Part shown: in pieces, positions 1 through 64,000 of the stretch
Layout: each line of letters starts with the position of its first letter
Numbering within the stretch: the stretch's first letter is position 1
DNA from: Defluviitaleaceae bacterium
GTDB lineage: Bacteria > Bacillota > Clostridia > Lachnospirales > WQUN01
DNA length: 64,000 bases
Reading direction: 5' to 3'
NCBI GenBank assembly: GCA_009779755.1
Contig: WRDO01000007.1
Location: forward strand, 21,165 to 85,164
Made by a program: the position numbers and the translations under genes
The notes under the pieces: model-generated
What the model saw: the letters and a program-made list of their open reading frames with translations, nothing else
Told to the model about the DNA's origin: nothing
Databases searched by the model: none

Positions 1-26
1 GGAAAATCTTCACCATAGCCCAACAC

Positions 27-752
27 TTACGCATTGGCCGTCACCTCCATAAAGATATCCTCCAAGGAGAGCCGGTTATATTGCATCTTTAAATTATCCA
101 ATTCGCCGTCGAACACGATGCGCCCCTTGTTGATCAACGCGATCTTGTCGCACAGCTTCTCAGCCACTTCCAACATATGCGTGGAGAACAGCACGCAATT
201 GCCCGCGTCGGCGTGGCGGCGCATCATTTCCTTTAATTGGAATGACGAACGCGGGTCCAAGCCCGTAAGCGGCTCATCCAATATCCATACGGCGGGGTCG
301 TGCAAAAGCGCGCCCATAATAACGATCTTTTGCCTCATGCCGTGCGAATAGCTTTGGATACGCCCGTTGAGCGCGCCCGTCATTTCGAATATTTCACCCA
401 TCGAGGCAATTTTATCGCGCCGCTGCTCGGCGGAGACACCGTACATATCGCCCATAAAATTCAGGTATTCCATTCCCTTAAGCCGCAGAAACATATCGGG
501 TGAGTCGGGTACGTAACCGAAGCTCTGCTTGGCGGCGATGGGGTCCGTCGCGATATCGTGGCCGTTGATCGTTATCGTACCCGCGTCGGGGGCGAGCACG
601 CCCGTTATCATCTTCATGGTGGTGGTCTTACCCGCACCGTTGGGCCCGATAAAGCCCAATATTTGCTTGCTTGCCACTTCCAGCTTGATGCCGTCAACGG
701 CTTTTACCTTGTTGTTGCCGTACGTCTTGCTTACATCGGTGATTTTTAACAT
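27..752 (-). CDS. ABC transporter ATP-binding protein
   Basis: 241-aa ORF; Walker A GPNGAGKTT, Walker B VWILDEP, signature-region YSHGMRQK; GGAGGG RBS about 6 nt upstream of the ATG. Confidence 0.9.
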   Translation of the reverse strand: MLKITDVSKTYGNNKVKAVDGIKLEVASKQILGFIGPNGAGKTTTMKMITGVLAPDAGTITINGHDIATDPIAAKQSFGYVPDSPDMFLRLKGMEYLNFMGDMYGVSAEQRRDKIASMGEIFEMTGALNGRIQSYSHGMRQKIVIMGALLHDPAVWILDEPLTGLDPRSSFQLKEMMRRHADAGNCVLFSTHMLEVAEKLCDKIALINKGRIVFDGELDNLKMQYNRLSLEDIFMEVTANA

Positions 753-812
753 GTAACGCCCTCCAAATGGTTTGTTAACCTTATTTTATTGGTTAAATGT
801 GTCAAAGGTATG

Positions 813-1820
813 TCATTTTCCGGCTAATTCGGCATATTTTTCGGGTGTCAGAAAACGGCGCAGTTCTTCCCTGTACGTCGGGTCGATGGTACCGTCAAGG
901 ATTTCCTTCGCCCAAAACAGCGCGCCCAACGCGGGTGTGGTTTCCAGCAGCTCGAAGCGGACGGGTTGGGTAAGCCCTTCGCGGATGGTTTTCGTAAAAT
1001 GCCCGACCATACCCGTATAGCCGATGACATTCCATATACTGCCCGCCTTCACGACCACGACCTCACCGTTAAAGGTCAGATTCCGTACGCAGCCTACCAC
1101 ACCTTCGCCCATGCTCACGCCCATATCGTCGAATATCTTGGCGGCCACTTCATCGCCCGCTTGGGCCGCTTTGTCGGTTAGTTGGATCAACGCCCGCGAA
1201 TTTTCGCCGCGCCAGCTGTAGCTGTTGATAGCCGTAAGGAAATCCTCGGGCCTCTTCATATTCAATATATCCATTACGCCTTGCGCGATACCCGTTTCCT
1301 TACCCGCGCGGTAAAAGGAATGGTACGCCATCCTTATCGCCATACCGGCTATATGGCCGCCGCCCGCCGCGTCACCCGACAGGCTGCCGATACCGCCCAC
1401 TTGCAATATGTTGCCGTTATCGTCGATGCCCAACGTCACCGTACCCGTCCCGTTGATGGAGCATACGCCCGACGACGACACGGCTTTTACGCCCAGAATA
1501 CCGTCGTTGGCCACTTCGAACCTCGTAAAGCCCATTTGCCGAATCCGGTTGCAAAGCTCCGCGACCTGACCCGGTTCGTCCGCTCCCGCTAACCCGAAAC
1601 CCGCGGCGGCGATGTCGGAAACCGTTATATTATTTTTTTTGCACAAGGCGTCAATATGGCTTTGCATCGTTTCCTGCATCCAGTCGAAGCCGCGTTCGTG
1701 GTTTTCGTGGCTGCAATTGGACGCCCGCAGGATGTCAACGAACGTACCGTCCGCACGGCAAAGCAGGTAATCGGTTTTCGTGTTGCCGCCGTCCACGCCC
1801 AAGATAAATTTTTCCGTCAT
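813..1820 (-). CDS. BadF/BadG/BcrA/BcrD-type ATPase (GlcNAc-kinase-like sugar kinase family)
   Basis: 335-aa ORF; N-terminal ILGVDGGNTKT (phosphate-1 motif of actin-fold ATPases); overall family resemblance by eye. Confidence 0.65.
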   Translation of the reverse strand: MTEKFILGVDGGNTKTDYLLCRADGTFVDILRASNCSHENHERGFDWMQETMQSHIDALCKKNNITVSDIAAAGFGLAGADEPGQVAELCNRIRQMGFTRFEVANDGILGVKAVSSSGVCSINGTGTVTLGIDDNGNILQVGGIGSLSGDAAGGGHIAGMAIRMAYHSFYRAGKETGIAQGVMDILNMKRPEDFLTAINSYSWRGENSRALIQLTDKAAQAGDEVAAKIFDDMGVSMGEGVVGCVRNLTFNGEVVVVKAGSIWNVIGYTGMVGHFTKTIREGLTQPVRFELLETTPALGALFWAKEILDGTIDPTYREELRRFLTPEKYAELAGK

Positions 1821-1859
1821 CGTATGTAACCCCTTTTTTCGGATTTTGTAATCATATTG

Positions 1860-2345
1860 TCATATATTATAGGATGGTGAATCGGAAATCAACGTATCCT
1901 CCAACCATTCATCCCTTCGTTCGATCGCCGTCCGCGCCAGCGCGTCGCAGCGTTCGTTCTCCGGGTTGCCCGCGTGGCCTTTTACCCAGTGGCATGTCAC
2001 TTGGTGGCGTTGCAACAGAGTCAGCAACCGTTCCCAAAGGTCCGCGTTGAGGGCGGGTTCTTTTTTGTTACGCATCCAGCCGTTTTTTTTCCAGCGTAAT
2101 GCCCAACCCTTATCAATGGCGTCGATTACATAACGCGAGTCGGAATACAGGTTGACTTTGCACGGTTCCTTCAGCGTTTCCAAGCCGATGATGACGCTCA
2201 GCATTTCCATGCGGTTGTTGGTGGTTTGGTTGTATCCGCCGGAAAGCTCCTTGCGGCGGTTCTTGTAGAGCAGCACCGCGCCGTATCCGCCGGGGCCGGG
2301 GTTGCCGGAGCACGCGCCGTCGGTATACAGGATAACTTCCTTCAT
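1860..2345 (-). CDS. rnhA: ribonuclease HI
   Basis: 161-aa ORF; YTDGACSGNPGPGGYG, NNRMEM, HWVKGHAGNPENERCDALA are RNase H type 1 hallmarks; start codon shares 1 nt with the ispD stop (TAATG). Confidence 0.9.
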   Translation of the reverse strand: MKEVILYTDGACSGNPGPGGYGAVLLYKNRRKELSGGYNQTTNNRMEMLSVIIGLETLKEPCKVNLYSDSRYVIDAIDKGWALRWKKNGWMRNKKEPALNADLWERLLTLLQRHQVTCHWVKGHAGNPENERCDALARTAIERRDEWLEDTLISDSPSYNI

Positions 2346-3025
2346 TATATATACATCCCCATTATCGTATTTGCCATGATTAAATCCTCTTGCGTTGTGA
2401 TCTTAATATTATTGCGTTCGCCTTGGATAATAAAGGTAATCCCGCCGTTATGCTCCACGATCGCGCTGTCGTCCGTATAATCGGCCAAGTTTAACGCGTT
2501 TTTGTAGGCATCCGTCAGGAGCTTATATGTAAACCCTTGCGGGGTTTGCACCTGCCAAAAACGCCCGCGTTCGGGCGTTGCGTATACACGCCCGTCCGCA
2601 TCCGCTTCCTTCACCGTGTCGGTAAAGGGTGTCCCCACAATCGCCGCGCCGTGCCGCTTTACGGCGTCGATCGTCTTTTCGATCAAATCACAGGAAACAA
2701 AAGGACGCACCCCATCGTGTACCAGCACGATTTCCGTACGCCCGTCGATTTGTTTTAACGCTTCATATACGCTTTCCGAACGGCTCGCGCCGCCTTCTAC
2801 GATATGCTTTACCTTGGTTAAGTTATATGTACGTACCATTTCGCGGACGTTTTCCGTATAACCCTTCGGTACGGTTACGGCGATTTCCCCTACCCTTTCC
2901 GTTCGTTGAAAGGCCATGGCCGTGCGCGCCAGCACGGGTATACCTTTAATAGGAAGGAACTGCTTGGGCACGTCACCGCCGAAGCGCGTCCCCGAACCCG
3001 ACGCGGGGATAATAACAGAAACCAT
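2345..3025 (-). CDS. ispD: 2-C-methyl-D-erythritol 4-phosphate cytidylyltransferase
   Basis: 226-aa ORF; IIPASGSGTRFG..PKQFL nucleotidyltransferase N-terminus and IspD-like sequence throughout. Confidence 0.85.
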   Translation of the reverse strand: MVSVIIPASGSGTRFGGDVPKQFLPIKGIPVLARTAMAFQRTERVGEIAVTVPKGYTENVREMVRTYNLTKVKHIVEGGASRSESVYEALKQIDGRTEIVLVHDGVRPFVSCDLIEKTIDAVKRHGAAIVGTPFTDTVKEADADGRVYATPERGRFWQVQTPQGFTYKLLTDAYKNALNLADYTDDSAIVEHNGGITFIIQGERNNIKITTQEDLIMANTIMGMYI

Positions 3026-3046
3026 TTGGAGTCCCTCCTCAATATA

Positions 3047-3643
3047 TTATCTCACCAATACCGCTTTATGGGGGTAGACCCATGACGGGCAGCTTGCCGT
3101 TATGCTGTCCACCCAAATAAAGAATTCCTGCCCCGGTAAGATATCATCAACGGTCATTTCACCGTGATGTGGGTCGCAGATGCGCGTATCCTGCGAAAAA
3201 ACGATACGGTACCGCCCGTCGGCGGTCAGGAACACGCAGCAATCCGATTCCCGTCGGATGTTTTCGCTTACGACCGCGGTAAACACCGCCGCATCGTCGT
3301 GGCAGGCATTAAACCAAAGCACGATGGCGGGATACGGTCGGGGATACGTATCTACGGCATACGCGGCCCGCACGCTCATGCCCTTGCGCGCTTCCGTATA
3401 CGATACGCGTTGGCCCGTAATTAAATCGTACGCGGGTACGCCGCTTATGTTTATGTCCACGATCGCATAACCGGCGTCCGTCAGCGCTTCCCCTTCGATA
3501 CGGATGCATTCACCCCATACACGCGTGATTTCACCTTGGGTTTCGCCCACATACATATCATTCGCGGCGTTGGCTGTCAAATACGGCGTACAGGTAAGCG
3601 CGAACATGATTATCGCAAGCATCGGATATTTTTTCATCGGCAT
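3047..3643 (-). CDS. hypothetical secreted protein
   Basis: 198-aa ORF; signal-peptide-like MPMKKYPMLAIIMFALTCTPYLTANA; no family recognised. Confidence 0.45.
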   Translation of the reverse strand: MPMKKYPMLAIIMFALTCTPYLTANAANDMYVGETQGEITRVWGECIRIEGEALTDAGYAIVDINISGVPAYDLITGQRVSYTEARKGMSVRAAYAVDTYPRPYPAIVLWFNACHDDAAVFTAVVSENIRRESDCCVFLTADGRYRIVFSQDTRICDPHHGEMTVDDILPGQEFFIWVDSITASCPSWVYPHKAVLVR

Positions 3644-3753
3644 TTCACCTTAACGTTTTATGCGCTTATCTTTTCCCGCGCGAAGGATTGCTATGCATAT
3701 ATTACCTTTTCAACCGCATATATTTGAACAAGCAAGCGAGAGGGGGACGAATA

Positions 3754-4029
3754 ATGGAACGCGCACCCTACAGGCGATACAGGGGACAACCGCAACGATA
3801 CGAGGAAGAAAGCGGCGCACTGGGCGAAACGTTGATTCTCCAAGGGATTATCAGCGGGATCGTACTGGTGGCGGTAATGCTTGTCAGCATCATAACGTTT
3901 GCGCCCGTCACGCCGATCCAAAACGCCCTGCGCGAGGCCCTTTCCGGCCCGATTACGGTGGGTGAGATGGCGGATGACGCGCGGCAATTCGGCATCGAGA
4001 CATTGGGCTTCCAATGGTTGGATCGGTAA
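3754..4029 (+). CDS. small single-pass membrane protein (hypothetical)
   Basis: Start moved from 3688 to ATG 3754 (GAGGGGG run upstream); 91 aa with one hydrophobic helix ILQGIISGIVLVAVMLVSIITFA; 3' end overlaps the M50 protease gene by 16 nt. Confidence 0.4.
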   Translation: MERAPYRRYRGQPQRYEEESGALGETLILQGIISGIVLVAVMLVSIITFAPVTPIQNALREALSGPITVGEMADDARQFGIETLGFQWLDR

Positions 4030-4832
4030 TCGGATTCCTGTTCCGCATAATATTGGCGTTGTTTTCGCTTTATTTGCACGAATGGGCGCACGTTTTTGTG
4101 GCACGGGGGTACGGTGCGAAGGTTGAACGGATACGCCTGTCGGTATTCGGTATGTTCGCGCGTGTCCGCAGAATGGACAACCTCCACCCAAGGCAACGGT
4201 CATTCGTATATTTTTCCGGCCCGCTGGCCAACATCATGGTCGCCGCATGGGCGTATACGGTGCATCATTTGTCCTATGTCGGCGTTATATGGCTGTTTGA
4301 CTTGGCGCTGATCAACGCGGTCATCGCAATATTTAACCTGCTTCCGCTGCTGCCCTTGGACGGGGGGCGGCTTGTCCAGCATTTCCTCGGTAACAGGTTC
4401 GGCATCCTGCCCGCCAATCGGTTTATGCTGCGCTTCGGGCGGGTTTTTTCGGTTGTGCTGGCTGTGTTGGGGATCATACAAATCATCCTGTTTTCATATA
4501 ACATCACGTTATTGTGCGCGGCGATTTTTTTATGGCGGAAGAACATGACCATGCAAACGCAGCTTCGAATGGAATGCTTCCTGACGTTGCAAAAAAAACC
4601 CGCTTTATTGCGCGGCCCGCGCGGGAAACACAGATACAGGATAAAAACCTTCGCTGTACCCGCGGAAATGCCGATCCAACGCGCCGTCGAACGGTTCGGA
4701 TGGTCTTATATGTGCGAATTTACCGTAGAGGGGAAACCCGTGCGGGAGGAAGAAATCATGTCTTTTATCTTTTCGCCTTACCGCCCCTCCATTTCCGAAT
4801 CCCTTGCCATGCCTATCGCCGCATTGGTGTGA
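4014..4832 (+). CDS. M50 family site-2 metalloprotease (SpoIVFB-like)
   Basis: 272-aa ORF; HEWAH (HExxH) in a hydrophobic segment, NLLPLLPLDGG (NxxPxxxLDG) second ligand motif, several TM helices. Confidence 0.75.
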   Translation: MVGSVIGFLFRIILALFSLYLHEWAHVFVARGYGAKVERIRLSVFGMFARVRRMDNLHPRQRSFVYFSGPLANIMVAAWAYTVHHLSYVGVIWLFDLALINAVIAIFNLLPLLPLDGGRLVQHFLGNRFGILPANRFMLRFGRVFSVVLAVLGIIQIILFSYNITLLCAAIFLWRKNMTMQTQLRMECFLTLQKKPALLRGPRGKHRYRIKTFAVPAEMPIQRAVERFGWSYMCEFTVEGKPVREEEIMSFIFSPYRPSISESLAMPIAALV

Positions 4833-4861
4833 TATAATCGCACAAACGATGCAACGATGGG

Positions 4862-5926
4862 ATGTGCGCGATGAGGTTAACGGACGAAAGCGGCTTTTAC
4901 ACAAGCGTGAAGCAAATGGAGCAGCTCTTTTTACAAGGCTGCACAAAGCGGTTTACGGGTACGTCGCCCGCCGACCTTACCGCGTGGCAAACCGAGGCGC
5001 GGGAGCTGCTCAGGGATTTGCTGGGCTTTTGTACCTTCACCGATTGCGCAAACGAGGTATATAAACTTGATTCGGAGGATTGCGGGGAATACGTACGCAC
5101 CAAATACGTATTACAAACCGATGAATACGTTTATATGCCTTTTTTCGTACTCGTTCCCGCCGATTTGAAACCGGGCGAACGCCGCCCCGCGATTATCTGC
5201 CCCAACGGCCATTTTAACCGCGCGAAGGAAAGCGTCGCCGCCGTACGCCATGAAAAAGGCGTGCTTGAAGATATGGAAAACGCCCACACCCACCACGCGG
5301 AGGACTTTGTAAAGCGCGGGTACATCGCCTTCTGTCCGGATGCCCGCGGCTTCGGCGAACGTGCGGAAAAAGCCGTGCAGGATAAATGGCATTGCTCCTG
5401 CACGCACCTTAACCGCATGGGCATACCGCTGGGGCGTTGTGCGCTGGGGATGCAGGTATGGGATTTGATCAAGCTCGCCGACTATATCGAAACGCGCGGC
5501 GATTGCGACCCTTCGCGTTTCACTTGCGCGGGCCTGTCGGGCGGGGGGATGCAAACGCTTTATTTCGCGGCCGTTGATACGCGTATAAAATGCGCCTGTA
5601 CCAGCGGTTATTTTTTCGGCGCGCTCGAGTCCCGCTTGCACGGCAACCACCATTGCGATTGCAACTACGTGCCGAATTTATGGAAATATTTTGATATGGG
5701 GGACATCGCGGCGTTGATCGCCCCGCGCCCGTTCATCATCGAAACGGGTTTGCATGACGACTCCAACGGGATACGCGGCATCGAAAACGTATACGACCAA
5801 GTCCGCGTCGCGCAAAAGGCGTACGACGCCGCGGGGTGCGGGGATAATATCAAACACAGCGTGTTGGACGTCGGGCACCGCTGGGTGGGAACGGACGTGT
5901 ACCCGTTCTTCGATAAACATGTTTAA
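4862..5926 (+). CDS. alpha/beta hydrolase family protein (putative esterase)
   Basis: 354-aa ORF; GLSGGG nucleophile elbow (GxSxG); exact family not assigned; start codon uncertain (4862 or 4871). Confidence 0.55.
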   Translation: MCAMRLTDESGFYTSVKQMEQLFLQGCTKRFTGTSPADLTAWQTEARELLRDLLGFCTFTDCANEVYKLDSEDCGEYVRTKYVLQTDEYVYMPFFVLVPADLKPGERRPAIICPNGHFNRAKESVAAVRHEKGVLEDMENAHTHHAEDFVKRGYIAFCPDARGFGERAEKAVQDKWHCSCTHLNRMGIPLGRCALGMQVWDLIKLADYIETRGDCDPSRFTCAGLSGGGMQTLYFAAVDTRIKCACTSGYFFGALESRLHGNHHCDCNYVPNLWKYFDMGDIAALIAPRPFIIETGLHDDSNGIRGIENVYDQVRVAQKAYDAAGCGDNIKHSVLDVGHRWVGTDVYPFFDKHV

Positions 5927-6929
5927 AATATGCATCGCGGGCTGCGGCGATATCGCACTCAAACAGCACGGCCCCGCGATACATAAATATATAAGCGAAA
6001 CCGAAAATACGGCATTTGCCGCGTGCTGCGATATCGACCCCGCAAGGGCGCGTGCCTTCGCCGAACGGTTCGGCGTGCCGCGTTTTTATGTAAACTTGGA
6101 TGAAATGCTCGATATTGAACGCCCCGATGCGGTTTCCTTATGCGTCCCGGTGGAATTGACCGCCGATTTAGCTTGCCGCGTCCTTTCCAAGGGATTTCCC
6201 CTCATCACCGAAAAACCCCCCGGTATAAACGCGGAGGAAAACCACCGCATGGCAAAAGCCGCCGAGCAAGGCCCGAACGGACGGGTACCCAACTTCGCCG
6301 CGTTTAACCGCCGACATATGCCCGTGGTACAAAAGGCGATGGAACTCATCGAGGGGTTCGGCGGAGCAGGTCGCATCACGAATATCCGTTACCGTATGTT
6401 ACGCGTCAACCGTACCGACGTTAATTTCGCTACCACAGCCATACACGGCATTGATTTGGTGCGTTATATCGCAAGCTCCCCGTACGGGGAACTAAACATC
6501 GCTTACCGTGCCATGCCGCAATACGGCGCGTCCGTAACCGATTACCACATCAACGGCACGACGGAAAACGGCATCGCCGTGGGGATGGATTTCCTGCCGA
6601 TGTCCGGCGTCAATACCGAACGGTTGGAAATTAACACAACGAGGGGTTTGTTGGAATTGCGTCTTCCCATATGGGCGGGCTGCCGCGACGGTGCGGGTTG
6701 GCTCACGCATTACGAAAACGACGGGGAAGCCTATGTATGGCGCGGCGAAGAAGGCACGGCGGATTATATCGCCGCGGGCTTTTACCACGAAAACGCCCTG
6801 TCCTTTAACGCGGTGCGTAACGGCGAGGGGAACGGAGACGAAATCTTACGCAACAGCATCGCTTCGGGTTTGCAAGCCGTGGAAATTGCGGACTGCCTAA
6901 CCAAACGGAAAACAACCTACCAGCGGTAA
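5919..6929 (+). CDS. Gfo/Idh/MocA family oxidoreductase
   Basis: The ORF track starts at 5754, but its first 55 codons lie inside the hydrolase gene. ATG 5919 gives the Rossmann start MFKICIAGCGDIALKQHGPA and overlaps the upstream stop (ATGTTTAA). Confidence 0.75.
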   Translation: MFKICIAGCGDIALKQHGPAIHKYISETENTAFAACCDIDPARARAFAERFGVPRFYVNLDEMLDIERPDAVSLCVPVELTADLACRVLSKGFPLITEKPPGINAEENHRMAKAAEQGPNGRVPNFAAFNRRHMPVVQKAMELIEGFGGAGRITNIRYRMLRVNRTDVNFATTAIHGIDLVRYIASSPYGELNIAYRAMPQYGASVTDYHINGTTENGIAVGMDFLPMSGVNTERLEINTTRGLLELRLPIWAGCRDGAGWLTHYENDGEAYVWRGEEGTADYIAAGFYHENALSFNAVRNGEGNGDEILRNSIASGLQAVEIADCLTKRKTTYQR

Positions 6930-7912
6930 ATCCCCTGTTTGAATTTTTCCAAAAATTCCGCCTGCGCTTTGCCCGGCGATGTAATGACATCGTATTTTTT
7001 GGGGGCGGCTTCGCCCAAAGTCGCATACAACTCGGGCCGCCGTTCCGCGGCGTGGCGTTTGCGCATATCGGCGCAGCCGGTAATTTCCGTTTGCAAGTAC
7101 CAATCGGGTTGGGTCTTGCGCGCGTCAAGGTCGATTTCGGCGGAAACGATAACGTTGGGGGAATATGCCGCGTCCGCCAGTACATGCCCCCACGGGTCGA
7201 TGACGCTCGACTTGCCCGCCGCGTTATAACGGTAATCCTTGGCGGTTACGATGTAGAGCGAGCCGTCGTTGGCGCGGGTACGCAGCGTGGCCTCGCCGAT
7301 GGAATCGTACCAGCCGTAGCCGAACGTGGGGTGGAAGATAATTTCCGCACCCAATTGCGACAGCACATCCGACACCGAAGGGAACATCATGTCGTAACAA
7401 ATCATGATACCGATTTTGCCGATGTCGGTATCGACCGTATGGATGGAATCCCCCTCGCTTACCTGAAACGCCTCAAAGCAGGGGATGTGCGTTTTGCGGT
7501 ATTCGCCGATGATTTTACCCTTGCGGTTAAACACGGACGCGGTGTTGTAAATAAAATCGCCGTCAGGCTTAAAATAACAAGCGACGACGTTCATGCCATA
7601 CCTTTCGGCGATGCGTGAAATCCGTTCCTCCCATAAAGGAAAACCTCGGCGCACGATTTCGGGGAAGATGTTATTTTCCGAAGTATCCATCACAAACGCG
7701 CTCGCAAGGGATAAATCCTCGGAAGTGGTGACGACGTCAAGCCCCGCTTCGCCCGCTTGCTCCAGCAAGCCGAATGTTACCTCAGCTTGCGGGATGATGA
7801 CCCGCTCCAAAATGGCGTCAACGTCGGGCGCGTAGGCATTATTCGTCCATTGGTATCGGTCGGGTATCGGTAACGCCGCCGATTGTATCGCACCTACCTT
7901 GATTTTCCGCAT
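6917..7912 (-). CDS. carbon-nitrogen hydrolase (nitrilase superfamily)
   Basis: 331-aa ORF; catalytic-Cys context IGIMICYDMMFP and Lys region EYRKTHIP; convergent 13-nt overlap with the upstream oxidoreductase gene end. Confidence 0.8.
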   Translation of the reverse strand: MRKIKVGAIQSAALPIPDRYQWTNNAYAPDVDAILERVIIPQAEVTFGLLEQAGEAGLDVVTTSEDLSLASAFVMDTSENNIFPEIVRRGFPLWEERISRIAERYGMNVVACYFKPDGDFIYNTASVFNRKGKIIGEYRKTHIPCFEAFQVSEGDSIHTVDTDIGKIGIMICYDMMFPSVSDVLSQLGAEIIFHPTFGYGWYDSIGEATLRTRANDGSLYIVTAKDYRYNAAGKSSVIDPWGHVLADAAYSPNVIVSAEIDLDARKTQPDWYLQTEITGCADMRKRHAAERRPELYATLGEAAPKKYDVITSPGKAQAEFLEKFKQGIYRW

Positions 7913-7943
7913 AAGCCCCTCCGTGATTTTTACACAAATATAC

Positions 7944-8537
7944 CTATTCCGGTTCGGCTATTTCAAATTCCGCCCATATAATGCCTTCCCAAACCGGTAT
8001 GCGGTCTTCGGGACGGTTTTCATCGGGGGATACATGAGCAACGCCAACCTCCTTAATGATACGATATGTACCGGGTAAAAAGCCATGCATCAAGTCTTCC
8101 GATGTTATTCGTTGGACGAACGGTCGTTCGAACGCGGTAGTCATAGGCAATAATATTAACCCTCTAAACCCGGTTGGAACGTAATGCCAATCATATGTAC
8201 CCTTCTTGATAATGTCGTAATAAAAGCCATGAATAATTAAATGACGCGGTTCTTCTATCAGCAATTTCATTGTAACGTTTACTTCATTAACATCGGATGC
8301 ATAAATCATATAATCGGTCGTATATGAAATTAAATCCGTAAAATAATCATATGGCATGGTAAATACGGGCCATTCGTCAACATTTATGTTAGCGGTCATA
8401 ATATTTGTTGTTTCGGTTTCAATTTGATTTTGATCATTTATTGTATGTTCATTGTCAATCATATTTCCGCATCCGGTAAAATACATTATTACTCCTATTA
8501 AATAAAACATGACAATCATTGATTTAATATATTTCAT
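7944..8537 (-). CDS. hypothetical lipoprotein
   Basis: Start moved to ATG 8537 (GGTGG RBS); MKYIKSMIVMFYLIGVIMYFTGCGN is a signal peptide with a lipobox-like FTGC; gene is AT-rich relative to its neighbours. Confidence 0.5.
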   Translation of the reverse strand: MKYIKSMIVMFYLIGVIMYFTGCGNMIDNEHTINDQNQIETETTNIMTANINVDEWPVFTMPYDYFTDLISYTTDYMIYASDVNEVNVTMKLLIEEPRHLIIHGFYYDIIKKGTYDWHYVPTGFRGLILLPMTTAFERPFVQRITSEDLMHGFLPGTYRIIKEVGVAHVSPDENRPEDRIPVWEGIIWAEFEIAEPE

Positions 8538-8602
8538 CACGCTGCCACCTTTTAAAATCAATAACGGCGTTAATTTAGTCGTGAAAGAAAGGAGATGATT
8601 TA

Positions 8603-8857
8603 TTAATTTACATAATTCTTGTGGGTTTCCTCATATTTCCTAAGGGCTTCTTTTTCGTCCGGGTCTAATTCGAGCATATCCAGCCCTTTTATTTTATTAA
8701 TAGTGTCTTTTGTCATTCGGGCTACATCTTCCGGGCTGTAGTGAATAGTAATGGAATAGCCATGCTTCCTTATTTTTTCGGCATAAGGGTTGCGGCGGGC
8801 TTTTGAAAAGTCTGTTATTTCCGGAATGTCACTGGTGTCAATATTTTCATAATTCAT
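8603..8857 (-). CDS. brnA: BrnA-like type II antitoxin
   Basis: Start moved to ATG 8857 (GGAGG 7 nt upstream); 84 aa; DTSDIPEITDFSKARRNPY segment typical of BrnA; lies directly downstream of the BrnT-like gene. Confidence 0.55.
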   Translation of the reverse strand: MNYENIDTSDIPEITDFSKARRNPYAEKIRKHGYSITIHYSPEDVARMTKDTINKIKGLDMLELDPDEKEALRKYEETHKNYVN

Positions 8858-8861
8858 AATG

Positions 8862-9179
8862 CTACCTCCTGTAATTAGCTTGTTCAATTTTGGTTGCTTT
8901 TCTTGCAGATATGATTCGGATTATTGAATTATCGCTTCTGTAGCAATGACAAACTGTCAGCAATCGTATATTTCCGCTCATGCCTATAATTTTGAATCTT
9001 TCTTCATCTTGCGAATGCTCATCGTCGTCAAGAACAGCGGCTCTGTCATCACGGAAAACCGTAGCGGCTTCTTTGAAGGGGATGCCGTGTTTTTCTATGT
9101 TTTGCAAACCCTTGCCGGTATCCCACTCAAACTGTTGACCATAAAATATATATGTTTCTGTTGGCATAAAATCCTCCAT
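8862..9179 (-). CDS. brnT: BrnT (DUF497) family toxin
   Basis: 105-aa ORF; FEWDTGKGLQNIEKHGIPFKEA ... RIISARKAT matches DUF497/BrnT by eye; start may be 9167. Confidence 0.75.
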   Translation of the reverse strand: MEDFMPTETYIFYGQQFEWDTGKGLQNIEKHGIPFKEAATVFRDDRAAVLDDDEHSQDEERFKIIGMSGNIRLLTVCHCYRSDNSIIRIISARKATKIEQANYRR

Positions 9180-9302
9180 GCAAGTTTCATATACCTATGT
9201 TTTTAACGATTATATCACGGGATTATCTGTTGCAACAATGGAACAGGGCAAAACCAAAACCCATTTTTCGTAAGCCCCTTGACGAACGTCCAATCACTAT
9301 AA

Positions 9303-9331
9303 TTGACGTCCCCCCGCCGCTATGTTACATT
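9303..9331 (+). promoter_or_regulatory. sigmaA-type promoter candidate for the redox operon
   Basis: TTGACG (9303-9308), 17-nt spacer, TACATT (9326-9331); GACGTC palindrome overlaps the -35. Confidence 0.4.
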
Positions 9332-9379
9332 CCGCTTAACCATTTAACCGTTTTATAAAGGTGTGTGCTCTTAATGGTA

Positions 9380-9436
9380 AAAGGCCGGAACAAGGGAATC
9401 GAACGCGATTGTCTTGCACCGGCCTTTATTTTATTT
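9380..9436 (+). terminator. terminator-like hairpin in the operon leader (candidate attenuator)
   Basis: AAAGGCCGG..CAAG..AATCG-aacg-CGATT..CTTG..CCGGCCTTT followed by ATTTTATTT; ends 22 nt before ATG 9459; no plus-strand gene upstream. Confidence 0.55.
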
Positions 9437-9458
9437 AAACGATGAAAGGATAAATATT

Positions 9459-10673
9459 ATGGACCTGCCCCTTTCCAAAAATATCGAAATCCTGCGGGAG
9501 CTGCTAACCATAGAACACTTCACCCTCCCCAACCGTTTAGCCATACAGCCGATGGAAGGCGCGGACGGCACGCGCGATGGTGCGCCCGACGAATTGGCGG
9601 TACGGCGTTACGACCGCTTCGCCGAAAGCGGTGCGGGGTTGATATGGTTTGAAGCGGTAGCGGTCAGGCACGATGGCCGCGCCAATCCGCGCCAGTTATG
9701 GATGCATGAGGGGAATACCGATGACTTTAAACACTTGGTATCACGCATCCGCACAAACGCCGTAAAATCGGGCAACCCCGACCCCGTTATCATCATGCAA
9801 GCCACACACAGCGGGCGGTATTCACGCCCCGACGGGCCGCTTGAGCCGATGATCGCGTGCAATAACCCCATCTACGAAGGCGACAACCCCCTACCTCCCG
9901 AGCGCATCGTCTCCGACGATACGTTAAAGCAAATCGAGGAACGCTACGGCGTTATCGCGCGTATGGCGCAGGATTGCGGCTTCGACGGCATTGATATAAA
10001 AGGCTGCCACCGCTATTTAAACGGCGAACTGCTTGCCGCGTACGAACGCCCCGGCCCGTACGGCGGCCCGCTTGAAAACCGCTCCCGCTTCTTCCGAAAC
10101 GCAACACAAAACGCGCGCGCGGTAACGAAACGCGGCTTCCTCGTTACCACACGCGTAAATATTTACGACGGCATCCCCTACCCTTACGGCTTCGGCGTAC
10201 GTGAAAGCGGCGGCATCGAACCCGACTTAACCGAGCCCATCGAATTATTGAAGGCTATGGATTTTTCTCTGGTTAACATCTCCATGGGTAATCCGTACTT
10301 TAACCCGCAGGTAAACCGCCCCACCGACCTTAAAGGCGTGGAGCGTATGTATCACCTGACGAAAATCATCCGCGACGCGTTGCCCGGGGTAAAAATCATC
10401 GCCTCGGCACCGACGTTTTTACGCGGCGATTCGCCGTACCTCGCGGCGGGCGCGGTCGAGCAGGACTACGCCGACGCGGTGGGCTTCGGGCGGATGGCCT
10501 TCGCTTACCCCGCCTTCGCGCGGGATATATTAAACGGCTCGTTTGACGACAAGCAAACCTGCATTACCTGCGGCAAATGCTCGGAGCTTATGCGCGGCTC
10601 ACGCGCGGGCTGCGTGGTGCGCGATCCGGTTTACACAGAGCTGTACAAGCAAATGAAGGAGGCGCAAGCATGA
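9459..10673 (+). CDS. OYE-family NADH:flavin oxidoreductase with C-terminal 4Fe-4S motif (enoate/dienoyl-CoA-reductase-like N-terminal half)
   Basis: Start set to ATG 9459 (GAAAGGA RBS); the 9414 start lies inside the hairpin. Old-Yellow-Enzyme-like TIM barrel sequence. C-terminal CITCGKCSELMRGSRAGC (CxxCxxC..C). No FAD/NAD domain follows. Confidence 0.75.
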   Translation: MDLPLSKNIEILRELLTIEHFTLPNRLAIQPMEGADGTRDGAPDELAVRRYDRFAESGAGLIWFEAVAVRHDGRANPRQLWMHEGNTDDFKHLVSRIRTNAVKSGNPDPVIIMQATHSGRYSRPDGPLEPMIACNNPIYEGDNPLPPERIVSDDTLKQIEERYGVIARMAQDCGFDGIDIKGCHRYLNGELLAAYERPGPYGGPLENRSRFFRNATQNARAVTKRGFLVTTRVNIYDGIPYPYGFGVRESGGIEPDLTEPIELLKAMDFSLVNISMGNPYFNPQVNRPTDLKGVERMYHLTKIIRDALPGVKIIASAPTFLRGDSPYLAAGAVEQDYADAVGFGRMAFAYPAFARDILNGSFDDKQTCITCGKCSELMRGSRAGCVVRDPVYTELYKQMKEAQA

Positions 10674-11380
10674 ACGCGCAAAAAACCGCTGTCGTAACGG
10701 GCGCGTCCCGCGGCATCGGCCTTTGCATCGCGGACAGCTTGGAAAACGCGGGGTACGCCGTCGTCCGCGCGAGCCGCTCGGGCGACCCCCCGTGCGACAT
10801 CGGCGAAGCCTCCGACCGCGAACGGTTGCTGAAATATGTACTTAATAAACATGGCCGCGTGGATTTGCTGGTTAATAACGCGGGCATCGCCCCCGCCGTA
10901 CGGGCGGACCTTCTGGAAACGACCCTAAACAGCTTCCGCACCGTTTTGCGTACCAACTTGGAGGGTACGTTTTTTATGTGCCAATTATTCGCCGACCAAA
11001 TGCGCAAGCAACCGCGGGAAAATCCCTGCCGCATAATCAATATTTCATCCATTTCCGCGTACACATCCTCCACCAAACGCGGGGAATATTGCGTTTCGAA
11101 GGCCGGCGTAAGCATGGTGACGCAACTCTTCGCCGACCGTTTGGCGGAATACGGCATCGGCGTGTTCGAAATCCGCCCCGGCATTATCGAAACCGATATG
11201 ATCGCGAAAGCAAAGGACGATTACGAACGGCGCATCGTTAACGGCCTTACACCCGTAAAGCGTCTCGGCCAACCGCAGGATGTGGCTGATATCGTCTTGG
11301 CCATCGCAAGCGGCGCGTTCGACTTCGCCACGGGGCAGGTCTTTAACGCGGACGGCGGTTTCCATTTAAGGAGATTATAA
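10670..11380 (+). CDS. short-chain dehydrogenase/reductase (SDR)
   Basis: ATGA overlap with the upstream stop; TGASRGIG cofactor motif; YCVSK (YxxxK) active site. Confidence 0.85.
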   Translation: MNAQKTAVVTGASRGIGLCIADSLENAGYAVVRASRSGDPPCDIGEASDRERLLKYVLNKHGRVDLLVNNAGIAPAVRADLLETTLNSFRTVLRTNLEGTFFMCQLFADQMRKQPRENPCRIINISSISAYTSSTKRGEYCVSKAGVSMVTQLFADRLAEYGIGVFEIRPGIIETDMIAKAKDDYERRIVNGLTPVKRLGQPQDVADIVLAIASGAFDFATGQVFNADGGFHLRRL

Positions 11381-13213
11381 ATGAAGGAATACTACCACAC
11401 GCTGGTTATCGGCAGCGGCTGCGCGGGGTACAACGCGGCGGATAACCTCCATAATTTGGGCGTGACCGATATCGCCGTCGTTACCGAGGGGCGCGAAATG
11501 GGGACGTCGCGTAACACGGGCAGCGATAAACAAACCTATTACAAACTCACCCTCGCGGGCGAGGAGCCCGACAGCGTTTATGACATGGCGCGTACGTTAT
11601 TTGACGGCGGAGCGGTACACGGTGATACGGTCTTAATCGAAGCCGCCTGTTCCGTCAAGTGCTTTATGAAGTTGGTGCATTTGGGCCTCCCCTTCCCCAC
11701 CAACCCCTACGGCGCGTACATCGGTTACAAAACCGACCACGACCCAAGGCAACGCGCCACCTCCTGCGGGCCGCTGACTTCGCGCTTTATGACCGAAGCG
11801 CTCGAGCGGGAGGTAATCAAAAAAGGCGTGCCGATTTTGGACAGCGCGCAGGTTGTAAAATTACTGACGGAAAACGGACGCGTTTACGGCTTGGTATATT
11901 ACCGCGCGGGCGAAGGCTTTACGACGTTGTACGCACAAAACATCATCCTCGCCACGGGCGGCCCCGCGGGGATTTACGCCGATACCGTGTTCCCCGCTTC
12001 ACAAACCGGAGGCACGGGGCTTGCGCTTGCGGCGGGTGCCAAGGCGTGTAATCTACAGGAATGGCAGTACGGCCTCGCGAGCGTCGATTTCCGCTGGAAC
12101 GTTTCCGGCACGTACCAGCAGGTTTTGCCGCGTTATATTTCCGTGGACGCGTTGGGTAACGAATACGAATTCCTAAACGAATATTACAGCACCGCCGCCG
12201 AAGCGTATGACCGCGTGTTCCTTAAAGGCTACCAATGGCCCTTTGATTCGCGCAAAACGGAAGGCTCGTCCCGCATTGATTTGCTTGTTTCCAAGGAAAT
12301 AAACGAACGCGGCCGCACGGTTTACATGGACTTCCGTCGGAACCCGTCCGGCTTGCGCTTTGACGGTTTGTCCCGCGAGGCGTATGAATATTTGCGTAAA
12401 TCCGACGCGCTCCTCGGTACACCCGTGGAGCGGTTGGCGAAGATGAACCCCAAGGCTATCGAACTGTATAAAAATAACGGTATCGATTTATATAGGGAAC
12501 CCCTTAAAATCGCCGTTTGCGCCCAGCATTGCAACGGCGGTATCGCCGTGGACGCAAATTGGGAAACGAACATCCGCGGGTTATACGCCGCGGGCGAAGC
12601 GGCGGGGACATTCGGCGTATACCGTCCGGGCGGCAGCGCGCTTAACTCCGCGATGGTGGGGTCGATGCGGGCGGCGGAGCATATCGCGAAATGTGCCGCT
12701 TCCGCCAAGGGTGGGAATGTCCCCTCAGCACGCTCATTCGGTTCGCTTAAGGCGCACTTCGGGGAATTCCCGCCCTCGGCCGGTGCCTCGGTTTTTCCCG
12801 CGGTATCCTTCGCAACGGAAGCGAACTTCGCAAAAAAGCATAAAGATTTGCAAGAACGCATGAGCCAATTCGCCGCGTACAACCGTGATATTAACGAAAT
12901 GCAAAAATTATATGACCAATGCAGGGAACGGTTGGAAAATTATTTTACGCAAATGACAGTCGCCAACGAAACCGACGTTCCGGCATTGTTTAAATGTTAT
13001 GATCTGTTGGTTACGCAAACAGCGGTGTTGTCGGCCATATTATTTTCCGCACGGGAATGGAGCAGCCACGGCGGCGCGGTTGTAAAAGACGCGCCGATAA
13101 AGGAAAATGACTTCAAGCATGTTATCATTACATACAACGGCGAATCCCGCTTTGAACCGGTCAAGCCGCTGCCCGTGTGCGACGACTGGTTCGAACGGGA
13201 TTGGAACGTGTGA
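11381..13213 (+). CDS. FAD-binding flavoprotein (fumarate reductase / succinate dehydrogenase / L-aspartate oxidase-like)
   Basis: 610-aa ORF; VIGSGCAGYNAA dinucleotide-binding start; family resemblance by eye; start abuts the upstream stop (TAAATG). Confidence 0.7.
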   Translation: MKEYYHTLVIGSGCAGYNAADNLHNLGVTDIAVVTEGREMGTSRNTGSDKQTYYKLTLAGEEPDSVYDMARTLFDGGAVHGDTVLIEAACSVKCFMKLVHLGLPFPTNPYGAYIGYKTDHDPRQRATSCGPLTSRFMTEALEREVIKKGVPILDSAQVVKLLTENGRVYGLVYYRAGEGFTTLYAQNIILATGGPAGIYADTVFPASQTGGTGLALAAGAKACNLQEWQYGLASVDFRWNVSGTYQQVLPRYISVDALGNEYEFLNEYYSTAAEAYDRVFLKGYQWPFDSRKTEGSSRIDLLVSKEINERGRTVYMDFRRNPSGLRFDGLSREAYEYLRKSDALLGTPVERLAKMNPKAIELYKNNGIDLYREPLKIAVCAQHCNGGIAVDANWETNIRGLYAAGEAAGTFGVYRPGGSALNSAMVGSMRAAEHIAKCAASAKGGNVPSARSFGSLKAHFGEFPPSAGASVFPAVSFATEANFAKKHKDLQERMSQFAAYNRDINEMQKLYDQCRERLENYFTQMTVANETDVPALFKCYDLLVTQTAVLSAILFSAREWSSHGGAVVKDAPIKENDFKHVIITYNGESRFEPVKPLPVCDDWFERDWNV

Positions 13214-13231
13214 ATAAAGGAGGCTACCCCT

Positions 13232-14236
13232 ATGCGCAAACCCGATTTTAACAACATCTTAAAGGTATTACGCCGCGAAGCGCCCGACCGCCCCACGCTC
13301 TTCGAGTTTTTCCTCAACCATAACCTATACGCACGCGTGGCGGGATGCACGCCCGAAAATTTCGACTACAGCGTGGAAAGCATGTGCCATGCCTTTAACG
13401 CCGCGGGGTACGACTATGCAACGGTTTCGGGGTCCGCGTTCGGCTTCCCCGCGCTTGAAAAAAAGCGCAACCAAACCTATTCGCTTAACGACGGCGTATC
13501 GATCGCGTGCCGCGCGGACTTCGACGCTTACCCGTGGCCCGATCCCGATGCCTTCGATTATTCCGCCGTAAAAGACGCCGACGTACCCGCGGGTATGAAG
13601 CTGATGGTCAACGGGCCGTGCGGCGTGTTGGAAAACGCCATCTCCCTCGTAGGCTACGACAACCTCGCGCTTATGATCTTCGATGACGAACAACTGGTGT
13701 ACGACGTATTCGAGCAGGTCGGCTCGCGCCTTCTCCGTTATTACGAATTAAGCATCAAGAATAATAACGTCGGCCTGCTGATGTCCAACGACGATTGGGG
13801 CTTTAACACGCAAACCATGATTTCGCCGCGGGACATGGCGCGCTTTGTATTCCCGTGGCACAAGAAAATCGTCGCGCTCGCGCACGAAACGGGCATCCCC
13901 GCGGTGCTGCATTCATGCGGCAACCTGCGCGAAGTGATGGACGCCGTCATCAATGACATGAAATTCGACGGCAAGCATTCCTACGAGGACATAATCCAAC
14001 CCGTGGAGGACGCGTACCGCGAATACAGCGATCGGATCGCCATATTGGGCGGTATCGATTTGGGCTTTATCACTACGGGTACGCCGGAGGAAATTACAGC
14101 CCGCTGTAAAAAAATGCTTGAAATCGGGCAAAAGGGCTACGCGTTGGGGACGGGCAACAGCGTCCCCGATTACGTACCGCATGAAAATTATTTCGCCATG
14201 ACAAAAGCGGCGTTGGGGGACCGATATGGATATTAG
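13232..14236 (+). CDS. uroporphyrinogen decarboxylase (URO-D / MtaA-like) family protein
   Basis: 334-aa ORF; resembles URO-D-superfamily proteins by eye (PDRPTLFEFF, HSCGN, ILGGID segments). Confidence 0.65.
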   Translation: MRKPDFNNILKVLRREAPDRPTLFEFFLNHNLYARVAGCTPENFDYSVESMCHAFNAAGYDYATVSGSAFGFPALEKKRNQTYSLNDGVSIACRADFDAYPWPDPDAFDYSAVKDADVPAGMKLMVNGPCGVLENAISLVGYDNLALMIFDDEQLVYDVFEQVGSRLLRYYELSIKNNNVGLLMSNDDWGFNTQTMISPRDMARFVFPWHKKIVALAHETGIPAVLHSCGNLREVMDAVINDMKFDGKHSYEDIIQPVEDAYREYSDRIAILGGIDLGFITTGTPEEITARCKKMLEIGQKGYALGTGNSVPDYVPHENYFAMTKAALGDRYGY

Positions 14237-15227
14237 GAATTTGACCGGGCGGGAAAAGACCGCGATTTTATTGATTACGTTGGGGCGGGAAAAAGCCGCG
14301 AATATCTTTAAACACCTTAAGGATGAAGAAGTGGAGTCAATCGTATTGGAAATCGCCAACACCCAACGCGTCACACCCGATACCCGCGACTCGGTGTTGG
14401 AGGAGTTTTATCAGATATGTTTGGCGCAGCAGTATATTTCGCAGGGCGGCATCGATTTCGCGAAGGATATTTTGATTAAAGCGTTGGGCGAGGAACGCGC
14501 TTATTCCGTGCTCAGCAAGCTCACAGTCAATTTACAGGTTCGCCATTTCGACTTCCTTGCGAAGATCGACGCCAACCAAATCGTAAACTTTATTTCAAGC
14601 GAAGGCGCGTGGACGATCGCATTGGTGTTGTCGTACCTTCGTCCCCAACAAGCGGCGGACGTGCTTTCCAACCTGCCTACCGAGGTACAGGCCGACGTGG
14701 CGCGCCGCATCGCCACCATGGAAGGCACAACCCCCGACGTGATTAAGGACGTGGAGCGGCTGCTGGAAAAGAAGGTCAGCTCCCTCGCCACGGGCGACTT
14801 CGCACAGGCGGGCGGGCTCGATACGCTGGTGGAAATCCTCGGAAGGGTGGACCGTACCACCGAACGGCAGGTACTGGAAACATTGGACACGGATGACGCG
14901 TACCTCGCCGAGGAAATCCGCAAGAAGATGTTCACCTTCGAAGACATAATCAAATTGCAACCCGCGCATATCCAAGTATTGATGGGTTCGGTACAGCAAA
15001 GCGATTTGGTCGTCGCCCTAAAGAGCGCGAGCGAGGAAATAAAGGCTTTGTTCCTGCGCAACGTTTCCGCTCGTCGGCGGGCGGACATCGAGCAGGAGCT
15101 TGAATACTTGGGGCCGACAAAAAAAAGCGACGTGGAAGCGGCGCAGCAAGTGATCGTCGCACTGGTAAGACGCTTACAACAGGATAAAAAAATCGAGATT
15201 GTGGGTAATTCGGATGAATTTGTGTAA
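14226..15227 (+). CDS. fliG: flagellar motor switch protein FliG (orphan copy)
   Basis: 333-aa ORF collinear with B. subtilis FliG as I remember it: LTGREKTAILLITLG, AQQYISQGGIDFA, VQADVARRIATMEGTTP, MFTFEDI hinge, charged C-terminal helix RRRADIEQELEYLGP. ATG overlaps the upstream stop by 11 nt. Confidence 0.85.
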   Translation: MDIRNLTGREKTAILLITLGREKAANIFKHLKDEEVESIVLEIANTQRVTPDTRDSVLEEFYQICLAQQYISQGGIDFAKDILIKALGEERAYSVLSKLTVNLQVRHFDFLAKIDANQIVNFISSEGAWTIALVLSYLRPQQAADVLSNLPTEVQADVARRIATMEGTTPDVIKDVERLLEKKVSSLATGDFAQAGGLDTLVEILGRVDRTTERQVLETLDTDDAYLAEEIRKKMFTFEDIIKLQPAHIQVLMGSVQQSDLVVALKSASEEIKALFLRNVSARRRADIEQELEYLGPTKKSDVEAAQQVIVALVRRLQQDKKIEIVGNSDEFV

Positions 15228-15264
15228 ATGTTAAATTCGAAATTAAACAAAAGGAGCCGGGATA

Positions 15265-16461
15265 ATGGAAACGAATCGGTTATTGGATTTCGCGCGGAAG
15301 GATTTAAACGATTTATTAAAATGGTGGATGACCCATACCCCCGATGAAATTAACGGCGGCTTCTACGGCGTCGTACGCGGCGACAATACCCCCAACGGAG
15401 CGGCTGACCGTTTTATCGTCGTCAACGCCCGCTTGGTGTGGACGTTTTCCGCCGCGTACCACTTGACGAAAAACGCCAAATACAAAAAATACGCCGACCG
15501 CGCTTATGATTACCTCACGCGGTTTTTTTATGATGAAAAACACGGGGGGTTTTATACCTATGTCGATTATAAAGGCACGGCGGTAAACGACCGCAAAATG
15601 ACCTACGGCAACGCCTTCGCGGTATACGGCTTGTCCGAATACGCCCGTATATTCTCATGCGACGCCGCGAAGAAACTGGCGTTGGAGACCGCCAACCACT
15701 TGGACACACACATGTGGGACGCGCAGTACAAGGGTTACTTCGAAGTGGCAAGCCGCGACTGGCAATACATGCCTAATATTTTAATGATCCAATACGAACC
15801 CGAAAGCCAAAAGACGATGAACACGCACCTGCATATTTTGGAGGCGTACGCGAACCTGCTGCGTATCGACGGCGACAATAAACTACTGCGCCACCGCGTG
15901 CGGACGTTGTTATATTTATTTTTAAATAAAATAATAAATAACGATAATTGGCATTTTAATTATTTCCAAAAGCGCGATTGGACGCTCACCAACCCCAACT
16001 ACAGCTTGGGGCATGACATCGAGGGCAGTTGGCTTTTGTACGAAGCCGCGGAGATTTTGAGCGAACCCGAAGCCTTGGCGGATACGAAACGCGTATGCGC
16101 CAATATGGCGCGCGCGGTGTATGATATGGGGATTTCGCCCGAGGGCGGTATCTATACCGAATACGACGTACACGAGCGTTCATATTCCGATCAATTTTCT
16201 TGGTGGGAGCAAAACGAGGGTGTCGTGGGTTTCCTGCACGCCTACGAAACGACCGGCGAACGTAAATTTTTGGACGCTTCATTGGCGTCCTTGGATTTTA
16301 TTGAAAAATATTTCATCGACCGAAAGCACGGCGGCTGGTACGCCTACATCAACCGCGACCTTACACCCGATACCGCCCGTGACAAGTGCAACCCTTACAT
16401 TTGCCCCTACCACAACGCGCGTATGAGTATGGAAATCATTCGGAGATTGGAAAAATGTTGA
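15265..16461 (+). CDS. AGE family epimerase/isomerase (N-acylglucosamine 2-epimerase / cellobiose 2-epimerase-like)
   Basis: 398-aa ORF; NAFAVYGLSEY, HLHILEAY, GHDIEGSWLL, WWEQNEGVVGF and CPYHNARM segments typical of the (alpha/alpha)6 AGE family; AAGGAG RBS. Confidence 0.75.
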   Translation: METNRLLDFARKDLNDLLKWWMTHTPDEINGGFYGVVRGDNTPNGAADRFIVVNARLVWTFSAAYHLTKNAKYKKYADRAYDYLTRFFYDEKHGGFYTYVDYKGTAVNDRKMTYGNAFAVYGLSEYARIFSCDAAKKLALETANHLDTHMWDAQYKGYFEVASRDWQYMPNILMIQYEPESQKTMNTHLHILEAYANLLRIDGDNKLLRHRVRTLLYLFLNKIINNDNWHFNYFQKRDWTLTNPNYSLGHDIEGSWLLYEAAEILSEPEALADTKRVCANMARAVYDMGISPEGGIYTEYDVHERSYSDQFSWWEQNEGVVGFLHAYETTGERKFLDASLASLDFIEKYFIDRKHGGWYAYINRDLTPDTARDKCNPYICPYHNARMSMEIIRRLEKC

Positions 16462-17174
16462 CGCTGTATTTTTCGGGCACGGGCAACACCAAATACGTTG
16501 CGGAACTGTTCAGCCGCAAGATGGGTGCGGTGTGCCATTCCATCGAAGAGGAAATCAATTTCGCACAGTTCATCAAATCACACGACACGCTGGTTTTTTG
16601 TTATCCCGTCTACGGTTCACGCGTGCCGCTTATCATGCGCGATTTCGTAAAAATGAACCAAGCATGGATTGCCGATAAGAAAATAATCATCCTCGTTACG
16701 CAAAACCTGTTTTCCGGCGACGGGGCGCGGGCGTTTACGGACCTCTTCAAAAAGCGCAAGCTGAAAGTGATATACGCCGAGCACTTTAATATGCCGAACA
16801 ACGTCCCCCTGTTATTCTATAAAAAGCTAACCCCCACGGAATTGGGCAATTATATACGCAAATTGGAAATCAAAATGGAAAAAACCTGTCGGAACATTAT
16901 ATCCGGCACTACGCTAAAGCGCGGATTCTCCCCGTTTTCACGGTTGCTCGGCCTTATCCAAGGATTGCCGTGGATGGCCTTCGTCGAAAAACAAATGGCC
17001 AAAAGCGTACGGATTTCCAAACATTGCAACGGATGCGGCCTATGCGCGACGGTCTGCCCGGCGAGCAGGGACCGTTGCACGCTCTGCTTCCGCTGCGTCA
17101 ACAAATGCCCGCAACAAGCGATTACCATCTTTTTCCCGGGCAAACCGAAATGGCAATACGAAGGGGTTGAATAA
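16455..17174 (+). CDS. flavodoxin-like / 2x[4Fe-4S] ferredoxin fusion (EFR1-like)
   Basis: Start moved to ATG 16455 (7-nt overlap with the upstream stop); MLTLYFSGTGNTKYVAE flavodoxin-type start; CNGCGLCATVCP and CTLCFRCVNKCP cluster motifs. Confidence 0.65.
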   Translation: MLTLYFSGTGNTKYVAELFSRKMGAVCHSIEEEINFAQFIKSHDTLVFCYPVYGSRVPLIMRDFVKMNQAWIADKKIIILVTQNLFSGDGARAFTDLFKKRKLKVIYAEHFNMPNNVPLLFYKKLTPTELGNYIRKLEIKMEKTCRNIISGTTLKRGFSPFSRLLGLIQGLPWMAFVEKQMAKSVRISKHCNGCGLCATVCPASRDRCTLCFRCVNKCPQQAITIFFPGKPKWQYEGVE

Positions 17175-17531
17175 ATGAATATCCAAATCTTCGGCAAAAC
17201 AAAATGCTTCGACACGAAAAAGGCCGAACGCTACTTTAAGGAACGCAAGATCAAGTTCCAATCCATCGACATCCTGCGATACGGCATCTCCAAAGGCGAA
17301 TACCAAAGCGTTAAAAACGCCGTAGGCGGCATGGATAACCTGATCGACGTAAAATCCAAAGAATACGAAAGCCTGCATATCCAATACCTTTCCGATAAAT
17401 CGGACGTCGAGGAACGCCTGCTGGACAACCCCGCCCTCTTCATCACACCCATCGTACGCAACGGCAAAAAAGCAACGGTCGGCCATCGCCCCGATGTATG
17501 GGGTGAATGGGTTGATTTTCTGGAGGGTTGA
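17175..17531 (+). CDS. ArsC/Spx/YffB family protein
   Basis: 118-aa ORF; MNIQIFGKTKCFDTKKAERYF N-terminus typical of the ArsC/YffB family (single Cys); start abuts the upstream stop (TAAATG). Confidence 0.7.
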   Translation: MNIQIFGKTKCFDTKKAERYFKERKIKFQSIDILRYGISKGEYQSVKNAVGGMDNLIDVKSKEYESLHIQYLSDKSDVEERLLDNPALFITPIVRNGKKATVGHRPDVWGEWVDFLEG

Positions 17532-17581
17532 AATTTTAAATCCTTCGTACCCTGCCCGATAATTGAAAGGAGTTAAATGCC

Positions 17582-17983
17582 ATGAAAGATACCTATGTAT
17601 ACCCCGCTGTAATAACGGTTGACGCTGACGGAATATCCGTTGAGTTTCCCGATTTGCCCGGTTGTTTATCTTGCGCCGACACGACAGAGGAAGCTGCGCG
17701 GAACGCAAACGAAGCGCTGCGACTTCACTTGTGGAGTATGGAAAAGGACGGTGATGTTATCCCCGCACCGACCGACTTGACGAAGATTGTACTCGAAGAA
17801 AGGCAAATCCCGCTGTTGGTGGAGGTATTCATGCCGCCCGTAAGGGATCGCCAAGCCAATCGATTTGTGAAAAAAACTTTATCGATACCAAGCTGGCTAA
17901 ATGCAGAAGCCGAAAGAGCCGGGGTTAACTTTTCCCAAATATTACAAACATCACTCAAAGAGCATTTACAAGTCGCCAACTAG
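17582..17983 (+). CDS. HicB family antitoxin-like protein (no adjacent HicA)
   Basis: 133-aa ORF; VYPAVITVDADGISVEFPDLPGCLSCADTTEEA..EALRLHL HicB N-domain pattern; RHH-like C-terminus LSIPSWLNAEAERAGVNFSQIL. Confidence 0.65.
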   Translation: MKDTYVYPAVITVDADGISVEFPDLPGCLSCADTTEEAARNANEALRLHLWSMEKDGDVIPAPTDLTKIVLEERQIPLLVEVFMPPVRDRQANRFVKKTLSIPSWLNAEAERAGVNFSQILQTSLKEHLQVAN

Positions 17984-18003
17984 CCACCCGAAAGGGTGGT
18001 TTT
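17984..18003 (+). terminator. rho-independent terminator
   Basis: CCACCC-GAAA-GGGTGG followed by TTTT, immediately after the HicB-like stop. Confidence 0.7.
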
Positions 18004-18216
18004 CCTTTGTTAAGTATTGTAAAAACTTTACAGGGTTGGAATTGCATATTTCGCCGAAACCGGATATACTGATATTAGACCGCTTGCGATTTATCGCTGA
18101 GACACGTTGTATTGCTCTGTCGGAGGGTGACCGTGGAGGTTCCGTAGAGGTTCGCGATAACCCTTTTCCGACTAGGGGGAACCCGAATCGTAAAAATCGC
18201 TTTTCACGAAACATTT

Positions 18217-18243
18217 GATACGCCCCGCTGCTTGGGGCGTATC
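18217..18243 (+). other. 10-bp hairpin in the 5' leader of the PBECR4-like gene
   Basis: GATACGCCCC-gctgctt-GGGGCGTATC, 20 nt before ATG 18263; no U-tract, so not a canonical terminator. Confidence 0.5.
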
Positions 18244-18262
18244 TTACATTACAGGGGTGGAC

Positions 18263-18838
18263 ATGCAATCAGATATGTTAAAGAATGCAGCATCCGCGTA
18301 CGCAAAGCTGCTGGGAAAAATATACCGGTACACGCTTGAAAACGGTTTGGTCATCCAAGTGCAATTTGCGCCCGGTTATTTTCATCACCTGTTAGGTTTG
18401 CAAAAAATCAAAGACGTTGACTTGGTCATCAAGGGCCCGCAAAACAGTCCAAATTACATATTCCGTAATATCCTTGATGGCTTGATCACAATGGATGACA
18501 TCAAAAAAAGCCGGTTCTTCGATGAAATCGACGCTCGGCTGAGGCATTTCAACCAAATAAACCGATTGATAGAGTTCAATAAAATTATCGTGGACTTCGA
18601 CCCCTCGCTCATTAATTCCAAACTCAATAAGGCTGATTACATCCTCTTCAAACGAAGCAACGATAATTTATTCCTCAATTTATTTTTGATGGCGGATGAA
18701 AAGGCACCTGCCATGCACGTTCCGCTGACCTTTTTGCCGGATAAGACCGATTATTACACTTATGGGCAAACGGTTATCAACATCATTTCCATGATTGAAA
18801 TTGAGCGCACCTCCAAAGGTTTTGTAAAAATTTCGTAA
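18263..18838 (+). CDS. hypothetical protein, PBECR4-like (BECR-fold nuclease) candidate
   Basis: Start moved to ATG 18263 (AGGGGTGG RBS); YRYTLENGLVIQVQFAPGYFHHLLGLQKIKDV resembles the F.HL.GL.KL core I remember for PBECR4 proteins; AT-rich gene. Confidence 0.45.
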   Translation: MQSDMLKNAASAYAKLLGKIYRYTLENGLVIQVQFAPGYFHHLLGLQKIKDVDLVIKGPQNSPNYIFRNILDGLITMDDIKKSRFFDEIDARLRHFNQINRLIEFNKIIVDFDPSLINSKLNKADYILFKRSNDNLFLNLFLMADEKAPAMHVPLTFLPDKTDYYTYGQTVINIISMIEIERTSKGFVKIS

Positions 18839-18968
18839 TAAATCGCAATAAAAGATTTACATTTATCAAACATATGGTATACTTGCTTTCGTCTACTATA
18901 AAAACCTACACTTTTTATAGGCGGACAACCGGTGGGGTAAACCACAAAACCAGCAAGGAGGGATATTT

Positions 18969-20879
18969 TTGAGAGCAAGGAAGATTTTTGCTTTGCTGTT
19001 AGCGGCGATCATGGCACTTTCACTGTTGCCCATGAGCGTGAGCGCCAGCACAAGCAGATTTCCGGATGTGCAGCAAGGCCGCTTCTATTACGATGCGGTC
19101 AACAGATGGGCAACCGAACAATACGGCATCGCCTTGGGGGACAGGACAACCGGTCTGTTTAACCCGAACGAACCGTTGACGCTCGGCACGTTAGCAGCCT
19201 TCGTTTCGCGTACGTTGGGCTACGAACGCCAAGTACCCGTATCGCAAACCACCCATCGCTCACTTCAGGATTACATTGAGAAAGCCGTGGCCGCAGGGCT
19301 TTATGAAGCCGTGGGCACCATCAACGGCGACGCCGTGGTGACCCGTGAACAAGCCTTCCGTTACATGGCTATTGCCTTCGGCATCGAACCCGTGCCGGGC
19401 AACACGGTATTTACCGACAACGCGCAAATCGGCGCGCAATTCAGACCCTACATCAACGCCATGGTCCTTGCGGGCCATGCCAACGCGGCGGGCGTAGGCG
19501 GCGGTGTCTTCGACCCGCAAGCACCATATTCCCGCGCACAATTCCTGACCGTATTGGACAGGATGACCAGCGAGATACTCGACGGTTCCGTGCGTGGTCG
19601 GATCTATCCGAGCAACCTTATCATCCGTTCGGGTGACGTAACCGTAACAGACACGGTCGTCAACGGCAACCTTATCGTCGGCCAAGGTGTAGGCGACGGC
19701 GATGTAGTCCTCGACAACGTGACCGTAAGGGGCGATGTCATCGTATACGGCGGCGGAGCCGACTCCATTAAGATCATTAACGGCAGCTCCGTAGGCAACC
19801 TTACGATTGCACGTATCGACGGTGCTGTACGCGTCTTCGTGGATGCAGGCAGCGAAGTTGAGTTCGTCTTCATCAACGACGGACGCGACGACATTATCAT
19901 CGAAGGTTCGGTAAATAACGTTACCGTTAATACCGATGTAAGCGTCACGATCAACGCCTCGGTAAACTCGGTAGTCGTACAAGCCCCGGGCGCAAACCTT
20001 TCCCTTGAAGCCGGCGCGGAAATCGGTGAGCTCACCGTAGCCGCAATCAACGCCGACATCACCTTGGGCGAGGACGTGGTCGTACACAACCTTGTTATTG
20101 AAGAAACAGCCGCCGCAGCATCCATCGTGATGGAAGAAGGCGCAAGCGTTTCCAACTTAGTGGTAGCCGCCGAAGACACGTCCTTGACGATCTCCGAAGG
20201 CGCCGAAGTAGAAACCCTTGTCCTGTACGAAACCGCCACAGGCTTTGAAGCCGAAGGTGAAGGCGAAATCGGCGATGTCATCAGCGACGTTGAAGACGCC
20301 GAAATCGCCGTAGAGGTAACCGGCGAAACAAGCACGGGCGCAGCGGACTTCGTAATCCCCGAAGCTCCGGATGTACAACCCGAGCCCCCGGCACCCCCGG
20401 TAGTAACACCCACACCGGAACCGGAACCGGAACCGACGCCTGCACCTACAGTAGCACCCACACCGGCACCCACACCGACGATTCCTCCGTTAGGTGGCGG
20501 CGGCGGTGGTGGCGGCGGCACGACACCGACACCAACATTCGGTTGGGTAACCGCCGACCCGGAAACATTCAAATCTCAAGTGTTGGTTATCGACGGTGCT
20601 GTAGCTTTGATTATGGTTGAAGTACCCGTGAGTGCCGGCGCCAACCCCGGTGCCAACCGTGGAGCAACCGGCACGGCAACCGCACTTAACCAATATCGTA
20701 TCGTCATCAACACTACGGGTACGGTACAAACACCGGCATCAGGCCCTTATGCTTTTGCCGTAATCAATAACGGGCAAACACGTCAATATCGCTTTGCCGT
20801 TGACTTGATTACCCCGGGAGCTGCAGCCAATCATGAAATACCGACCGTGACGCTTCAAGTGTCCGCACGAAATAATTAA
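18969..20879 (+). CDS. SLH-domain cell-surface protein with beta-helix-like repeats
   Basis: TTG start after AGGAGGGA; signal peptide MRARKIFALLLAAIMALSLLPMSVSAS; three SLH-like modules (FPDV..., ...VTREQAF..., FTDN...SRAQFL); about 250 aa of V/G/N/D-rich approximately 20-aa repeats; PEPEPEPTPAPT linker; run of nine Gly. Confidence 0.8.
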   Translation: MRARKIFALLLAAIMALSLLPMSVSASTSRFPDVQQGRFYYDAVNRWATEQYGIALGDRTTGLFNPNEPLTLGTLAAFVSRTLGYERQVPVSQTTHRSLQDYIEKAVAAGLYEAVGTINGDAVVTREQAFRYMAIAFGIEPVPGNTVFTDNAQIGAQFRPYINAMVLAGHANAAGVGGGVFDPQAPYSRAQFLTVLDRMTSEILDGSVRGRIYPSNLIIRSGDVTVTDTVVNGNLIVGQGVGDGDVVLDNVTVRGDVIVYGGGADSIKIINGSSVGNLTIARIDGAVRVFVDAGSEVEFVFINDGRDDIIIEGSVNNVTVNTDVSVTINASVNSVVVQAPGANLSLEAGAEIGELTVAAINADITLGEDVVVHNLVIEETAAAASIVMEEGASVSNLVVAAEDTSLTISEGAEVETLVLYETATGFEAEGEGEIGDVISDVEDAEIAVEVTGETSTGAADFVIPEAPDVQPEPPAPPVVTPTPEPEPEPTPAPTVAPTPAPTPTIPPLGGGGGGGGGTTPTPTFGWVTADPETFKSQVLVIDGAVALIMVEVPVSAGANPGANRGATGTATALNQYRIVINTTGTVQTPASGPYAFAVINNGQTRQYRFAVDLITPGAAANHEIPTVTLQVSARNN

Positions 20880-20894
20880 GGAGGGAGAACGACT

Positions 20895-21260
20895 ATGAGA
20901 AGACAAAGCAAAAAGAGTTCCAACGTGGTTAAAGTCTTATCGACAACCGCATTAGTCGCTGCCCTCACTGCGGGCACGATACCGGTGTATGGAGCAGATG
21001 TTATCTCGTTAAGCACCGATCCAACCTTCCCGCGCATTGAAGTAAGCGATTTGGCAGATAACCCCGAATACCGTCAATTAATTATTGACGCATTCTTGGC
21101 GCGTCAATCTGTCATGTTACATGAAGCAGGTGAAGGAAAAGGCCACGGTACAGAAATAAGCGCAGGCAAAACACTGGCAGATTGGTCAGCCGATGAAGTA
21201 GCTGATCATGACACTGACCGAATTGCTGTGCTTCCCTACGTGGAAGACGAAGCAATCTAA
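20895..21260 (+). CDS. small secreted protein (hypothetical)
   Basis: 121-aa ORF; signal peptide ending VYGADV; GGAGGGAG RBS; 15 nt after the SLH gene. Confidence 0.5.
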   Translation: MRRQSKKSSNVVKVLSTTALVAALTAGTIPVYGADVISLSTDPTFPRIEVSDLADNPEYRQLIIDAFLARQSVMLHEAGEGKGHGTEISAGKTLADWSADEVADHDTDRIAVLPYVEDEAI

Positions 21261-21281
21261 TATCCCCACCTTGCTACACCA

Positions 21282-21317
21282 ATAATAAGGGGGAACACCC
21301 TTGTTCCTCCTTATTAT
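21282..21317 (+). terminator. rho-independent terminator
   Basis: 16-bp stem ATAATAAGGGGGAACA / TGTTCCTCCTTATTAT (one G-U), loop CCCT, T-rich tract downstream. Confidence 0.75.
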
Positions 21318-21365
21318 GTACATATCTTGTTTCTTTATTCACAATTGCTGGGAGCGGTTCATTGC

Positions 21366-24300
21366 ATGAATCTTTTCATACGCAGTACCATCGATTTATC
21401 CCTTCTTACACCCACATTGGAAAGCATCACTTCAACCATATACAATACCGTTATCGAGGACGAACCGACCCGCGATGATGAGATTATTGATAATAAAGCC
21501 ATTGATGACGTGTTCACGCCGGAACCTTCTTTTTCCTTTATGTTACCCGTCACCGTGTTGTTGGATGTCTACCCTTACGAGCTTGTTCCGGATTCCTTCG
21601 CACAATACCTTTCCCTGCGGGAGAGGGGCGTAACCTTTACCCACGTACCTACCTTTTCCTTCACCCAAATGCAGGAGCCCTGTATCGTTATCGAAGCGGG
21701 GCAACGGTTAAACGATGACGTTATCCGTTATATCGGTTATTTCTTTGAAGACAGCGATTGCCCGCTGGTATTTATCCCCGTGTTGGGTGAAGGCGAATCT
21801 CTGCCGGAGGCCATACAAAACCTCCCCCCGGGCGGTATAGTCCATGATTTTGCCCCCTTACTTTCTTATAATTTTATTTGTGCCGCCAAGGATCCTTCCC
21901 TATTGGATGCCGGCGCTTTGCAAGCCGCCGTACGGCTGGGGTCATACGGCATCCTTAACAGGGTAACCGCCGAAGGGGCAACCATCCACCGTACGCTGAC
22001 AGCCCGCGACTTGTACGATTTGCCCGACACCAACCTCATCGAGGAATTTATCCTCAACCAAGCCACCCAACCCATCGAAACGGGTGACGAGGATATCGGA
22101 TTGCTTCTCCCCCATATCTCCCCTGCCCTCTTCGGGTTAAACCCGCCGGAGGTTAGGATCCTAAGCGTCACCAACCATTACGAAATGGCGGAGATCACGG
22201 GCGAATATATTACCGACGCACCCGATCGAGAAATCAAACCTTCCGCTTCCACGCAAATCATCTTCCATGAAACTACTCCCCTAAACCAAACCGTAAGGGA
22301 CAAGCTCATCCCAAGGTTTTCTTTCCGTTGCCGCTTGGCATTGGAAGAAGCGGAAACCTCCGTCACATTTAAATTAGGCCGCAAAACGATCCGCACCGAA
22401 ATGATTGCATTACCGGAGGATACCCGCAACTACGCCTTCACGTTTAAGAAAAACGCCTTGCAAATCAATAAGATCGCCATGCGTCCCCATTACAAGGTAT
22501 CCTGCATCATCCCCGTATACAACGCCGCACCTTATATCAACGAAGCGGTGGAAAGTATCATCGCCCAATCGTTGGACTTCTTCCCCTATATCCAAATCGT
22601 ACTGATCAACGACGGCAGCACCGACGACAGCCCCACCCTATGCGAAGCCTTGGCACAAAAATACCCGTACAACATCGTATACGCGTTGCAAGCCAACAAA
22701 GGCGCGAGTGCCGCGCGCAACGCGGGCCGCCGTTATGCCATGGGTGAATACATCCTTTTCTTGGACGCGGACGATTTGCTGGACGTTAACTTGATTCAAG
22801 CCGCCGTCAACGCGTTGGATAACAAACCAAACGCCAACTACGACTTCGTCGCGTTCCCCATCAAGATGTTCGGTACGGACAACCTTTCCCCGCCCGAGCT
22901 CACCCACCGATTCACTGATAACGGCGCGATCAATATCAAAACTGAACCCGATAAGGTGCAGTTCAGCGCAAGCGGCGTACTGATGCGCGCGGAGGCGATT
23001 AAAGGGATTTTCTTCGACGAAGAACTCACCGCCGCCGAGGACGCGGAATTTATTGCCCGCGCCTTCGCGGACAAGCAGCAATATCTGGCCTGTAAGGACG
23101 CCTTCTACCATTACCGCGTAACGCCGGGTAAATACGGCCGCAACCTCGGGCAATACGGGGGTACCGCCCTCTTCGCCGACCGTTTGGCGGCCTTCTCCAT
23201 GGAAAAATACGGCGCCGTTACCCCCTATATCCAACACGTTATCCTGCGCGACATCACCCGCGCTTTTATCCCCGAAACCGATACCGACGAAACCGAAGCC
23301 GCATTAATCGAAACCGCTGTCCGGCAGCTTACCGACGCCTTACGGCATGTGGACGATACGGCGATTAATAACGCCCGCAAGCTGACCCCCCACCAAAGGG
23401 AATACCTCCTGCGCCTGAAACAAGGCGAAGAAGCGGAAGCACCGGCAATCAATAAAATCCATATGGATTATATGCTGGAGCAAAATGGGAACGTGATCAT
23501 CCGCGGATATATCTATCTGCCCGATTACGACGGCATAAACCTCACGGCCCGTTGCGAAGCCACCGACACGGAATATACCGCCCGATTAACCGCCGATACG
23601 AGGGTTTCCGTCGATGTATTCGGCCTCAACCAATGCATGGCGCGGGCCTTTACCTTTACCATCCCCACCCCAAGCGAGGAAATCCTCCTGTCCTTTACGG
23701 CCGACGTCAGCTTCCCGCCCGGTTTCGTATTGATCGGCAAGGAATCCGTCGCCCACGCGTCGGATAACGATATCCGTATAGCCCCCCTTTCAAGGGAAAG
23801 CATAGCCAAAACCCTGCAAAACACCCCAAGCGCGAAAAAGGAAATCACCGACGAATATATCAACCTGTACCCCCTATTAAACGCCACGCGTCTTTGGCTC
23901 TTCGTTTCACCCAATCCGCTGGAAAAAAACGCGACCGCCCACTTCTACGACTATTGCGCAAGCCTCACCGACGGTATCGACTGCCGCTTGGTGGTATCCG
24001 CCGATGAAGTGCCCCTCCACCCGGAAGGTACGGCCATCGCCTTGGGCTCCAAAACCCACGCCACCATGTCCCTCTTCGCGGAAAAAATTATCATATCCGA
24101 CGCCGCCGAAATAAAACGCCTGCGCGATATGACGGGGCTTACCGTCGGCACCTTCCTATACCTGCCCAACCAAGCCCTAACCGAAGCCGACCGCCCCGCA
24201 TTAGCCGCCCTCAACGGTCTGCCGATAACCGCCGTCGCGCTCCTTTCCCCCCATGAAACGGACTTCCTCCCCGCGGGGCTTCTACGCGACGCCGCTTTTG

Positions 24301-24890
24301 TTACGGGCAACCCCATTTTCGACGCCCTGACCGACCGCGCCAACCCCCGCATCCTCTTTATGCCCAACTACCGCAAACACCTCTACCTCGGCGAAAATAA
24401 ATTTAACCCCGACTTCCGCGACTCCGAATACGCCACCCGCATCGGTGACATACTACTGGAAGAACGTTTCCTGGACGTAGCCGACGCCTTAGGCATCTCC
24501 GTAGATTTCGCCCCCCACGCCAAGACCTTCCTCCACCTCTCCGACCTCGAGCGCGACGACTCCGTAAAAGTCATTCCCCCCGCCTACCCCCGCCTGCCCC
24601 TGTGCCAAGACGCCGCCCTCCTCATCACCGACACCCTGCCCGCCCACGGCTTCGCTTACCTCAACAAACCCGTAATCTACTTCAACTTCGACCCCGACAA
24701 CACCCCCCCCCGCGACAACGCAGCCTTCGGCGAATCCACAAGCGACTTCGAGGAACTGATCGATCTGCTCGTGTACTATATGCAAAATAACTTTACGATT
24801 AAACCCGAATACAAAACCGTAGCCGACGGTTTCTTCCCCTACCGGGACGGGGAAAGCTGCAGGAGGGTTTATGAGGCAACACAATGCTAA
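21366..24890 (+). CDS. bifunctional GT2 glycosyltransferase / TagF-like CDP-glycerol glycerophosphotransferase with about 390-aa unknown N-domain
   Basis: ATG 21366 preferred over TTG 21327 (GGGAG upstream). GT2 core VSCIIPVYNAAPYINEAVESI..LINDGSTDDS..LFLDADD. C-terminal TagB/TagF-like region (ILFMPNYRKH.., FAPHAKTF.., ITDTLPAHGFAYLNKPVIYF). Confidence 0.8.
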   Translation: MNLFIRSTIDLSLLTPTLESITSTIYNTVIEDEPTRDDEIIDNKAIDDVFTPEPSFSFMLPVTVLLDVYPYELVPDSFAQYLSLRERGVTFTHVPTFSFTQMQEPCIVIEAGQRLNDDVIRYIGYFFEDSDCPLVFIPVLGEGESLPEAIQNLPPGGIVHDFAPLLSYNFICAAKDPSLLDAGALQAAVRLGSYGILNRVTAEGATIHRTLTARDLYDLPDTNLIEEFILNQATQPIETGDEDIGLLLPHISPALFGLNPPEVRILSVTNHYEMAEITGEYITDAPDREIKPSASTQIIFHETTPLNQTVRDKLIPRFSFRCRLALEEAETSVTFKLGRKTIRTEMIALPEDTRNYAFTFKKNALQINKIAMRPHYKVSCIIPVYNAAPYINEAVESIIAQSLDFFPYIQIVLINDGSTDDSPTLCEALAQKYPYNIVYALQANKGASAARNAGRRYAMGEYILFLDADDLLDVNLIQAAVNALDNKPNANYDFVAFPIKMFGTDNLSPPELTHRFTDNGAINIKTEPDKVQFSASGVLMRAEAIKGIFFDEELTAAEDAEFIARAFADKQQYLACKDAFYHYRVTPGKYGRNLGQYGGTALFADRLAAFSMEKYGAVTPYIQHVILRDITRAFIPETDTDETEAALIETAVRQLTDALRHVDDTAINNARKLTPHQREYLLRLKQGEEAEAPAINKIHMDYMLEQNGNVIIRGYIYLPDYDGINLTARCEATDTEYTARLTADTRVSVDVFGLNQCMARAFTFTIPTPSEEILLSFTADVSFPPGFVLIGKESVAHASDNDIRIAPLSRESIAKTLQNTPSAKKEITDEYINLYPLLNATRLWLFVSPNPLEKNATAHFYDYCASLTDGIDCRLVVSADEVPLHPEGTAIALGSKTHATMSLFAEKIIISDAAEIKRLRDMTGLTVGTFLYLPNQALTEADRPALAALNGLPITAVALLSPHETDFLPAGLLRDAAFVTGNPIFDALTDRANPRILFMPNYRKHLYLGENKFNPDFRDSEYATRIGDILLEERFLDVADALGISVDFAPHAKTFLHLSDLERDDSVKVIPPAYPRLPLCQDAALLITDTLPAHGFAYLNKPVIYFNFDPDNTPPRDNAAFGESTSDFEELIDLLVYYMQNNFTIKPEYKTVADGFFPYRDGESCRRVYEATQC

Positions 24891-26101
24891 AACCCTTAAC
24901 GGATGAACAACTTTTAGGATTATTAAACGATATCGAATCCGATAAATCGGAACGCAAGCAATCCATGCGGGGAAACACCCCCGACACCGCCCGTCAAGCC
25001 ATTTGCGCATTTGCAAATGATATGTCCGGCCACAATGAAGCGGGTGTTTTATTTATCGGAGCCGACGATAACGGCAACCCATCCGGCGAACCGATAACGG
25101 ATGAACTCATCAGGGTATTAGCTGACATAAAAACGGACGGTAAGATATTGCCGTTACCCGTAATGACGGTAGAAAAGCGTGTTTTAAAAGGTTCGGATAT
25201 GGCGATTATAACCGTAATGCCTTCGGACATGCCCCCCGTAAAATATAACGGGCGTATATGGATACGTACGGGGTCACGCAGGGTTATAGCGGGCGAACAG
25301 GACGAACGGATATTAAACGAAAAACGCAGGCACAAAAATTTACCCTACGATTTGTACCCGGTACCTACCGCAACAATCACCGACTTATCCCGGGCTTTAT
25401 TTGAAGACATATTTTTACCCGGCGCATTCGCGCCTGAAATATTGGATGAAAACAACCGAACTTATGAAGAACGTTTGGCATCATGTATGATGATTGTATC
25501 ACCCGAGGACACGACACCCACAGTACACGGTCTGCTTGCGATAGGAAAAACCCCGCAAACGCATATACCCGGCGCATATATTCAATTCATACGTATGGAT
25601 GGGAATGAACTGTCAAATGATGTAATCGACGAGGCAACCATATCCGGCCCCATCCCTAACATGATGACCCACATAAATCACGTAATTTCCGCCCACAACC
25701 GTCGCGCCTTCGACATAACCTCCGCACCAACACATAAGATAACGGAAACGTATCCCATATCCGCAATCCAACAAATTATTTATAATGCCGTTATGCACAG
25801 GACATACGAACGCACCAACGCACCCGTCCACTTCCATTGGTACGACGATCGTATCGAAATCATCAGCCCGGGCGGGCTATACGGTAACGTAACAATTGAC
25901 ACCTTGGGCAAACCCGGCGTAGTGGACTACCGAAACCCTAACCTCGCCGCAACCATGAAAACATATGGCCTCGTGCAACGCTTTGGCCGCGGGATAACCA
26001 TCACCCGGGACGAAATGAAGAAAAACGGCAACCCCGCACCGGAGTTCCATGCCGATCAAGGTCTTGTAAAATGCACCATGAGGAAAGGAAGTGCGTTATG
26101 A
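24884..26101 (+). CDS. AlbA_2 (Schlafen-like) DNA-binding / ATPase-like regulator family protein
   Basis: 405-aa ORF; N-terminal ESDKSERKQSM..AICAFANDMSGHNEAGVLFIGADDNG (AlbA_2 pattern); C-terminal RNPNLAATMKTYGLVQRFGRGI typical of this regulator family; overlaps both neighbours (ATGCTAA, ATGA). Confidence 0.65.
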   Translation: MLKPLTDEQLLGLLNDIESDKSERKQSMRGNTPDTARQAICAFANDMSGHNEAGVLFIGADDNGNPSGEPITDELIRVLADIKTDGKILPLPVMTVEKRVLKGSDMAIITVMPSDMPPVKYNGRIWIRTGSRRVIAGEQDERILNEKRRHKNLPYDLYPVPTATITDLSRALFEDIFLPGAFAPEILDENNRTYEERLASCMMIVSPEDTTPTVHGLLAIGKTPQTHIPGAYIQFIRMDGNELSNDVIDEATISGPIPNMMTHINHVISAHNRRAFDITSAPTHKITETYPISAIQQIIYNAVMHRTYERTNAPVHFHWYDDRIEIISPGGLYGNVTIDTLGKPGVVDYRNPNLAATMKTYGLVQRFGRGITITRDEMKKNGNPAPEFHADQGLVKCTMRKGSAL

Positions 26102-28053
26102 AAATTACCGTAATGATCGATTTAATGGATAACGAAACGGATATAAATAACCTCCGGCATTTATCTGACCTTCGGAACGCAAATGATGTTAACTTCGTAT
26201 TGATTACCGATAAAAAAAGATATGAAATTCCCATAATTAGCGATAAAACCTTAAACATAACGGTTCAAAAAGAAAAATCAAACATCCCCGGCATCGTGTT
26301 CCCCATGACGGGTAATGAAATATTAAATAAAAACGCCGTTGATTACATAAAAGATTTTTACCAATACAACGAAACAACTAAGGAAATTCCAAACGATGTA
26401 CGGGTATTGTTCGTATCCGAAGTGCAACCCCCTCCACAACAGGATTTATCAACACAAGAAGAACCCCCCGCTTTTTTAATCAGCTGTATCCTACCCATTT
26501 GCGAAGGTTCGGAACATCTGCGTGAAGCCATCGACAGCGTGATAAATCAAACGATAGGGTTTGAGGAAAATGTGCAGTTAATCATTATCGATGACGTACA
26601 GAATGATAAAATAAAATATATTTATAGTGAATATCAAGATAAATTCCCCAATAATCTTTTAATCATTAACCAATACCAACAAAGTCTGTGTGTTGCCAGG
26701 AACGCCGGTTTGGATGCAGCGAAGGGAAAATATATTTCTTTTTTGGATGAAGATGGGATTTATTATAATGATTATTTTGATGTATGCTATACACACCTTA
26801 ATGATCCCCGATATTCGTCTATTGTTATAACCGCAATTGAACCTTTGCAAAATGATGAATACGTATCACCTTTGCTCAACCTATATTTTAAGAGTACAAC
26901 GACGTTTTCATCGAAATCAAATTCACACAACATTCTTTCGACAGTATGTAATGTAATATATGACCGAGCGATTTCCGAAAATATATATTTCGATACACGG
27001 TTCGGTATATTTAATGAACTTGAATTCCTTCACCGTTTGTATTTGGAATATGAAAAATATACCGTAATAAGTACATCCAAATATTTTAAGCGAAATTGTT
27101 TAATTTCACGAGATTTACATTTTATTGATTACGATGAATTGGATTTTATTCGTCATTTATTCGATGTTTCGATTAACAAAACGGGTAAAATAACGCGATA
27201 TACAAAATACAATGCTTTTGCTTTGTTTGTATATTATCAAAATATAATACATAAAAATAAAAAATTTGACATTGAAGTACTTAGATCATTATTAAACGAA
27301 ATAGACGGTATCATTATAAGAAACGTATTAAAATCAAATAAACCGAATGATATGTTGATGCGCCAATTTATGCTTACACTAATCAACCAACCACAGCAAA
27401 TAAAAAATCAAATTATAATATTAAATTATGATACGGCCGATGAATGCATTACATTAAAAGGGTATTTTATTATTCCTTACAATCATGATTATGATATATT
27501 AATAACTTCCGGCAATGAAAATAATAATATACAAATCATACACCATGAATATGAAAAATATTTAGGATTCATAATTTCGGAAAAACGTTTCTTTACGGTT
27601 TTATGTTGTAATTGCGATTCGTTATTGTTTTATGCGATAGATCCTTCCGGAATGACGCAAAATATCCCGTGCTTACCATATTATGCGGAAGAAAACACCG
27701 ATTGGTTTAAGCTATGCGGCGAAAAACTATTTTCAGGTACTAAAAACAGCAATATTATAAACATCAACACGATTGAAAAAAAGCACTTAAAATTAATGCT
27801 TTCAGATATAATCAAAAAAACATATTTCGCCGCCGAATATGACGAAGAAATAAAAGTTATATACGATTACCTTCGTATAATTGAATTATTTCCTGAAGGA
27901 TATAATGCGCCGGATGTTTTAGACGGCGTCGAATACGGTTCCGGCGAACATAAGCTGTACTGCCTTCTTAATAAAAAAGAGTTCCCCTTCGATGCCGTTG
28001 AACATAAGGAATTTAACGCGATATATCACGGTATCACCGTCGACACACCATGA
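26098..28053 (+). CDS. GT2 glycosyltransferase with unknown N- and C-terminal extensions
   Basis: Start moved to ATG 26098 (ATGA overlap); SCILPICEGSEHLREAIDSVINQT..LIIIDDVQND..ARNAGL..ISFLDEDG GT2 core; about 370-aa unassigned C-terminus; very AT-rich. Confidence 0.75.
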   Translation: MKITVMIDLMDNETDINNLRHLSDLRNANDVNFVLITDKKRYEIPIISDKTLNITVQKEKSNIPGIVFPMTGNEILNKNAVDYIKDFYQYNETTKEIPNDVRVLFVSEVQPPPQQDLSTQEEPPAFLISCILPICEGSEHLREAIDSVINQTIGFEENVQLIIIDDVQNDKIKYIYSEYQDKFPNNLLIINQYQQSLCVARNAGLDAAKGKYISFLDEDGIYYNDYFDVCYTHLNDPRYSSIVITAIEPLQNDEYVSPLLNLYFKSTTTFSSKSNSHNILSTVCNVIYDRAISENIYFDTRFGIFNELEFLHRLYLEYEKYTVISTSKYFKRNCLISRDLHFIDYDELDFIRHLFDVSINKTGKITRYTKYNAFALFVYYQNIIHKNKKFDIEVLRSLLNEIDGIIIRNVLKSNKPNDMLMRQFMLTLINQPQQIKNQIIILNYDTADECITLKGYFIIPYNHDYDILITSGNENNNIQIIHHEYEKYLGFIISEKRFFTVLCCNCDSLLFYAIDPSGMTQNIPCLPYYAEENTDWFKLCGEKLFSGTKNSNIININTIEKKHLKLMLSDIIKKTYFAAEYDEEIKVIYDYLRIIELFPEGYNAPDVLDGVEYGSGEHKLYCLLNKKEFPFDAVEHKEFNAIYHGITVDTP

Positions 28054-31000
28054 ATTTCACAACATCGGCAAAAAACTTAAAGACAATAAAAATGGCATGT
28101 ATAATGGACGAATTTTCATTTCGTTCATACGAGCCGGAATGTATATTGCATGAATTAACGCCAATGGGTTACGTTAAGGAAATCAATGATTTTAAACCTG
28201 ATTTGCTTTTTATTGAATCTGCTTGGCTCGGTAAAGAAAACCTTTGGACCCGAAAAATAGCCAACGGTTCACCGGAATTAGAAAACCTGACGAAGCATTG
28301 CCGCAATAAAAAAATACCGATCGTATTTTGGTGCAAGGAAGATCCCGTACACTTCGAAACATTCCTTCCCGTCGCTAGGTTGGCGGATTTCGTATTTACA
28401 ACGGATGAGGATTGTATACCCAAATATATAACCGATTTAAAACATAACCATGTATACCACCTCCATTTTGCGGCCCAACCGCAAATGCATAACCCCATCG
28501 AATACTTTCCAAGAAAAGACAGGTTTTGCTTTGCCGGCGCGTATTATAAAAAATTCCCGGAGCGTTCGGGCGTTCTTGAAAGGCTTGCGCCTGTTTTTAA
28601 CGACACCCTTGGCTTGGATATATATGACCGCAACCATGGCAGTACCCAAACAGACATTTCCTTCCCGGAAAGATACAAAAAAAATATTAAAGGCTTTCTT
28701 CCTTACGATAAAATGGAAAAGGCTTACAAAGGTTACCGTTATGGCGTTAATATAAATACGACAACCCAATCCACGTCCATGTTCGCAAGACGTGTGTTCG
28801 AGCTTATGGCATCCAATACGGTAGTGGTCGGAAACCATTCTAAAGGGCTTAAAAATTATTTCGGTGAGTTGACGATATGCGCGGATTACGCGGAAACGAT
28901 GGCAACCGCACTAAAAAAGTTAATCGAAGACGAAACGTATTACCGCAAGTACAGGCTCTTGGGGTTGCGAAACGTTATGGCTTTTCACTTATATAAAGAC
29001 CGGCTCGATTTCATCGTAAAAACGGTATATGGGAAATCATTAAAACCACCGCTCCCATCTGTCGCCGTCATAATAAAAAACCCAAAAACCAAAGCCATAT
29101 TTGATAAACAAAAATATGAAAATAAATCCCTGCATACCATATCCGACCATACATTAATAAAAAACCTCCCCGCCGAATATATAACCTTTTTTGACGAAAG
29201 GGATTATTACGGCGAAAATTACCTGACCGATTTGATGCTCGCCACACGTTATTCTGATTTAAACGGGATAGGTAAATCCGGCCATTTTAAAAATACCGAT
29301 GGTATAAAACTTATCGGCAATAATTATCGCTATTGCAATGTGACCCTTCTTCCGACGCGAAGATCAATTTTTAAAAGGAATTTCTTGGGAAATATATCAC
29401 AAGAAGATTTTATAATCACACCCACTTTACGCGGCGATTTTTTATCCTTGGATGAATTTAATTATTGTGAAAATTATAATGGGGTATCGTGTGCGGAGGT
29501 TGACGATTTTATGATCGCCGATACTCCATTAAACATAAAAAAAATTAATCCAACCGTAATAAATAATAAATCCAAAGTAGAAAAACCCACCCCTATTAAA
29601 CCCGTTACCGATATACTGTCCATTTCAAATTTACGTGTGGCTACGATATTGGATGAATTCTCATCTGTATCCTTCGGCATGTCATGTAAGACTTTTCCCA
29701 TCACAATAATCGGGTTCCGTGATGAGATAGAAAACGTGAAGCCGCATTTCCTTTTGGTCGAATCCGCATGGCACGGTACGAACGACAGTTGGCTGTATAA
29801 AATCGGGAACTATGCCCGTAATAATTGGGTTGAGTTAAAAGAATTAATTGAATTATGTCGTAAAAAAAGCGTACCGACGGTTTTTTGGAACAAGGAAGAC
29901 CCCGTTCATTACGCAAGGTTTATCGACGCAGCCAAATTATTTGACCGGATATACACATCCGACGCAAACATGATCGATAAATACAGAACCGATGCCGGAC
30001 ATAACAACGTAGGTTCATTGATGTTCGCCGCCCAACCGAATATACATAACCCTGTAATTGAAATGACACGAAATAAGGGGAGTTTTTTTGCCGGTTCATA
30101 TTACGCCAGCCGACACGAGCAACGCCGCACCGACATGGATATGTTGTTTGACGCCGCCGCGAAGTTTCCCTTCACCATATATGACCGGAATGCCGGAACG
30201 GATAGCGAGCACTACCTTTTTCCGGAACGGTTCAGGAAATTCATCAAGGGAAAATTACCCTATTCGGAAATTAACAAGGCGTATAAAGGTTATCAAATCG
30301 CGTTAAATGTAAATAGTGTAACCGATTCGGATACGATGTTTTCGCGCCGTGTTTTTGAATGTTTGGCTTGCGGGACCCCGGTTATAAGCACACCTTCCGT
30401 AGGTGTAAAAAAGCATTTTAATAATATCGTAGCTACGGCAACTAACGTCGAAAACTACATTGAAATATTAAAGCAACTTGTTAATGATCCCAAGTGTTGG
30501 GCACATATTTCACATTTGGGTGCGCGTGAAGTAATGCAAAACCACACGTATTCACATAGATTACAGCAAATATGCGGAGACTTAAACATAGAACTGACGG
30601 ATAACACCCAACCCCGGGTAACGGTGATATCAACCGCCAAAGATCGGGGTTCCGTATTCCGCGTTTTGGATATGTTCCGCAAACAAGTTTATAAAAATAA
30701 ATTCTTATGGTTGTATCTATACCGCTTCGACAGTTGGTTGGATGCGATAAACACGTTGCAATCCAATGATGTTTCCGTTTTCTTTGTGGACCATACGAAC
30801 AATATCCCATTCAACTTACCCGATGATTGTTTAATCGCTTATATGGAACCGGAAACCGCTTGGTATGGCGTTCATTATTTATCCGACATGGTTATGGCGC
30901 ATAAATATTCAAAAGCGGACATAGTTTCCAAACCCGTAGATTCGAAAGGTATATTGCCTTGCTCCTCACTTACAAAGCGCTCATCGTTAAATGCAATGAA

Positions 31001-31097
31001 CCTTCATGATTTACTTAATATAAAAATAGAAGGTAAGGTTTTTTACACGGATGGGTTCAATTTTTCACGTAATCATAATAATTGCGTTGACGTATGA
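28050..31097 (+). CDS. tandem-duplicated CgeB/YkvP-like glycosyltransferase
   Basis: 1015-aa ORF; ATGA overlap. Two collinear approximately 500-aa units (ACIMDEFSFRSY..LFIESAW..SMFARRVFELMASNT and ATILDEFSSVSF..LLVESAW..TMFSRRVFECLACGT), each with a similar tail. Confidence 0.6.
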   Translation: MNFTTSAKNLKTIKMACIMDEFSFRSYEPECILHELTPMGYVKEINDFKPDLLFIESAWLGKENLWTRKIANGSPELENLTKHCRNKKIPIVFWCKEDPVHFETFLPVARLADFVFTTDEDCIPKYITDLKHNHVYHLHFAAQPQMHNPIEYFPRKDRFCFAGAYYKKFPERSGVLERLAPVFNDTLGLDIYDRNHGSTQTDISFPERYKKNIKGFLPYDKMEKAYKGYRYGVNINTTTQSTSMFARRVFELMASNTVVVGNHSKGLKNYFGELTICADYAETMATALKKLIEDETYYRKYRLLGLRNVMAFHLYKDRLDFIVKTVYGKSLKPPLPSVAVIIKNPKTKAIFDKQKYENKSLHTISDHTLIKNLPAEYITFFDERDYYGENYLTDLMLATRYSDLNGIGKSGHFKNTDGIKLIGNNYRYCNVTLLPTRRSIFKRNFLGNISQEDFIITPTLRGDFLSLDEFNYCENYNGVSCAEVDDFMIADTPLNIKKINPTVINNKSKVEKPTPIKPVTDILSISNLRVATILDEFSSVSFGMSCKTFPITIIGFRDEIENVKPHFLLVESAWHGTNDSWLYKIGNYARNNWVELKELIELCRKKSVPTVFWNKEDPVHYARFIDAAKLFDRIYTSDANMIDKYRTDAGHNNVGSLMFAAQPNIHNPVIEMTRNKGSFFAGSYYASRHEQRRTDMDMLFDAAAKFPFTIYDRNAGTDSEHYLFPERFRKFIKGKLPYSEINKAYKGYQIALNVNSVTDSDTMFSRRVFECLACGTPVISTPSVGVKKHFNNIVATATNVENYIEILKQLVNDPKCWAHISHLGAREVMQNHTYSHRLQQICGDLNIELTDNTQPRVTVISTAKDRGSVFRVLDMFRKQVYKNKFLWLYLYRFDSWLDAINTLQSNDVSVFFVDHTNNIPFNLPDDCLIAYMEPETAWYGVHYLSDMVMAHKYSKADIVSKPVDSKGILPCSSLTKRSSLNAMNLHDLLNIKIEGKVFYTDGFNFSRNHNNCVDV

Positions 31098-33214
31098 CAG
31101 AGGGGAATAAATTGAAGATATTAATATACGCGGATGTCGATTTAAACCTTACGGATGGTTCAGCCATATGGCTCTCTTCCTTATGCGAAGTATTAAGTAT
31201 GGATCCGTTGTTCCAAGTCCACGTATTATTAAAAAGCGCCGTAAAGAAAAACCCTACGTCAAATAATGTTTGGGTAAATCCTTTTACCCACTATAAGTCC
31301 TTCCCGTTTAAAGACCAACGAAGGCTGGCGCAAGAGGAAGCACTGACCCTGTTACAAAAATATGACACCGAAATAAATGCGGATTTTATTGTCATGCGGC
31401 AAATGCGCTTCGATCTCTTGGATAAACTGCCGGACTCTTTTATATCACGATGTTTCTTATATATATTGGGTGAAGAGAATTATCAAGGAAACAACCGCGA
31501 AATCGCTTTAAAGCTGATCAAAAAAACCGCCGGTTTCTTTGCCCAAACGGAGCAGATGCGGCAACGTTATATTCATTTTTTGGGGGATGAAAATAAATCA
31601 CGTTTTTATTTGATGACACCTATGATACCTGACAAGGCTTTTCCAAACGATGTATTCGTACGAAACAAGGAAAGCAGACTTGTATATACCGGAAAGTTTT
31701 CCGCTATGTGGTACATCCGGGAAATCTTGGATGCCGTAAACAAACACGAAAATGAAAATATAAAGTTGGATATAGCGGGGGATAAGTTCCACAATGACGT
31801 TGACAAGGAAGCATTAATAAAACAATTCAACGAAATGCCGAACGTAAAATGGCATGGTCGTTTGGATCGTATCGAAAGCATGGCATTAATAAACGAATGC
31901 GATGTAGGGATAGGTTGGCGAAACCCCACAATGGATGACTCATTAGAAATATCTACGAAATTTTTAGAATGCTCCATGATGGGAAAACCTGTGTTGCTAA
32001 ACTCCACACCCTTATATAGGGAATTGTTGGGAAGTGACTATCCCCTCTTTGTAGATACACCCCAATCTTTTTATAACAAAGCACGGATGGTGTGTACGGA
32101 TACCTCTGTATACTTGGATGCGGCTCGCCGCTGTTATAATTCCGCCACTTTTTTCGGATACCGCAATGCATTAACCCGGTTAAGGGAAACCTTTTTATCC
32201 GTTTATTGGGATAAGCCTGTTTATATAACAACGGTAAAGAAAAAATTACGGATCGTCTTCGCGGGCCATGATTTACGTTTTGTACAATTCTTCATCGATT
32301 ATTTGATTCAATCGGACAAATATGATATAAAGATAGATAAATTTAAAAATCATACGGCACACGATGAAAATTATAGCCGCTCTTTAATTGATTGGGCGGA
32401 TGTTATTTTTTGCGAATGGGGGTTGGGGAATGCCGTATGGTATTCGAATAATAAAAAAAGCAACCAAAAATTGATTGTCCGTATGCATTTGCAAGAAGCC
32501 GATACGATACACCCGACAAAATTCAATTTATTTGAAATTGACAAATTTGTTTTTATAGCGCCGGCGATTTATGAAAAAATGTACGCAAAATTCAATTTTC
32601 CAAGGGATAAAATGACGCTTATATGGAATCCCATAGATTGCAAAGCGCTGGATGTACCGAAACAAAACGGGGTAGACTATAATATAGGCATGATGGGTAT
32701 ATGCCCACAACGTAAAAGGGTGGATTTGGCGTTGGACATCCTTGAACAATTACTGTCATATGATAACCGTTACCGTTTATATATAAAAGGCAACCGACCG
32801 GAAGAGTATAAATGGCTTTGGAACCAAGCTACAGAACGAACGTATTATAATAAATTTTATAATCGTATAAAAAATCTTAATAAAAAAGTTATATTTTCAC
32901 CATATGATTCTAATATATCCGAATGGTTTTCAAACATCGGATTCCTTCTTTCCGTCAGTGATTTTGAAGGCTCGCACCAAGTGGTTGCCGAAGCGATGGC
33001 AGCAGGGACGATTCCGGTAATACGTAATTGGGAAGGTGCGGGGAGTATATATCCGGTGGAGCATGTGTTCAATACGATAGATGAAATGGTATCGTTTATA
33101 GCTAAGGGGAAGCATATAAACGAAATAACAATAAAAAAATATGCCGTGGATAACTTTGATTTAAGCGTCGTTATCCGAAAATTGGAAAAAGTAATTCAAC
33201 AGCATTATACTTAA
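31094..33214 (+). CDS. two-lobed GT-B (GT1/GT4-like) glycosyltransferase
   Basis: 706-aa ORF; ATGA overlap; C-terminal SVSDFEGSHQVVAEAMAAGTIPV (E-x7-E-like GT4 motif); N-terminal half also GT-B-like (KILIYADVDLNLTDGSAIW). Confidence 0.6.
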   Translation: MTEGNKLKILIYADVDLNLTDGSAIWLSSLCEVLSMDPLFQVHVLLKSAVKKNPTSNNVWVNPFTHYKSFPFKDQRRLAQEEALTLLQKYDTEINADFIVMRQMRFDLLDKLPDSFISRCFLYILGEENYQGNNREIALKLIKKTAGFFAQTEQMRQRYIHFLGDENKSRFYLMTPMIPDKAFPNDVFVRNKESRLVYTGKFSAMWYIREILDAVNKHENENIKLDIAGDKFHNDVDKEALIKQFNEMPNVKWHGRLDRIESMALINECDVGIGWRNPTMDDSLEISTKFLECSMMGKPVLLNSTPLYRELLGSDYPLFVDTPQSFYNKARMVCTDTSVYLDAARRCYNSATFFGYRNALTRLRETFLSVYWDKPVYITTVKKKLRIVFAGHDLRFVQFFIDYLIQSDKYDIKIDKFKNHTAHDENYSRSLIDWADVIFCEWGLGNAVWYSNNKKSNQKLIVRMHLQEADTIHPTKFNLFEIDKFVFIAPAIYEKMYAKFNFPRDKMTLIWNPIDCKALDVPKQNGVDYNIGMMGICPQRKRVDLALDILEQLLSYDNRYRLYIKGNRPEEYKWLWNQATERTYYNKFYNRIKNLNKKVIFSPYDSNISEWFSNIGFLLSVSDFEGSHQVVAEAMAAGTIPVIRNWEGAGSIYPVEHVFNTIDEMVSFIAKGKHINEITIKKYAVDNFDLSVVIRKLEKVIQQHYT

Positions 33215-33249
33215 CTTAATGAGTTAAATAACTGTCCGGGTGGTAAAAA

Positions 33250-35796
33250 ATGAATAAAGTTATAATCGTATCAAAAAACCCCGATGTTTCTAAATATAAC
33301 ACGATACAAGAAGCTATTACGGCAATTCCGGTTGAAAAACAAAAAAAATATGTTATCTTCATAAAACCCGGAATTTATAATGAAAAATTACATATAAACA
33401 AATCCAATATTATTCTATATGGTGAAGACCCGGCCAATACGATTATAAAATATGATTGTTCCCGCTCTATTTTAAAATCAAACACAAGTAATACAGCTAC
33501 TTGTTTAATAGAAGCGGATGATATACAAATTGTCAATATTACTTTTGAAAATACAGCCGGTCAATATCGTGATGTAGGACAAGCTGTAGCCGTGGCTACC
33601 CAAGGAGACAGAATTTCATTTTATAACTGTCGTTTTTTAGCGTATACCAACACATTATTCGCAGGTCTTGGCAATTTTAAACCGGAAGATGACGGTCCAT
33701 TAAACGCCGGCAGGCAGTATTATTATAAATGTTTTATTACCGGTGACTTTAATATTATATTAGGTACGGCAATTTGTTTTTTTGAAGAATGTAAAATCGA
33801 ATGCCGGGAAGACTCGACTTACTTTGCATGTGTTATAGCAATTAATGCTGCTTCACGGTATAACAAAAATGGATATGTTTTTTATAAATGCTATATAAAC
33901 GGACATGCTAAAATAAAAACTTGGCTTGGGCAGCCGTTTTCCAATCATTCATCAATTGCATATATAAAATGTAATATGGAAAACATAGCTTCCGAAGGTT
34001 GGACACAAAGGTTTCTGCCTGAATTATGTTTTAAAAACACTGCCCGCTTTATAGAATTCGGCACCCGTGGCGTTGATATGTCACAACGAACAGAATGGTC
34101 AAAAACATTGCCCGAAGATGGTAATTTGTTCCTTTATACAAAGGCTAATGTATTATTAGGTTGGTCGCCGAATTATTCAAGGTTACCTTTACGTACCAAC
34201 CTTAAAATATATGCCCGGCAATCCTTGAATGCCTTGCAAGGATTTTTTCGCAAGACAACACCGGATGGAATGTTATCAGAGATTTCCAATTCTAAAACAG
34301 TTATATATTCGCTTCCGCATCCCGCATTTATACGTAAAGCCTTGGTTCATAAATTTGCTTACCACCCCGAAAGTGAAATAATCATCTTAACAGATAACAG
34401 TTTTTCTTTATTTCCTGACGGCGGTAAATTGCCGAATGGCGTTAAGGAAGTTATAAAAATAGATTATTACATTGCAAGTAAATTAGATGATGAAGTTGAA
34501 GCTGAAAATGTTATTGTTAAATATATTGAACATCTATTTATAGAAAATAATATTGATATATCATGTGTCAATGAAATTTATTGCATGAATGATATGGTGG
34601 ACCCTGTAGTTGTATATTTGGAAAATAAAAAAATATATTATAATTGCATTGAATTTTCAGCAAATCAATTTTTTATTTTTGATACATATACATGGAGTGA
34701 ATTAACCAAGCGAACACAAGTTCATTATAATATCCAAAAAAAATATAAAATATTTTCATCAACCGGTAATTATTGCAAAAAAAGATTATTATGTGAAGAT
34801 ACTACGAAAAAAATTGAAACAGAAATCGAAGAAGTCGTATTTGATTTTTGCGAAGCTCTAAACATCATTAATCAACGTGATAAAAATGTATTGTTAGATT
34901 TTTATGGTGAAATAAAATTACCAAATGATTACAAATATATAACACTGGTAGCACTTCCAAATTTCACTACAATCTCGAAGTTCCAAAACTTATCTGTTAA
35001 AGACATAATCTTAAGCCATCAGCGATTAATTGATTTTTATATAGGAGATGTTAATAATATTGCCTTGAAACCACATCCTTGTATTATTACGGAATACAAT
35101 GATTTACCATCCTATTTTAATAACGCTCCCGTTATAGACGCAAATATACCTACAGAGCTTTTTCCTATTTATAACATAAAAGTAAAACTTGCGATTGCAG
35201 TAAAAACAACCGCTTTAGATATTTTGAAGCGACAGGATACCGATACACAAGTGGATGTAATCGGAATCCGTTATTTTAAAATGTTTCAATTATTAAATCA
35301 GTTATATTTTGCTTTCAGCCTTATAAAGTTCATTCCTAGCAATAACAAAAATGTTTTTGTATATAATATAGATATCGGTCAAGTAAGTAAATTTGCAAGT
35401 TACGCCTTTAATGATTTAAACCTTACCATAAAAAATACAGATATTTTACTTAAATCTTGTGATTCGATTGCTTTAATAAACGGCATTGAAGAACTCCCAC
35501 CGAATAATATAAACGATTTTTTTAATAATATAAAAGACTTACCGGTCGTGTTTGTTTTGGCACAAAAAAGAATAACGTTTAACTTAAACGATTATTTAGA
35601 AATAAAAATTAATAAAGAAATAATAAATATAAATACGTTGGAACCAATGGGTGATGAATTTGTATATATTATATGTAATAACGAGGAAACGTTGAATGCG
35701 TTGGAAAATCAAAAAATAATAAAAAGTTTAAAATATACAGGTGTAAATTTAAATTCAGAAATAGCAAGATTTAAAAAAGAAGGAATTGATTTATAG
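33250..35796 (+). CDS. pectinesterase-fold (CE8-like, catalytic residues substituted) domain fused to about 540-aa unknown domain
   Basis: 848-aa ORF; first about 310 aa collinear with pectin methylesterase motifs (GIYNE, QAVAV, RQYYYKCFITG, FIEFGTRG..RTEWS); no signal peptide; C-terminal part has an ALKPHP motif. Confidence 0.6.
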   Translation: MNKVIIVSKNPDVSKYNTIQEAITAIPVEKQKKYVIFIKPGIYNEKLHINKSNIILYGEDPANTIIKYDCSRSILKSNTSNTATCLIEADDIQIVNITFENTAGQYRDVGQAVAVATQGDRISFYNCRFLAYTNTLFAGLGNFKPEDDGPLNAGRQYYYKCFITGDFNIILGTAICFFEECKIECREDSTYFACVIAINAASRYNKNGYVFYKCYINGHAKIKTWLGQPFSNHSSIAYIKCNMENIASEGWTQRFLPELCFKNTARFIEFGTRGVDMSQRTEWSKTLPEDGNLFLYTKANVLLGWSPNYSRLPLRTNLKIYARQSLNALQGFFRKTTPDGMLSEISNSKTVIYSLPHPAFIRKALVHKFAYHPESEIIILTDNSFSLFPDGGKLPNGVKEVIKIDYYIASKLDDEVEAENVIVKYIEHLFIENNIDISCVNEIYCMNDMVDPVVVYLENKKIYYNCIEFSANQFFIFDTYTWSELTKRTQVHYNIQKKYKIFSSTGNYCKKRLLCEDTTKKIETEIEEVVFDFCEALNIINQRDKNVLLDFYGEIKLPNDYKYITLVALPNFTTISKFQNLSVKDIILSHQRLIDFYIGDVNNIALKPHPCIITEYNDLPSYFNNAPVIDANIPTELFPIYNIKVKLAIAVKTTALDILKRQDTDTQVDVIGIRYFKMFQLLNQLYFAFSLIKFIPSNNKNVFVYNIDIGQVSKFASYAFNDLNLTIKNTDILLKSCDSIALINGIEELPPNNINDFFNNIKDLPVVFVLAQKRITFNLNDYLEIKINKEIININTLEPMGDEFVYIICNNEETLNALENQKIIKSLKYTGVNLNSEIARFKKEGIDL

Positions 35797-38354
35797 TGAA
35801 CCTATTATCCGCCGATTATGATATCCGCGATGTAAACAACCCAATTAGAGAATTCTATCGCTTTTCTGGCATGGATTTCCAACCCGCACATTTAGACGGA
35901 AAATTGTATTCTATGTGTGTTCATCCTATTGATTTGAATAGTTTTCCGGTTGTGTTTTTAGAACATATATATGATAAAACGCAAAGCAAATCAACACCGG
36001 AATTGGTGTCGGTAGGCCGTTCCGCCGGGTACATTGCCGTAAGCAATAATTTAGGGAAATCATGGGATGAATACCCCGTTCCATGGAAAAATAGTTCCTA
36101 CCCGTTGCATTGCTTCACTACTACGGATGGTTTTCATATCATTGCGATGAAAACAACGGAGTCAAATGAAGATGATTTAACCGAACTCATAATATTAAAT
36201 CCCGATTTCTCAGAGTCACATCGTATCGTATCAAAGGAAAAGAAATATCCTTGGCACGGTTCTTGGTCAATCGACCAAAATGTTTTAGGTACTATCATGT
36301 ATGCGGAATACGCATCACTTGGAAAATATAAAAACGTATGTGTAATGCGCAGTAGAGACAATGGATTTACATGGGAAAAGGTTTTTATTCTACCAAGCAA
36401 CCAAGAAAACGCCGATTTCACCATTCGTCATTTCCATACATGCCAATCAGATCCTTATATAACGGGACATTGGTATGTATCAACAGGTGACGATAATTGC
36501 ACACTCTTTAAAAGCGAGGACGACGGAGATACTTGGGCGCGTATATTTCCTGAAAAAATAATGTTTTCAGGTGAAGTGGATATTAATACAAAAGAAGCAA
36601 TAACGAATCAATTATTCCGTATGACGGCATCAATCATCACCCGAGACAGCATTTGGTTCATCCATGATACATCTGCGGAGCCTTCAACACCCGGATATAA
36701 ATCCTTTCCTTGTTTGGTGCGGATGATAAAAACACCGCCGTATGAAACAAATATTATTTGCAAAGTTGGATGCTTAGCGGTACGCAGTTTAACAATCTTA
36801 AATGATGATTTATACATCGCCAGTACGGAGGATAAACTGGATGAAGGTAAAATAGATTTTTTCATCGGTAGTACACAAACGGGAAACATTGTATACTTAG
36901 GTGGTATTCCAATCGCAAAGAAAGCCCGAAGCATAGGCAACGGAGCAAGATGCAGCAAAGAGGCATACAAAAATAAATTATTTATGCACATGGGTGCAGG
37001 GATGAGAAAAGGTCACACAGCAACATTATGCGTAACAGTGTCTCAAATTAACATAAAACAATCGGAACCAAATAACTCATTAGGCGGATCCACATACACA
37101 AATCGAACATGGAAGCATTACGACCCCTATGTAGCAAAATTTACTAACAACCCTAAGATTATATTAGATATGGGGTGTGGACGAGGTTTATTTGTTGAGG
37201 CATGTTTGGAACATGGAATACAAGCCGATGGCTTTGATATAAATGTTGCCTATATAAACGAGGCTAATGCCAGATTATCCGGCAGGGCGAATTTATTTAC
37301 ACATGATATTGAATATCCGTTAACAAATACCCCATCTGAAAAATATGATGCCGTATTCCATAATCAAGTAATAGAATATTTAACAAAATCAGCGCAACAT
37401 AACTGTATTCGCGAAGCATACCGTGTACTTAAACCGGGCGGTGAATTTTATATAGGTACATGCAGCAAATACGACCCAACGCAACAAAAAGATGTGGTTC
37501 CCGACCATATTAATATCCTTAATATGTCGGAATTGTGCGTTATGTTGGAAGCAATAGGATTTGTAACCACCAATTTAGCGCGAAACTATCCGCTTGCAAA
37601 CCTCACCGACGAGCAAAAGGAAATATGGGAAAGAGAACAACCCGAATGGCTTTCGTATTCTTGTAACGTATTAGCCGTCAAACCGGAATATAAAGGTGCA
37701 TACTGCCCATTGTGCGGATGGAGCGGAAAAGAATTTCGTCCGTACAACAAAAGAAATAACGCGGAATGTCCCAATTGCCGCGCATTGGAACGACATAGAC
37801 ATTTATGGCTATACTATAAAGATATAATGCCGCCGGAACGAGCATGTACTTTTTTGATGTTTGCGCCGGAAAATTGTATTTACGAACGGTTAAAATTATT
37901 TCCAAACTTGGAAATATACACGGCGGACTTAATACCCGGTCGTGGAGAACATGTATTTGATATACAGGCCATACCATTTCCTGACAACACGTTTGATTTT
38001 GTTGAATGTTTTTTCGTCCTTTGTTTTGTTGAAAACGATATTCTTGGGTTGCAAGAAATATATCGTGTGATGAAACCGGGTGGTAAAGCCTTTATATATT
38101 TGCCTATGGGTAAAACGCAAACGGCACAAGAATTAGATACTGATGAACAAGCGGCACGCGCAACCGTTCAAAATCCTCATATGCGTCGATTATACGGTGC
38201 CGATGTTATGGATTGGCTGGCGTTACCCGGTTTTCATGTCCAAAACATAGATGAAATAGTGCGCGTTAATAAAGATACGTTGATAAGCCATGGAATAAAT
38301 ACATCCGTCAATATATATATTTTGGAAAAGGGAAGGAATACTATTAATTTATGA
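35796..38354 (+). CDS. BNR/sialidase-like propeller + class I methyltransferase + zinc-ribbon methyltransferase fusion
   Basis: GTG start sharing 1 nt with the upstream TAG. Asp-boxes SNNLGKSW (36042), SRDNGFTW (36351), SEDDGDTW (36513). ILDMGCGRGL..VLKPGGEF. CPLCGW..CPNCRALERHRH (from 37704) plus a second MTase (YRVMKPGGKAF). Confidence 0.65.
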   Translation: MNLLSADYDIRDVNNPIREFYRFSGMDFQPAHLDGKLYSMCVHPIDLNSFPVVFLEHIYDKTQSKSTPELVSVGRSAGYIAVSNNLGKSWDEYPVPWKNSSYPLHCFTTTDGFHIIAMKTTESNEDDLTELIILNPDFSESHRIVSKEKKYPWHGSWSIDQNVLGTIMYAEYASLGKYKNVCVMRSRDNGFTWEKVFILPSNQENADFTIRHFHTCQSDPYITGHWYVSTGDDNCTLFKSEDDGDTWARIFPEKIMFSGEVDINTKEAITNQLFRMTASIITRDSIWFIHDTSAEPSTPGYKSFPCLVRMIKTPPYETNIICKVGCLAVRSLTILNDDLYIASTEDKLDEGKIDFFIGSTQTGNIVYLGGIPIAKKARSIGNGARCSKEAYKNKLFMHMGAGMRKGHTATLCVTVSQINIKQSEPNNSLGGSTYTNRTWKHYDPYVAKFTNNPKIILDMGCGRGLFVEACLEHGIQADGFDINVAYINEANARLSGRANLFTHDIEYPLTNTPSEKYDAVFHNQVIEYLTKSAQHNCIREAYRVLKPGGEFYIGTCSKYDPTQQKDVVPDHINILNMSELCVMLEAIGFVTTNLARNYPLANLTDEQKEIWEREQPEWLSYSCNVLAVKPEYKGAYCPLCGWSGKEFRPYNKRNNAECPNCRALERHRHLWLYYKDIMPPERACTFLMFAPENCIYERLKLFPNLEIYTADLIPGRGEHVFDIQAIPFPDNTFDFVECFFVLCFVENDILGLQEIYRVMKPGGKAFIYLPMGKTQTAQELDTDEQAARATVQNPHMRRLYGADVMDWLALPGFHVQNIDEIVRVNKDTLISHGINTSVNIYILEKGRNTINL

Positions 38355-40615
38355 AACCACGTTTGATGTTAACAGTGGATGTGGAAGCCCATCAAAAACG
38401 CGCCGCGGAAGACCACGTCGAACGCTTGATATACGGTAGACAAAATGGCGTTGAATGGGGTATCGGTAAAATGATGGACATCGCCGATGGCTTCAATGTA
38501 AAAATGGTTTTTTATTTGGACTTCGCGGAAGTGGCTGTATACGGCGAAGCGATTACGGAAGTAGGAAAATATATTGTGACCCGCGGACACGATTTGCAAT
38601 TACATGGCCATCCGGATGTATTGCCGACAGAATTTTGGAAAAACAGGGGGATTTCGCCGCAAACAAACGCGAACTTGTTCACTCCCGTACACGCGGATGC
38701 TTATATTTATTATTTGGTAAATGAACACCAAAAATGCGCACCCTACCACCCCACCGCATACCGGGGCGGAGCATTCCGAATCAACGCACCTTTATTAGAC
38801 GCGCTTCGAAAACATAAAATCCCCATTGACGCTTCTTACAATCTACACAGTGAAAACCGCCCATGCGACCTAGCGCCGAGCAAGCAGTTTTATTGGGAAA
38901 ACGGTGTTTTGGAAATCCCAATTGCTGTGATTAACGATACGAATGTGTTCCCCACACTGGCATCCTTGGATTTTAATTCCGCCCGATTTAACGACAGGCA
39001 CGATTATAAAGCCGATGTCAATGTCTATATGGATAATTACCGTCGTTTTTTTGATTCCTTTTTTAAGACGTTCGGAACGGATGCGATAGCGTCCGTCGTT
39101 ATGCATTCCTGGTCCTTTTTCCAACGGGCGGAAGATGAAACATATTCTGTAATAAACCCACTTGCGCCAAAAATGTTTGAAAATTTGCTTTTAGAATATT
39201 CAAAAAAATTCGATATAATAACTGTTTCGGATATTTCGCAACAAATAAATTCGCAAAAATTTTCAAATATTATTATACCAATGCCTCAGGGTGAAAACCT
39301 TAAAATGGAATGTCCCATATGCGGTTGGACAGGGAAGACATTTAACCCTTATAACGGAAGAAATAACGCCGAATGCCCCATATGTTATTCATTGGAAAGA
39401 CATCGGCATTTATGGTTGTACTATAATTATTCACAACTTTTGGAAATAGCCGTACCAAAAAAAGTGTTAATTTTCGCGCCTTCCGGTTCAATAATTTCGA
39501 AGCTAAGGAGATATAAAAACCTAGAATTGGTGACTGCCGATATAAATCCAAAACGAGCGGAACATCAGGTTGACGTACAAGCCATCCCGTTTGAAGATGA
39601 ATCCTTCGATTTCATTGAATGTTTTTTCGTACTACCCTATGTGGAGGATGACGTAAAAGCATTAAATGAATTGCATCGTGTGCTTAAAACCAACGGAAAA
39701 ATCGCACTTTATTTACCCATACGAGCTATATCGGAAGGGTCAATAGATTTATACGCCGTAGATACCCCATTCACGGAAACGGAAAGGAAAAACAACCCCG
39801 GTTTCCGCCATGTATACGGATCGGATGTATTAAATTGGCTGGCCCTCCCGGGTTTTAATGCACAAAGAATAGATAATATCGTTACATACTCCCCGGATGA
39901 ATTAAAGCGTTATGGTATAAACTCCTCTTCAAGTATTTTTATATTGGAAAAAATAAAAACCACAAAAAATACGGATAGAATAGCAGAAGCCTATCATGGT
40001 GCGATGGGTGAAAATTTATGCAGGGCTACCCGAGATAGGATACATTGGATATGTGAAAGAGCCATAGGAGAAAATATATTGGATGTAGGATGCAGTCAAG
40101 GAATAACCACCATTTTATTAGCACGTGAAGGCAAGCGTGTTGTCGGTGTGGACATATGCCAACAAGGTATTGATTATGCTCAACAATCATTGAAGAACGA
40201 AAATAAAACCACACGCGAATATATAAAATTTTTATGCACGGATTTCGTTTCTTATGCAAAAAAATGCAACAAAAAATTTGACAGCATCATAATGGGGGAG
40301 GTATTGGAACACCTTACAGAACCGGAACGTTTTATATCTAAGGCATACACTATTTTATGCGACGGCGGACGGCTGGTAGCTACAGTCCCTTTCGGAATAA
40401 ATAACTACCATGACCATAAACGCACGTATTACCTCACGGCGTTCTATAACCTTTTTATTGATAAATTCACTATAACCGAGATTAAATTCCTTGGTGATTG
40501 GATAGGTATTGTGGGAGTGAAAGTAAAAGCGGAAGGAATTAAATTGGACAGCGCTTTGTTTATGCAAGCGGAAGAGGCTTTTATGATACGCGAAAAGGAG
40601 TTACGCCGGATGTAA
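38351..40615 (+). CDS. CE4-like polysaccharide deacetylase + zinc-ribbon methyltransferase + class I methyltransferase fusion
   Basis: ATGA overlap. LTVDVEAH..GHDLQLHGHP deacetylase-like N-domain. CPICGW..CPICYSLERHRH (from 39311) plus an MTase paralogous to the preceding gene. ILDVGCSQG..GEVLEHL third domain. Confidence 0.6.
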   Translation: MKPRLMLTVDVEAHQKRAAEDHVERLIYGRQNGVEWGIGKMMDIADGFNVKMVFYLDFAEVAVYGEAITEVGKYIVTRGHDLQLHGHPDVLPTEFWKNRGISPQTNANLFTPVHADAYIYYLVNEHQKCAPYHPTAYRGGAFRINAPLLDALRKHKIPIDASYNLHSENRPCDLAPSKQFYWENGVLEIPIAVINDTNVFPTLASLDFNSARFNDRHDYKADVNVYMDNYRRFFDSFFKTFGTDAIASVVMHSWSFFQRAEDETYSVINPLAPKMFENLLLEYSKKFDIITVSDISQQINSQKFSNIIIPMPQGENLKMECPICGWTGKTFNPYNGRNNAECPICYSLERHRHLWLYYNYSQLLEIAVPKKVLIFAPSGSIISKLRRYKNLELVTADINPKRAEHQVDVQAIPFEDESFDFIECFFVLPYVEDDVKALNELHRVLKTNGKIALYLPIRAISEGSIDLYAVDTPFTETERKNNPGFRHVYGSDVLNWLALPGFNAQRIDNIVTYSPDELKRYGINSSSSIFILEKIKTTKNTDRIAEAYHGAMGENLCRATRDRIHWICERAIGENILDVGCSQGITTILLAREGKRVVGVDICQQGIDYAQQSLKNENKTTREYIKFLCTDFVSYAKKCNKKFDSIIMGEVLEHLTEPERFISKAYTILCDGGRLVATVPFGINNYHDHKRTYYLTAFYNLFIDKFTITEIKFLGDWIGIVGVKVKAEGIKLDSALFMQAEEAFMIREKELRRM

Positions 40616-40768
40616 AAACTGGTCTTAACAGCAAAGCAAATAAATATATCATAAACTATCCGAATGATCTTACGGATGCCGAATGGAAAAACAGGTTGCC
40701 AATATCCACGATACCAATAGCGGCGTACTTAAAGTTATAAAAAATAGGATGATCAGGAGTGTTAATTT

Positions 40769-41509
40769 ATGAAAATTATAGCCGTCATACCTGCAAGATA
40801 CGCTTCCAGCCGTTTTCCCGGTAAACCGCTTGCTGACATACATGGTAAACCCATGATTTGGTGGGTATACAACCAGATAAAAAAAGCAACCCGCTTAAAC
40901 AGTATAATCGTGGCAACCGATGATAAAAGGATATTGGCAACTTGCGAAGATTTAAATATAACTGTATGTATGACAAATATTAACCATAACACACCTACAT
41001 CAAGGACACATGAAGTATCGACCAGATACGAAGCTGATTTATATATAATGATTAATGGTGATGAACCTATGATAGATCCAAAAGTGATCGATCATATAAT
41101 TCCAAAAAGTTTACAAAAAAAACCTTATGTGGCAAGTGCGGCGACAACCATTTCAAACGCAACCGATGTAATTGACCCCACAAATTTAAAAGTTGTACTT
41201 TCGAATGATAATAAATTATTATATATTTCACGCGCACCCATTCCATACCCAAAGGGAACGAATGAATATACGTATAAAAAATTCGTTGGTATTCAAGCAT
41301 TAAATAAATCTGCGCTTGACTTTTATGTAAATAAACCCAAAAGTCCCCTTGAATGGATTGAAGAATCTGATTTATTGCGGTTTATTGAAAATGGAATTGA
41401 AGTAGACTTTATAAATGTTAACTATAACAACCTATCTATTGATACACCAAAGGATTTGGAAAAAATAAAAAAAATTATAAGAAAAGAGGAAGATCATGAA
41501 GGAATATAA
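40769..41509 (+). CDS. kdsB: 3-deoxy-manno-octulosonate cytidylyltransferase (CMP-Kdo synthetase)
   Basis: 246-aa ORF; MKIIAVIPARYASSRFPGKPLADIHGKPMIWWVY is a textbook KdsB N-terminus. Confidence 0.85.
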   Translation: MKIIAVIPARYASSRFPGKPLADIHGKPMIWWVYNQIKKATRLNSIIVATDDKRILATCEDLNITVCMTNINHNTPTSRTHEVSTRYEADLYIMINGDEPMIDPKVIDHIIPKSLQKKPYVASAATTISNATDVIDPTNLKVVLSNDNKLLYISRAPIPYPKGTNEYTYKKFVGIQALNKSALDFYVNKPKSPLEWIEESDLLRFIENGIEVDFINVNYNNLSIDTPKDLEKIKKIIRKEEDHEGI

Positions 41510-41660
41510 TTTAAAGATATTAGCAAACGTGATGAACAGCGCTATATTTTCAGATATCCTCGATGATTATAATGTGGATTATCTAATAAGAAGCCTTAAA
41601 CCGAACATTTTTAATTCAAAAATATTTGGGCGTGCAAACATTTTGAAACTACGCGCATGA
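41496..41660 (+). pseudogene. truncated RraA-like (aldolase/regulator family) gene fragment
   Basis: 54-codon ORF overlapping the kdsB end; NSAIFSDILDDYNVD..KIFGRANILKL resembles the first third of RraA-family proteins, then stops; followed by about 230 nt of non-coding filler of different composition. Confidence 0.3.
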
Positions 41661-41887
41661 CCCGTTTACAGGAAACCTCCGAAACCACCATATCCATGAT
41701 ATTCCTGTGCATGAACATCAAGCGCCGGCTGAGGGAACTTTTTTTTACATTTGGGTTTGGGCGTTATTCGGTAGTATGTTTGTGGATAATTCAATAAATA
41801 AGGCGTTCATTGCCAAAAATATGGTTTGTTCGTAAACCCTAATTTAATAATATCTTATTGGTATTTTTCGCAGAAAGGTATGATTTT

Positions 41888-42577
41888 ATGAAAGTGGTAA
41901 TATTAGGAAAGGCTAGTTCCGTCAGAATTAAAAATAAAAATTATCGACCATTCTATAATGGTGAATCATTAATGGACATACACATTAAAAAATTGATCAA
42001 TGTATTACAACCTGATGATATATACCTTTCATGCGAGGATGAAACGTTCCGGAGCGTTGCTCAAAATTGGAAAATTAATTTCATCCTCCGTGATGAAAGG
42101 TATACAAGATTGACAACCAGCAACGTCGATGTCGTGCATTATGTGTGTAAGGATGTCCCGGGCAACGGGGATATATTATGGACAACTCCTGTGGAGCCGT
42201 TGTTCGATGAATATACAAACGTTTTAGAATGTTGGGAAAGGATAGATAAAACCAAACATGATTCGCTTAACGTTGTATATCCTCAAAAAAGGTTTATTTT
42301 GGATCAAAATTATAATCCAATTGGTTTCGGCTTCGGTCATTGGCACAAATATTCACAAGATATACCACCCATATACCAAGTGAGTTGGTCAACGGCTATT
42401 TTAAGCAGGGCTTGTATAGAAAAGGTCAGTTATATGATTGGTGCGCGTCCCTTTTGGTACGATTGTTATTCAACCGTAGTAGATATCGATACGGAGGATG
42501 ATTGGGAGATTGCACAATTACTCTATTCTAAAAAAATCAAGGAAGGTTACACGAATGGAAATCATAGAAATTTATAA
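41888..42577 (+). CDS. acylneuraminate (NeuA-like) cytidylyltransferase family protein
   Basis: Start moved to ATG 41888; MKVVILGKASSVRIKNKNYRPFYNGESLMD resembles the CMP-sugar synthetase N-terminus (..R.p.KN...l.G..L..); divergent. Confidence 0.5.
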   Translation: MKVVILGKASSVRIKNKNYRPFYNGESLMDIHIKKLINVLQPDDIYLSCEDETFRSVAQNWKINFILRDERYTRLTTSNVDVVHYVCKDVPGNGDILWTTPVEPLFDEYTNVLECWERIDKTKHDSLNVVYPQKRFILDQNYNPIGFGFGHWHKYSQDIPPIYQVSWSTAILSRACIEKVSYMIGARPFWYDCYSTVVDIDTEDDWEIAQLLYSKKIKEGYTNGNHRNL

Positions 42578-43019
42578 AGATCTTCTACGCCAAGCCCATG
42601 TAATAATCCCAAAAAAAGCGGAAATAAAACTATATCACCATTATGGCGCTGAAAACGTCCGTGAAACAGGTGCGTTATTCATAACGGTCGTCCAACATGA
42701 TTATTGTAAATATATCGTATGTATGACTCCCGGGCAAACATACCCAATGCATTATCACCGAATCAAGGACGAATCATTTTATGTTTTACACGGCGATTTA
42801 TCCGTTGTGCTTGAAGATGAATTTCATTTAATAACACCGGGTGAAATTCTTAACGTACCCCGTCGATTTACGCACGGCTTTTCAACCAAAACCGGATGCG
42901 TATTTGAGGAACTTTCGACAGCCTATTTATTAAACGATTCGGTTTATCAGGATAAATATATAAGAAACATATCCGGTAGCGATAAAATGACTTATATATC
43001 CATTCATGAAAATAAATAA
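42555..43019 (+). CDS. cupin-fold sugar isomerase (D-lyxose/D-mannose isomerase-like)
   Basis: Start moved to ATG 42555; exact cupin motif 1 GQTYPMHYHRIKDESFYVLHG (G-x5-HxH-x4-E-x6-G) and motif 2-like GEILNVPRRFTH. Confidence 0.55.
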   Translation: MEIIEIYKDLLRQAHVIIPKKAEIKLYHHYGAENVRETGALFITVVQHDYCKYIVCMTPGQTYPMHYHRIKDESFYVLHGDLSVVLEDEFHLITPGEILNVPRRFTHGFSTKTGCVFEELSTAYLLNDSVYQDKYIRNISGSDKMTYISIHENK

Positions 43020-43039
43020 ATATAAAAGGATGTAGGAAA

Positions 43040-43867
43040 ATGACAAACGTTAAATCTTTTCATATTGATGATTGTTTTGAAATCGGGAATGGGGTTTTAA
43101 CACTTATCGGCGGCCCGTGTTCCATCGAAAGTGAAGACATGTGCCTTAAAGTTGCTGCAACGGTATTGGATATTTGCAAGGAACTGGGTATAAATTACAT
43201 CTTTAAATCATCCTTTGACAAAGCCAACCGGTCATCATTAAACGCGAGCCGGGCTTTGGGTATGGAAAAGGGATTAAAAATATTAAGTAAAATAAAAAAG
43301 GAATTATCGGTTCCAATTACAACCGATGTGCACGAAGTTTGGCAATGTGCTGAAGTCGGCGAAGTGGTTGATATCATACAAATACCCGCATACTTGTGTC
43401 GGCAAACAGATTTATTAATAGCCTCGGCAAAAACGGGTAAGGCCGTAAGCGTAAAAAAAGGCCAATTTATGGCACCGCAAAACATGGACAACGCAATTAA
43501 AAAAATCACATCGGTAGGCAACCACAAGTGCATCTTAATGGAACGCGGAACATCATTTGGTTATAATAAGTTGGTGGTAGACATGCCGGGCTTGCAAATT
43601 ATGCGTGAATTCGGTTACCCCGTATTTATCGATGCCACACATTCAGTCCAAGAACCCGGCGGAAACGCAACATACACAAAGGGAAATCGTGATTTTGCAA
43701 AGCTGATTATGTATTCGGCATTAGCCGCTGGGGTTGATGGCGTTTTTGCGGAAATCCACCCCGACCCGGATAATGCCGCCTCAGATGTTGGGAGCCAATT
43801 AAAATTATCGGAAGTACGCGAAATATTAAAAAAAGCGGTGTTAATAAACGATATTGCATGGCAGTAA
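43040..43867 (+). CDS. kdsA: 3-deoxy-8-phosphooctulonate (Kdo8P) synthase
   Basis: 275-aa ORF; FKSSFDKANRSS, QIPAYLCRQTDLL, VVDMPGLQIM, IDATHSVQ and FAEIHPDPDNA are collinear with E. coli KdsA; GGPCSIES carries the Cys of the metal-dependent class. Confidence 0.9.
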   Translation: MTNVKSFHIDDCFEIGNGVLTLIGGPCSIESEDMCLKVAATVLDICKELGINYIFKSSFDKANRSSLNASRALGMEKGLKILSKIKKELSVPITTDVHEVWQCAEVGEVVDIIQIPAYLCRQTDLLIASAKTGKAVSVKKGQFMAPQNMDNAIKKITSVGNHKCILMERGTSFGYNKLVVDMPGLQIMREFGYPVFIDATHSVQEPGGNATYTKGNRDFAKLIMYSALAAGVDGVFAEIHPDPDNAASDVGSQLKLSEVREILKKAVLINDIAWQ

Positions 43868-43885
43868 CAGAACGGGAGAGATATT

Positions 43886-44386
43886 GTGATTGATCATATT
43901 GTTTTGGATGTTGACGGCACACTTACCGACGGTAAGATTATTATTTCTAACCATGGAGAAGAAATTAAAAATTTTCACGTAAGGGATGGTCAAATAATTA
44001 TTGCATTACCGAAATTAGGATACCATCTTTTAATAATAACAGGACGAACCTCTAAGATTACTGAAATAAGGGCAAATGAATTGAAAATAAATACCGTCCT
44101 GCAAGGAGTACAGAACAAAGAAAAAACGTTGAATGATTACTTTAAAATGAACTACATAACAGGTGATAGATTTGCTTATATCGGCGACGATTTGAATGAT
44201 TATTCAGCCATGAAGTTGTGCGCTTTTAAAGCCTGCCCGGCAGATGCTGTAACCGAAATCCGCGGGCTTTGCGATTACGTTTCCGTAAGGAAGGGAGGTC
44301 AAGGTGCAGTAAGGGAAATATGTGAATATTTATTACAAAAGCAGAATCAATATGAATCATTCTTGCAATTATTTAGAGCGTGCTGA
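43886..44386 (+). CDS. kdsC: Kdo8P phosphatase (HAD IIIA, KdsC family)
   Basis: GTG start; LDVDGTLTDG motif I, ITGR, GDDLNDYSAM motif III; KdsC-like length (166 aa). Confidence 0.85.
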   Translation: MIDHIVLDVDGTLTDGKIIISNHGEEIKNFHVRDGQIIIALPKLGYHLLIITGRTSKITEIRANELKINTVLQGVQNKEKTLNDYFKMNYITGDRFAYIGDDLNDYSAMKLCAFKACPADAVTEIRGLCDYVSVRKGGQGAVREICEYLLQKQNQYESFLQLFRAC

Positions 44387-44520
44387 ACACCCCAGCAAAA
44401 CCAACAAAATCAAGCAAAAACGCCAACAAATATTATAATATGGTGGACATCGCCGACCCCGTAGCGATACGGGCAATTTTTAACGGATATAAAACAGTAA
44501 TACAATAAAGGAGCAAAACA

Positions 44521-45747
44521 ATGTTAAACATCATCGGCTTAGGTTACATCGGCCTTCCTACGGCATTAATCATGGCAAGCAACGATATTCCTGTCATCGG
44601 CGTGGATAAGAATCCTTCGGTGGTTGAATCCCTTAACCGCGGCGAGGTTACTTTCGAAGAAGACGGACTTCCTGCGTTGTTTAAAAAGGCAGTGCAAGCG
44701 AACATCGTTTTCCGAACAACCCCCACCCCATCCGATATGTACATCATCGCTGTGCCTACGCCTTTTAATAAATCTACCAAGCGCATAAACCCAAGCTATG
44801 TTATCACAGCCATACGCGAGGTGTTGGCCGTGTGTAACGATAACGCCGTCATCGTAATCGAGTCCACCGTTGCCCCGGGCACCATTGACAAATTTATACG
44901 ACCGGTGGTCACCGGTGCCAACGTCCGCATCGCCCACGCACCCGAGCGGATTATCCCCGGCGATATGGTGAGGGAGCTTGTAAACAACGCCCGCATTATC
45001 GGCGCGGACGATGAAGAAACGGCACAAGAGGTAAAAAAACTATACACCGCTTTTTGTAAAGCGGAAATCGTAACCACGGATATACGATCGGCGGAGATGT
45101 CGAAGGTGGTGGAGAACACCTTCCGCGATATTAATATTGCTTTCGCCAATGAGTTGGCGAAGATTTGCCGCGCCGGCAATATGGATGTATATGAAATTAT
45201 CCGCATCGCCAACATGCACCCCCGCGTTAATATCCTGCGCCCCGGGCCGGGCGTGGGCGGGCATTGTATATCCGTTGACCCGTGGTTTTTGGTGGGGGAT
45301 TTCCCGCAGTTGTCCTTGCTTATCCACGAGGCGCGTAAGATAAACGATTCCATGCCGGTTTTTGTACTGGAGCGTATACAGGAAATCATGAAAGATGAAA
45401 ATATTATTGATATTTCCCGTATCGGTTTTTATGGGCTTACGTACAAAGAGGATGTGGATGATACGCGGGAAAGCCCGACGTTACAATTGTTTGATATCAT
45501 TACCAAATCACTGGGGCAAACACCGAAATGCTACGACCCCATGGTAAAGGAAATGATGTTTGACGCGCAATACAACGATTTTGGCGCTTTTATCCGCGAC
45601 ATTGATTTTATCGTGATCATGGTCGGGCATTCGCATTTAAAGGATAACATGGAGAAACTAAACGACAAGACCGTATTTGACACACGTTACTGCATAACCC
45701 CAAGCGATGCTGATTATCCGGTGGGTACAAAGCATTATTATTTATAA
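44521..45747 (+). CDS. wecC: UDP-N-acetyl-D-mannosamine dehydrogenase-like nucleotide-sugar dehydrogenase
   Basis: 408-aa ORF; IIGLGYIGLPTALIMA..VIGVDKN..LNRGE close to E. coli WecC as remembered; catalytic-Cys context GGHCISVDPWF; composition returns to GC-rich. Confidence 0.8.
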   Translation: MLNIIGLGYIGLPTALIMASNDIPVIGVDKNPSVVESLNRGEVTFEEDGLPALFKKAVQANIVFRTTPTPSDMYIIAVPTPFNKSTKRINPSYVITAIREVLAVCNDNAVIVIESTVAPGTIDKFIRPVVTGANVRIAHAPERIIPGDMVRELVNNARIIGADDEETAQEVKKLYTAFCKAEIVTTDIRSAEMSKVVENTFRDINIAFANELAKICRAGNMDVYEIIRIANMHPRVNILRPGPGVGGHCISVDPWFLVGDFPQLSLLIHEARKINDSMPVFVLERIQEIMKDENIIDISRIGFYGLTYKEDVDDTRESPTLQLFDIITKSLGQTPKCYDPMVKEMMFDAQYNDFGAFIRDIDFIVIMVGHSHLKDNMEKLNDKTVFDTRYCITPSDADYPVGTKHYYL

Positions 45748-45965
45748 ACGTAATTCTTATTGCGCTATTTTCAAATCAACAAGCAATGATTCATGTAGTG
45801 CTTGTGATATATTGATGCCTTTTGCATGTTCAATCCAGTACGACATATTCAACCTATCTTCCCGAAAAGTTTAACGAGGCGGTTTAAAGCCAAAGGAGCG
45901 AACAAGGTAGCTTGTTTGTCGGTTACCTCACCGAGGACGCAACATTTGTCTTACCGTTTTACTTT

Positions 45966-46382
45966 TTACAAACCCTCCATAAATATCGAAGCGGTTGTTA
46001 TTAATGGGCGGTCAATTTCTACGGTTAACAAATCATTATCGCCGGTGATTAGGATATCGACATCTGCAGAAATCGCAGAATATAATATAGGTGCGTCTTT
46101 TATGTCGCGGATTGTGAACAAATAATCATTGGGTAATGGGAATGGTGTGTATTCAAGTTCAAATGGAAGTTTTTGTAAAAATGCAGAAACGTTTGCCATT
46201 TTGCTTGAAAACTTCTTTTCGACCACACGCTCAAACTCATCAATAATATAAGTTGATAAAACTAATTTGTGCCGTAAGCAAATATGTGAAAACAAATCAG
46301 TCAGAATTCGGCTTTTAAATACAGCAATGGATACTAAGATGTTTGTATCAACCATTATCCGCATTACAAGCCTCCCAAACAT
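45966..46382 (-). CDS. PIN-domain toxin
   Basis: 138-aa ORF; MVDTNILVS and ILITGDNDLL acidic motifs; start uncertain (46382, 46364 or 46355); overlaps the antitoxin gene end. Confidence 0.75.
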   Translation of the reverse strand: MFGRLVMRIMVDTNILVSIAVFKSRILTDLFSHICLRHKLVLSTYIIDEFERVVEKKFSSKMANVSAFLQKLPFELEYTPFPLPNDYLFTIRDIKDAPILYSAISADVDILITGDNDLLTVEIDRPLITTASIFMEGL

Positions 46383-46623
46383 TTTGCCTAATTTCTTTTA
46401 CCAATGCCACAACATCGGCTTCTGATTTAAGGTCAAGTTTTTCAGCTTCACCTTCAAATGCGGTTTGAAGTTCATTTATTGCAATAGTAACGGGATTAAC
46501 GATTGTATACACCCCTTCGCGCTCTATAAACGCAATTTTTCCACCTTTTTGTAAATTTAATTTTCGCATAATATTTATAGGAAGTGTAAGTTGACCTTGA
46601 TTTGATATTTTTGCAAGCTCCAT
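46348..46623 (-). CDS. AbrB/SpoVT-family antitoxin
   Basis: Start moved to ATG 46623; MELAKISNQGQLTLPINIMRKLNLQKGGKIAF swapped-hairpin motif. Confidence 0.7.
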   Translation of the reverse strand: MELAKISNQGQLTLPINIMRKLNLQKGGKIAFIEREGVYTIVNPVTIAINELQTAFEGEAEKLDLKSEADVVALVKEIRQNVWEACNADNG

Positions 46624-46769
46624 TATAATACCCCTATCTGTTTTATATTCGACTTGCACCGGTAGATAACAATAAAAAATATATATCATACCCCTTCAAG
46701 GTGAGTATAGCAAAAGAAGGGATGATAAACAATATCGAACGCGTACAAATAGGAGAAACAACAAATAAA

Positions 46770-46812
46770 ACCGCGCCATACACGTTTTTATCCATGCATG
46801 GCGCGGTTTTTT
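46770..46812. terminator. bidirectional-looking terminator hairpin
   Basis: ACCGCGCCAT-18 nt-ATGGCGCGGT flanked by A-run (5') and TTTTTT (3'); lies just downstream of the minus-strand DUF2922-like gene. Confidence 0.6.
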
Positions 46813-46821
46813 ATTGCATTG

Positions 46822-47031
46822 TTACAGCACAGCCGTTGTTTGGATGGTTGTCAGTTCCATCTTGCTTAGACTTTCCAACCCGCCGCTTGCGGGGTTGAAA
46901 ATATCGTTGGCGATCATCTTATCCACGGCGGCGGATATGTCGTTAACGGGCAAGTCAGGATTAGGGTTTATAATGCGCAATGACCTGCGCTTGCCCAGTG
47001 TGGTGTTAAACACCATCGAGTAATGCTGCAT
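46822..47031 (-). CDS. DUF2922-like small protein
   Basis: 69-aa ORF; VFNTTLGKRRSLRIINPNPDL..ISAAVDKMIANDIF pattern as I remember DUF2922; paired with a DUF1659-like gene. Confidence 0.55.
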   Translation of the reverse strand: MQHYSMVFNTTLGKRRSLRIINPNPDLPVNDISAAVDKMIANDIFNPASGGLESLSKMELTTIQTTAVL

Positions 47032-47078
47032 GGCTTTCCTCCTTTCTTGTGTGATTTAATATTGATAATACGATAGGG

Positions 47079-47273
47079 TTAGCGCACCAAATCGAGTGCG
47101 AGGGATAATCTTGCGGCGCACGGGCCGTTATTGTAGATCGTTTCGATCGCATCTACGAAATTGGCTACGGTTTGTGCCGCGGCGTCGTGCGCCACGTTAA
47201 GCACGGAGCAAACACGCGCTTTATCACCGTTGGTGACGCGCAGGTTTGCGGAGATGGCTTTGTATTCCGCCAT
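47079..47273 (-). CDS. DUF1659-like small protein
   Basis: 64-aa ORF directly upstream of the DUF2922-like gene (the usual pairing); GGAGG RBS. Confidence 0.5.
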   Translation of the reverse strand: MAEYKAISANLRVTNGDKARVCSVLNVAHDAAAQTVANFVDAIETIYNNGPCAARLSLALDLVR

Positions 47274-47542
47274 ATCGCTCCTCCTTTCTTTATGAAGTTG
47301 TTTGTTTTTGATGGGTAAGGATTAGCAAGGGGGATCCCTTTACATGCATACTTGCGGGGTGACTCCTGCGTGTTCCGATGGAACCCGCATGTGCCGGCCG
47401 GGCTTGAGAGTCGCTTTAGCCATGGAGAAGTCAAATCGGGAGCGGGGCATCAGGTACGATTGTATGCAGGGATGGTGCAACCATTTGTCATCAGGGTCGT
47501 ATGAATGCTGTCCGTCAAAGAGATGCCGGTTGGCTTGGGATG

Positions 47543-47571
47543 AATATACACCATATGAATATATATGTCAA
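47543..47571 (-). promoter_or_regulatory. strong sigmaA-type promoter candidate
   Basis: Minus strand reads TTGACA (47571-47566), 17-nt spacer, TATATT (47548-47543). Confidence 0.5.
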
Positions 47572-47675
47572 ACTATTTTCACATTTAAATATATACAAAC
47601 ATGTGTTCCTTTGATTAGTATTAGAATAACTCATTTATTTCGAATATTAAATAGGAAAAGAATTAAAATTTATGA

Positions 47676-47753
47676 TTAATCCCGGCTTGTTTCATTATAG
47701 CGTTTGCCATTGTCAGATAAAATCTTTTTAACCGAACGGGTATAATCAGCCAT
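47676..47753 (-). pseudogene. possible truncated HicA-like toxin remnant
   Basis: 25-codon ORF whose ATG shares 1 nt with the DUF1902 gene stop (TAATG); MADYTRSVKKILSDNGKRYNETSRD loosely resembles a HicA N-terminus (..K.L...G) and then stops. Confidence 0.25.
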
Positions 47754-47977
47754 TATGAAGCTATTTTTAAATTATCTATACGCTTTGTTTTAAATGACAA
47801 TTGGATCGGACCTGTATAATTACAATTCAATTCCAACATTTCCGGTGTTGCTAAACGCACCCTTTCGATTAAAGCATCACAGGAATCGGATTCCAACAAT
47901 AAACCGGGGACATCATCGGATTCACAATGCCACTTGTGGGATTCATCATCCCAAAGCAAGTTGATAACGCATTTCAT
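47753..47977 (-). CDS. DUF1902 (HicB-N-like) domain protein
   Basis: Start moved to ATG 47977 (GGAGG RBS); MKCVINLLWDDESHKWHCESDDVPGLLLESDSCDALIERV matches the DUF1902 pattern by eye. Confidence 0.55.
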   Translation of the reverse strand: MKCVINLLWDDESHKWHCESDDVPGLLLESDSCDALIERVRLATPEMLELNCNYTGPIQLSFKTKRIDNLKIAS

Positions 47978-48168
47978 AACCGCACCTCCAAAGGTAAATA
48001 ACAATAAACTTAGGGACAAAATACCGTTGCGAATATTTATGTTATGTATATGGATTTTATATACGGTATCATTAAAAGTCAAACATAACAAACCGTTAAA
48101 GAACCACTTTCACCCAAGTAAAGCGGATGTCATAAACTGTACAAATGATAATGTAAGGAAGTGCGGTA

Positions 48169-49227
48169 ATGGAACGAATTGTTTCTCCGATTATTTGGCC
48201 TCCGTACCCGGGCGTGGATTTGCGGCGCGGTATGGAGGGCCCGAGCATCCGTCAGGTGCAGGAACGTCTCAATATAACAGGCGCGAATCCGCGGCTCGCG
48301 ACGGACGGCAGGTTCGGCCCGTTGACGGAAGCGGCTGTCATCGCTTTCCAACGGTCAAGGGGGTTGGCGCAAACCGGCGTCGTAGGAATCATCACATGGA
48401 ACGCATTATTTTCAAACGAACCCGCACCATTACCCCCTACCCAACCTTCGGTATGGCCTCCGTACCCCGGCGTGGTTTTGCGGCGCGGCATGGAGGGCCC
48501 GAGCATCCGTCAGGTGCAGGAACGCCTCAATGTATTGGGTGCGAATCCGCGGCTCGCGACGGACGGCAGGTTCGGCCCGTTGACGGAAGCGGCTGTCATC
48601 GCTTTCCAACGGTCAAGGGGGTTAAGCAGTGACGGCGCCGTCGGGCCGATTACGTGGAGTTCTTTATTTTCACAAGTCCCCCTGCCCCCTTCGTCGGTTG
48701 TCAGGACGATCGTAATCGACCCCGGGCACGGGGGGTATGATTCCGGCGCGGTGTTTGGCACCCGCATGGAGAAGAATGATAATCTGCGGCTTTCGCTTGC
48801 GGTGCAGCGGTTATTGCAAGCGCAAGGCCAGCGGGTCATTATGACGCGGAGTACGGATATTTTCGTCCCGTTGGTTGAGCGGAGCGCGATTGCCAACCGC
48901 AACGGCGCGAATTTGTTCATTTCCATCCACCGTAACGCAAGCACAAATATCGCGGCCAACGGCGTGGAGAACTTCGTATTCACCACCGCGCCCGCGAGTA
49001 CCGCGCAAGCCGCCCAAACCGTGCTTAACGAAGTGGTGGCCGCGGGCGTGCAAAGTAACCGCGGCGTAAGGCGGGGTAATTTTTCCGTTTTGCGCAATAC
49101 AAACGCGCCCGCTATGCTGCTGGAGATGAATTTCATCACGAATGTACGTGACAACCAATTGTTCGACCAAAACCTCGAAGCGTATGCCGCGGCGATCGCA
49201 CGGGGAACGATGAGGGTGACGCGTTAA
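48169..49227 (+). CDS. N-acetylmuramoyl-L-alanine amidase (Amidase_3) with two PG-binding repeats
   Basis: 352-aa ORF; two copies of PGV.LRRGMEGPSIRQVQERLN..GANPRLATDGRFGPLTEAAVIAFQRSRGL; catalytic domain VIDPGHGGYDSGA..ISIHRNA..LLEMNFITN; no signal peptide. Confidence 0.85.
   Translation: MERIVSPIIWPPYPGVDLRRGMEGPSIRQVQERLNITGANPRLATDGRFGPLTEAAVIAFQRSRGLAQTGVVGIITWNALFSNEPAPLPPTQPSVWPPYPGVVLRRGMEGPSIRQVQERLNVLGANPRLATDGRFGPLTEAAVIAFQRSRGLSSDGAVGPITWSSLFSQVPLPPSSVVRTIVIDPGHGGYDSGAVFGTRMEKNDNLRLSLAVQRLLQAQGQRVIMTRSTDIFVPLVERSAIANRNGANLFISIHRNASTNIAANGVENFVFTTAPASTAQAAQTVLNEVVAAGVQSNRGVRRGNFSVLRNTNAPAMLLEMNFITNVRDNQLFDQNLEAYAAAIARGTMRVTR
48196..48623 (+). repeat. intragenic direct repeat, 2 x 170 nt, period 258 nt
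   Basis: 48196-48365 vs 48454-48623: my manual alignment gives about 9 mismatches in 170 nt, and the last 83 nt are identical. Confidence 0.9.
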
Positions 49228-49245
49228 AAAATTTTTATAAAGGTA

Positions 49246-49276
49246 TTGACTTTGGTCTTACACCATACTTTACACT
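49246..49276 (+). promoter_or_regulatory. MerR-type promoter candidate with 19-nt spacer and internal dyad
   Basis: TTGACT (49246-49251), 19-nt spacer containing TGGTcttacACCA (49253-49265), TACACT (49271-49276); 54 nt upstream of ATG 49330. Confidence 0.4.
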
Positions 49277-49329
49277 GGGGTTGCTTTCGCGAAGCGACCC
49301 TTTTTTGTACCGCCGGAAGGAGGCCGTCC

Positions 49330-50433
49330 ATGGAAATGTATTCCATCGGAAAATTGTCCAAAATCGTCAAACTGACCCCCGACACCCTACGTTACTACGA
49401 CGAAATCGGCTTGCTTAAGCCCGCGTTGATTTCGCCCGAAACGGGTTACCGCTATTACACCCTTGAACAAGCGAAGGATTTGGCACGCATTTTGGAATTA
49501 AAGGACTTCGACTTCCCCTTGGCCGAAATCAAAAAAATAATTTCACGGGCGGACGCACCCGGTATGGAGGCGATTCTTCGTAAGCGGTACGGGGAATTGA
49601 TGCAGGAGAAGCAACGGCTTACAAACGCGATGGAAAAATTAGTTCAAAAATTAAAAACCCACGAGGAGGAATCACTCATGAATAAAAAGATATTATTGGT
49701 GGACGACGCTACCTTTATGCGGATGATGTGCAGGGACATTTTACAAAAAAACGGGTATGAAATCGCGGGCGAAGCCGAAGACGGCGAAGCGGGCGTGGAT
49801 ATGTTTAAGCAGCTTAAACCCGATATCGTGCTGCTTAATGTCACCATGCCAAAGATGGACGGCATCGCCGCGCTCAAAAAAATCCGCGAACACAACCCGC
49901 AAGCGCGGGTGGTCATGCTCACGGCGATGGGGCAATCGGTTATCGTGGCGGAAGCGTTGCTCGCCGGGGCGCGGCGGTTTGTGGTGAAGCCCTTTACGCC
50001 GGATAAGCTGATTGAAGAAATACGATTCACCTTGTTGGAGGAAAACCCGAAAGCGGAGCCCTTCAACGCGGAGCTGTTGACAAAACTGCTCAACTTTGCG
50101 CGGGGCGAACACGCCTGCACATCCGTACCCGGCGGGGATATATTATCCCAATGGCAAATCGACGAAGTGATCCGCTTGGCGGAGGCTCCCTCCGCTACGG
50201 AAGAAGAAATCAAGACCTTGATGGAGAAACTGTTCATGGCGGCCCATGACATGCCGCCCGCCGCGGCGATCGTTTCAACCTTTACCCCCGATCCGGCACC
50301 ATTGCAATTACCCCCCGACCCGGCATTTTTGCAACCAAACTCCTCTATCGACCCCATCCTCTCCGCGCTGGAAAAACTCGCCGCCGGACAGGAGAAGATG
50401 ACGGAGCTGTTGGAACGGTTGTTAACGAAGTAA
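49330..50433 (+). CDS. MerR-family HTH fused to CheY-like pseudo-receiver and unknown C-terminal domain
   Basis: Start moved to ATG 49330 (GGAAGGAGG RBS). YSIGKLSKIVKLTPDTLRYYDEIGLLKP MerR HTH. KKILLVDDATFMR..DIVLLNVTMPKMDG..VVMLTAMG..VVKPF receiver with Asn at the phospho-acceptor position. Confidence 0.7.
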   Translation: MEMYSIGKLSKIVKLTPDTLRYYDEIGLLKPALISPETGYRYYTLEQAKDLARILELKDFDFPLAEIKKIISRADAPGMEAILRKRYGELMQEKQRLTNAMEKLVQKLKTHEEESLMNKKILLVDDATFMRMMCRDILQKNGYEIAGEAEDGEAGVDMFKQLKPDIVLLNVTMPKMDGIAALKKIREHNPQARVVMLTAMGQSVIVAEALLAGARRFVVKPFTPDKLIEEIRFTLLEENPKAEPFNAELLTKLLNFARGEHACTSVPGGDILSQWQIDEVIRLAEAPSATEEEIKTLMEKLFMAAHDMPPAAAIVSTFTPDPAPLQLPPDPAFLQPNSSIDPILSALEKLAAGQEKMTELLERLLTK

Positions 50434-51324
50434 CTCCACCCGCAAGGTAAGCATGTCCCCGTTTTTTTCCGCCGTTATGTTTCCGCCCATTTTTTCCGTT
50501 AGTTCCTTGGCAATGGCGAGACCCAAACCCGTACGCTTATGCGTACGGGAGGCGTCCGCCGTGTAGAAGCGGTCGAAGATACGTTGCGTGTCGATGGTGT
50601 CTTTGTGGCTTACCTTGTTGGCGATTTCGATTGCACCGTCCGAAAGCGTTACGCGCAAAAAATCCCTACCGTGTATATAAGCGTTTACCAGCAGGTTTTG
50701 AATGACGCGCTTTAGGGCTTCCGCGTCCGCCATCGCGTATTGCGGGGTTTCGGGGATTTTGCTTTCCACGGTAAAACCCCGATTTTCTAATTCCATGTAA
50801 TGATCCGACAGAACATCACGAAGGGTATTACCCACGTTTATCTGTTCCGTCGTTATATTCCCCTCCACAGCTTGCGTAAAAGCGAATAAGCTGTCCATCA
50901 AAACGGTCAACGCATCCAGCCGCCCGCGCACGGTGGCGAGGTAACGCGGGAAAGCGTCCGCTTCGGCGGGGCTTTCATCGCTCCGCATTTTTTCAAGCAT
51001 TTGTATATAGCCCTTAGCCGAAGTGAGTGGGGTACGCAAGTCATGGGAAATGTTGGTGATGGCACGTTTTAAATCCGTTTCCGCGCGGCGCGATTCTAAA
51101 TGGCTGCGGCGGCTTTTTTCCAACACGGCGTTTATGCGGTCGGCGAGGGTGACGATTTCTTTTTCGAAGGTAATCGTTTTCAGGCGGGTGTTGGTATCGG
51201 TTTCCAATATTGTTTGCAAGCTGTCGCCCAACTGCCGCGCGTCGCGTTTGAGCAGCAGCCACTTGATGAGGAAAAAAGCAAAGCCCGCGAACAAAAAACC
51301 GCAGGCTGTTACCCAATAGATCAT
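50422..51324 (-). CDS. sensor histidine kinase
   Basis: 300-aa ORF; one N-terminal TM, H-box ISHDLRTPLTSAKGY, C-terminal HATPase (GLGLAIAKEL); 3' end overlaps the convergent MerR-fusion gene by 12 nt. Confidence 0.85.
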   Translation of the reverse strand: MIYWVTACGFLFAGFAFFLIKWLLLKRDARQLGDSLQTILETDTNTRLKTITFEKEIVTLADRINAVLEKSRRSHLESRRAETDLKRAITNISHDLRTPLTSAKGYIQMLEKMRSDESPAEADAFPRYLATVRGRLDALTVLMDSLFAFTQAVEGNITTEQINVGNTLRDVLSDHYMELENRGFTVESKIPETPQYAMADAEALKRVIQNLLVNAYIHGRDFLRVTLSDGAIEIANKVSHKDTIDTQRIFDRFYTADASRTHKRTGLGLAIAKELTEKMGGNITAEKNGDMLTLRVELLR

Positions 51325-52112
51325 TTGATTTCCGCCCGCTTAAACAACGCGATGCCGCCGACGGTCGATGCGATGATGTAGAACATACCGACGCCCAGCA
51401 TCGTGGCAATTGCTTGCGCGTCCAATTGATTGTGGTAACCCAAGCGGCTGACGGCAACCAGCATGTCGAACTCCAATATTTTTCCCAATGTATAACCCGC
51501 TTCCATGAACATCATAAGGACAAGCCCGGGTACGAGGCAAAAGGCGATGAAGATACCGTTTACGGCGCCGCTCCTTTTAAAGGTGAACGAAAGGAACACA
51601 CCCACACATGTTAAGGCAAGGAGTATAACCAGTTGCGCGCCGAGGGTTTGGAACAGGTTAAGCCAATAGCCCTCCGGCACAGGTCCGCCGAAGCCGCTAA
51701 GGACGGTGGCGAGCAGCATACCCAAGCCTATATAAAGGATGAACCACAACACACACAGCACCGCGGCGACGAACAGCTTTGAAAGGTACAGCTTCGTGCG
51801 GGAAATACCCCACGCCAGGTCGTTCTTAACCGTGCCGTGCTTGAATATGGGTATGGCGGCAATCAGCGACAGCGCAAGGATAAAAAAGAACAACGCGTCC
51901 GTGGAGGTGTAAAGTGCTTGGGCGCTGTTTATACCGGTGAAGTTTAATTCGGCTAATTCCAAGCCTTCTTCCCATACGCCGCCGAAGTGTATGGCACCTG
52001 CCGTTTGCGTCCCGATTGACATCAGGATAAATAATAATAAAACCGTGAAAGTCACGTAGAGTCCCTTGCTTCTTATAATGGCGTATATGTCCGCGCGTAT
52101 GATATTCATCAT
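51321..52112 (-). CDS. ABC-2 type transporter permease
   Basis: 263-aa ORF, six hydrophobic segments; 4-nt overlaps with the flanking ATPase and kinase genes. Confidence 0.7.
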   Translation of the reverse strand: MMNIIRADIYAIIRSKGLYVTFTVLLLFILMSIGTQTAGAIHFGGVWEEGLELAELNFTGINSAQALYTSTDALFFFILALSLIAAIPIFKHGTVKNDLAWGISRTKLYLSKLFVAAVLCVLWFILYIGLGMLLATVLSGFGGPVPEGYWLNLFQTLGAQLVILLALTCVGVFLSFTFKRSGAVNGIFIAFCLVPGLVLMMFMEAGYTLGKILEFDMLVAVSRLGYHNQLDAQAIATMLGVGMFYIIASTVGGIALFKRAEIK

Positions 52113-53020
52113 TTCGACGCACCCCCGATTAACTTAATGTAATATTCCTCTAACGTGTCGCCCACTTCGCGCAGCTCCGCCACGCGTACGCCCGCTTGGC
52201 TCAAGCGGAAAGTGACCTCCGACGGGTCGCTCACGGGGCTGTAGATACGGATTTCGTTGCTTGAAATCTGTTTGTAATCAAGGATGCCTAATGCCGTTTC
52301 GAGGGTGACGGCGGCTTTTGCGGCGTCGTCCACGGTTACGGCCAAGGCGCTTTTACATTCCTCTTGCAATTGCGCGTGGGTGAGGGATTTGATTAACCGC
52401 CCGTGGTGGATGATGGCGTATTTGTTCGCCACTTGCGCCAGCTCGGTAAGGATGTGGCTGGAAATCAAGAGGGTAATGCCTTCACTGTTAAGGCGTTTGA
52501 TTAAGTCCCGCATTTCGATGATACCCGTGGGGTCCAGCCCGTTGACGGGTTCGTCGAGGATCAGAAAATCGGGATGGCTCAAAATGGCAAGGGCTAAACC
52601 GAGGCGCTGCTTCATGCCGAGGGAAAAATTCCTGACTTTTTTCCTGTCCGTGTCGGTAAGTTTGACGGTTTCCAGACATTTGGAAATTCGGCTCCCGTCG
52701 GTGATGCCGCGTTGGATACGGTAGTATTCCATGTTTTGTACGGCGGAAAGATTGGCGTAGAGTGCGGGCGTTTCGATGATCGCACCCATACGGGCGCGCG
52801 CGGCGCTGACCCTCTTCGGTTCGCGTTCGCCGAACAGCTTGATTTCCCCTTCGTCCCGACGCGTCAGTCCCGTCGCCATCCGCATGAACGTGGTCTTGCC
52901 CGCGCCGTTCTGCCCGATGAGGCCGAAGATATCGCCCTTCTCCACGGTTAGCGTAACGCCGTCCACGGCGGGTTTGCCGCCGTAACGTTTGGTGAGGTTT
53001 GTTGCTTCAAGTACGTGCAT
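52109..53020 (-). CDS. ABC transporter ATP-binding protein
   Basis: 303-aa ORF; GQNGAGKTT Walker A, FSLGMKQRL signature, FLILDEP Walker B. Confidence 0.9.
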   Translation of the reverse strand: MHVLEATNLTKRYGGKPAVDGVTLTVEKGDIFGLIGQNGAGKTTFMRMATGLTRRDEGEIKLFGEREPKRVSAARARMGAIIETPALYANLSAVQNMEYYRIQRGITDGSRISKCLETVKLTDTDRKKVRNFSLGMKQRLGLALAILSHPDFLILDEPVNGLDPTGIIEMRDLIKRLNSEGITLLISSHILTELAQVANKYAIIHHGRLIKSLTHAQLQEECKSALAVTVDDAAKAAVTLETALGILDYKQISSNEIRIYSPVSDPSEVTFRLSQAGVRVAELREVGDTLEEYYIKLIGGASK

Positions 53021-53096
53021 TGTCCAATTATCCTCCCTGTAACTTCTGTCCTATCGGAGCAAAAGTTCGTCTGATGAGGCGAGTATAACGCGGGAG

Positions 53097-53124
53097 CCTT
53101 AATTAACCGTGAATCAAACCTTAA
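53097..53124 (-). promoter_or_regulatory. direct repeat TTAAGG x2 (22-nt spacing) upstream of a TATACT -10: candidate response-regulator site
   Basis: Minus strand: TTAAGG at 53124-53119 and 53102-53097, TATACT at 53087-53082, poor -35; in the 119-nt gap between the RR gene and the ABC genes. Confidence 0.3.
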
Positions 53125-53139
53125 ATAAATCTTAAACCG

Positions 53140-53826
53140 TCATTCCTTCATTTTATACCCGATGCCCCACACGGTTTGGATATAATCCCCGCTTGGGTCA
53201 AGCGCCGCCAGCTTTGCCCGCAAGTGGCTGATATGTACGTTGATTGTGTTGTCGTCGCCCAAAAATTCCCCGCCCCATACGCTTTCGTACAGGTTATTTT
53301 TTGAGAACACCTTTTGCGGGCGGGACATAAATAAACGCAGGATTTCGTATTCGCGCTTGGAAAGGTTTGCCGGTTTGCCGCCGATGAAGGCGTCGTAGGC
53401 GTCCGCGTCCAGTGTAATATTTTTATAACGCAGTTCCCCGCCGTCGGGGGTTGAAGGGACACCCGCCGATACCCGACGCAGCTGTACGGCCATACGCGCC
53501 AACAGTTCATCGTTGTCGAAGGGTTTTGCCAAATAATCGTCCGCACCCAAGCGCAAAAACCTGACGGTCGTTTCCTTGTCCGCCTTCGCGGTTAATACGA
53601 TAATGGGTAAACTATACGCGGCACGCGCTTCCCCCAACACTTGCTCGCCCGTCTTACCCGGCAGCATCAAATCCAACAGCACAAGTGAAAAACCGCCCGC
53701 TTGAAGGCACATCAACGCTTCAGTACCCGAAAACGCGGCGGTGGGTTCATAACCGTTCTGCGCGAGTAGTTCACACAACATTTCACTGATATGGACGTCG
53801 TCCTCAACGATTAATATCTTTTGCAT
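53140..53826 (-). CDS. OmpR-family response regulator
   Basis: 228-aa ORF; receiver KILIVEDD..LVLLDLMLPG..KPF plus a winged-helix C-terminus (IQTVWGIGYKM). Confidence 0.9.
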   Translation of the reverse strand: MQKILIVEDDVHISEMLCELLAQNGYEPTAAFSGTEALMCLQAGGFSLVLLDLMLPGKTGEQVLGEARAAYSLPIIVLTAKADKETTVRFLRLGADDYLAKPFDNDELLARMAVQLRRVSAGVPSTPDGGELRYKNITLDADAYDAFIGGKPANLSKREYEILRLFMSRPQKVFSKNNLYESVWGGEFLGDDNTINVHISHLRAKLAALDPSGDYIQTVWGIGYKMKE

Positions 53827-53838
53827 AAAACCATTCCT

Positions 53839-55044
53839 TTAATAGCGCGATGTATTCCTGATCGTGCGCAACCCTTCCTCAGCCATTTCGATCAACGCCG
53901 GGTTGCCTTGGCGGTACGTCTTTGCGCGGGTGAAGTATGACTTCGCCGTGGGGATGTCGTTTACGCGCAGGCTCAATTCACCGATCAGCACGCAGGTTTG
54001 CTGCGCGGCATCGGGTTTCATGTTCGTATTTTCGAATACGGTGAGGTAGAGGGAGTACGCCTTTTCGCCCGCCATCCTTTCGAGCGCTTTGTCTTCGCAA
54101 TCACGGTATAACCACATCAGGCGCAACCACAGGTTGGCGGCGATCGTTTCGTTTTTAGAATAAAATAACGGCGCACACTTAAGCGCCAGATAATACCCCG
54201 CGAATATATTGTTGATGTCACGGCTTTCGTTGAAGCAAAGGTTTACCTTGGTTTTATATTCCTTGATTTTATCTGCGTTAACGTAAAAACGCGACGCGAT
54301 CGGTTCCTTAAAATGCCCTTCAAGCGCGCTGTAATAACAACCGGGGCAGGAGACGACCTCGTAATGGATCGTATCGATGCCTTCGTGGCTGATACGGAAA
54401 TCCCGTCCCCGTTTGACGATGTTGTTTGCGTGTATGCCGCGCATCGCATACGCCGAAAAAGAAAACATACACAGCGGGCACTTGTGCTTTTTTTTGTGTA
54501 TCAACGCGTCCGACGCAAGCGGAATGGCGAGGTCGTAGGATTTATGTTCTTTGGGAAAGAGGTCTGTCTTCGGGTCAATGATAAAGAATTCGGAACGCGG
54601 CGCCGTTTCCCGCGGCGAATCATCCGGCGGCGGCTCCGCCGAGGGGTTGCCCGCACGCTGTCGGTTTGATTCATCCAGCCGTTGGCACAGGGTACGGATA
54701 ATCGAATAGGTAAGTTTGGGGTGGTTTTCGAATATTTCGTACGCGTTGATACGGTTGATCGCCAGCAGGATAACGAGGTCGCTTTGGCAAACAACCGTCG
54801 CCGCGCGCTCCTTGTGTAAGAAAAGCGACATTTCACCGAAAAACTCGCCCGCGTTAAGTTCGGTGAGTTTTATTTCATTCGGTTGGGCGTAGCATTTGTA
54901 CACCCCTACCCGCCCCGCGAGTATGATAAACATTTCGTCAGCCGTCACTTCATTTTCCGCGAGGATTACATGGCCTTCGCGGTAACGCCTTGTGCTTGCG
55001 TTTTGGCTGAGCGCTTCCAACAATTCCATATCCATATGTATCAC
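53839..55044 (-). CDS. cyclic-nucleotide-binding domain / DUF2225 fusion protein
   Basis: 401-aa ORF; N-terminal cNMP-binding pattern (GEFFGEMSLF..RAATVV); C-terminal CPLC..CPGC zinc-ribbon and TPR-like region as in DUF2225. Confidence 0.65.
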   Translation of the reverse strand: MIHMDMELLEALSQNASTRRYREGHVILAENEVTADEMFIILAGRVGVYKCYAQPNEIKLTELNAGEFFGEMSLFLHKERAATVVCQSDLVILLAINRINAYEIFENHPKLTYSIIRTLCQRLDESNRQRAGNPSAEPPPDDSPRETAPRSEFFIIDPKTDLFPKEHKSYDLAIPLASDALIHKKKHKCPLCMFSFSAYAMRGIHANNIVKRGRDFRISHEGIDTIHYEVVSCPGCYYSALEGHFKEPIASRFYVNADKIKEYKTKVNLCFNESRDINNIFAGYYLALKCAPLFYSKNETIAANLWLRLMWLYRDCEDKALERMAGEKAYSLYLTVFENTNMKPDAAQQTCVLIGELSLRVNDIPTAKSYFTRAKTYRQGNPALIEMAEEGLRTIRNTSRY

Positions 55045-55086
55045 CCGATGCAGGATACCATAGGGTCATGTCAGGCGGCAATGGGG

Positions 55087-56538
55087 TTATATCGGCATAT
55101 AGATAATAAATCTTGCACCCTTTGGAACAGCCTCCGATGAATCAAAAAATCCGTCCGAGTCTTCATATATGTTTTCGGCCTTAACGCTTCCCCCATGTTT
55201 TTCGATCAAATCCTTGCAAATAGCCAATCCCAGCCCGGAGTTTCCGCTCGCCCCTTTGTAGAACCGCTCGAAAATGTACGGGATATCGGCCTTATCGATA
55301 CCCGCGCCGTCATCCTCGATGATGATTTTAATATAATTGTTCGCAGCCGTATAACGGATCCTAACGAGGGTATTCGCGTGCCGCAAACAATTTGACAACA
55401 AATTGTCGATCGCGCTTTGTACCTTATCTTCGTCGGCCTTGATAAACCTTTCGCCCTCCGGCAAATCAACGATGATTTCCTTCCCGCTTTTGTCCGCGAG
55501 GATTTTGATGCGCTCGGCGCAGTCATACAAAAGATTATTTAGGCTGAAGGCCGTGATGTTCGGTTCATCCAACCCGCTGTCCATCCGTGAGATATACAGC
55601 AATTGATTTACCAGCGCGGCCATGCGTTCACTCTTCGCGAGGATAATTTCGGATGCCTCGTTTTTGTTGAACACATCCTCCAATATACTTTCCGCATACC
55701 CTTGGATGGACATGAGGGGCGTCCTCAATTCATGGGAAACGTTTTGGAAGAATTGCTTTTGGTTGTTTTCGGAAATGTTAAGTTTGTCGGACATGTTGTT
55801 CATGCTTTGGGCCAGTTTGCTGAACTCCTTGTAATCGAAATTCTCCACTTTTTCGTTAAAATTGCCGCGGCCGATGATTTCGGCGTAGTTGCATAACCGT
55901 ATAATGGATTTTTGGACCCTTGAGGAAATGAGGATTGACATCGCAATACTTATAAAAGCCGATATGACGAGCAGAAAACCCAGTGTTTGGTTGATCCTTC
56001 GCATAAATTGCAACGCGGAGGTTATGTCCGTGTACAGCAATACGGAAAACGATAGGTCCTCGTTTATGGGGTACGTGACGGACAGAAGGTAATAGGTTCC
56101 GCGCCCGCCCGCGAATCTGACCATCGCTTCGTTTTCAAAGGATTCCCTGTTATTTTGGTAATGGTTGGCCAGTTGGTGAACCTCCGCGGCCATATCCCCG
56201 CTCATTTGATTCGGGTTGGGCGAAACCACTTCGCCGTGTTCATTGATGACGATCCCGTCACTGTTCATCATCAGTTGCCTGATCGAACCGAGCTGCCTGA
56301 CTTGGACCAGGATGCCCTCCATAACCTCCACAGGGGGTTGCATCCGAAAATAAAATGTTTCGGGTGACGGTCTTGGGGTCATGTTTTCGATGTTGGTTTT
56401 ATTCCCTTCAAGCTCGCGCCGCGCCTCCGCGCTTATGAATTCATTGGTGATCGCATTAAATAAGAAAAAAACGATTAACAATGTAACGAAAACCGTCCCG
56501 ACGAAATTGCGTATAAGCGCGAACCTGAAACTTTTCAC
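55087..56538 (-). CDS. sensor histidine kinase (two TM segments, extracellular domain, HAMP)
   Basis: Start moved to GTG 56538 (GGAGGT 5 nt upstream, directly after the RR stop); H-box VSHELRTPLMSIQGY; HATPase GLGLAICKDLIEKHGG. Confidence 0.85.
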   Translation of the reverse strand: MKSFRFALIRNFVGTVFVTLLIVFFLFNAITNEFISAEARRELEGNKTNIENMTPRPSPETFYFRMQPPVEVMEGILVQVRQLGSIRQLMMNSDGIVINEHGEVVSPNPNQMSGDMAAEVHQLANHYQNNRESFENEAMVRFAGGRGTYYLLSVTYPINEDLSFSVLLYTDITSALQFMRRINQTLGFLLVISAFISIAMSILISSRVQKSIIRLCNYAEIIGRGNFNEKVENFDYKEFSKLAQSMNNMSDKLNISENNQKQFFQNVSHELRTPLMSIQGYAESILEDVFNKNEASEIILAKSERMAALVNQLLYISRMDSGLDEPNITAFSLNNLLYDCAERIKILADKSGKEIIVDLPEGERFIKADEDKVQSAIDNLLSNCLRHANTLVRIRYTAANNYIKIIIEDDGAGIDKADIPYIFERFYKGASGNSGLGLAICKDLIEKHGGSVKAENIYEDSDGFFDSSEAVPKGARFIIYMPI

Positions 56539-56539
56539 T

Positions 56540-57238
56540 TTATACCTCCGGCCTTGTGCCGATTTTAAAGCCGACCCCCCATACCGTATCAATGGATACC
56601 CGACTGCCGGCGTTGTCCAGCTTTTTTCGCAATCGTTTTACCGTATCGTCCGTGGCACGGCTTTCGATGACGTTATCGTAACCCCATATCGTATTAAGCA
56701 ATTCGTACCGTGATATGACCTTATCCTTGTTCGCCAACAAATACGCAAGCAGGCTGAACTCCGTTTTGGTCAAGTTTAACGCGACGCCGTTGCAAAAGGC
56801 GGTCAATTTATCGGGGTATATATTTATATCTTCGTGTTTTATCTCCCCGCCGTCCTTTTCCGGTTGGGTATACATATCAAACCTGCGTAGCATGGATTTG
56901 ACGCGCATCATGAGCTTTACCGGGCTGAACGGCTTTGTAAAATAATCGTCGCTTCCCAAGGAAAGGCCCGATATATAATCCTCCTCCGTATCCTTCGCCG
57001 TCAGCATGATAATGGGAACGTTGGAAATCTCCCTGAGCTTTGAACATATCATCAACCCGTTGCTTCCCGGCATCATGATGTCCAGTATGACAAGGTCGCA
57101 TTCCTTTTTTATGAACGCTTCATATAAATGTTCGCCGTTTTCAAACGCCTCCGCCAGATACCCTTCCTTTTCCAGGAAGGCTTTGACCAGATTGCGGATA
57201 CTGGGTTCGTCATCCGCCATATAAATCAGCTTTTGCAT
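56540..57238 (-). CDS. OmpR-family response regulator
   Basis: Start moved to ATG 57238 (GGAGG RBS); MADDEP..LVILDIMMPG..KPF receiver plus a winged helix (IDTVWGVGFKI). Confidence 0.9.
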   Translation of the reverse strand: MQKLIYMADDEPSIRNLVKAFLEKEGYLAEAFENGEHLYEAFIKKECDLVILDIMMPGSNGLMICSKLREISNVPIIMLTAKDTEEDYISGLSLGSDDYFTKPFSPVKLMMRVKSMLRRFDMYTQPEKDGGEIKHEDINIYPDKLTAFCNGVALNLTKTEFSLLAYLLANKDKVISRYELLNTIWGYDNVIESRATDDTVKRLRKKLDNAGSRVSIDTVWGVGFKIGTRPEV

Positions 57239-57277
57239 AATACCTCCCGCCGTCATGTAATTATCCCCGTTGTACGG

Positions 57278-57961
57278 TCAGCTTGCAAGCGTCAGCGTAC
57301 CGTCCTTCATACCCAATGTAATATCCGCAATGGATGCCACCTTTTTTGAATGGGTAACGATGATTACGCATTTACCGTCGTTGCGGGCAAAGGACGTAAA
57401 CATATCCAGCACATCGTTTTCCGTATCGTTGTCCAAATTTCCCGTGGGTTCATCGGCAATCAGGATATCCGGGTTGTGGGCCAACGCGCGGGCGATGCCG
57501 ACGCGCTGCTGTTCGCCGCCGGAAAGTTTTAATACCTTGCGGGTGGCTTTTTCACGGTCGATACCCACGTTTTCCAAAAGGGTAAACGCTTGCTCCATAC
57601 TTTTTTTCCCGTCGAACGCCGCTTTTTTACCGCTGCTGCTGATATACATGGAGATAAGCATATTTTCAACCGCACAGGCATTCGTCAGCAAATTATAGGC
57701 TTGGAAGATAACGCCGATGTGATTGGAACGGTACACGTCCCTGTCTATTTCCTTTAAATCCTTGTCACGGTACCATATCGCGCCCTTGGTGCAGGTATCC
57801 AACCCCGCGATCAATGAAAGCAACGTGGATTTACCCGAACCGGATTTGCCCGCGATGGCGTATACCTTTCCGTTTTGGAATTCCGCGGTTACATCCGTCA
57901 GCGCGTTTTGGCTTGCGCCTTCGTAACGGTAGGAAACATTTTTTAATGTAAGTAAACTCAT
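57278..57961 (-). CDS. ABC transporter ATP-binding protein (MacB/LolD-like)
   Basis: 227-aa ORF; GKSGSGKST Walker A, LSGGEQQRV signature, ILIADEPTGNLD Walker B. Confidence 0.9.
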   Translation of the reverse strand: MSLLTLKNVSYRYEGASQNALTDVTAEFQNGKVYAIAGKSGSGKSTLLSLIAGLDTCTKGAIWYRDKDLKEIDRDVYRSNHIGVIFQAYNLLTNACAVENMLISMYISSSGKKAAFDGKKSMEQAFTLLENVGIDREKATRKVLKLSGGEQQRVGIARALAHNPDILIADEPTGNLDNDTENDVLDMFTSFARNDGKCVIIVTHSKKVASIADITLGMKDGTLTLAS

Positions 57962-57965
57962 ACCC

Positions 57966-59549
57966 TCAGTTCCTCTCCATGAGAATTTTCATTGGCTCGT
58001 ACTTGGTTATGCGCGCAACTGACGCAACCCCTGCGAGGGATGCCAATAACAATGATATACCGATAATTTCAAGAATCGTCATCAACCCGAGGGAAACATT
58101 TAATTCGGACAAAGGTTCCGCTTCAATGGTATTCCCTCCCGCCATACCGCCGAACATGCCGCCCATACCGCCCCTTGCGCCCCCCATGCCGCCAAACAAA
58201 CCGCCCAATCCCCCCATACCGCCGATTTCCGCGACTTCTTCGGGTGTAATGTTTTCAATTTGGACGGCAAGCAATGTATCCGATATGGGTTGGGCAACCA
58301 ATGACCCTACCGTCAAACCCAAAACCAGGCATATCACCGTGAGGGCAAGCATTTCCGACAATAAACCCAGTACGAGTTTCTTCTTTTTCATGCCCATAGC
58401 CCTGAGTACGCCGATTTCGTATTTCCTTTCACGCACGGATATGGATGCGAGTACGACCAATACGATACCGCCCAGCACCAACACGATGATCATAAAGGTA
58501 GAGGTTACGTTTCGCAGCCCTACCACGGGTTCGACAATGGCCAGATATTCGGCTTCGTTGGTCGTAACCAGAAGCAAGGGATCCAACCCTTGGTTGCGCA
58601 GTTCCGCTTCAAAGAGGGGCAGCATATCCGGTTCATGCAAATAGTAGACGGCGTTTACGGTGATGCCGCTTTCGTTCGCCCCCAAAGGACTGATTACCGT
58701 ATCCAACGTGGTCAACACTTCGTTGCGCCGGTTTAAGAAAGAAGCCCGTATAAATCCCCCGGTGGCGTTTTCGGGCGTCATATCAAAATAAATACCCACG
58801 ACGGTCAAATCGTGTACCACTCGGCGGGATGTTATATCCTCTCCCGAGCCTTCCGTTAAAGTGCTGTATATTCGGATGGTATCACCGATCATCAAATCGT
58901 TAAGCTCCGCCAATTCTAAACTTATCATGGCTTCACCGTAAGCAATGGGGAACCGTCCGTCCGCCACATCCCTTAATCCGTTTTGGAAATCTTCCCAATG
59001 GTTCCCGTACAAGCGGAGGTTCGGTATATCCATTTCATCCGGGTTTATCCCGGTTATACCGCCCATCGCACCGCCGAACATATCCCCCATGCCGCCGCCT
59101 CTGCCGCCAAACATACCGCCGCCGAGTTCCAAATCCGCATCACCGTCGACGGTATTTAGCGTATCCGAAAAAGCAGGTTGGGATGCCGTCATTTCATAAG
59201 TAAGTACATAAGGCGATTGCGCAAAGGCGATACTTTGCTGTGCGGTAACTTGGATATTACCCATGTTGACTCGGTTTAATCCCCCCATACCGCCGCCGCC
59301 AAAGATACCGCCAAGACCGCCGCCGCCGAAGCTGCTCCGCAGATTCTCCATAATTTGCGCCGTGTCCGGCACGATGTTTACACGGCTGCCAAAGCGGTGT
59401 TTGTAATCCTCAATGATACCGTTGGCGGTATTGTTAATAATTAACGTTACCGCCGTGGTGGCGATTATGGTGAAGATGATCACCGCAAGCAGAATGTTCC
59501 TGCCTTTGTTCCGCAGCAAATTGTGGAGCGAATTTTTTATTATGAACAT
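57966..59549 (-). CDS. FtsX/MacB-like ABC permease with Gly/Met-rich low-complexity inserts
   Basis: 527-aa ORF; N-terminal TM, large extracytoplasmic domain, three C-terminal TMs (FtsX-like); three G/M-rich tracts (see findings). Confidence 0.8.
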   Translation of the reverse strand: MFIIKNSLHNLLRNKGRNILLAVIIFTIIATTAVTLIINNTANGIIEDYKHRFGSRVNIVPDTAQIMENLRSSFGGGGLGGIFGGGGMGGLNRVNMGNIQVTAQQSIAFAQSPYVLTYEMTASQPAFSDTLNTVDGDADLELGGGMFGGRGGGMGDMFGGAMGGITGINPDEMDIPNLRLYGNHWEDFQNGLRDVADGRFPIAYGEAMISLELAELNDLMIGDTIRIYSTLTEGSGEDITSRRVVHDLTVVGIYFDMTPENATGGFIRASFLNRRNEVLTTLDTVISPLGANESGITVNAVYYLHEPDMLPLFEAELRNQGLDPLLLVTTNEAEYLAIVEPVVGLRNVTSTFMIIVLVLGGIVLVVLASISVRERKYEIGVLRAMGMKKKKLVLGLLSEMLALTVICLVLGLTVGSLVAQPISDTLLAVQIENITPEEVAEIGGMGGLGGLFGGMGGARGGMGGMFGGMAGGNTIEAEPLSELNVSLGLMTILEIIGISLLLASLAGVASVARITKYEPMKILMERN

Positions 59550-59709
59550 GTAAATCCTCCCGCTTTTGTTTGGAACATTCTACTGAGCCAATTGTGGAAA
59601 AATCCCCGAAAAATTGCGGCAATTGTGTGGTAATCATGCATTTTTACACTTTCCCAAGCATATCGTTATAGCGATTATCCTTTGGGTACATTCCCGGAAA
59701 GCGGCGCGC

Positions 59710-61660
59710 ATGAAAAAAATCAAGGCCCCGTTAGGTATCCGCAAAAAAGCGTTTTATGTCATGCTGTTTATGCAACTCGCACTCGCGGCGTTGGTGGTAC
59801 GGATTTTTTACATACAAGCCTTCCGCGGGGAGGAATTGCAAGCGCTCGCTTTCGAGCAGCAAACCCGCGACCGCTTGATCGCGCCCAACCGCGGGAGCAT
59901 CTATGACCGCAACATGGTTGGCTTGGCCGTGACGGAAACGGTCGCGTCGGTCAGCGTTATTTACGCGCAAATGCGCGATCTGCCCGCTACAGCGCGCATC
60001 TTGGCGCGGGAATTGGCGCTTGACGAAGCGGAAGTGCTGAAAAAAATATCACAACGCGTTGCGCTGGTGCGCGTGGCCACACAGGTGGACAAGGCAACCG
60101 CCGACCGCCTGCGCGGGATGAACCTCCCCGGCGTTGTAGTGGACGAAGACATCCGGCGGGTGTATCCCTTCGGCTTTTTGGCGTCGCAGGTTATCGGGTT
60201 CGTCGGGCGTGACAATCAGGGTATCATCGGGCTGGAGGCACGTTACGACCAATACCTGCGCGGTCAACCCGGACGTATCCTTACCGAAACGGACGTAGCC
60301 GGGCGCGTGTTGGAAGCCGGACGGATTTACCGCGTACCCCCCACCGACGGTTACAGCCTCGTACTTACGATTGATTCGGTCCTCCAATCTTATGCCGAGC
60401 AAACGATCGAGCTGCTCGTGCGCGAAAAAAACGCCCTGCGCGGCGTGGTCATTTTAATGAACCCCCAAACGGGCGAAATCTACGCGCTCGCAAACAAACC
60501 CGACTTCGATTTAAACGATCCCTTCACCATACAAAACCCCGCCTTACAGGAGGTTTGGCACACCTTTACGCAGGAACGGCAAATGAACGAATTAAACCGC
60601 ATGTGGCGCAACTTCGCGATCAACGACACCTACGAGCCGGGCTCCACGTTTAAAATCGTGACCTCGGCGGCGGGGCTTGCCGAAGGAATCATCACGACGT
60701 CGAGTATGTTTACCTGCAGCGGTTCGGTCACGGTCGGCGGGCATACGATACGGTGCTGGCGTTCGCCGCGTTCGCACGGCTTACAGACGTTTTTACAAGG
60801 CGTGCAGAATTCCTGCAACCCCGTTTTTATGGCCGTCGGCGAACGCTTGGGCGCGGAATTGTTCTACGATTACCTCCTGCGCTTCGGCTTCCATGATAAA
60901 ACGGGGATTGATTTGCCCGGCGAAGCGGTGGGTATTATGTATCCTTTGGATAAAGTCGGCCCCGTGGAACTGGTGACGATGGCGTTCGGGCAGAGCATCA
61001 CGATTACGCCGTTGCAATTGCTGAGCGCAGCCGCGACGGTAATCAACGGCGGTTACCGCGTTACGCCTCATGTGGGGATGCGCCTGATCGATTCGGAAGG
61101 GCGTATCGTGGAGGAATTCGCGCCCGAACGCGGCGAGCAAATCCTTTCCGCCGAAGTGAGCGAAACGATGCGTTTTATATTAGAATCCGTCGTCTTTGAA
61201 GGTACGGGGCGGCGCACGTACATACCCGGTTATCGCATCGGCGGCAAAACCGCCACCAGCCAAAAGCTGCCCCGGCAGCGGTAAATATATTTCCTCCATT
61301 ATGGCGTTCGCACCCGCGGAGCATCCCCAACTCGTCGCGCTCGTATTGATCGACGAACCGAGCGGCGCGTATTACGGCGGGCAGGTAACCGGCCCCGTCA
61401 TGCAGGTTTTGCTTGAAAATGTCCTCCCCTACCTCGGTATTCGCCCCGTATATAATGAAATCGAACTCGCCGTACCCGGCACCGCGCCCGTTACCGTCCC
61501 CCCCCTGCGCGGGATGGAACGCGCGGAGGCACAGCGTTTATTACGCGAACTGCACCTCGGGTTTGACATAGTGGGGGATGGACATACTATAATTGACCAA
61601 TTCCCCATCCCCGGGGAGTTGGTGAACCAAGGGGAGCGGATATTGTTACGGGCGCAATAA
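59710..61660 (+). pseudogene. class B penicillin-binding protein (SpoVD/FtsI-like, one PASTA domain) interrupted by a +1 frameshift
   Basis: Frame 1 (59710-61284): TM anchor, STFK, SCN, GGKTATSQKLPRQR-stop. Frame 2 continues GSGKYISSIMAFAPAEHPQLV.. to a PASTA-like end (61660). The frames join if one C of CCCC (61270-61273) is removed. Confidence 0.7.
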
Positions 61661-61688
61661 GCGTTACGATTTTAATTTGGAGGCACAT

Positions 61689-63155
61689 ATGACCCATCAT
61701 AAGTTATCCGATTTGCTGCGCGGCGTTCCTTACGAAGTGTTGCAAGGTACGACCGATTGCCCCGTATCGGATGTCGTCCATAATTCGCGCAAGGTGTCAA
61801 CGAACGCGTTATTTGTCTGTCAGCGAGGCTTGAACACGGACGGGCATCGGTATATTATGGAAGCGTCGGGCGCAGGGGCAACGGCGTTTTTGGTTGAGGA
61901 CAGGACAGCGGAATTCCCTGCGGGCAAAACCGTTATTTTTACGGAAAATGCGCGCAAAGCGATGGGGCGCGTCGCGGCCAATCTGCATGGCAACCCCGCG
62001 GAACGGATGCGGCTCGTCGGTGTGACGGGTACAAACGGTAAGACGACGACCACGCATTTTATCGAGAATATCCTGCGCTTCGCCGGGCGAAAGACCGGGC
62101 TTATCGGTACGAACGGTATATTTGCGGGGGAGGAAAAATTGGACATCCCCTTCGACACCGCCACCACCCCCGATCCGCTCGAGCTGCACCGCATCTTCGC
62201 CGAAATGCTTCATATGGGGGTGCAGGACGTGGTTATGGAGGTGTCCTCCCACGCGCTGGCGCTGCATAAAATGGAAGGGTTAACCTTCGACGTCGGGATT
62301 TTCACCAATCTGACGCAGGACCATTTGGACTTCCACGGCACGATGGAGAACTACCACGACGCCAAGGCCCAATTGTTTAAAATCAGCCGTACGGCCGTGG
62401 TGAATCAAGACGACCCCTCAACGCCGACTATGGTTAAATATTTTAACGGTGACCCTTGTCTGTCCTACGGCTTAAAATCCGAAGCCGACCTGCGCGCCCT
62501 ACATATACAAACGGCGGCGCACGGTATGACCTTTGACTTGGACTTCGGCGGCGTTATGCGGTACTTTACCTTGCCGATGTTGGGGCTGTACAACGTTTCC
62601 AACTGCCTTGCGGCTGTCGGGACGGCGTATTTGTTGGGGATCGGCATGGATAAGATACGCGAAGGCGCGGCGGGGATCATCCCCGTACCCGGGCGTTTGC
62701 AAGCCGTTCCCAACGATCGGGGCGTGCTGATCATCGTGGACTACGCCCACACCCCCGACGGGTTGGAGAACACGATCCGAGCGATACGGGACCTGTCCCC
62801 GAAGAGGGTCATTACCCTTTTCGGCTGCGGGGGCGACCGCGACAAGGACAAACGCCCGCAAATGGGGCGCATCGCGGGGGAACTTTCCGATTACGTCATC
62901 CTCACGTCCGACAATCCGCGTACGGAAAACCCGACAGAAATCATCAGCCAAATCGAAAAGGGAATCATGCCCGCGGGTATCCTGTACGAAGTCATCGAAA
63001 ACCGCCGCGACGCGATCCGCGCGGGGGTTGCGTTATTAAAGGAAGGCGACGCGCTGATCATCGCGGGCAAAGGCCACGAGGATTATCAAATCATCGGCAC
63101 AACCAAGCATCGTTTTTGCGATTACGAAACTGTGGTGGAGGCGTTATGCGGTTAA
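61689..63155 (+). CDS. murE: UDP-N-acetylmuramoyl-L-alanyl-D-glutamate--2,6-diaminopimelate ligase
   Basis: Start set to ATG 61689 after GGAGG; GVTGTNGKTTT P-loop; DNPR motif (SDNPRTENP) typical of meso-DAP-adding MurE. Confidence 0.9.
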   Translation: MTHHKLSDLLRGVPYEVLQGTTDCPVSDVVHNSRKVSTNALFVCQRGLNTDGHRYIMEASGAGATAFLVEDRTAEFPAGKTVIFTENARKAMGRVAANLHGNPAERMRLVGVTGTNGKTTTTHFIENILRFAGRKTGLIGTNGIFAGEEKLDIPFDTATTPDPLELHRIFAEMLHMGVQDVVMEVSSHALALHKMEGLTFDVGIFTNLTQDHLDFHGTMENYHDAKAQLFKISRTAVVNQDDPSTPTMVKYFNGDPCLSYGLKSEADLRALHIQTAAHGMTFDLDFGGVMRYFTLPMLGLYNVSNCLAAVGTAYLLGIGMDKIREGAAGIIPVPGRLQAVPNDRGVLIIVDYAHTPDGLENTIRAIRDLSPKRVITLFGCGGDRDKDKRPQMGRIAGELSDYVILTSDNPRTENPTEIISQIEKGIMPAGILYEVIENRRDAIRAGVALLKEGDALIIAGKGHEDYQIIGTTKHRFCDYETVVEALCG

Positions 63156-64000
63156 AGGTTTCCGAGATAGTCACCGCTTGCAAGGGGGAATTGCTTACCG
63201 GCGCGTTGACGGACGTAACGGTTACGTCCGTCTGCACGGATACGCGTAAGATCACGCGGCCGAACGGTAAATCGGGTGCGTTGTTTATCCCGCTTTTGGG
63301 AGAAAGCGCGGACGGGCATGATTTCATATACAATGCGTTCGAATCCGGCGCGGTCGCTACCCTTACCGAAAGACGGGACTTACCCGTCATATCCCAAATC
63401 GTTTACCCGATCATATATGTCCCTTCCACTTACCAAGCCCTGATGGATTTGGCTTTTTATTACCGCCGCCTGCACAACGTAATGGTTGTGGCCGTCACAG
63501 GCAGCGCAGGCAAGACCACAACCAAGGAAATGATCGCAAGCATCCTCGCGCAACGGTATAAGACGAAGAAAACGCCCAAAAACTATAATAACCACATCGG
63601 CCTGCCCTTATCGGTTTTCCAACTCGAACCCGACGACGAAGCCATCGTGCTGGAAATGGGCATGAACCACGCCAATGAGATCACCGCGCTCAGCAAGGTC
63701 GGCGCGCCCGATATCGCCGTCATCACCCATATCGGCGACGCGCATATCGAAAACTTCGCCGACCGCGAAGGCATCCTCCGCGCCAAGCTGGAAATCGTGG
63801 ACGGCTTACGCCACGGCGGCACGGTGGTATTAAACGGCAACGACCCGCTTCTCACGGGACCCGTCGCCGCCGAAAAAACGCGTTCCTTTACGGTCCGTTA
63901 CCCGGGAGCCGAAAATATCGTATCAGCCGAACCTTGCGGCTTGGACGGGACCCGATGCCGTTTCCGCATCGACGGCCAAGTCATGGATATCACGGTCCCC
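63146..64000 (+). CDS. murF: UDP-N-acetylmuramoyl-tripeptide--D-alanyl-D-alanine ligase (partial, runs off window)
   Basis: Not in the ORF track because it is open at the window end. My translation from ATG 63146 (10-nt overlap with the murE stop) gives MRLKVSEIVTACKGELL.., VAVTGSAGKTTTKEM, NNHIGLP, MGMNHANEI. Confidence 0.85.
   Translation, partial: MRLKVSEIVTACKGELLTGALTDVTVTSVCTDTRKITRPNGKSGALFIPLLGESADGHDFIYNAFESGAVATLTERRDLPVISQIVYPIIYVPSTYQALMDLAFYYRRLHNVMVVAVTGSAGKTTTKEMIASILAQRYKTKKTPKNYNNHIGLPLSVFQLEPDDEAIVLEMGMNHANEITALSKVGAPDIAVITHIGDAHIENFADREGILRAKLEIVDGLRHGGTVVLNGNDPLLTGPVAAEKTRSFTVRYPGAENIVSAEPCGLDGTRCRFRIDGQVMDITVP

Follow-up and report, generated by a model that had tools for sequence, protein, structure and literature searches.

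An AT-rich island of giant fused glycan enzymes and CMP-Kdo supply genes in a termite-gut Defluviitaleaceae bacterium

What is made by an AT-rich run of giant multi-domain genes in a GC-richer genome, and where did it come from? These questions are raised by a 64,000-nucleotide stretch of DNA (the window) from a Defluviitaleaceae bacterium, an uncultured termite-gut member of the class Clostridia. A preliminary description had read the run by eye as a horizontally acquired cassette for a heavily methylated, partly de-N-acetylated, Kdo-containing glycan. Foreign origin, CMP-Kdo supply and the fused methyltransferase and CE4-fold modules survived analysis; the clean insertion and the basis for methyl esters did not. 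The reading tentatively preferred here is a laterally acquired, cytoplasmic-side assembly line for an acidic, O-methylated, Kdo-bearing envelope glycopolymer.

Composition, gene chain and synteny

G+C was 0.370 in 26098-44386 versus 0.523 in 1-26097 and 0.527 in 48131-64000. The sliding-window profile was stepped, with 1-kb means of 0.379 inside (sd 0.043, n=22) and 0.524 outside (sd 0.044, n=41; Mann-Whitney p=5e-10). Codon usage followed: GC3 was 0.24-0.43 in eleven island genes versus 0.67 in the upstream gene g0. The abrupt drop described at 26098 was reproduced in 100-nt windows, which fell from 0.51-0.57 to 0.32-0.35 at 26.1 kb, a step inside 100 nt. The right edge had been placed too early, at the end of kdsC (about 44.4 kb); the low-GC block reaches about 48.13 kb, with GC-normal patches at 44.8-45.4 and 46.8-47.4 kb. 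Its tail was annotated from the Pfam scan, ORF list and GC profile.

45966..48091, minus strand: tail of the low-GC block
45966-46382, in the tail: PIN toxin (Pfam scan)
46348-46689, in the tail: AbrB/MazE-like antitoxin (Pfam scan)
46822-47273, in the tail: DUF2922 and a small partner ORF (Pfam scan)
47753-48091, in the tail: DUF1902/HicB-like protein (Pfam scan)

The six largest products (651, 1015, 706, 848, 852 and 754 aa over 14.5 kb) are encoded on the plus strand in a chain exactly as first described, with ATGA overlaps at 26098, 28050, 31094 and 38351, one TAG/GTG overlap of 1 nt at 35796 and 35 nt of spacing ahead of 33250. The genes upstream, within the variable region, are as follows.

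17516..48130: strain-variable region of 30.6 kb, delimited on both sides by where synteny to the closest relative MAG stops
18969..20879, plus strand: 636-aa secreted protein with SLH-like N-terminal motifs, beta-helix-like repeats and a Pro/Thr-rich linker (hydrophobic N-terminus taken as signal peptide; weak PF00395 SLH match)
21327..24890, plus strand: g0, 1187-aa GT2 and TagF-like (Glyphos_transf) fusion, GC-normal (PF00535 E 1.5e-29, PF04464 E 5.5e-10)
24884..26101, plus strand: 405-aa AlbA_2/Schlafen and HATPase_c_4 protein (PF04326, PF13749)

The closest NCBIfam models of g0 were EPS and teichuronic-acid GT2s including TuaG, all under cut-off. The 405-aa gene lies exactly at the compositional step and carries the overlap chain across it, sharing 7 nt with g0 and an ATGA with the first AT-rich gene. 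This coupling contradicts a clean insertion into a wall-glycan locus with junctions at about 26.1 and 44.4 kb, as do the synteny breaks. The closest relative was the MAG Defluviitaleaceae Lab288P1bin109, with flanks at 84-93% nucleotide identity (blastn). Its contig L010 aligned up to window position 17515 (left flank) and its contig L008 from 48131 (right flank). Between these positions no blastn match to this MAG was found, and both contigs carry unrelated DNA there; the AT-rich part occupies the right two-thirds of this 17.5-48.13 kb region. Clusters related to the island lie in genomes of 0.31-0.42 GC. The contrast in G+C and GC3, the loss of synteny at 17515 and 48131 and these low-GC relatives together support foreign, laterally acquired DNA, as had been proposed. 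Since both relative-MAG contigs differ beside the breakpoints, rearrangement in place of gain may have occurred there. The reported absence of mobility genes and repeats was borne out: no tRNA was found in the region, no integrase or transposase in Pfam scans, and boundary-spanning repeat matches were only short, low-identity and two-copy, as expected by chance.

Modules of the giant proteins

26098..28053, plus strand: g1, 651 aa, GT2 domain at aa 129-268 (PF00535, E 2e-19)
28050..31097, plus strand: g2, 1015 aa, two CgeB/YkvP-like GT-B modules (about aa 15-330 and 525-850)
31094..33214, plus strand: g3, 706 aa, two GT-B (GT4-like) modules
33268..34104, plus strand: g4 N-terminal domain (aa 7-285), pectin-methylesterase-like beta-helix (PF01095, E 1.7e-43)
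34297..35769, plus strand: g4 C-terminal domain (aa ~350-840), sialyltransferase-like GT-B by predicted structure and Foldseek
35796..38354, plus strand: g5, 852 aa, three Asp-boxes, methyltransferase at aa ~446-560, Zn-ribbon and methyltransferase at aa 637-851
38351..40615, plus strand: g6, 754 aa, CE4/NodB fold at aa 1-305, Zn-ribbon and methyltransferase at aa 321-540, methyltransferase at aa ~560-690

Pfam bore out the GT2, the two CgeB-like modules and the GT-B fold recognised by eye, the last being two modules in the 706-aa protein. The g1 protein (gene GC 0.33) was 24% identical to the GT2 region of g0, and its C-terminal half (~380 aa) matched no family. PF13524 matched g2 in two stretches (E 1e-33) together with PF12996, and P0128 was matched by both halves. 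PF13692 and PF00534 matched g3 in two stretches, with PF13524 at aa 209-331. The chain would be built by seven glycosyltransferase modules in five proteins, including g0, g1, g2 and g3; the dual-module layout of g2 and g3 may be likened to that of repeat-unit polymerases.

The pectinesterase fold of g4 was confirmed by Pfam. In an alignment with plant pectin methylesterase (PDB 1gq8), N, N and Q occupy the positions of catalytic D136, D157 and R225, and the motifs are YTNTL (aa 132), GDFNIILG (165) and WLGQPF (225) versus canonical YQDTL, GxVDFIFG and YLGRPW. Because both catalytic Asp and the Arg are missing, the domain is probably no esterase. The proposed methyl-ester glycan leaned on this fold and so lost its footing. 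The dead beta-helix could serve as a binding module for acidic glycan.

The C-terminal ~550 aa of g4, a sialyltransferase-like GT-B domain that the preliminary description had not noticed, belong to a family not in Pfam, with 114 representative relatives at E<1e-3. Around a KPHP motif (aa 607-610), D595 and H609 are invariant and K607 and P610 near-invariant. The AF2 model (pLDDT 82, pTM 0.80) gave as best Foldseek PDB matches the polysialyltransferase 5wc6 (GT38), GT80 sialyltransferases and TagF, with modest similarity (E about 1e-5; TM 0.33-0.38 query, 0.45-0.52 target). In three of four informative foreign contigs, a cytidylyltransferase gene lay next to a family member or no more than 3 kb away; one was KdsB-type (52% identity to the island KdsB) and two were of the g8 type described below. 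The family is probably a new one among Kdo/sialic-acid-type sugar transferases. This domain is the best candidate for the transferase of Kdo or another CMP-sugar, and would attach a CMP-activated acidic sugar, most likely Kdo; its donor might instead come from the second cytidylyltransferase, in place of CMP-Kdo.

Four class I methyltransferase domains had been claimed, two with CxxC..CxxC ribbons, and were found: class I methyltransferase Pfam families matched g6 and, in two stretches, g5, and the ribbons lie at aa 637 of g5 and aa 321 of g6. The ribbon-methyltransferase modules of g5 and g6 share 50% identity. For the BNR propeller named by eye, g5 showed only three Asp-boxes (aa 83, 186 and 240) and weak, sub-threshold BNR_2 and Sortilin Pfam matches, so that an N-terminal propeller is possible. 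The claimed CE4-like domain of g6 had no Pfam or PDB sequence match, yet Foldseek of its AF2 model (pLDDT 92) matched the CE4/NodB deacetylases 3rxz, 3qbu and 8t0j, confirming the fold at the level of the model; its invariant residues are D10, E12, H80, D81, H85, H87, R138 and H252. Final tailoring of the chain would fall to these two proteins, through four methyltransferase modules and one de-N-acetylase-like module, targeted by fused sugar-binding-type domains (the possible propeller, the CE4-fold domain and the Zn-ribbons). Several fused methyltransferase modules agree with a heavily methylated glycan; the sites of methylation, like any de-N-acetylation by the island, are ones that we infer.

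Supply of CMP-sugars

Kdo is a sugar best known from Gram-negative bacteria. The genes downstream of the giant chain are listed below.

40769..41509, plus strand: kdsB, CMP-Kdo synthetase (NF009905, 259 bits, cut-off 255; TIGR00466, 157.7, cut-off 155.2)
41888..42577, plus strand: g8, divergent NeuA/PseF-like cytidylyltransferase (PF02348, E 3.5e-6)
42555..43019, plus strand: g9, Cupin_2 protein overlapping g8 (PF07883)
43040..43867, plus strand: kdsA, Kdo-8-phosphate synthase (NF003543, 372 bits, cut-off 242; TIGR01362, 355, cut-off 314)
43886..44386, plus strand: kdsC, Kdo-8-phosphate phosphatase, YrbI family (TIGR01670, 144.7 bits, cut-off 107)
44521..45747, plus strand: NDP-sugar dehydrogenase, UDP-ManNAc dehydrogenase-like (TIGR03026, 395 bits, cut-off 190)

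KdsA, KdsB and KdsC, as named by eye, all passed curated NCBIfam cut-offs, KdsB by only 2-4 bits; on the equivalog model NF007019 kdsC scored 147 bits, under the cut-off of 208. CMP-Kdo supply is thus encoded, and KdsA, KdsC and KdsB would make CMP-Kdo. The second cytidylyltransferase and the cupin were also found, the former by a weak match. TIGR03584 gave g8 46 bits, under cut-off, and the PDB a NeuA match at E 3e-5; g8 was 29-30% identical to the cytidylyltransferases adjoining relatives of the g4 C-terminal domain in contigs L011 and L017, and is predicted to be a second CMP-sugar synthetase. PDB matches of g9 were quercetinases, the cupin mannose-6-phosphate isomerase 7zvm and putative sugar-phosphate isomerases, consistent with a possible sugar(-phosphate) isomerase. 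The dehydrogenase scored 350 on NF008286, under the cut-off of 459. Pfam scans of the ORFs tested showed no SIS-type arabinose-5-phosphate isomerase (KdsD); within these scans the Kdo pathway therefore lacks a step. The g8 and g9 proteins may supply that arabinose-5-phosphate step or, alternatively, a second CMP-sugar.

Destination of the product and comparison with known systems

An envelope polymer is suggested by the genomic setting. The island shares strand and gene chain with g0 and with the SLH-like secreted protein whose gene opens the string, and the UDP-ManNAc-dehydrogenase-like gene stands at its 3' end. Widespread Lachnospiraceae clusters with CE4-methyltransferase and CgeB-like modules also hold genes of Pfam families to which known wall-polymer enzymes belong: Glyphos_transf (TagF), CTP_transf_like (TagD), LicD, PS_pyruv_trans and Epimerase_2 (MnaA). 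The cluster around one relative of the g4 C-terminal domain includes an ABC-2 permease and a long ABC ATPase. A block from a low-GC Firmicute would have been spliced into a strain-variable surface-glycan operon, its chain possibly capped by Kdo and/or methyl groups, and the product would resemble teichuronic or teichulosonic acid or be a secondary cell-wall polymer. We infer the donor and acceptor specificities, step order, capping role and destination. Against this reading weigh the missing KdsD and the Pfam scans of the 30-kb variable region, in which an initiating phosphoglycosyl transferase, a flippase, an ABC exporter, a polymerase or ligase and an LCP protein were all lacking; other parts of the genome would have to encode priming, export and attachment to the wall. 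The island proteins are all soluble, with no membrane segments.

Solubility and the lack of export genes also suit the main rival, an unlikely one: a spore-surface (crust- or exosporium-type) glycan made in the mother-cell cytoplasm, with CMP-Kdo in the role of the CMP-activated nonulosonic acid of the Bacillus subtilis sps pathway. Mother-cell enzymes would decorate the developing spore directly, so that no lipid carrier, exporter or ligase would be needed. The GT2 and TagF-like pairing of g0 resembles the SpsA and SpsB families of the sps operon, and a related termite-gut cluster fuses pectinesterase-like and methyltransferase modules to an APH-type kinase domain, which shares its fold with CotS-like spore kinases. 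An AntB-like GT2-GT2 protein, encoded on a B. cereus plasmid within an antABCD-type operon, has at its end a Zn-ribbon methyltransferase module like that of g5 and g6 (27% identity, pairwise E 1e-22); the ant product is anthrose, an O-methylated exosporium sugar (PMC10050317). The two CgeB/YkvP-like modules of g2 recall CgeB, a putative glycosyltransferase acting on the B. subtilis crust protein CgeA (PMC13577073), but ordinary wall-polymer clusters, too, contain CgeB-like and TagF-like families. Moreover, neither sporulation genes nor sporulation sigma-factor promoters nor spore-coat proteins were identified within the region or beside it, and the signal-peptide SLH-like protein speaks for the vegetative envelope.

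It is improbable that the block has no single product, being either a mosaic of at least two unrelated foreign cassettes or a partly decayed cassette. The giant glycosyltransferase and methyltransferase genes would form one pathway and the kds, cytidylyltransferase and cupin genes another, possibly for a Kdo-like acid. Per-gene GC ranges from 0.30 to 0.42, the dehydrogenase gene is GC-normal and native-like (GC3 0.58) within the AT-rich block, and tight coupling ends after 40615, with gaps of 153, 348 and 134 nt (the second is 378 nt if g8 starts at 41888, as the gene callers place it). The missing KdsD fits a mosaic too, no kds genes occurred in the seen neighbourhoods of giant-enzyme relatives, and one relative of the g4 C-terminal domain has an HMGL-type aldolase and a HAD phosphatase as partners where the island has KdsA and KdsC. 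However, the island genes are all intact, on one strand and closely spaced, both metagenome assemblies checked share their order with identical proteins, and the linkage of the g4 transferase family to CMP-sugar synthetases elsewhere ties the two halves functionally.

Least probable is cytoplasmic protein O-glycosylation of flagellin or of the Pro/Thr-rich linker of the adjacent SLH-like protein, adding an acidic CMP-sugar as in flagellin nonulosonic-acid glycosylation: soluble enzymes, absent lipid-carrier genes, a CMP-ulosonic acid module, a bona fide fliG (361 bits, cut-off 227) 11 kb upstream and a Clostridium Maf enzyme that can place Kdo on flagellin when it lacks its native donor (PMC11339370) speak for it, but no Maf (DUF115), flagellin gene or accessory Sec system was found among the ORFs scanned, the lone fliG is missing from the relative MAG and has unrelated genes between it and the island, cytoplasmic glycosylation would not be normal for a Sec-exported SLH protein, and seven glycosyltransferase modules with dual-module proteins suggest a polymer and not a short O-glycan.

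As far as searched, no characterised pathway has these fusions, as had been claimed; the modules are not unique, since CE4-like with Zn-ribbon-methyltransferase, pectinesterase-like with methyltransferase and CgeB-like giants recur in many uncharacterised clusters of Lachnospiraceae and termite-gut metagenomes. The envelope glycopolymer reading has precedents: in ABC-transporter-dependent O-antigen assembly, terminator proteins of several modules make Kdo and methyl caps (PMC11231755, PMC9587256), plant sialyltransferase-like enzymes transfer Kdo (PMC11288761), and Streptomyces walls carry methyl-substituted Kdn polymers, the teichulosonic acids (PMC11481543).

Kdo supply and the g4 protein

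The genes of the string, in window coordinates and with the names used here, were as follows.

21327-24890: g0, GT2 and TagF-like domains, upstream of the island and GC-normal
24884-26101: AlbA_2/Schlafen and HATPase_c_4 protein
26098-28053: g1, GT2 domain
28050-31097: g2, CgeB-like modules
31094-33214: g3, GT4-like modules
from 33250: g4, 848 aa, pectinesterase-like N-terminus and C-terminal domain (g4C)
35796-38354: g5, methyltransferase stretches
38351-40615: g6, CE4-like N-domain and methyltransferase stretches
40769-41509: kdsB
41888-42577: g8, cytidylyltransferase
42555-43019: g9, cupin
43040-43867: kdsA
43886-44386: kdsC
44521-45747: NDP-sugar dehydrogenase gene

The KdsA, KdsB and KdsC assignments, made by eye in the preliminary description, were scored against NCBIfam models, and all three were over the cut-offs. 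KdsA reached 372 bits with NF003543 (cut-off 242) and 355 bits with TIGR01362 (cut-off 314); DAHP synthase models were far under theirs. KdsB was marginal yet above both cut-offs (NF009905, 259.1 vs 255 bits; TIGR00466, 157.7 vs 155.2 bits). KdsC scored 144.7 bits with the YrbI subfamily model TIGR01670 (cut-off 107) and stayed under the cut-offs of two narrower models (equivalog NF007019, 147 vs 208; Kdn-9-P phosphatase, 111 vs 180). Two coupled genes between kdsB and kdsA, g8 and g9, encode a divergent NeuA/PseF-like cytidylyltransferase and a Cupin_2 protein. Cupin sugar-phosphate isomerases are among the PDB relatives of g9, and the name 'cupin isomerase' is plausible; that g9 stands in for arabinose-5-phosphate isomerase, of which no SIS-domain form (KdsD/GutQ/KpsF) was found by Pfam among the window ORFs scanned, is speculative. 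The gene at 44521, downstream of the kds genes, is UDP-ManNAc-dehydrogenase-like and has native-like codon usage.

The pectinesterase fold proposed for the N-terminus of g4 was recovered by PF01095 (148.9 bits, cut-off 27, E 2e-43) and by PDB entry 1gq8 (E 5e-22), the match to CE8 covering the whole beta-helix. In carrot numbering, the CE8 catalytic set D136, D157, R225, Q113 and Q135 reads Asn, Asn, Gln, Gln and Thr in g4 (D136N, D157N, R225Q, Q113 kept, Q135T), so that one of the two oxyanion-hole Gln is retained; W227F is a further replacement. The corresponding motifs are YTNTL, GDFNIILG and WLGQPF, against YQDTL, GxVDFIFG and YLGRPW in active enzymes. Because both Asp are replaced by Asn and the Arg by Gln, we read the beta-helix as a probable binding module rather than a methylesterase. 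With these residues replaced, the main basis for the methyl esters previously suggested in the product is gone. Also unlike CE8 pectin methylesterases, g4 is cytoplasmic without a signal peptide and is fused to a glycosyltransferase. Two related fusions from a termite-gut metagenome (P0123 and P0127) keep both Asp and have Trp where the Arg would be. The two best 'full-length' matches to g4 (P0002 and P0003) were set aside as triple pectinesterase repeats unrelated to the fusion, and no other whole-length match was found among 5.8 billion clustered proteins.

The rest of g4, ~550 residues, had been left without assignment. Residues 300-848 gave no sequence match in Pfam, NCBIfam or PDB, and by these searches g4C belongs to no existing CAZy or Pfam family. 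Its predicted structure (pLDDT 82, pTM 0.80) is a GT-B fold with two Rossmann-like halves. The top Foldseek matches were 5wc6, 4v39 and 2ex0 (E 1.5e-5 to 3e-5), a polysialyltransferase and GT80 sialyltransferases, followed by UDP-GlcNAc 2-epimerases and TagF. The domain is thus now described, from model and fold search, as a sialyltransferase-like GT-B domain. Its family was detected solely by exhaustive HMMER search, which gave 114 representative relatives. A word-indexed profile search with the family returned the query alone, AT-rich low-complexity words having probably swamped the candidates, and tblastn against plasmids found nothing. The relatives are mostly stand-alone proteins of ~500 aa; in some the domain is joined to a DUF6270, pyruvyl-transferase or Sel1 domain, and none has a Pfam domain over this region. 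The alignment holds one invariant Asp and one invariant His, the latter within a near-invariant KPHP (aa 607-610); among 23 aligned relatives H609 is invariant and P610 near-invariant.

Five foreign relatives of g4C were looked up, four of them on contigs long enough to be informative. A cytidylyltransferase gene was adjacent or within 3 kb on three of these four; one product is KdsB-type (52% identical to the island KdsB) and two are g8-type (29-30% identical to g8). With the window included, the family is linked to a CMP-sugar in four of five informative contexts, which makes g4C the best candidate for the acidic-sugar transferase. Since no sialic-acid synthase is present, CMP-Kdo or the g8 product is the likelier donor, the sequence favouring neither of the two. 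On the KdsB-type contig (L016, 1330-5876) the cytidylyltransferase gene is followed by genes for an HMGL-type aldolase and an HAD phosphatase, standing where KdsA and KdsC would, and then by the g4C relative; with this set a CMP-activated keto-deoxy acid may be made by another route.

Known Kdo transferases fall into families GT30 (WaaA), GT99 (WbbB), GT107 (KpsC/KpsS), GT137 and GT140 (KrkA). No island protein matched the WaaA or KpsC/S families in Pfam, and known Kdo transferases, WbbB, KpsC and KrkA included, were absent from the 50 best Foldseek matches of g4C; GT137 lacks a solved structure and falls outside this comparison. An assignment as a beta-Kdo transferase (GT99/GT107), considered for the HP motif, was dropped as the fold search places the domain elsewhere. 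The island provides a specific candidate, open to testing, for a new family of Kdo/ulosonic-acid transferases. In its full form the proposal is that g4C founds a KPHP GT-B family moving Kdo or a related CMP-activated ulosonic acid in monoderms, with the dead pectin methylesterase helix as an acidic-glycan-binding arm, and yields a Kdo-based, heavily O-methylated, teichulosonic-acid-like polymer, which would resemble the RG-II-like mix of plant pectin (Kdo, methyl ethers, uronic acids) and be made in a lignocellulose-digesting gut; taken as a whole this is tentative and somewhat unlikely.

Companion modules and their relatives elsewhere

No hydrophobic or membrane segment was found in any island protein. 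The GT2 domain noted in g1 is present, next to a ~380-aa half without family assignment. Both CgeB-like modules of g2 were recovered (PF13524, 116.7 bits over two stretches; PF12996, 39.1 bits, cut-off 25.2). The single GT-B enzyme noted next is of that fold, and g3 in fact holds two GT4-like modules. Upstream, the GC-normal g0 combines GT2 with a TagF-like domain.

Four class I methyltransferase stretches had been described and all four were found, two in g5 and two in g6, one per protein preceded by CxxC..CxxC. These ribbon-methyltransferase modules of g5 and g6 are 50% identical paralogues, and the g6 methyltransferase has a weak PDB match to WbdD. The N-terminal region of g5, a possible six-bladed propeller of the GH33/BNR sialidase-like kind, contains three Asp-boxes (SNNLGKSW, SRDNGFTW and SEDDGDTW) and matches BNR_2 and Sortilin under cut-off; no PDB sequence match to a propeller was found.

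Residues 1-305 of g6 have no Pfam or PDB sequence match, yet many homologues. Searched against PDB sequences, g5, g6 and the profile of the g6 family returned methyltransferase matches alone; the CE4 fold came from structure prediction. The AF2 model of this region (31 sequences, pLDDT 92) found CE4/NodB-type 3rxz (E 2e-9, TM on query 0.63), HP0310 (3qbu) and ArnD (8t0j) as best Foldseek matches, with E values of 1e-9 to 1e-8, and the distorted (beta/alpha) barrel of the earlier CE4-like call was borne out. GH57 enzymes and PuuE have the same fold. Invariant D10, E12, H85, H87, R138 and H252 are plausible catalytic positions; D10-x-E12 and H85-x-H87 differ from the canonical CE4 signature (PF01522), in which an Asp-His-His metal triad lies in TFDD and H(S/T)xxH. 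From the modelled fold, the domain may be a deacetylase.

The preliminary description knew of no characterised pathway with such fusions; they are particular in combination, but not unique in kind. The CE4-fold plus ribbon-methyltransferase pair is the core of a ~645-aa family that is very common in Lachnospiraceae, with well over 100 blocks in the assembly collection. Its clusters there contain genes for TagF-like, CTP_transf_like (TagD family), LicD, pyruvyl-transferase and UDP-sugar dehydrogenase proteins, as well as heparinase-II/III-like, CgeB-like and Epimerase_2 (UDP-GlcNAc 2-epimerase family) proteins; no transporter was found within the 20 kb seen. On a termite-gut contig, four genes in a string encode two CgeB-like giants and two pectinesterase-like fusions, one joining an APH-kinase, a pectinesterase-like domain and a methyltransferase, the other a pectinesterase-like domain, a CE4 fold and a methyltransferase. 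On Bacillus cereus A24 plasmid NZ_CP085502.1 (10231-12789), an AntB-like protein within an antABCD-type operon joins GT2-GT2 to a Zn-ribbon-methyltransferase as in g5 and g6 (ribbon motif C..C...CPVCYSMDRDR); the module may be what O-methylates anthrose-type sugars of the exosporium. The island fusions belong to a widespread modular repertoire, and the function ascribed to the island is inferred. Peculiar to the window is the way it combines a Kdo module, a sialyltransferase-like domain, a fully degenerate esterase and a probable BNR region.

Composition, boundaries and origin

The compositional island is real. G+C was 0.370 over 26098-44386, 0.523 in the left flank and 0.527 in the right, and 1-kb windows averaged 0.379 inside vs 0.524 outside (Mann-Whitney p=5e-10). 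The step at 26.1 kb is completed within ~100 nt. GC3 was 0.24-0.43 in the eleven genes of 26098-44386 and 0.67 in the gene just upstream. Sliding-window and codon calculations therefore agree with the abrupt AT-richness first seen by eye from 26098, and the profile is not flat. The right edge, previously placed at the end of kdsC (~44.4 kb), had to be moved: low G+C continues to ~48.13 kb, with two GC-normal patches. One is the NDP-sugar dehydrogenase gene at 44521-45747, which has host-like codon usage (GC3 0.58) though it lies within the AT-rich block; the second, at 46.8-47.5 kb, has no convincing ORF. On account of these two patches the block is regarded as a mosaic.

The gene chain was found as described, with ATGA junctions at 26098, 28050, 31094 and 38351 and a 35-nt gap before 33250; the junction at 35796 is a one-base TAG/GTG overlap. 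The six large products (651-1015 aa) together occupy 14.5 kb. Upstream, the overlapping chain crosses the compositional step through the AlbA_2/Schlafen gene at 24884-26101, which overlaps g0 by 7 nt and g1 by ATGA. This gene, with intermediate G+C (0.48), lies precisely at the step and is coupled on both sides; its AlbA_2/Schlafen plus HATPase_c_4 product is of a nucleic-acid-binding or regulator-like family inside a glycan gene string. Between kdsB and g8 (41510-41887), ~350-380 nt are without a convincing gene, callers placing a 54-aa ORF there; the stretch may be what is left of a gene, or a spacer with a regulatory role. Rfam gave zero matches in the window, this spacer included. Sigma-70 promoter counts equalled those of shuffled sequence, and terminator-like sites at 40.4-48.3 kb were about twice the shuffle mean and do not delimit transcription units.

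Proteins identical to those of the window, in the same gene order, were found on an ENA contig (ERZ27257304 k141_4924134, 99 kb) and a Logan contig (SRR10512951). In the GTDB collection the nearest genome is that of Lab288P1bin109, a termite-gut MAG (PMC7024585). Its left-flank contig (L010) is 84-93% identical to the window up to exactly 17515, and its right-flank contig (L008) 84-88% identical from exactly 48131 on, which puts the strain-variable region at 17.5-48.13 kb. The right two-thirds of this region are the AT-rich block, whose right edge is the synteny break. Before the point matching 48131, L008 carries unrelated GC-rich genes (VanW, TPR, RsmB, MOP-family protein). Past its own breakpoint, L010 (12250-14082) holds a GNAT gene, AT-rich DNA of its own (0.34-0.39) and a frame-broken APH/choline-kinase-like gene, and then ends; low-GC DNA seems to have settled repeatedly at this site (~17.5 kb). 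The second genome match (L009, 48% identity) was too distant for synteny.

Two marks of a mobile island were found: the composition is atypical, and the close relative lacks the island at the syntenic site. As first reported, there was no tRNA (ARAGORN) and no integrase, transposase or other recombinase (Pfam) around the island, and boundary-spanning repeats were short and at chance level. The evidence is good that the region is a gene-exchange hot spot and that its AT-rich part is foreign. The earlier idea of a simple insertion at 26.1 and 44.4 kb does not fit the wider variable region, and simple insertion is not proven there either, as both contigs of the relative also differ from the window beside the breakpoints. 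A low-GC Firmicute donor fits, since the genomes in which related clusters occur have 0.31-0.42 G+C. That such an island exists is no surprise in itself: as a rule, bacteria have glycan clusters that are low in G+C, exchanged horizontally and variable between strains.

Toxin-antitoxin-type genes lie at the left end of the variable region (17582-18838; HicB and a PBECR4 nuclease) and at the right end (45966-48091; PIN and AbrB/MazE-like, a DUF2922 pair, DUF1902/HicB-like), and a HicB gene also stands beside the glycan genes of a foreign contig with a g4C relative (L011). A second small AT-rich patch (7944-9458, GC 0.365), missing from the relative MAG, carries on its minus strand a 204-aa ORF whose sole family match is a faint Ig-like one. 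A histidine kinase/response regulator/ABC-FtsX block (55087-59549) is present in the window and not in the relative; a DUF4143 AAA ATPase gene (L008, 11248-12660) occurs in the relative only. In the amidase gene at 48196-48623, a 170-nt direct repeat (95% identical) corresponds to the two PG_binding_1 domains and indicates a recent internal duplication.

Predicted product and comparison with known systems

The island would serve a cytoplasmic-side assembly line, supplying CMP-Kdo and perhaps a second CMP-sugar. Seven glycosyltransferase modules would build the chain, the GT-B domain of g4 would add the acidic sugar, the dead beta-helix holding it on the substrate, and methyl transfer, perhaps with de-N-acetylation, would finish the product. 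The destination of that product is the weakest point of the reading. It may well be an envelope glycopolymer, which we hold at somewhat less than an even chance. This is favoured because the string opens with a secreted SLH-like protein and the GT2 plus TagF-like enzyme and includes the UDP-ManNAc-dehydrogenase-like gene, because the related Lachnospiraceae clusters look like wall-polymer loci, and because one g4C relative sits in an ABC-2 transporter cluster. Monoderm walls with methylated Kdn polymers (teichulosonic acids) provide a precedent (PMC11481543). Counted against it is the lack of a primer, exporter or ligase: no initiating phosphoglycosyl transferase, exporter/flippase or ligase was found in 17.5-48.1 kb, and the ABC-2 pair at 51.3-53.0 kb is part of a two-component module conserved in the relative MAG.

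The main rival, a spore-surface glycan made in the mother cell, would need no export and so explains these absences; the CgeB-like modules and the AntB-type methyltransferase point the same way (PMC13577073, PMC10050317). However, no sporulation link was found, and we consider it unlikely, with an appreciable residual chance. That the island is a mosaic of unrelated cassettes is improbable, and direct protein glycosylation slightly more so. A lone fliG at 14226-15227 is bona fide (TIGR00207, 361 bits, cut-off 227) and stands between URO-D-like and GlcNAc 2-epimerase-like genes with no other flagellar genes near; the syntenic contig of the relative has 45 nt in its place. A flagellar glycosylation island, prompted by this gene, was rejected as fliG is lone and strain-specific and no Maf or flagellin gene was found.

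Kdo is commonly regarded as a mark of Gram-negative surfaces (lipopolysaccharide and capsules) and of RG-II in plants. Most domain families of the island are already known. Unusual are the dedicated Kdo pathway in a Clostridia-class genome, the sizeable unannotated GT-B family tied to CMP-sugars and the recruitment of a pseudo-pectinesterase. If these readings are confirmed, a KdsA/KdsC/KdsB set would be dedicated to a monoderm Firmicute surface polymer, widening the known use of Kdo, and g4C would represent a sixth, structurally distinct route of Kdo (or ulosonic-acid) transfer beside GT30, GT99, GT107, GT137 and GT140. The g4C family, with more than 100 representative members all without annotation, could then be annotated, and the g4 domain is a testable candidate enzyme for glyco-engineering. 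A first functional handle would be gained on fused modules that are uncharacterised though very common in gut Lachnospirales (CE4-fold plus Zn-ribbon methyltransferase, pseudo-pectinesterase, CgeB-like giants).

Among HP-motif sialyltransferases (GT38/GT52/GT80), GT38 5wc6 and GT80 of Pasteurella and Photobacterium are the best structural matches for g4C. The GT-B fold and the genomic pairing with CMP-sugar synthetases are the same, and g4C has a strictly conserved His-Pro in its C-terminal half that may correspond to the one contacting the CMP phosphate in those enzymes. In contrast to them, g4C has no detectable sequence similarity, ~100 extra C-terminal residues and a fusion to a dead pectinesterase-like domain.

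In ABC-transporter-dependent O-antigen systems, terminator/polymerase proteins end chain growth with Kdo or methyl(-phosphate) caps (PMC9587256, PMC11231755). The island was compared with WbbB (Raoultella/Klebsiella O12, GT99 beta-Kdo cap), K. pneumoniae O4 ORF7 (GT137 alpha-Kdo cap), the O7 methyltransferase-kinase and WbdD. Like the island proteins, these are large and soluble or peripheral, with several glycosyltransferase modules fused to Kdo- or methyl-adding modules; they use CMP-Kdo and assemble on the cytoplasmic side (PMC9587256, PMC11231755). The likeness extends to the termite-gut relative in which an APH-type kinase is joined to pectinesterase-like and methyltransferase modules. 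It rests on the dual-module layout and the pairing of Kdo- and methyl-adding functions, and by analogy the island may have a Kdo/methyl capping role. O-antigen systems differ in serving Gram-negative LPS with Wzm/Wzt in the locus, whereas the island is in a Clostridia-class host and its region is without a transporter; its candidate Kdo transferase, unlike theirs, resembles sialyltransferases.

Bacillus spore genes (cgeAB/cgeCDE and sps of B. subtilis; antABCD of the B. cereus group) share with the island a CgeB-like glycosyltransferase, a GT2 plus TagF-like pair, a CMP-acidic-sugar module and an AntB-like Zn-ribbon methyltransferase (PMC13577073, PMC10050317). Their enzymes are likewise soluble and without an exporter. 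Identities are low, 27% in the case of the methyltransferase module. Structural genes of a crust or an exosporium are absent near the island, and its predicted sugar is Kdo, not a nonulosonic acid or anthrose.

The teichulosonic acids of Actinobacteria are represented by the Kdn-galactose wall polymers of Streptomyces, often substituted with methyl or GlcNAc (PMC11481543). Phylum and enzymes differ from those of the island: there nine-carbon Kdn is made by a NeuB-type synthase, whereas here eight-carbon Kdo made by KdsA is predicted. As methylated, phosphate-free acidic glycopolymers of monoderm walls built on a CMP-activated 3-deoxy-ulosonic acid, they represent the product class predicted here (PMC11481543).

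What the first reader, a model, noticed from the sequence alone, without database searches (positions are those of the whole stretch)
33250..35796. Cytoplasmic pectin-methylesterase-fold domain with its catalytic residues substituted (D->N, D->N, R->Q)
Seen: the first about 310 aa follow the pectinesterase (CE8) motif order: GIYNE (GxYxE), QAVAV (QAVAL), RQYYYKCFITG and the C-terminal FIEFGTRG..RTEWS. The catalytic positions differ. AYTNTL (33640-33657) replaces GYQDTL, so Q->T and D->N. GDFNIILG (33742-33765) aligns with GTVDFIFG, so D->N by my alignment. WLGQPF (33922-33939) replaces YLGRPW, so R->Q. There is no signal peptide. About 540 aa of unknown sequence follows, containing ALKPHP (HP at 35074-35079). 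Established: those two Asp and the Arg are the catalytic core of pectin methylesterases. An HP motif is shared by sialyl-, Kdo- and TagF-type GT-B transferases. Inference: this is either an inactivated esterase fold reused as a binding module for an acidic, possibly methyl-esterified glycan, or a fold with changed chemistry. It is fused to a candidate ulosonic-acid transferase. Four methyltransferase domains next door make a methyl-ester theme plausible.
Basis: partly seen in the sequence, partly recalled or inferred. Interest (0 to 1): 0.65.

Follow-up and report, generated by a model that had tools for sequence, protein, structure and literature searches.

The report
Dead pectin esterase fused to sugar-acid transferase

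Summary
ORF 33250-35796 (848 aa, no signal peptide or membrane segment) starts with a CE8 pectin-methylesterase domain (PF01095, E 1.7e-43; model TM 0.72-0.78 to solved PMEs). Nucleophile Asp, acid/base Asp, Arg, one oxyanion Gln and the stacking Trp are N168, N134, Q228, T133 and F230. In 124 related PME domains the canonical residues are present in 122-123.

The query keeps 50 of 61 conserved PME positions. Ten of its 11 changes lie in the three active-site motifs (P about 1e-5).

The "unknown" 540 aa are a GT-B glycosyltransferase (AlphaFold pLDDT 88). Among the top Foldseek matches, the highest TM-score is to a bacterial polysialyltransferase.

In 6 of 8 loci examined, family members lie within a few kb of (usually directly beside) CMP-sugar synthetase genes. 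Here KdsB, KdsA and KdsC lie 5-8 kb downstream.

Best reading: a CMP-Kdo (or related ulosonic acid) transferase whose dead esterase domain holds the acceptor glycan. The transferase half is well supported; the binding role is inference. The fusion is a singleton from one metagenomic genome. It is a new variant of known kinds.

The parts
33250..35796 (+). Complete ORF, 848 aa. Soluble cytoplasmic two-module protein (PME-like domain + GT-B).
   Evidence: Identical to P0001, 'pectinesterase family protein [Defluviitaleaceae bacterium]'. Present in two assemblies.
33250..34179 (+). N-terminal CE8 pectin-methylesterase-fold beta-helix (aa 1-310), catalytically disabled.
   Evidence: PF01095 E 1.7e-43. 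AlphaFold pLDDT 79.6, pTM 0.87. The top 15 Foldseek hits are all PMEs, TM 0.72-0.78 for the best. 50 of 61 conserved columns are kept.
33580..33582 (+). Q111, the first oxyanion-hole Gln (carrot Q113), retained.
33646..33651 (+). T133-N134, replacing the second oxyanion Gln and the general acid/base Asp (carrot Q135-D136).
   Evidence: N134 codon is AAC.
33751..33753 (+). N168, replacing the nucleophile Asp (carrot D157).
   Evidence: Codon is AAT.
33931..33939 (+). Q228-P229-F230, replacing R-P-W of the LGRPW motif (carrot R225, W227).
   Evidence: Q228 codon is CAG.
34180..34299 (+). Linker (aa 311-350). One predicted helix, low model confidence, not conserved in relatives.
   Evidence: pLDDT 45-61 for the first 40 residues of the C-part model. 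Family matches start at about aa 351.
34300..34929 (+). N-terminal Rossmann half of the GT-B (aa 351-560), the likely acceptor side. Carries conserved H357, D448, Y456 and E468.
   Evidence: AlphaFold secondary structure. Conservation over 118 family sequences.
34651..34653 (+). E468 at the end of a beta-strand. Candidate catalytic base, in the position of the D/E-D/E-G motif of sialyltransferases. E in 82% and D in 7% of the family.
   Evidence: Comparison with MhPST E153 (PMC5517516). Inferred.
34930..35349 (+). C-terminal Rossmann half of the GT-B (aa 561-700), the CMP-sugar donor side.
35032..35034 (+). D595 (Q591-x-x-x-D595). D in 95% of the family; role unknown. It lies 14 aa before the His and inside a predicted helix.
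35068..35079 (+). K607-P-H609-P610, the (K/R)-x-H-P CMP-binding motif. K 98%, H 100%, P 99% in the family.
   Evidence: Motif defined in PMC2169525, PMC5517516 and PMC12887879.
35149..35157 (+). P634-T-E636, the candidate ribose-binding Glu, 27 aa after the His. E/D in 82% of the family.
   Evidence: Analogy with MhPST E323. Inferred.
35206..35211 (+). T653-T654, the candidate phosphate-binding S/T pair, 44 aa after the His. S/T in 88% and 82% of the family.
   Evidence: Analogy with MhPST S339/T340 and KrkA S271/S272. Inferred.
35350..35793 (+). Family-specific C-terminal alpha/beta subdomain (aa 701-848), function unknown. Conserved K789, E803, L827.
40769..41509 (+). KdsB, CMP-Kdo synthetase; the probable source of the donor.
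   Evidence: NCBIfam NF009905 259 bits (cut-off 255) and TIGR00466 157.7 bits (cut-off 155.2)
41858..42577 (+). Second CTP_transf_3 cytidylyltransferase (weakly PseF-like), an alternative source of the donor.
   Evidence: Relatives of it lie beside family members in L001, L006 and L009.
43040..43867 (+). KdsA, Kdo-8-phosphate synthase.
   Evidence: NF003543 372 bits against a cut-off of 242
43886..44386 (+). KdsC, Kdo-8-phosphate phosphatase.
   Evidence: TIGR01670 144.7 bits against a cut-off of 107
35796..40615 (+). Two downstream genes (852 and 754 aa), each with two class I methyltransferase domains. Start/stop overlaps suggest co-translation with the ORF.

Best explanation
The ORF encodes a soluble cytoplasmic two-module enzyme of a cell-surface glycopolymer pathway.

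Shown: residues about 351-836 are a GT-B glycosyltransferase. It belongs to an uncurated family of about 114 representatives at 50% identity, distantly related to bacterial polysialyltransferases (GT38/GT52 type). The family keeps the CMP-binding set K607-x-H609-P610, E636 and T653-T654.

Inferred from context: the donor is a CMP-activated 3-deoxy-2-ulosonic acid. It is most likely CMP-Kdo made by KdsA/KdsC/KdsB encoded 5-8 kb downstream. E468 (or H357/D448) on the other Rossmann half would activate the acceptor hydroxyl, and His609 would stabilise the CMP leaving group, as in sialyltransferases.

Shown: residues 1-310 are a pectin-methylesterase beta-helix of the kind found as small intracellular enzymes in related Clostridia. 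The nucleophile, the acid/base, the Arg, one oxyanion Gln and the stacking Trp are all replaced, while the fold-defining residues are kept. It therefore cannot work as a classical CE8 esterase.

Inferred: the neutralised substrate groove holds the acidic and/or methylated acceptor chain, or otherwise positions it, for the transferase. In relatives the equivalent slot is filled by pyruvyl-, acetyl- or DUF6270-type modifying domains or by Sel1 repeats.
For: N-domain. PF01095 E 1.7e-43. Residue register is given by three independent PDB alignments and a MAFFT alignment. The model has pTM 0.87 and matches only PMEs, with TM up to 0.78. The canonical residues occur in 122-123 of 124 related domains. 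Of 61 conserved columns 50 are kept, and 10 of the 11 changed lie in the three active-site motifs, hypergeometric P about 1e-5.

C-domain. Exhaustive HMMER finds 114 relatives, 46 at E<=1e-10. AlphaFold gives pLDDT 88.1 and pTM 0.87. Foldseek hits are GT-B enzymes; polysialyltransferase 5wc6/5wcn has the best TM (0.50-0.51), and PmST1 and P. dagmatis sialyltransferases are also listed. Family conservation is K607 98%, H609 100%, P610 99%, E636 E/D 82%, S/T653 88%. The order and spacing resemble MhPST K289-x-H291-P292, E323, S339/T340. Six of 51 relatives hit PF07388 and two hit PF07922. P0171 scores 23.2 bits against a cut-off of 23.3. NCBI names P0133 'polysialyltransferase family glycosyltransferase'.

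Context. KdsB, KdsA and KdsC pass curated cut-offs. CTP_transf_3 genes lie directly beside family members in L001, L006, L009 and L010, within 2-3 kb in L011, and about 5 kb downstream in the window. That is 6 of 8 loci, including a full KdsABCD set in L011. No other protein of the cluster resembles this domain. None of the 16 proteins checked has a membrane-like segment apart from the unrelated signal-peptide protein at 18969-20879 and a borderline N-terminal hydrophobic stretch in the nucleotide-sugar dehydrogenase at 44521-45747.
Against: No activity of any kind was measured. The protein is a singleton, so conservation of N134/N168/Q228 cannot be checked. The three substitutions are single G->A changes from GAC/GAT/CGG in an AT-rich gene, which is what relaxed selection plus mutational bias would also give. 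No full-length model or coordinates were available, so whether the PME groove faces the transferase site is unknown. The query itself has no Pfam GT38/GT52 hit, and a family profile finds no PDB sequence. The closest stand-alone relatives (P0124, P0133) sit beside the second, PseF-like type of cytidylyltransferase rather than KdsB, so the donor may not be Kdo. The D/E-D/E-G motif is reduced to a single conserved Glu. No exporter or initiating transferase is present in the window, so the acceptor is unidentified.
Confidence: 0.5

Rival explanations
1. The C-terminal transferase works as described, but the PME-like domain is only a relic or an inert scaffold. It would be a captured intracellular PME gene that lost activity through relaxed selection and AT-biased drift, and is kept merely for folding, solubility or oligomerisation.
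For: All three key changes are single G->A transitions in a 34% GC domain. The fusion is unique: no other family member has a PME region, and none of the listed top 120 PME relatives carries a glycosyltransferase Pfam domain. Most family members work without any N-terminal partner. Some relatives carry non-catalytic Sel1 repeats in the same position.
Against: Random decay should not hit all five active-site columns while sparing 50 of 61 conserved ones; P is 7.8e-5 for the five and about 1e-5 for the clustering. The ORF is intact, and the domain still models confidently as a complete beta-helix. Several cleft aromatics are kept or conservatively replaced (F137, W225, F230, W251).
Confidence: 0.25
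2. The donor is not Kdo. It would be a different CMP-activated sugar acid made through the second cytidylyltransferase (41858-42577), with Kdo being added by another, unrecognised enzyme of the cluster.
For: The nearest stand-alone relatives, P0124 and P0133, are directly followed by this second type of cytidylyltransferase (E 1e-19 and 6.5e-14 to the window copy) and not by KdsB. Many family loci pair a CTP_transf_3 gene with a class II pyruvate aldolase and a HAD phosphatase instead of KdsA/KdsC.
Against: KdsB-type genes (E 1e-64 to 1e-76) lie beside family members in L006, L010 and L011, and L011 has KdsA/C/D as well. No other protein in the window cluster has a CMP-type GT-B signature. The remaining transferases are GT2, GT1/GT4 and TagF types.
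Confidence: 0.3
3. The remodelled PME site has a new catalytic activity on the glycan, for example acting on an amide, lactone or other ester, or forming rather than cleaving a bond. The protein would then be a true bifunctional transferase and modifying enzyme, like its pyruvyl- and acetyl-transferase-fused relatives.
For: In relatives the partner domain is often a modifying enzyme: PS_pyruv_trans, Hexapep or DUF6270. The active-site region is remodelled at ten conserved positions rather than only at the three charged ones. Q111 and D166 remain near the site.
Against: No carboxylate, Ser/Cys/His nucleophile or metal-binding set is evident at the aligned catalytic positions. There is no precedent in CE8 that I know of or could find. 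The protein is a singleton, so no conserved new motif can be defined.
Confidence: 0.08
4. The transferase is a retaining, double-displacement enzyme like the beta-Kdo transferases (GT99/GT107/GT140), with the nearly invariant D595 of Q591-x-x-x-D595 as the covalent nucleophile.
For: A QxxxD string with D in 95% and Q in 54% of the family lies upstream of the invariant HP. QXXXD plus HP are the conserved elements of retaining Kdo transferases (PMC10148158; PMC12887879). The GT38 C-terminal domain is structurally close to theirs.
Against: The Asp is 14 residues before the His, against 33-34 in KrkA (D193/H227), KpsC and WbbB. It lies inside a predicted helix rather than after the first strand of the donor domain. 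WbbB, KpsC and KrkA are absent from the top 50 structural matches, whereas classical GT-B enzymes and sialyltransferases are present.
Confidence: 0.12

Closest known systems
CE8 pectin methylesterases, e.g. carrot PME (1gq8) and the small intracellular Butyrivibrio Pme8A (8tne)
   Same: Same right-handed beta-helix fold (TM 0.77-0.78) and 25-27% structural-alignment identity. All motifs are in the same order, and 50 of 61 family-conserved positions are kept. It is cytoplasmic like Pme8A (PMC10530356).
   Different: Nucleophile Asp, acid/base Asp, Arg, second oxyanion Gln and stacking Trp are replaced by N, N, Q, T and F. It is fused to a biosynthetic transferase instead of standing alone or being fused to lipases, esterases or pectate lyases. 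It sits in a glycan synthesis cluster, not a pectin utilisation locus.
Bacterial polysialyltransferases and sialyltransferases (GT38 MhPST 5wc6/5wcn; GT52; GT80 PmST1)
   Same: GT-B fold, with the best TM among structural hits. K-x-H-P, ribose Glu and S/T-T are in the same order with similar spacing, and there is a conserved Glu at the end of a strand on the acceptor half. Relatives give weak PF07388/PF07922 hits, and one relative carries the NCBI name 'polysialyltransferase family'.
   Different: No direct sequence hit for this protein or for the family profile against PDB. The D/E-D/E-G motif is reduced to one Glu. There is an extra ~150-aa C-terminal subdomain. The hosts identified are Firmicutes (Defluviitaleaceae here, Paenibacillus for P0133); most relatives are unnamed metagenome proteins. 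The neighbouring genes make Kdo or unknown CMP-sugar acids rather than sialic acid.
Retaining beta-Kdo transferases WbbB (GT99), KpsC/KpsS (GT107), KrkA (GT140)
   Same: They use a CMP-activated ulosonic acid and share the HP motif. They occur as modules of large soluble multi-domain enzymes in ABC-transporter-dependent glycan pathways, and Kdo genes are nearby.
   Different: The QXXXD nucleophile motif is not in the equivalent place. The fold is closer to classical GT-B and GT38 than to these reduced GT-B variants.
E. coli YbhC (3grh), a CE8-fold protein annotated as acyl-CoA thioester hydrolase
   Same: A CE8-fold protein with a non-pectin annotation. It is detected here at E 1.8e-5 by sequence and TM 0.64 by structure.
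   Different: YbhC is a stand-alone protein. From my own knowledge, not tested here, it is an outer-membrane lipoprotein. It is much more distant from this domain than true PMEs are.

Membership tests
CE8 pectin methylesterase | Right-handed parallel beta-helix with the Pfam PF01095 signature | tested here: met
   E 1.7e-43, 148.9 bits against a cut-off of 27. The top 15 Foldseek hits are all PMEs.
CE8 pectin methylesterase | Nucleophile Asp (carrot D157, G-x-x-D-F-I-F-G) | tested here: not met
   N168. D in 122 of 124 relatives.
CE8 pectin methylesterase | General acid/base Asp (carrot D136, Y-Q-D-T-L) | tested here: not met
   N134. D in 123 of 124 relatives.
CE8 pectin methylesterase | Arg that positions the nucleophile (carrot R225, L-G-R-P-W) | tested here: not met
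   Q228, and the following W is F230. R and W each in 123 of 124 relatives.
CE8 pectin methylesterase | Two oxyanion-hole Gln (carrot Q113, Q135) | tested here: not met
   Q111 is kept but the second is T133.
CE8 pectin methylesterase | Pectin methyl-ester hydrolysis | not testable with these tools
   Needs an enzyme assay.
CMP-sugar-dependent GT-B of the sialyltransferase type (GT38/GT52/GT80) | GT-B two-Rossmann fold | tested here: met
   AlphaFold pLDDT 88.1. 31 Foldseek hits at E<=0.001, nearly all GT-B enzymes or the GT-B-like UDP-GlcNAc 2-epimerases; best TM is to 5wcn/5wc6.
CMP-sugar-dependent GT-B of the sialyltransferase type (GT38/GT52/GT80) | (K/R)-x-H-P motif after the second strand of the donor domain | tested here: met
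   K607-P-H609-P610 follows strand 604-607. K 98%, H 100%, P 99% of 112 aligned relatives.
CMP-sugar-dependent GT-B of the sialyltransferase type (GT38/GT52/GT80) | Ribose-binding Glu and phosphate-binding S-S/T downstream of HP | tested here: inconclusive
   E636 (+27) and T653-T654 (+44) are conserved in the family and spaced as in MhPST (+32, +48) and KrkA (S-S at +44). No coordinates were available to confirm their placement.
CMP-sugar-dependent GT-B of the sialyltransferase type (GT38/GT52/GT80) | D/E-D/E-G catalytic-base motif on the acceptor domain | tested here: inconclusive
   Only E468 is conserved (E 82%, D 7%). The flanking positions vary, though some relatives read EEG or EDG.
CMP-sugar-dependent GT-B of the sialyltransferase type (GT38/GT52/GT80) | Match to the curated family models PF07388 / PF07922 | tested here: not met
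   No hit for this protein at E<=1. 6 and 2 of 51 relatives hit weakly, and P0171 scores 23.2 against a cut-off of 23.3.
CMP-sugar-dependent GT-B of the sialyltransferase type (GT38/GT52/GT80) | Transfer from a CMP-activated ulosonic acid | not testable with these tools
   Only context is available: cytidylyltransferase genes beside 6 of 8 loci.
Retaining beta-Kdo transferases (GT99/GT107/GT140) | QXXXD nucleophile motif after the first strand of the donor domain, about 33-34 aa before the HP His | tested here: not met
   A Q591xxxD595 string exists, but 14 aa before H609 and inside predicted helix 583-598 (motif).
Retaining beta-Kdo transferases (GT99/GT107/GT140) | Reduced or modified GT-B architecture resembling WbbB/KpsC/KrkA | tested here: not met
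   None of these structures is among the top 50 Foldseek matches.

The most novel reading that the evidence does not exclude
The dead esterase domain is a selected 'reader' that recognises the carboxylate or methyl-ester state of an acidic polymer, either a polyuronate or a Kdo-containing chain. It would feed that chain to the attached Kdo transferase. Methylation by the neighbouring four methyltransferase domains would then be coupled to Kdo addition, for example as chain capping or termination in a cytoplasmically assembled, ABC-exported glycopolymer, or as Kdo side-branching on a pectin-like uronic-acid backbone. This would be the first case of a carbohydrate esterase fold recruited as the acceptor-recognition module of a glycosyltransferase.
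Probability: 0.12. Interest if true: 0.75.

Novelty: new variant of a known kind. Interest (0 to 1): 0.5.

Why it matters
If the reading is right, three things follow.

1. It gives a clean natural example of a degradative carbohydrate-esterase fold turned into a non-catalytic part of a biosynthetic enzyme. That is useful for understanding how acceptor specificity is built into multi-domain glycan polymerases.

The two members with a named source organism are Firmicutes; most are unnamed metagenome proteins. The family is consistently linked to CMP-sugar synthetases and would probably merit its own CAZy family and biochemical characterisation.

3. It adds to the sparse evidence that Gram-positive-type bacteria build Kdo, or Kdo-like acids, into surface polymers.

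The limits are plain. The evidence comes from one metagenome-assembled genome, there is no experiment, and the function of the esterase-like half is not settled.

Tried and rejected
- Word-indexed searches of 5.8 billion proteins with the C-terminal part alone and with the family profile returned only the protein itself. The low-complexity, AT-rich composition saturates the word filter. Only the exhaustive HMMER search found the family.
- A family profile and relative P0133 searched against PDB sequences found nothing.
- NCBIfam has no model for the family.
- A combined alignment for a full-length model (A2) was misaligned by MAFFT: PME domains were spread over the whole protein. It was abandoned, and the two halves were modelled separately. 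There is therefore no information on inter-domain geometry.
- Paralogy of the C-part with other cluster proteins: none.
- A PME region in any other family member: none.
- Plasmid searches with the ORF-poor stretch 45750-47950 and with the transferase domain: no match.
- Misassembly or chimera as the origin of the fusion: rejected. Two assemblers give the identical ORF and context, and both halves have similar GC3 (0.26 and 0.23).
- Flagellin glycosylation island: considered because all enzymes are soluble and a FliG gene is nearby. No flagellin gene is present, and relatives sit in loci with ABC-2 exporters and an initiating phosphotransferase, so a lipid-linked glycopolymer is more likely. 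No exporter was found in this window.
- QxxxD as the beta-Kdo-transferase nucleophile motif: rejected on spacing and secondary-structure position.
- D166 (two residues before N168) as a substitute nucleophile: not pursued. D occurs at that position in 7 canonical PMEs that also keep the normal Asp.
- Literature searches for inactive CE8 homologues or for Kdo in Firmicutes surface polymers found nothing on point.


Full report
**The sequence and its setting.** The finding covers one intact ORF, 33250-35796 on the + strand, 848 aa.
- It is the fifth gene of a co-directional, tightly packed row that runs from 21327 to 45747. Most of the row lies in a 30-40% GC island within a roughly 53% GC background.
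- The row encodes, in order: a GT2 + TagF-like protein; a Schlafen/AlbA-type protein; a GT2; two large GT1/GT4-type proteins; the ORF in question; two proteins with two class I methyltransferase domains each; a KdsB; a second CTP_transf_3 cytidylyltransferase; a cupin; KdsA; KdsC; and a nucleotide-sugar dehydrogenase.
- KdsA, KdsB and KdsC pass NCBI's curated cut-offs.
- The glycosyltransferases, methyltransferases and Kdo-pathway enzymes of the row have no membrane-like segment; only the dehydrogenase at the end shows a borderline N-terminal hydrophobic stretch.
- The protein is identical to a database entry named 'pectinesterase family protein [Defluviitaleaceae bacterium]', a cluster of one.
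- The same ORF and neighbours occur, base for base, in two assemblies made by different pipelines. The fusion is therefore not an assembly artefact.

All motifs are at the coordinates given.
- Residues 7-285 match Pfam Pectinesterase at E 1.7e-43.
- HMMER alignments to three solved PMEs and a MAFFT alignment with 18 trimmed relatives agree on the register:

| Carrot PME residue | Role | Query residue |
|---|---|---|
| Q113 | first oxyanion Gln | Q111 (kept) |
| Q135 | second oxyanion Gln | T133 |
| D136 | general acid/base | N134 |
| D157 | nucleophile | N168 |
| R225 | positions the nucleophile | Q228 |
| W227 | stacking Trp | F230 |

- In 124 PME domains from the 119 nearest relatives, these last five positions are canonical in 122-123 cases. 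No other domain carries more than one deviation.
- An AlphaFold model of residues 1-320 (pLDDT 79.6, pTM 0.87) matches only PMEs among its first 15 structural neighbours, with TM up to 0.78 to Butyrivibrio Pme8A and carrot PME.
- The model tool returns no coordinates, so I could not inspect side-chain geometry. The residue assignment rests on the sequence register, which is unambiguous at this level of similarity.

**Remodelling, not general decay.** Of the 61 columns that are at least 90% conserved in the 124 canonical domains, the query keeps 50 and changes 11.
- The changes are F92I, G131A, Q133T, D134N, Y162F, E164T, D168N, F169I, F171L, R228Q and W230F.
- Ten of the eleven fall in the three active-site motif windows (hypergeometric P about 1e-5).
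- The chance that all five catalytic-site columns would be among 11 random changes is 7.8e-5.
- Other conserved charged residues (E45, E100, D120, R128, E269, R280) are kept.
- So the fold has been maintained while the catalytic centre was dismantled. Classical CE8 catalysis is excluded.
- Caveat 1: N134 (AAC), N168 (AAT) and Q228 (CAG) are each one G->A step from GAC, GAT and CGG. The domain is 34% GC. The 'isosteric' look could therefore come from mutational bias once selection on catalysis was lost.
- Caveat 2: the absence of a signal peptide is not odd in itself. The best structural match, Pme8A, belongs to the 'small intracellular' PMEs of rumen Butyrivibrio (PMC10530356). Such a gene is a plausible ancestor of this domain.

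**The 'unknown' 540 residues.** They have no Pfam or NCBIfam hit. Word-indexed searches found nothing.
- An exhaustive HMMER scan of 1.84 billion representatives found 114 relatives (46 at E<=1e-10). Most are stand-alone proteins of 480-570 aa that align with residues about 351-836.
- With 50 of them as alignment, AlphaFold gives a confident model (pLDDT 88.1, pTM 0.87): two Rossmann-type halves plus a family-specific C-terminal alpha/beta subdomain.
- Foldseek against the PDB returns GT-B enzymes. The lowest E-values go to UDP-GlcNAc 2-epimerases. The best TM-scores (0.50-0.51 on the target) go to the Mannheimia polysialyltransferase 5wc6/5wcn. MurG, OleD-type enzymes and the Pasteurella sialyltransferases follow.

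**Donor-side signature.** I measured conservation across 118 aligned family sequences:

| Position | Conservation |
|---|---|
| K607 | K 98% |
| H609 | H 100% |
| P610 | P 99% |
| P634 | P 83% |
| E636 | E/D 82% |
| 653 | S/T 88% |
| 654 | T/S 82% |
| D595 | D 95% |
| D448 | D 91% |
| Y456 | Y 90% |
| E468 | E 82%, D 7% |

- In the polysialyltransferase structure, K289-x-H291-P292 binds cytosine and the phosphate, E323 binds the ribose hydroxyls, S339/T340 bind the phosphate, and E153 of the D/E-D/E-G motif is the base (PMC5517516).
- The HP motif was defined as the common element of bacterial sialyltransferase families (PMC2169525).
- As (K/R)XHP, it is shared with the retaining Kdo transferases (PMC12887879).
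- The order and spacing here are K-x-H-P, then E at +27, then T-T at +44. This fits that set.
- E468 ends a beta-strand on the acceptor half, as the sialyltransferase base does.
- Six of 51 relatives hit the GT38 model PF07388 and two hit the GT52 model weakly. One relative reaches 23.2 bits against a cut-off of 23.3 over the HP-containing half. NCBI names another 'polysialyltransferase family glycosyltransferase'.
- I therefore place the domain as a distant, uncurated branch of the CMP-sugar GT-B enzymes. It is not a member of GT38 or GT52 proper.

**Inverting or retaining?** The family also has a Q-x-x-x-D string (Q591-D595). This recalls the QXXXD nucleophile motif of beta-Kdo transferases.
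- Against that reading, the Asp lies 14 residues before the His, against 33-34 in those enzymes.
- It also lies inside a predicted helix rather than after the first strand of the donor domain.
- WbbB, KpsC and KrkA are not among the top 50 structural matches.
- I therefore favour a sialyltransferase-like direct-displacement mechanism. I keep the retaining mechanism as a minor rival, because D595 is almost invariant and unexplained.

**Which donor?** I examined seven loci of relatives plus the window.
- A CTP_transf_3 gene lies directly beside the family member in four loci, within 2-3 kb in L011, and about 5 kb downstream in the window. That makes six of eight.
- It is of KdsB type (E 1e-64 to 1e-76 to the window KdsB) in L006, L010 and L011.
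- It is of the second, PseF-like type in L001, L006 and L009.
- L011 has the complete KdsA/B/C/D set plus an ABC-2 exporter. L006 and L009 also have ABC-2 exporters, and L009 has an initiating phosphotransferase.
- No other protein of the window cluster resembles this domain. The other transferases there are of NDP-sugar or CDP-glycerol types.
- CMP-Kdo is therefore the most likely donor here. The product of the second cytidylyltransferase is a real alternative.
- The acceptor is unknown. No exporter, flippase or initiating enzyme lies in the window.

**What the esterase-like half does.** This step is inference.
- No other family member carries a PME domain. None of the listed top 120 PME relatives carries a glycosyltransferase Pfam domain; their partners are lipases, esterases and pectate lyases.
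- Relatives of the transferase carry other partners: pyruvyl transferase, hexapeptide acetyltransferase or DUF6270 domains, or Sel1/TPR repeats.
- So the partner slot is used either for glycan modification or for non-catalytic binding or scaffolding.
- Four points make an acceptor-holding or chain-guiding role the best-supported single idea (my estimate about 0.35-0.4 on its own): a maintained fold; a dismantled and charge-neutralised catalytic centre; partly retained cleft aromatics (F137, W225, F230, W251); and a cluster that makes acidic sugars (Kdo, and a uronic acid through the dehydrogenase).
- An inert relic or scaffold is next (about 0.25). A new chemistry is least likely (about 0.08).
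- The methyl-ester idea rests only on the adjacency of generic methyltransferases. Methyltransferase genes do also flank two relatives (L004, L009).

**Comparison and novelty.**
- The N-half is a structural member of CE8 that fails every catalytic criterion.
- The C-half works like a GT38/GT52/GT80-type CMP-sugar transferase but fails the curated family models.
- The combination has no counterpart among the relatives retrieved here and none that I could find in the literature.
- It is a new variant of known kinds rather than a new kind of system. It comes from a single metagenome-assembled genome.
- I score interest at 0.5. The transferase family and its CMP-sugar neighbourhoods are arguably of wider interest than the singleton fusion itself.

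Noticed in passing
L006 12717-16465; L009 11752-14026; L010 11494-14528; L011 14186-15484 (-): Loci of the transferase family repeatedly carry a cytidylyltransferase next to a class II pyruvate aldolase and, in L006 and L010, a HAD phosphatase. The aldolase is HMGL-like, 531-537 aa; its best NCBIfam hit is 4-hydroxy-2-oxovalerate aldolase, far below cut-off. In L011 the second cytidylyltransferase is fused to an RraA-like (pyruvate aldolase family) domain. This looks like an unrecognised route to a CMP-activated 3-deoxy-2-ulosonic acid, or a replacement for KdsA, in Firmicutes.
   Followed up: partly
window 26000-48000: A 30-40% GC island sits in a roughly 53% GC background. It covers the glycan genes from the 660-aa GT2 onward, while the first gene of the row (21327-24890, GT2 + TagF-like) has host-like GC. 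This suggests a horizontally acquired cassette joined to a resident gene.
   Followed up: no
window 45750-47930: About 2.2 kb at the end of the island has no ORF longer than 138 aa and no tRNA. There was no match in the plasmid collection.
   Followed up: partly
window 35796-37085: The N-terminal 430 aa of the 852-aa double methyltransferase give only marginal BNR/sialidase/GH74-type hits (Pfam BNR_2 E 0.005, Sortilin-Vps10 1e-4; PDB sialidase 4bbw E 0.12). This may be a second hydrolase-type fold (beta-propeller) attached to a biosynthetic enzyme in the same cluster, but the hits are not significant.
   Followed up: partly
window 41858-43019: The second cytidylyltransferase overlaps a 173-aa cupin (weakly WbuC-like). 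No arabinose-5-phosphate isomerase (KdsD, SIS domain) is present in the cluster, although KdsA/B/C are. The cupin might supply the isomerase step, or KdsD may be encoded elsewhere.
   Followed up: no
window 18969-20879: A 636-aa protein with a clear signal peptide and a C-terminal membrane segment, but no family assignment, lies just upstream of the glycan gene row. It is a conceivable surface-protein target or unrelated.
   Followed up: no
window 14226-15227: A lone FliG gene (all three FliG domains) lies among redox and sugar-epimerase genes. No other flagellar genes are in the window.
   Followed up: no
P0116 and P0077 (database relatives): These are the only other active-site deviations among 124 related PME domains. 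P0116 has the nucleophile Asp replaced by Tyr, and P0077 has the first oxyanion Gln replaced by Pro.
   Followed up: no

Follow-up and report, generated by a model that had tools for sequence, protein, structure and literature searches.

Kdo is made by a textbook four-enzyme pathway. In bacteria, the arabinose-5-phosphate (A5P) for this pathway is, to our knowledge, ascribed to KdsD. The 64,000-nucleotide stretch of a Defluviitaleaceae bacterium genome analyzed here, referred to as the window, encodes Kdo enzymes, and a sequence-only reading of it had noted that a SIS-domain A5P isomerase is missing. The question raised by this locus is what supplies A5P to the cassette. The same reading suggested that a small cupin, encoded directly upstream of kdsA, may be a non-orthologous replacement for KdsD.

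The cassette and its genomic setting

The five genes named in that reading (kdsB, a NeuA-like cytidylyltransferase (CT), the cupin, kdsA, and kdsC) were recovered at the positions it gave, and their family models matched. The features of the locus are as follows.

33250..35796, + strand: 848-aa protein, associated with but outside the supply module; C-terminal part a candidate CMP-sugar user (weak similarity)
40769..41509, + strand: kdsB, canonical CMP-Kdo synthetase, 246 aa (NF009905, TIGR00466)
41510..41887, no strand: non-coding gap from kdsB to the CT-like gene, 378 nt (sequence read)
41888..42577, + strand: NeuA/PseF-like cytidylyltransferase (CT-like), 229 aa (PF02348, NeuA alignment)
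42555..43019, + strand: predicted cupin ketol isomerase, proposed A5P isomerase, 154 aa (Cupin_2, AF2 model, synteny)
43040..43867, + strand: kdsA, metal-dependent (Cys-type) Kdo8P synthase, 275 aa (NF003543, TIGR01362, motifs)
43886..44386, + strand: kdsC, Kdo8P phosphatase, 166 aa, GTG start (TIGR01670)
44458..44473, + strand: terminator-like hairpin and T-run 3' of kdsC (consensus scan, pattern match only)

The five genes form the end of a low-GC island, with a G+C content of 30-44% compared with about 53% in the flanks. The last four are closely spaced. The CT-like and cupin genes overlap by 23 nt, and gaps of 20 nt and 18 nt separate cupin from kdsA and kdsA from kdsC. The non-coding gap that follows kdsB, whose counterpart in loci L004-L006 is 0-51 nt, may hold the promoter for the four packed genes or a gene remnant. 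The hairpin downstream of kdsC coincides with the end of the island.

KdsA scores above both of its curated cut-offs (355 bits to TIGR01362, cut-off 314; 372 bits to NF003543, cut-off 242). It contains GGPC (with the Cys), KANRS, DATHSVQ, and EIHPDPDNAASD, and possesses the Cys/His/Glu/Asp metal ligands of a metal-dependent Kdo8P synthase in addition to the equivalog score. KANRS, which we take to be the mark of A5P specificity in the KdsA family, and all four metal ligands are kept in 14/14 cupin-linked KdsA copies. KdsC belongs to the YrbI subfamily (TIGR01670, 144.7 bits; cut-off 106.95) and scores 147 bits with the E. coli-type equivalog NF007019, below the cut-off of 208. Because the KdsA motifs and ligands are kept and KdsB and KdsC are canonical, the product of the cassette is most simply Kdo.

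The source genome is 97.7% complete. In whole-genome profile searches, LpxC (PF03331) and WaaA (PF04413) were absent, with controls matching as expected, and KpsC/S (PF05159) was also absent. The genome does not carry the LpxC and WaaA Kdo transferase pair of an LPS-bearing diderm. The sequence-only reading regarded Kdo in a monoderm as unusual. This view holds only in part. KdsA occurs in 10/401 Lachnospiraceae genomes of an unbiased sample (about 2.5%), and there is a precedent. Bacillus coahuilensis m2-6, a monoderm Firmicute, carries a low-GC, horizontally acquired Kdo island with canonical kdsD and kpsC (PMC4744853), whereas the window island carries the cupin and its genome lacks KpsC/S and WaaA. 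Monoderm Kdo islands have a precedent in this case; for a cupin in the place of KdsD, none is known.

We propose that this locus forms a self-contained cassette for CMP-Kdo supply, gained by horizontal transfer, in an LPS-less host of the Lachnospiraceae-containing order. First, the divalent-metal-dependent cupin would turn ribulose-5-phosphate into A5P, replacing the unrelated SIS-CBS enzyme KdsD. Second, Cys-type KdsA would form Kdo-8-phosphate from A5P and PEP. Third, KdsC would remove the phosphate. Fourth, the NeuA-like CT, the additional canonical KdsB, or both would convert Kdo to CMP-Kdo, and the CMP-sugar would then be used by some transferase of the same island. Scores over curated cut-offs show the family assignments for the second to fourth steps, from which the chemistry is predicted. 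That the cassette is self-contained and that its cupin makes A5P, a substrate assignment drawn from context, is in our judgment probable.

The cupin and the search for an A5P isomerase

A canonical kdsD or an LPS pathway elsewhere in the genome had been named beforehand as counting against the replacement. Neither was found: in the 97.7% complete genome, KdsD/KpsF is missing along with LpxC and WaaA, and the best TIGR00393 match, 22.5 bits, falls on a CBS region. The absence of a SIS A5P isomerase noted for the window is therefore true of the whole genome by the TIGR00393 search. In the cassette genomes, TIGR00393 gave weak partial matches only (19-39 bits, E >= 1e-9), most of them falling at the model's CBS-domain end. 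A single-SIS isomerase lying below the cut-off was rejected because the Bacteroides thetaiotaomicron control still matched (E <= 1e-20).

Only two SIS ORFs are present in the source genome, one GmhA-like and one AgaS-like. The GmhA-like ORF (C22:31221-31904) was considered as a hidden A5P isomerase and set aside as a low-probability rival. It is located on another contig, and its neighbors, read by eye, are a PfkB-type kinase and a HAD gene, of heptose type. This ORF lends something to the view that A5P comes from a side activity of another enzyme, such as the isomerase domain of GlmS or the GmhA-like protein, and that the cupin has some other role, such as epimerizing or modifying Kdo or CMP-Kdo. 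Such a source is unlikely. The contig and by-eye neighborhood of the ORF argue against it, and an E. coli delta-kdsD delta-gutQ strain is an A5P auxotroph although its own glmS and gmhA are present (PMC11301363). The mutual exclusion with KdsD described below is not expected of a downstream modifier, and the catalytic residues of the cupin are those of aldose-ketose isomerases.

The start of the cupin gene has a Shine-Dalgarno sequence, AAGGAAGG, 8 nt upstream. The protein scores 34 bits with Cupin_2 (cut-off 27.2) and has no SIS or CBS match. Cupin motif 1 (G-X5-H-X-H-X3,4-E-X6-G) is present as GQTYPMHYHRIKDESFYVLHG, letter for letter as it had been quoted, and PGEILNVPRRFTHGF provides the motif-2 His. 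The AF2 model (pLDDT 94) is a beta-barrel. In fold comparison it comes closest to D-lyxose isomerases (2y0o: TM 0.79/0.72, rmsd 1.8 A, 164 columns), then to phosphomannose isomerases and L-ribose isomerases. Residues H66, H68, K71, E73, and H107 are invariant in the family alignment (the HxH..KxE..H set) and align to H75, H77, K86, E88, and H143 of TsLI.

The D-lyxose/D-mannose isomerases (B. subtilis YdaE, 2y0o; Thermofilum TsLI, 7nzo; E. coli O157 Z5688, 3kmh; PF07385) share with the cupin the whole-length fold (TM 0.75-0.79), the Mn-binding His/His/Glu/His set, and the enediol-stabilizing Lys two residues before the Glu. Identity is 16-22%, and the window cupin is shorter and remains under the PF07385 gathering threshold (17.6 bits; threshold 20.8). 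The known D-lyxose isomerases act on free sugars in catabolism, whereas the cupin is proposed to act on a sugar phosphate within a biosynthetic operon, and that its similar enzymes use unphosphorylated sugars counts against an A5P isomerase. Arg103 is invariant in the cupin family and is lacking at that position in 2y0o; Arg104 is additionally invariant in the KdsA-linked clade. We conjecture that these two residues bind the 5-phosphate.

Cupins that handle sugar phosphates are known. The Thermococcales phosphomannose isomerases (7zvm, 7zvy) and the cupin phosphoglucose isomerase are metal-dependent cupins that convert ketose phosphates to aldose phosphates, which shows that a cupin fold can support the proposed chemistry. 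Their match to the window cupin is confined to the barrel core (TMq about 0.52-0.56), and the N-terminal helix and strands common to it and the D-lyxose isomerases are missing from them. From sequence and model, the 154-aa cupin appears to be a D-lyxose-isomerase-type ketol isomerase, most likely making A5P. KdsD/KpsF/GutQ (SIS plus CBS; TIGR00393) would share its reaction and operon role but is unrelated in sequence and fold, being a metal-independent SIS-CBS protein of roughly 325 aa rather than a small metal-binding barrel.

Homologues of the cupin are found in NeuB-cupin fusions (about 510 aa), where the domain is physically joined to NeuB, another PEP-dependent ulosonic acid synthase. This link to a second enzyme that condenses PEP with an aldose counts in favor of the proposed role. 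The fusions occur in genomes of at least 67 species, in Alphaproteobacteria, Verrucomicrobiota, CPR, and Clostridia. Their cupin domains are 37-46% identical to the window cupin with the same catalytic residues, and one reaches 25.8 bits with PF07385. They form a separate sister clade (100/99 support) whose partner is NeuB and not KdsA, and this NeuB is divergent (130 bits against a 400-bit cut-off). Being small, adjoining its partner, and fused to a synthase in the sister clade, the cupin could be pictured as a subunit that binds sugar for KdsA or regulates it and has no catalysis of its own. This is very improbable, as neither the four metal ligands nor the catalytic Lys vary in either clade, although a binding module need not keep them, and the A5P supply would be left unexplained. 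A 267-aa CT-cupin "fusion" (P0019) was considered as Rosetta-stone evidence. In the alignment, roughly 60 aa are missing from the C-terminus of its CT part and roughly 28 aa from the N-terminus of its cupin part; the protein comes from one metagenome contig, was read as a deletion or assembly join, and was left out of the evidence.

Distribution of the cupin and KdsD

In 15 loci spread over three phyla (window, L004-L007, and L008-L018 compared), the gene immediately before kdsA encodes the cupin; these loci are in Lachnospiraceae, Oscillospiraceae, Eubacterium, Treponema, and Synergistaceae. KdsD is absent from 10/11 named cassette genomes, where a single absence is weak evidence since the comparison genomes are mostly MAGs of unestablished completeness. 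The exception, a diderm Synergistaceae genome with both cupin and KdsD, counts against the cupin as the A5P isomerase.

A class-level sample held KdsA in only 2/399 genomes, too few for comparison, and the Lachnospiraceae, the family of G004, were sampled afterward. In eight of the ten KdsA-bearing Lachnospiraceae, kdsA and the KdsD gene share a contig at a distance of 0.1-10 kb and the cupin is missing; the two genes are adjacent in six and 1.3 and 10 kb apart in the others. In the remaining two, the cupin adjoins kdsA and KdsD is absent. Each of the ten has exactly one of the two proteins, in counts that are not independent events because the genomes are related and the cassette moves horizontally. 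The cupin and KdsD are mutually exclusive among the KdsA-bearing monoderm genomes sampled. One of the eight, G370, has the operon order CT-KdsA-KdsD-KdsC; in it and the seven others, KdsD is found where the window cassette has the cupin. The replacement of KdsD suggested at the outset is strongly supported by synteny, by this cupin-or-KdsD split, and by the predicted ketol-isomerase fold and residues.

Cytidylyltransferases, the sugar, and wider meaning

KdsB, present as a single copy in the genome, is canonical (NF009905, 259.1 bits, cut-off 255; TIGR00466, 157.7 bits, cut-off 155.2). Canonical KdsB is absent from 7/11 cassette genomes and missing in about half of monoderm Kdo genomes. The CT-like protein, for which a TTG at 41858 is a possible alternative start, scores 27.4 bits with PF02348 (cut-off 22.6) and 46 bits over the full length of the PseF model, below its cut-off of 205.7. 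No KdsB model matched it in the profile search. Its best PDB matches are NeuA 9t4z (3e-5) and 1eyr, with which it aligns over the whole length. Compared with NeuA, DIDTE is kept, the loop Arg is replaced by Lys, and the QxTSP motif is altered.

The CT-like gene is present in 15/15 cassettes examined and is a constant partner of cupin and kdsA. G370 pairs a NeuA/PseF-like CT with a canonical KdsA-KdsD-KdsC cassette and has no canonical KdsB genome-wide. Because the CT is in every cassette, KdsB is often absent, and G370 shows this pairing, the CT-like protein probably acts as a CMP-Kdo synthetase rather than marking a second sugar. The earlier idea that the substrate of the second CT may be a modified form of Kdo or a different ulosonic acid needs revision on the same grounds. 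More probably, the CT-like protein is the conserved activating enzyme and kdsB an accessory gene of the cassette. That the window has two CTs is not accounted for by the cassette model and counts against it.

The CTs also bear on whether the sugar is Kdo at all. The cupin could be a ketol isomerase for another sugar phosphate (for example xylulose-5-P to lyxose-5-P, or fructose-6-P to mannose-6-P), with the KdsA homologue making a Kdo isomer or other 3-deoxy-ulosonic acid that the NeuA-like CT activates. Its nearest solved relatives, D-lyxose/D-mannose and phosphomannose isomerases, would fit this, as would the non-canonical CT found instead of KdsB in most cassettes and the fusion of the sister clade to a divergent NeuB. 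We hold it improbable: KdsA passes the Kdo8P synthase cut-offs, KANRS is in every copy, and canonical KdsB and KdsC are also in the window. The cupin swaps exactly with A5P-specific KdsD in otherwise similar cassettes, and the G370 cassette indicates that an odd CT need not mean an odd sugar.

With Kdo as the preferred product, a user of CMP-Kdo would be expected in the island. The known Kdo transferases, WaaA and KpsC/S, were rejected because they are absent from the genome. Residues 349-699 of the 848-aa protein are 21.6% identical (E 8e-7) to a 730-aa protein located just upstream of kdsB in L004/L009. This candidate CMP-sugar user is a lead only.

A literature search on cupin-type A5P isomerases, cupin with KdsA, and NeuB with cupin returned nothing relevant, and the SugarBase preprint does not mention Kdo. 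With somewhat better than even confidence, the cupin would found a new, structurally unrelated class of A5P isomerase (EC 5.3.1.13), and its family, including the NeuB-fused domain, would consist of ketol isomerases dedicated to supplying PEP-dependent ulosonic-acid synthases directly with an aldose or its phosphate. If true, the substitution of a cupin for KdsD would be a clear non-orthologous gene displacement, and genome-based pathway calls, in which these cassettes now count as incomplete, would be put right. Kdo, or a sugar closely related to it, would then be a product of Treponema and of a thinly spread minority of monoderms from gut and rumen (Lachnospiraceae, Ruminococcus). The widespread NeuB-cupin fusion family would gain its first functional handle, and the cupin family would be an unrecognized first step in several bacterial sugar-acid pathways.

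Genes of the cassette and the island that carries them

The sequence-only reading of window 40769-44386, which described kdsB, kdsA with a Cys, kdsC, a NeuA-like cytidylyltransferase (CT) and a 154-aa cupin, was accurate, and both the coordinates and the model scores agree with it. Each gene is present in one copy in the genome.

Genes of the cassette, with family-model matches
40769-41509, + strand: kdsB; NF009905 259 bits (cut-off 255), TIGR00466 157.7 (cut-off 155.2)
41888-42577, + strand: NeuA-like CT ("CT-like"); PF02348 27 bits, PseF model 46 bits, far below cut-off
42555-43019, + strand: cupin, 154 aa; Cupin_2 34 bits, weak D-lyxose-isomerase match
43040-43867, + strand: kdsA; TIGR01362 355 bits (cut-off 314)
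43886-44386, + strand: kdsC; TIGR01670 145 bits (cut-off 107)

CT-like, cupin, kdsA and kdsC are tightly packed, with a 23-nt overlap followed by gaps of 20 and 18 nt. A ribosome-binding site, AAGGAAGG, lies 8 nt upstream of the cupin start at 42555, and a terminator-like hairpin is found 3' of kdsC. KdsA carries the motifs GGPC, KANRS, DATHSVQ and EIHPDPDNAASD, and the Cys in GGPC is that of the metal-dependent class. Between kdsB and CT-like are 378 non-coding nt (41510-41887), locally GC-richer at about 41650-41740. This interval is only 0-51 nt in related cassettes, and the extra length may represent a promoter region or what is left of a gene.

The cassette sits at the right-hand end of a low-GC island (~26-48 kb, 30-44% G+C, flanks about 53%). 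The island was not found in other genomes of the host's order, and this confinement fits horizontal acquisition. A Schlafen/AlbA_2 and HATPase_c_4 protein (24884-26101) is located exactly at the left boundary. A two-gene pair on the - strand (45966-46689; 138 and 113 aa) resembles a PIN-type toxin with an AbrB/SpoVT-type antitoxin; to the left of this putative pair is a nucleotide-sugar dehydrogenase gene (44521-45747), and to its right G+C rises again to 53% near 48 kb. The C-terminal part (aa 349-699) of a pectinesterase-fold protein (33250-35796) shows weak similarity (21.6% identity, E 8e-7) to the 730-aa product of the gene that immediately precedes kdsB in Acetatifactor cassettes (L004:5234-7426 / L009), and is a candidate for the transferase that would use the CMP-sugar.

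The window's genome (3.1 Mb, 97.7% complete) falls in the same order as Lachnospiraceae but in a different family: G370, a genome of its order, recurs with identical coordinates as G624 in the family of the Lachnospiraceae MAG G004. Model searches found in the window's genome neither LpxC nor a Kdo transferase of the WaaA or KpsC/KpsS type, and the organism is LPS-less and monoderm-type. The usual first enzyme of Kdo synthesis is KdsD/KpsF, a SIS-CBS arabinose-5-phosphate (A5P) isomerase. A genome-wide search for kdsD and lpx genes, proposed as a check by the sequence-only reading, found KdsD and LpxC both absent, and extends to the whole genome that reading's statement that the window has no SIS-domain A5P isomerase. 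The KpsF/KdsD model scored no higher than 22.5 bits, and that on a CBS region; the SIS domain model matched two ORFs, one GmhA-like and one of the AgaS family. Bacteroides thetaiotaomicron, one of the control genomes, matches the KdsD model at E<=1e-20; the cassette genomes gave no match better than 1e-9. The GmhA-like gene is on another contig than the cassette, in a neighbourhood of PfkB-type kinase and HAD genes judged by eye to be a heptose-type arrangement. The cluster at G000:C22:25158-31904, in the window's genome, was read as a GH2-like glycosidase, HAD, a 313-aa protein, PfkB-type kinase, a 290-aa protein and GmhA-like SIS isomerase. The SIS ORF alone was compared with the family library, the other genes being read by eye, and the cluster looks like a heptose-phosphate type pathway adjoining a glycosidase.

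Fold, active site and relatives of the cupin

The best whole-length fold matches of the cupin AlphaFold model (pLDDT 94, pTM 0.89) are D-lyxose isomerases: B. subtilis YdaE (2y0o; TM 0.79/0.72, rmsd 1.8 A), Thermofilum TsLI (7nzo-q) and E. coli Z5688 (3kmh). Thermococcus phosphomannose isomerases and L-ribose isomerases follow, and all are cupin aldose-ketose isomerases. A sequence profile also matches 2y0o (6e-7) and the phosphomannose isomerase 7zvm (2e-6). Products of the D-lyxose-isomerase-type family are aldoses of lyxo/manno configuration at C2; by analogy, the same geometry on ribulose-5-phosphate would yield A5P, not ribose-5-phosphate.

In TsLI, the Mn2+ ligands are H75, H77, E88 and H143, with proton abstraction by E88 and stabilization of the cis-enediol by K86 (PMC8378251). 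The window's cupin has the same Mn-ligand set and Lys by alignment: H66, H68, K71, E73 and H107, the counterparts of the TsLI metal and catalytic residues, are invariant in the family. As modelled, the cupin possesses what an aldose-ketose isomerase needs, and the invariant catalytic residues contradict a role as a non-catalytic subunit. Arg103, preceding the last His, is also invariant, and Arg104 is additionally so in the KdsA-linked clade; these candidate residues may bind the phosphate.

The relatives of the cupin split into two clades. Proteins of the KdsA-linked clade (47-63% identity; 100/99 support; long branch) are not fused and measure about 155-180 aa; for nine metagenome sequences in the tree, the assignment to this clade is by sequence alone. 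In the window, as in each of the 15 related loci inspected (L004-L018), kdsA follows immediately downstream of the cupin gene; the spacing, measured in 14 loci, is 7-52 nt. Hosts are Lachnospiraceae, Oscillospiraceae/Ruminococcus, Eubacterium, Treponema and Synergistaceae. Cassettes are either type I, [KdsB]-CT-cupin-KdsA-[CT2]-[KdsC], as in the window, or type II, cupin-KdsA-CT-[KdsC]. Cultured carriers include Lachnospiraceae bacterium YSB2008 (L018), and a type II cassette is found in Ruminococcus flavefaciens. In one locus (P0019, L007:2745-3548), CT-like and cupin are joined in frame, with the end of CT-like and the start of the cupin lost, either by natural deletion or as an assembly artefact in the metagenome contig.

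In the second clade (37-46% identity), the cupin forms the C-terminal domain of a fusion protein of roughly 510 aa (e.g. L065:158-1690) and retains the isomerase residues. The remainder, on the N-terminal side, is a divergent NeuB that scores 130 bits where the cut-off is 400, NeuB being a PEP-dependent sialic-acid-type synthase. This fusion occurs in the genomes of at least 67 species (L019-L087), mostly Alphaproteobacteria; other hosts are Verrucomicrobiota, CPR and Clostridia, with Lachnospiraceae, Megasphaera and Desulfofustis among those seen. Recurrent neighbours are a PseF-like CT, HAD phosphatase, GFO/IDH/MocA oxidoreductase and methyltransferase; in Clostridia and CPR they are a TPP enzyme, DegT aminotransferase and radical SAM protein. 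Among 1.84 billion representative proteins there were 120 matches at E<=1e-30, most of fused length, and the KdsA-linked type made up only a few clusters of these. Adjacent to KdsA in one clade and fused to NeuB in the other, the cupin thus has two different partners, both of them enzymes that condense PEP with an aldose.

Distribution of cupin and KdsD

A cupin that supplies A5P would be expected to stand in for KdsD in every monoderm with KdsA. Among 11 named genomes with a cupin-kdsA cassette, KdsD is found only in that of a diderm Synergistaceae (299 bits); the remaining 10 gave weak partial matches to the KdsD model (19-39 bits). In an unbiased sample of 401 Lachnospiraceae genomes, 10 have true KdsA. 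Eight of these carry KdsD on the kdsA contig and no cupin, with KdsD within about 0.2 kb of kdsA in six and at 1.3 and 10 kb in the other two. The other two genomes have the cupin adjoining kdsA and no KdsD; none of the 10 has both or neither. Given the margins, so perfect a split has a chance of 1/45 by our own arithmetic, in which the lineages are not independent. The exchange is also seen at the operon level: the cassette of the Lachnospiraceae genome G370 reads CT-KdsA-KdsD-KdsC, and that of the window CT-cupin-KdsA-KdsC. The published Kdo island of B. coahuilensis carries its own kdsD as isomerase gene (PMC4744853), whereas the window's cassette has the cupin. Thus, monoderm Kdo cassettes always carry an isomerase gene, KdsD or cupin. 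The proposal of the sequence-only reading that the cupin may be a non-orthologous replacement of KdsD is backed by the eight-to-two split, the synteny and the predicted isomerase fold.

A cupin that handles a different sugar phosphate in a pathway to a non-Kdo product is disfavoured, as the KANRS motif of KdsA is intact, KdsA scores above curated Kdo8P synthase cut-offs, and the cupin is exactly exchangeable with KdsD. It is also improbable that A5P arises as a side activity of GlmS or a GmhA-like protein, with the cupin acting downstream. Eukaryotic GFATs are able to form A5P, but an E. coli kdsD gutQ mutant depends on supplied A5P although glmS and gmhA are present (PMC11301363), and a downstream enzyme would not be expected to exclude KdsD.

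The second cytidylyltransferase and the apparent novelty of the cupin

Over its whole length CT-like can be aligned with NeuA enzymes; the C-terminal DIDTE motif is conserved, as is most of the N-terminal nucleotide loop. The suggestion that this second CT activates a modified Kdo or another ulosonic acid is weakened, since CT-like is present in every cassette and KdsB is often missing: canonical KdsB is absent or weakly matched in seven of 11 cupin-type and four of eight KdsD-type genomes. The CT of the G370 cassette is NeuA/PseF-like and aligns at full length with the window's CT-like (23% identity, E 3e-7); its alignment with KdsB spans the N-terminal half only. The simplest reading of these sequences is that NeuA-like CTs would act as the CMP-Kdo synthetases in these lineages, the window's kdsB being extra, though CT-like and KdsB could possibly activate different forms of the sugar. 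A Treponema sp. MAG (G003, L010) without KdsD stands out for an unusually large number of ulosonate cytidylyltransferases: besides two CT-like genes in its cupin cassette, it has at least five KdsB-like genes of full length, spread over several contigs, of which three score above cut-off.

The whole case for a cupin A5P isomerase is computational. A literature search found no paper tying a cupin to A5P isomerase, KdsA or NeuB, and no curated family model covers the 154-aa cupin. In public annotation it appears as 'cupin domain-containing protein' or as 'N-acetylneuraminate synthase', the latter a label that probably derives from the NeuB fusions. The Kdo pathway itself is known; what appears new, judging from sequence and predicted structure, is the class of enzyme that would catalyse its first step.
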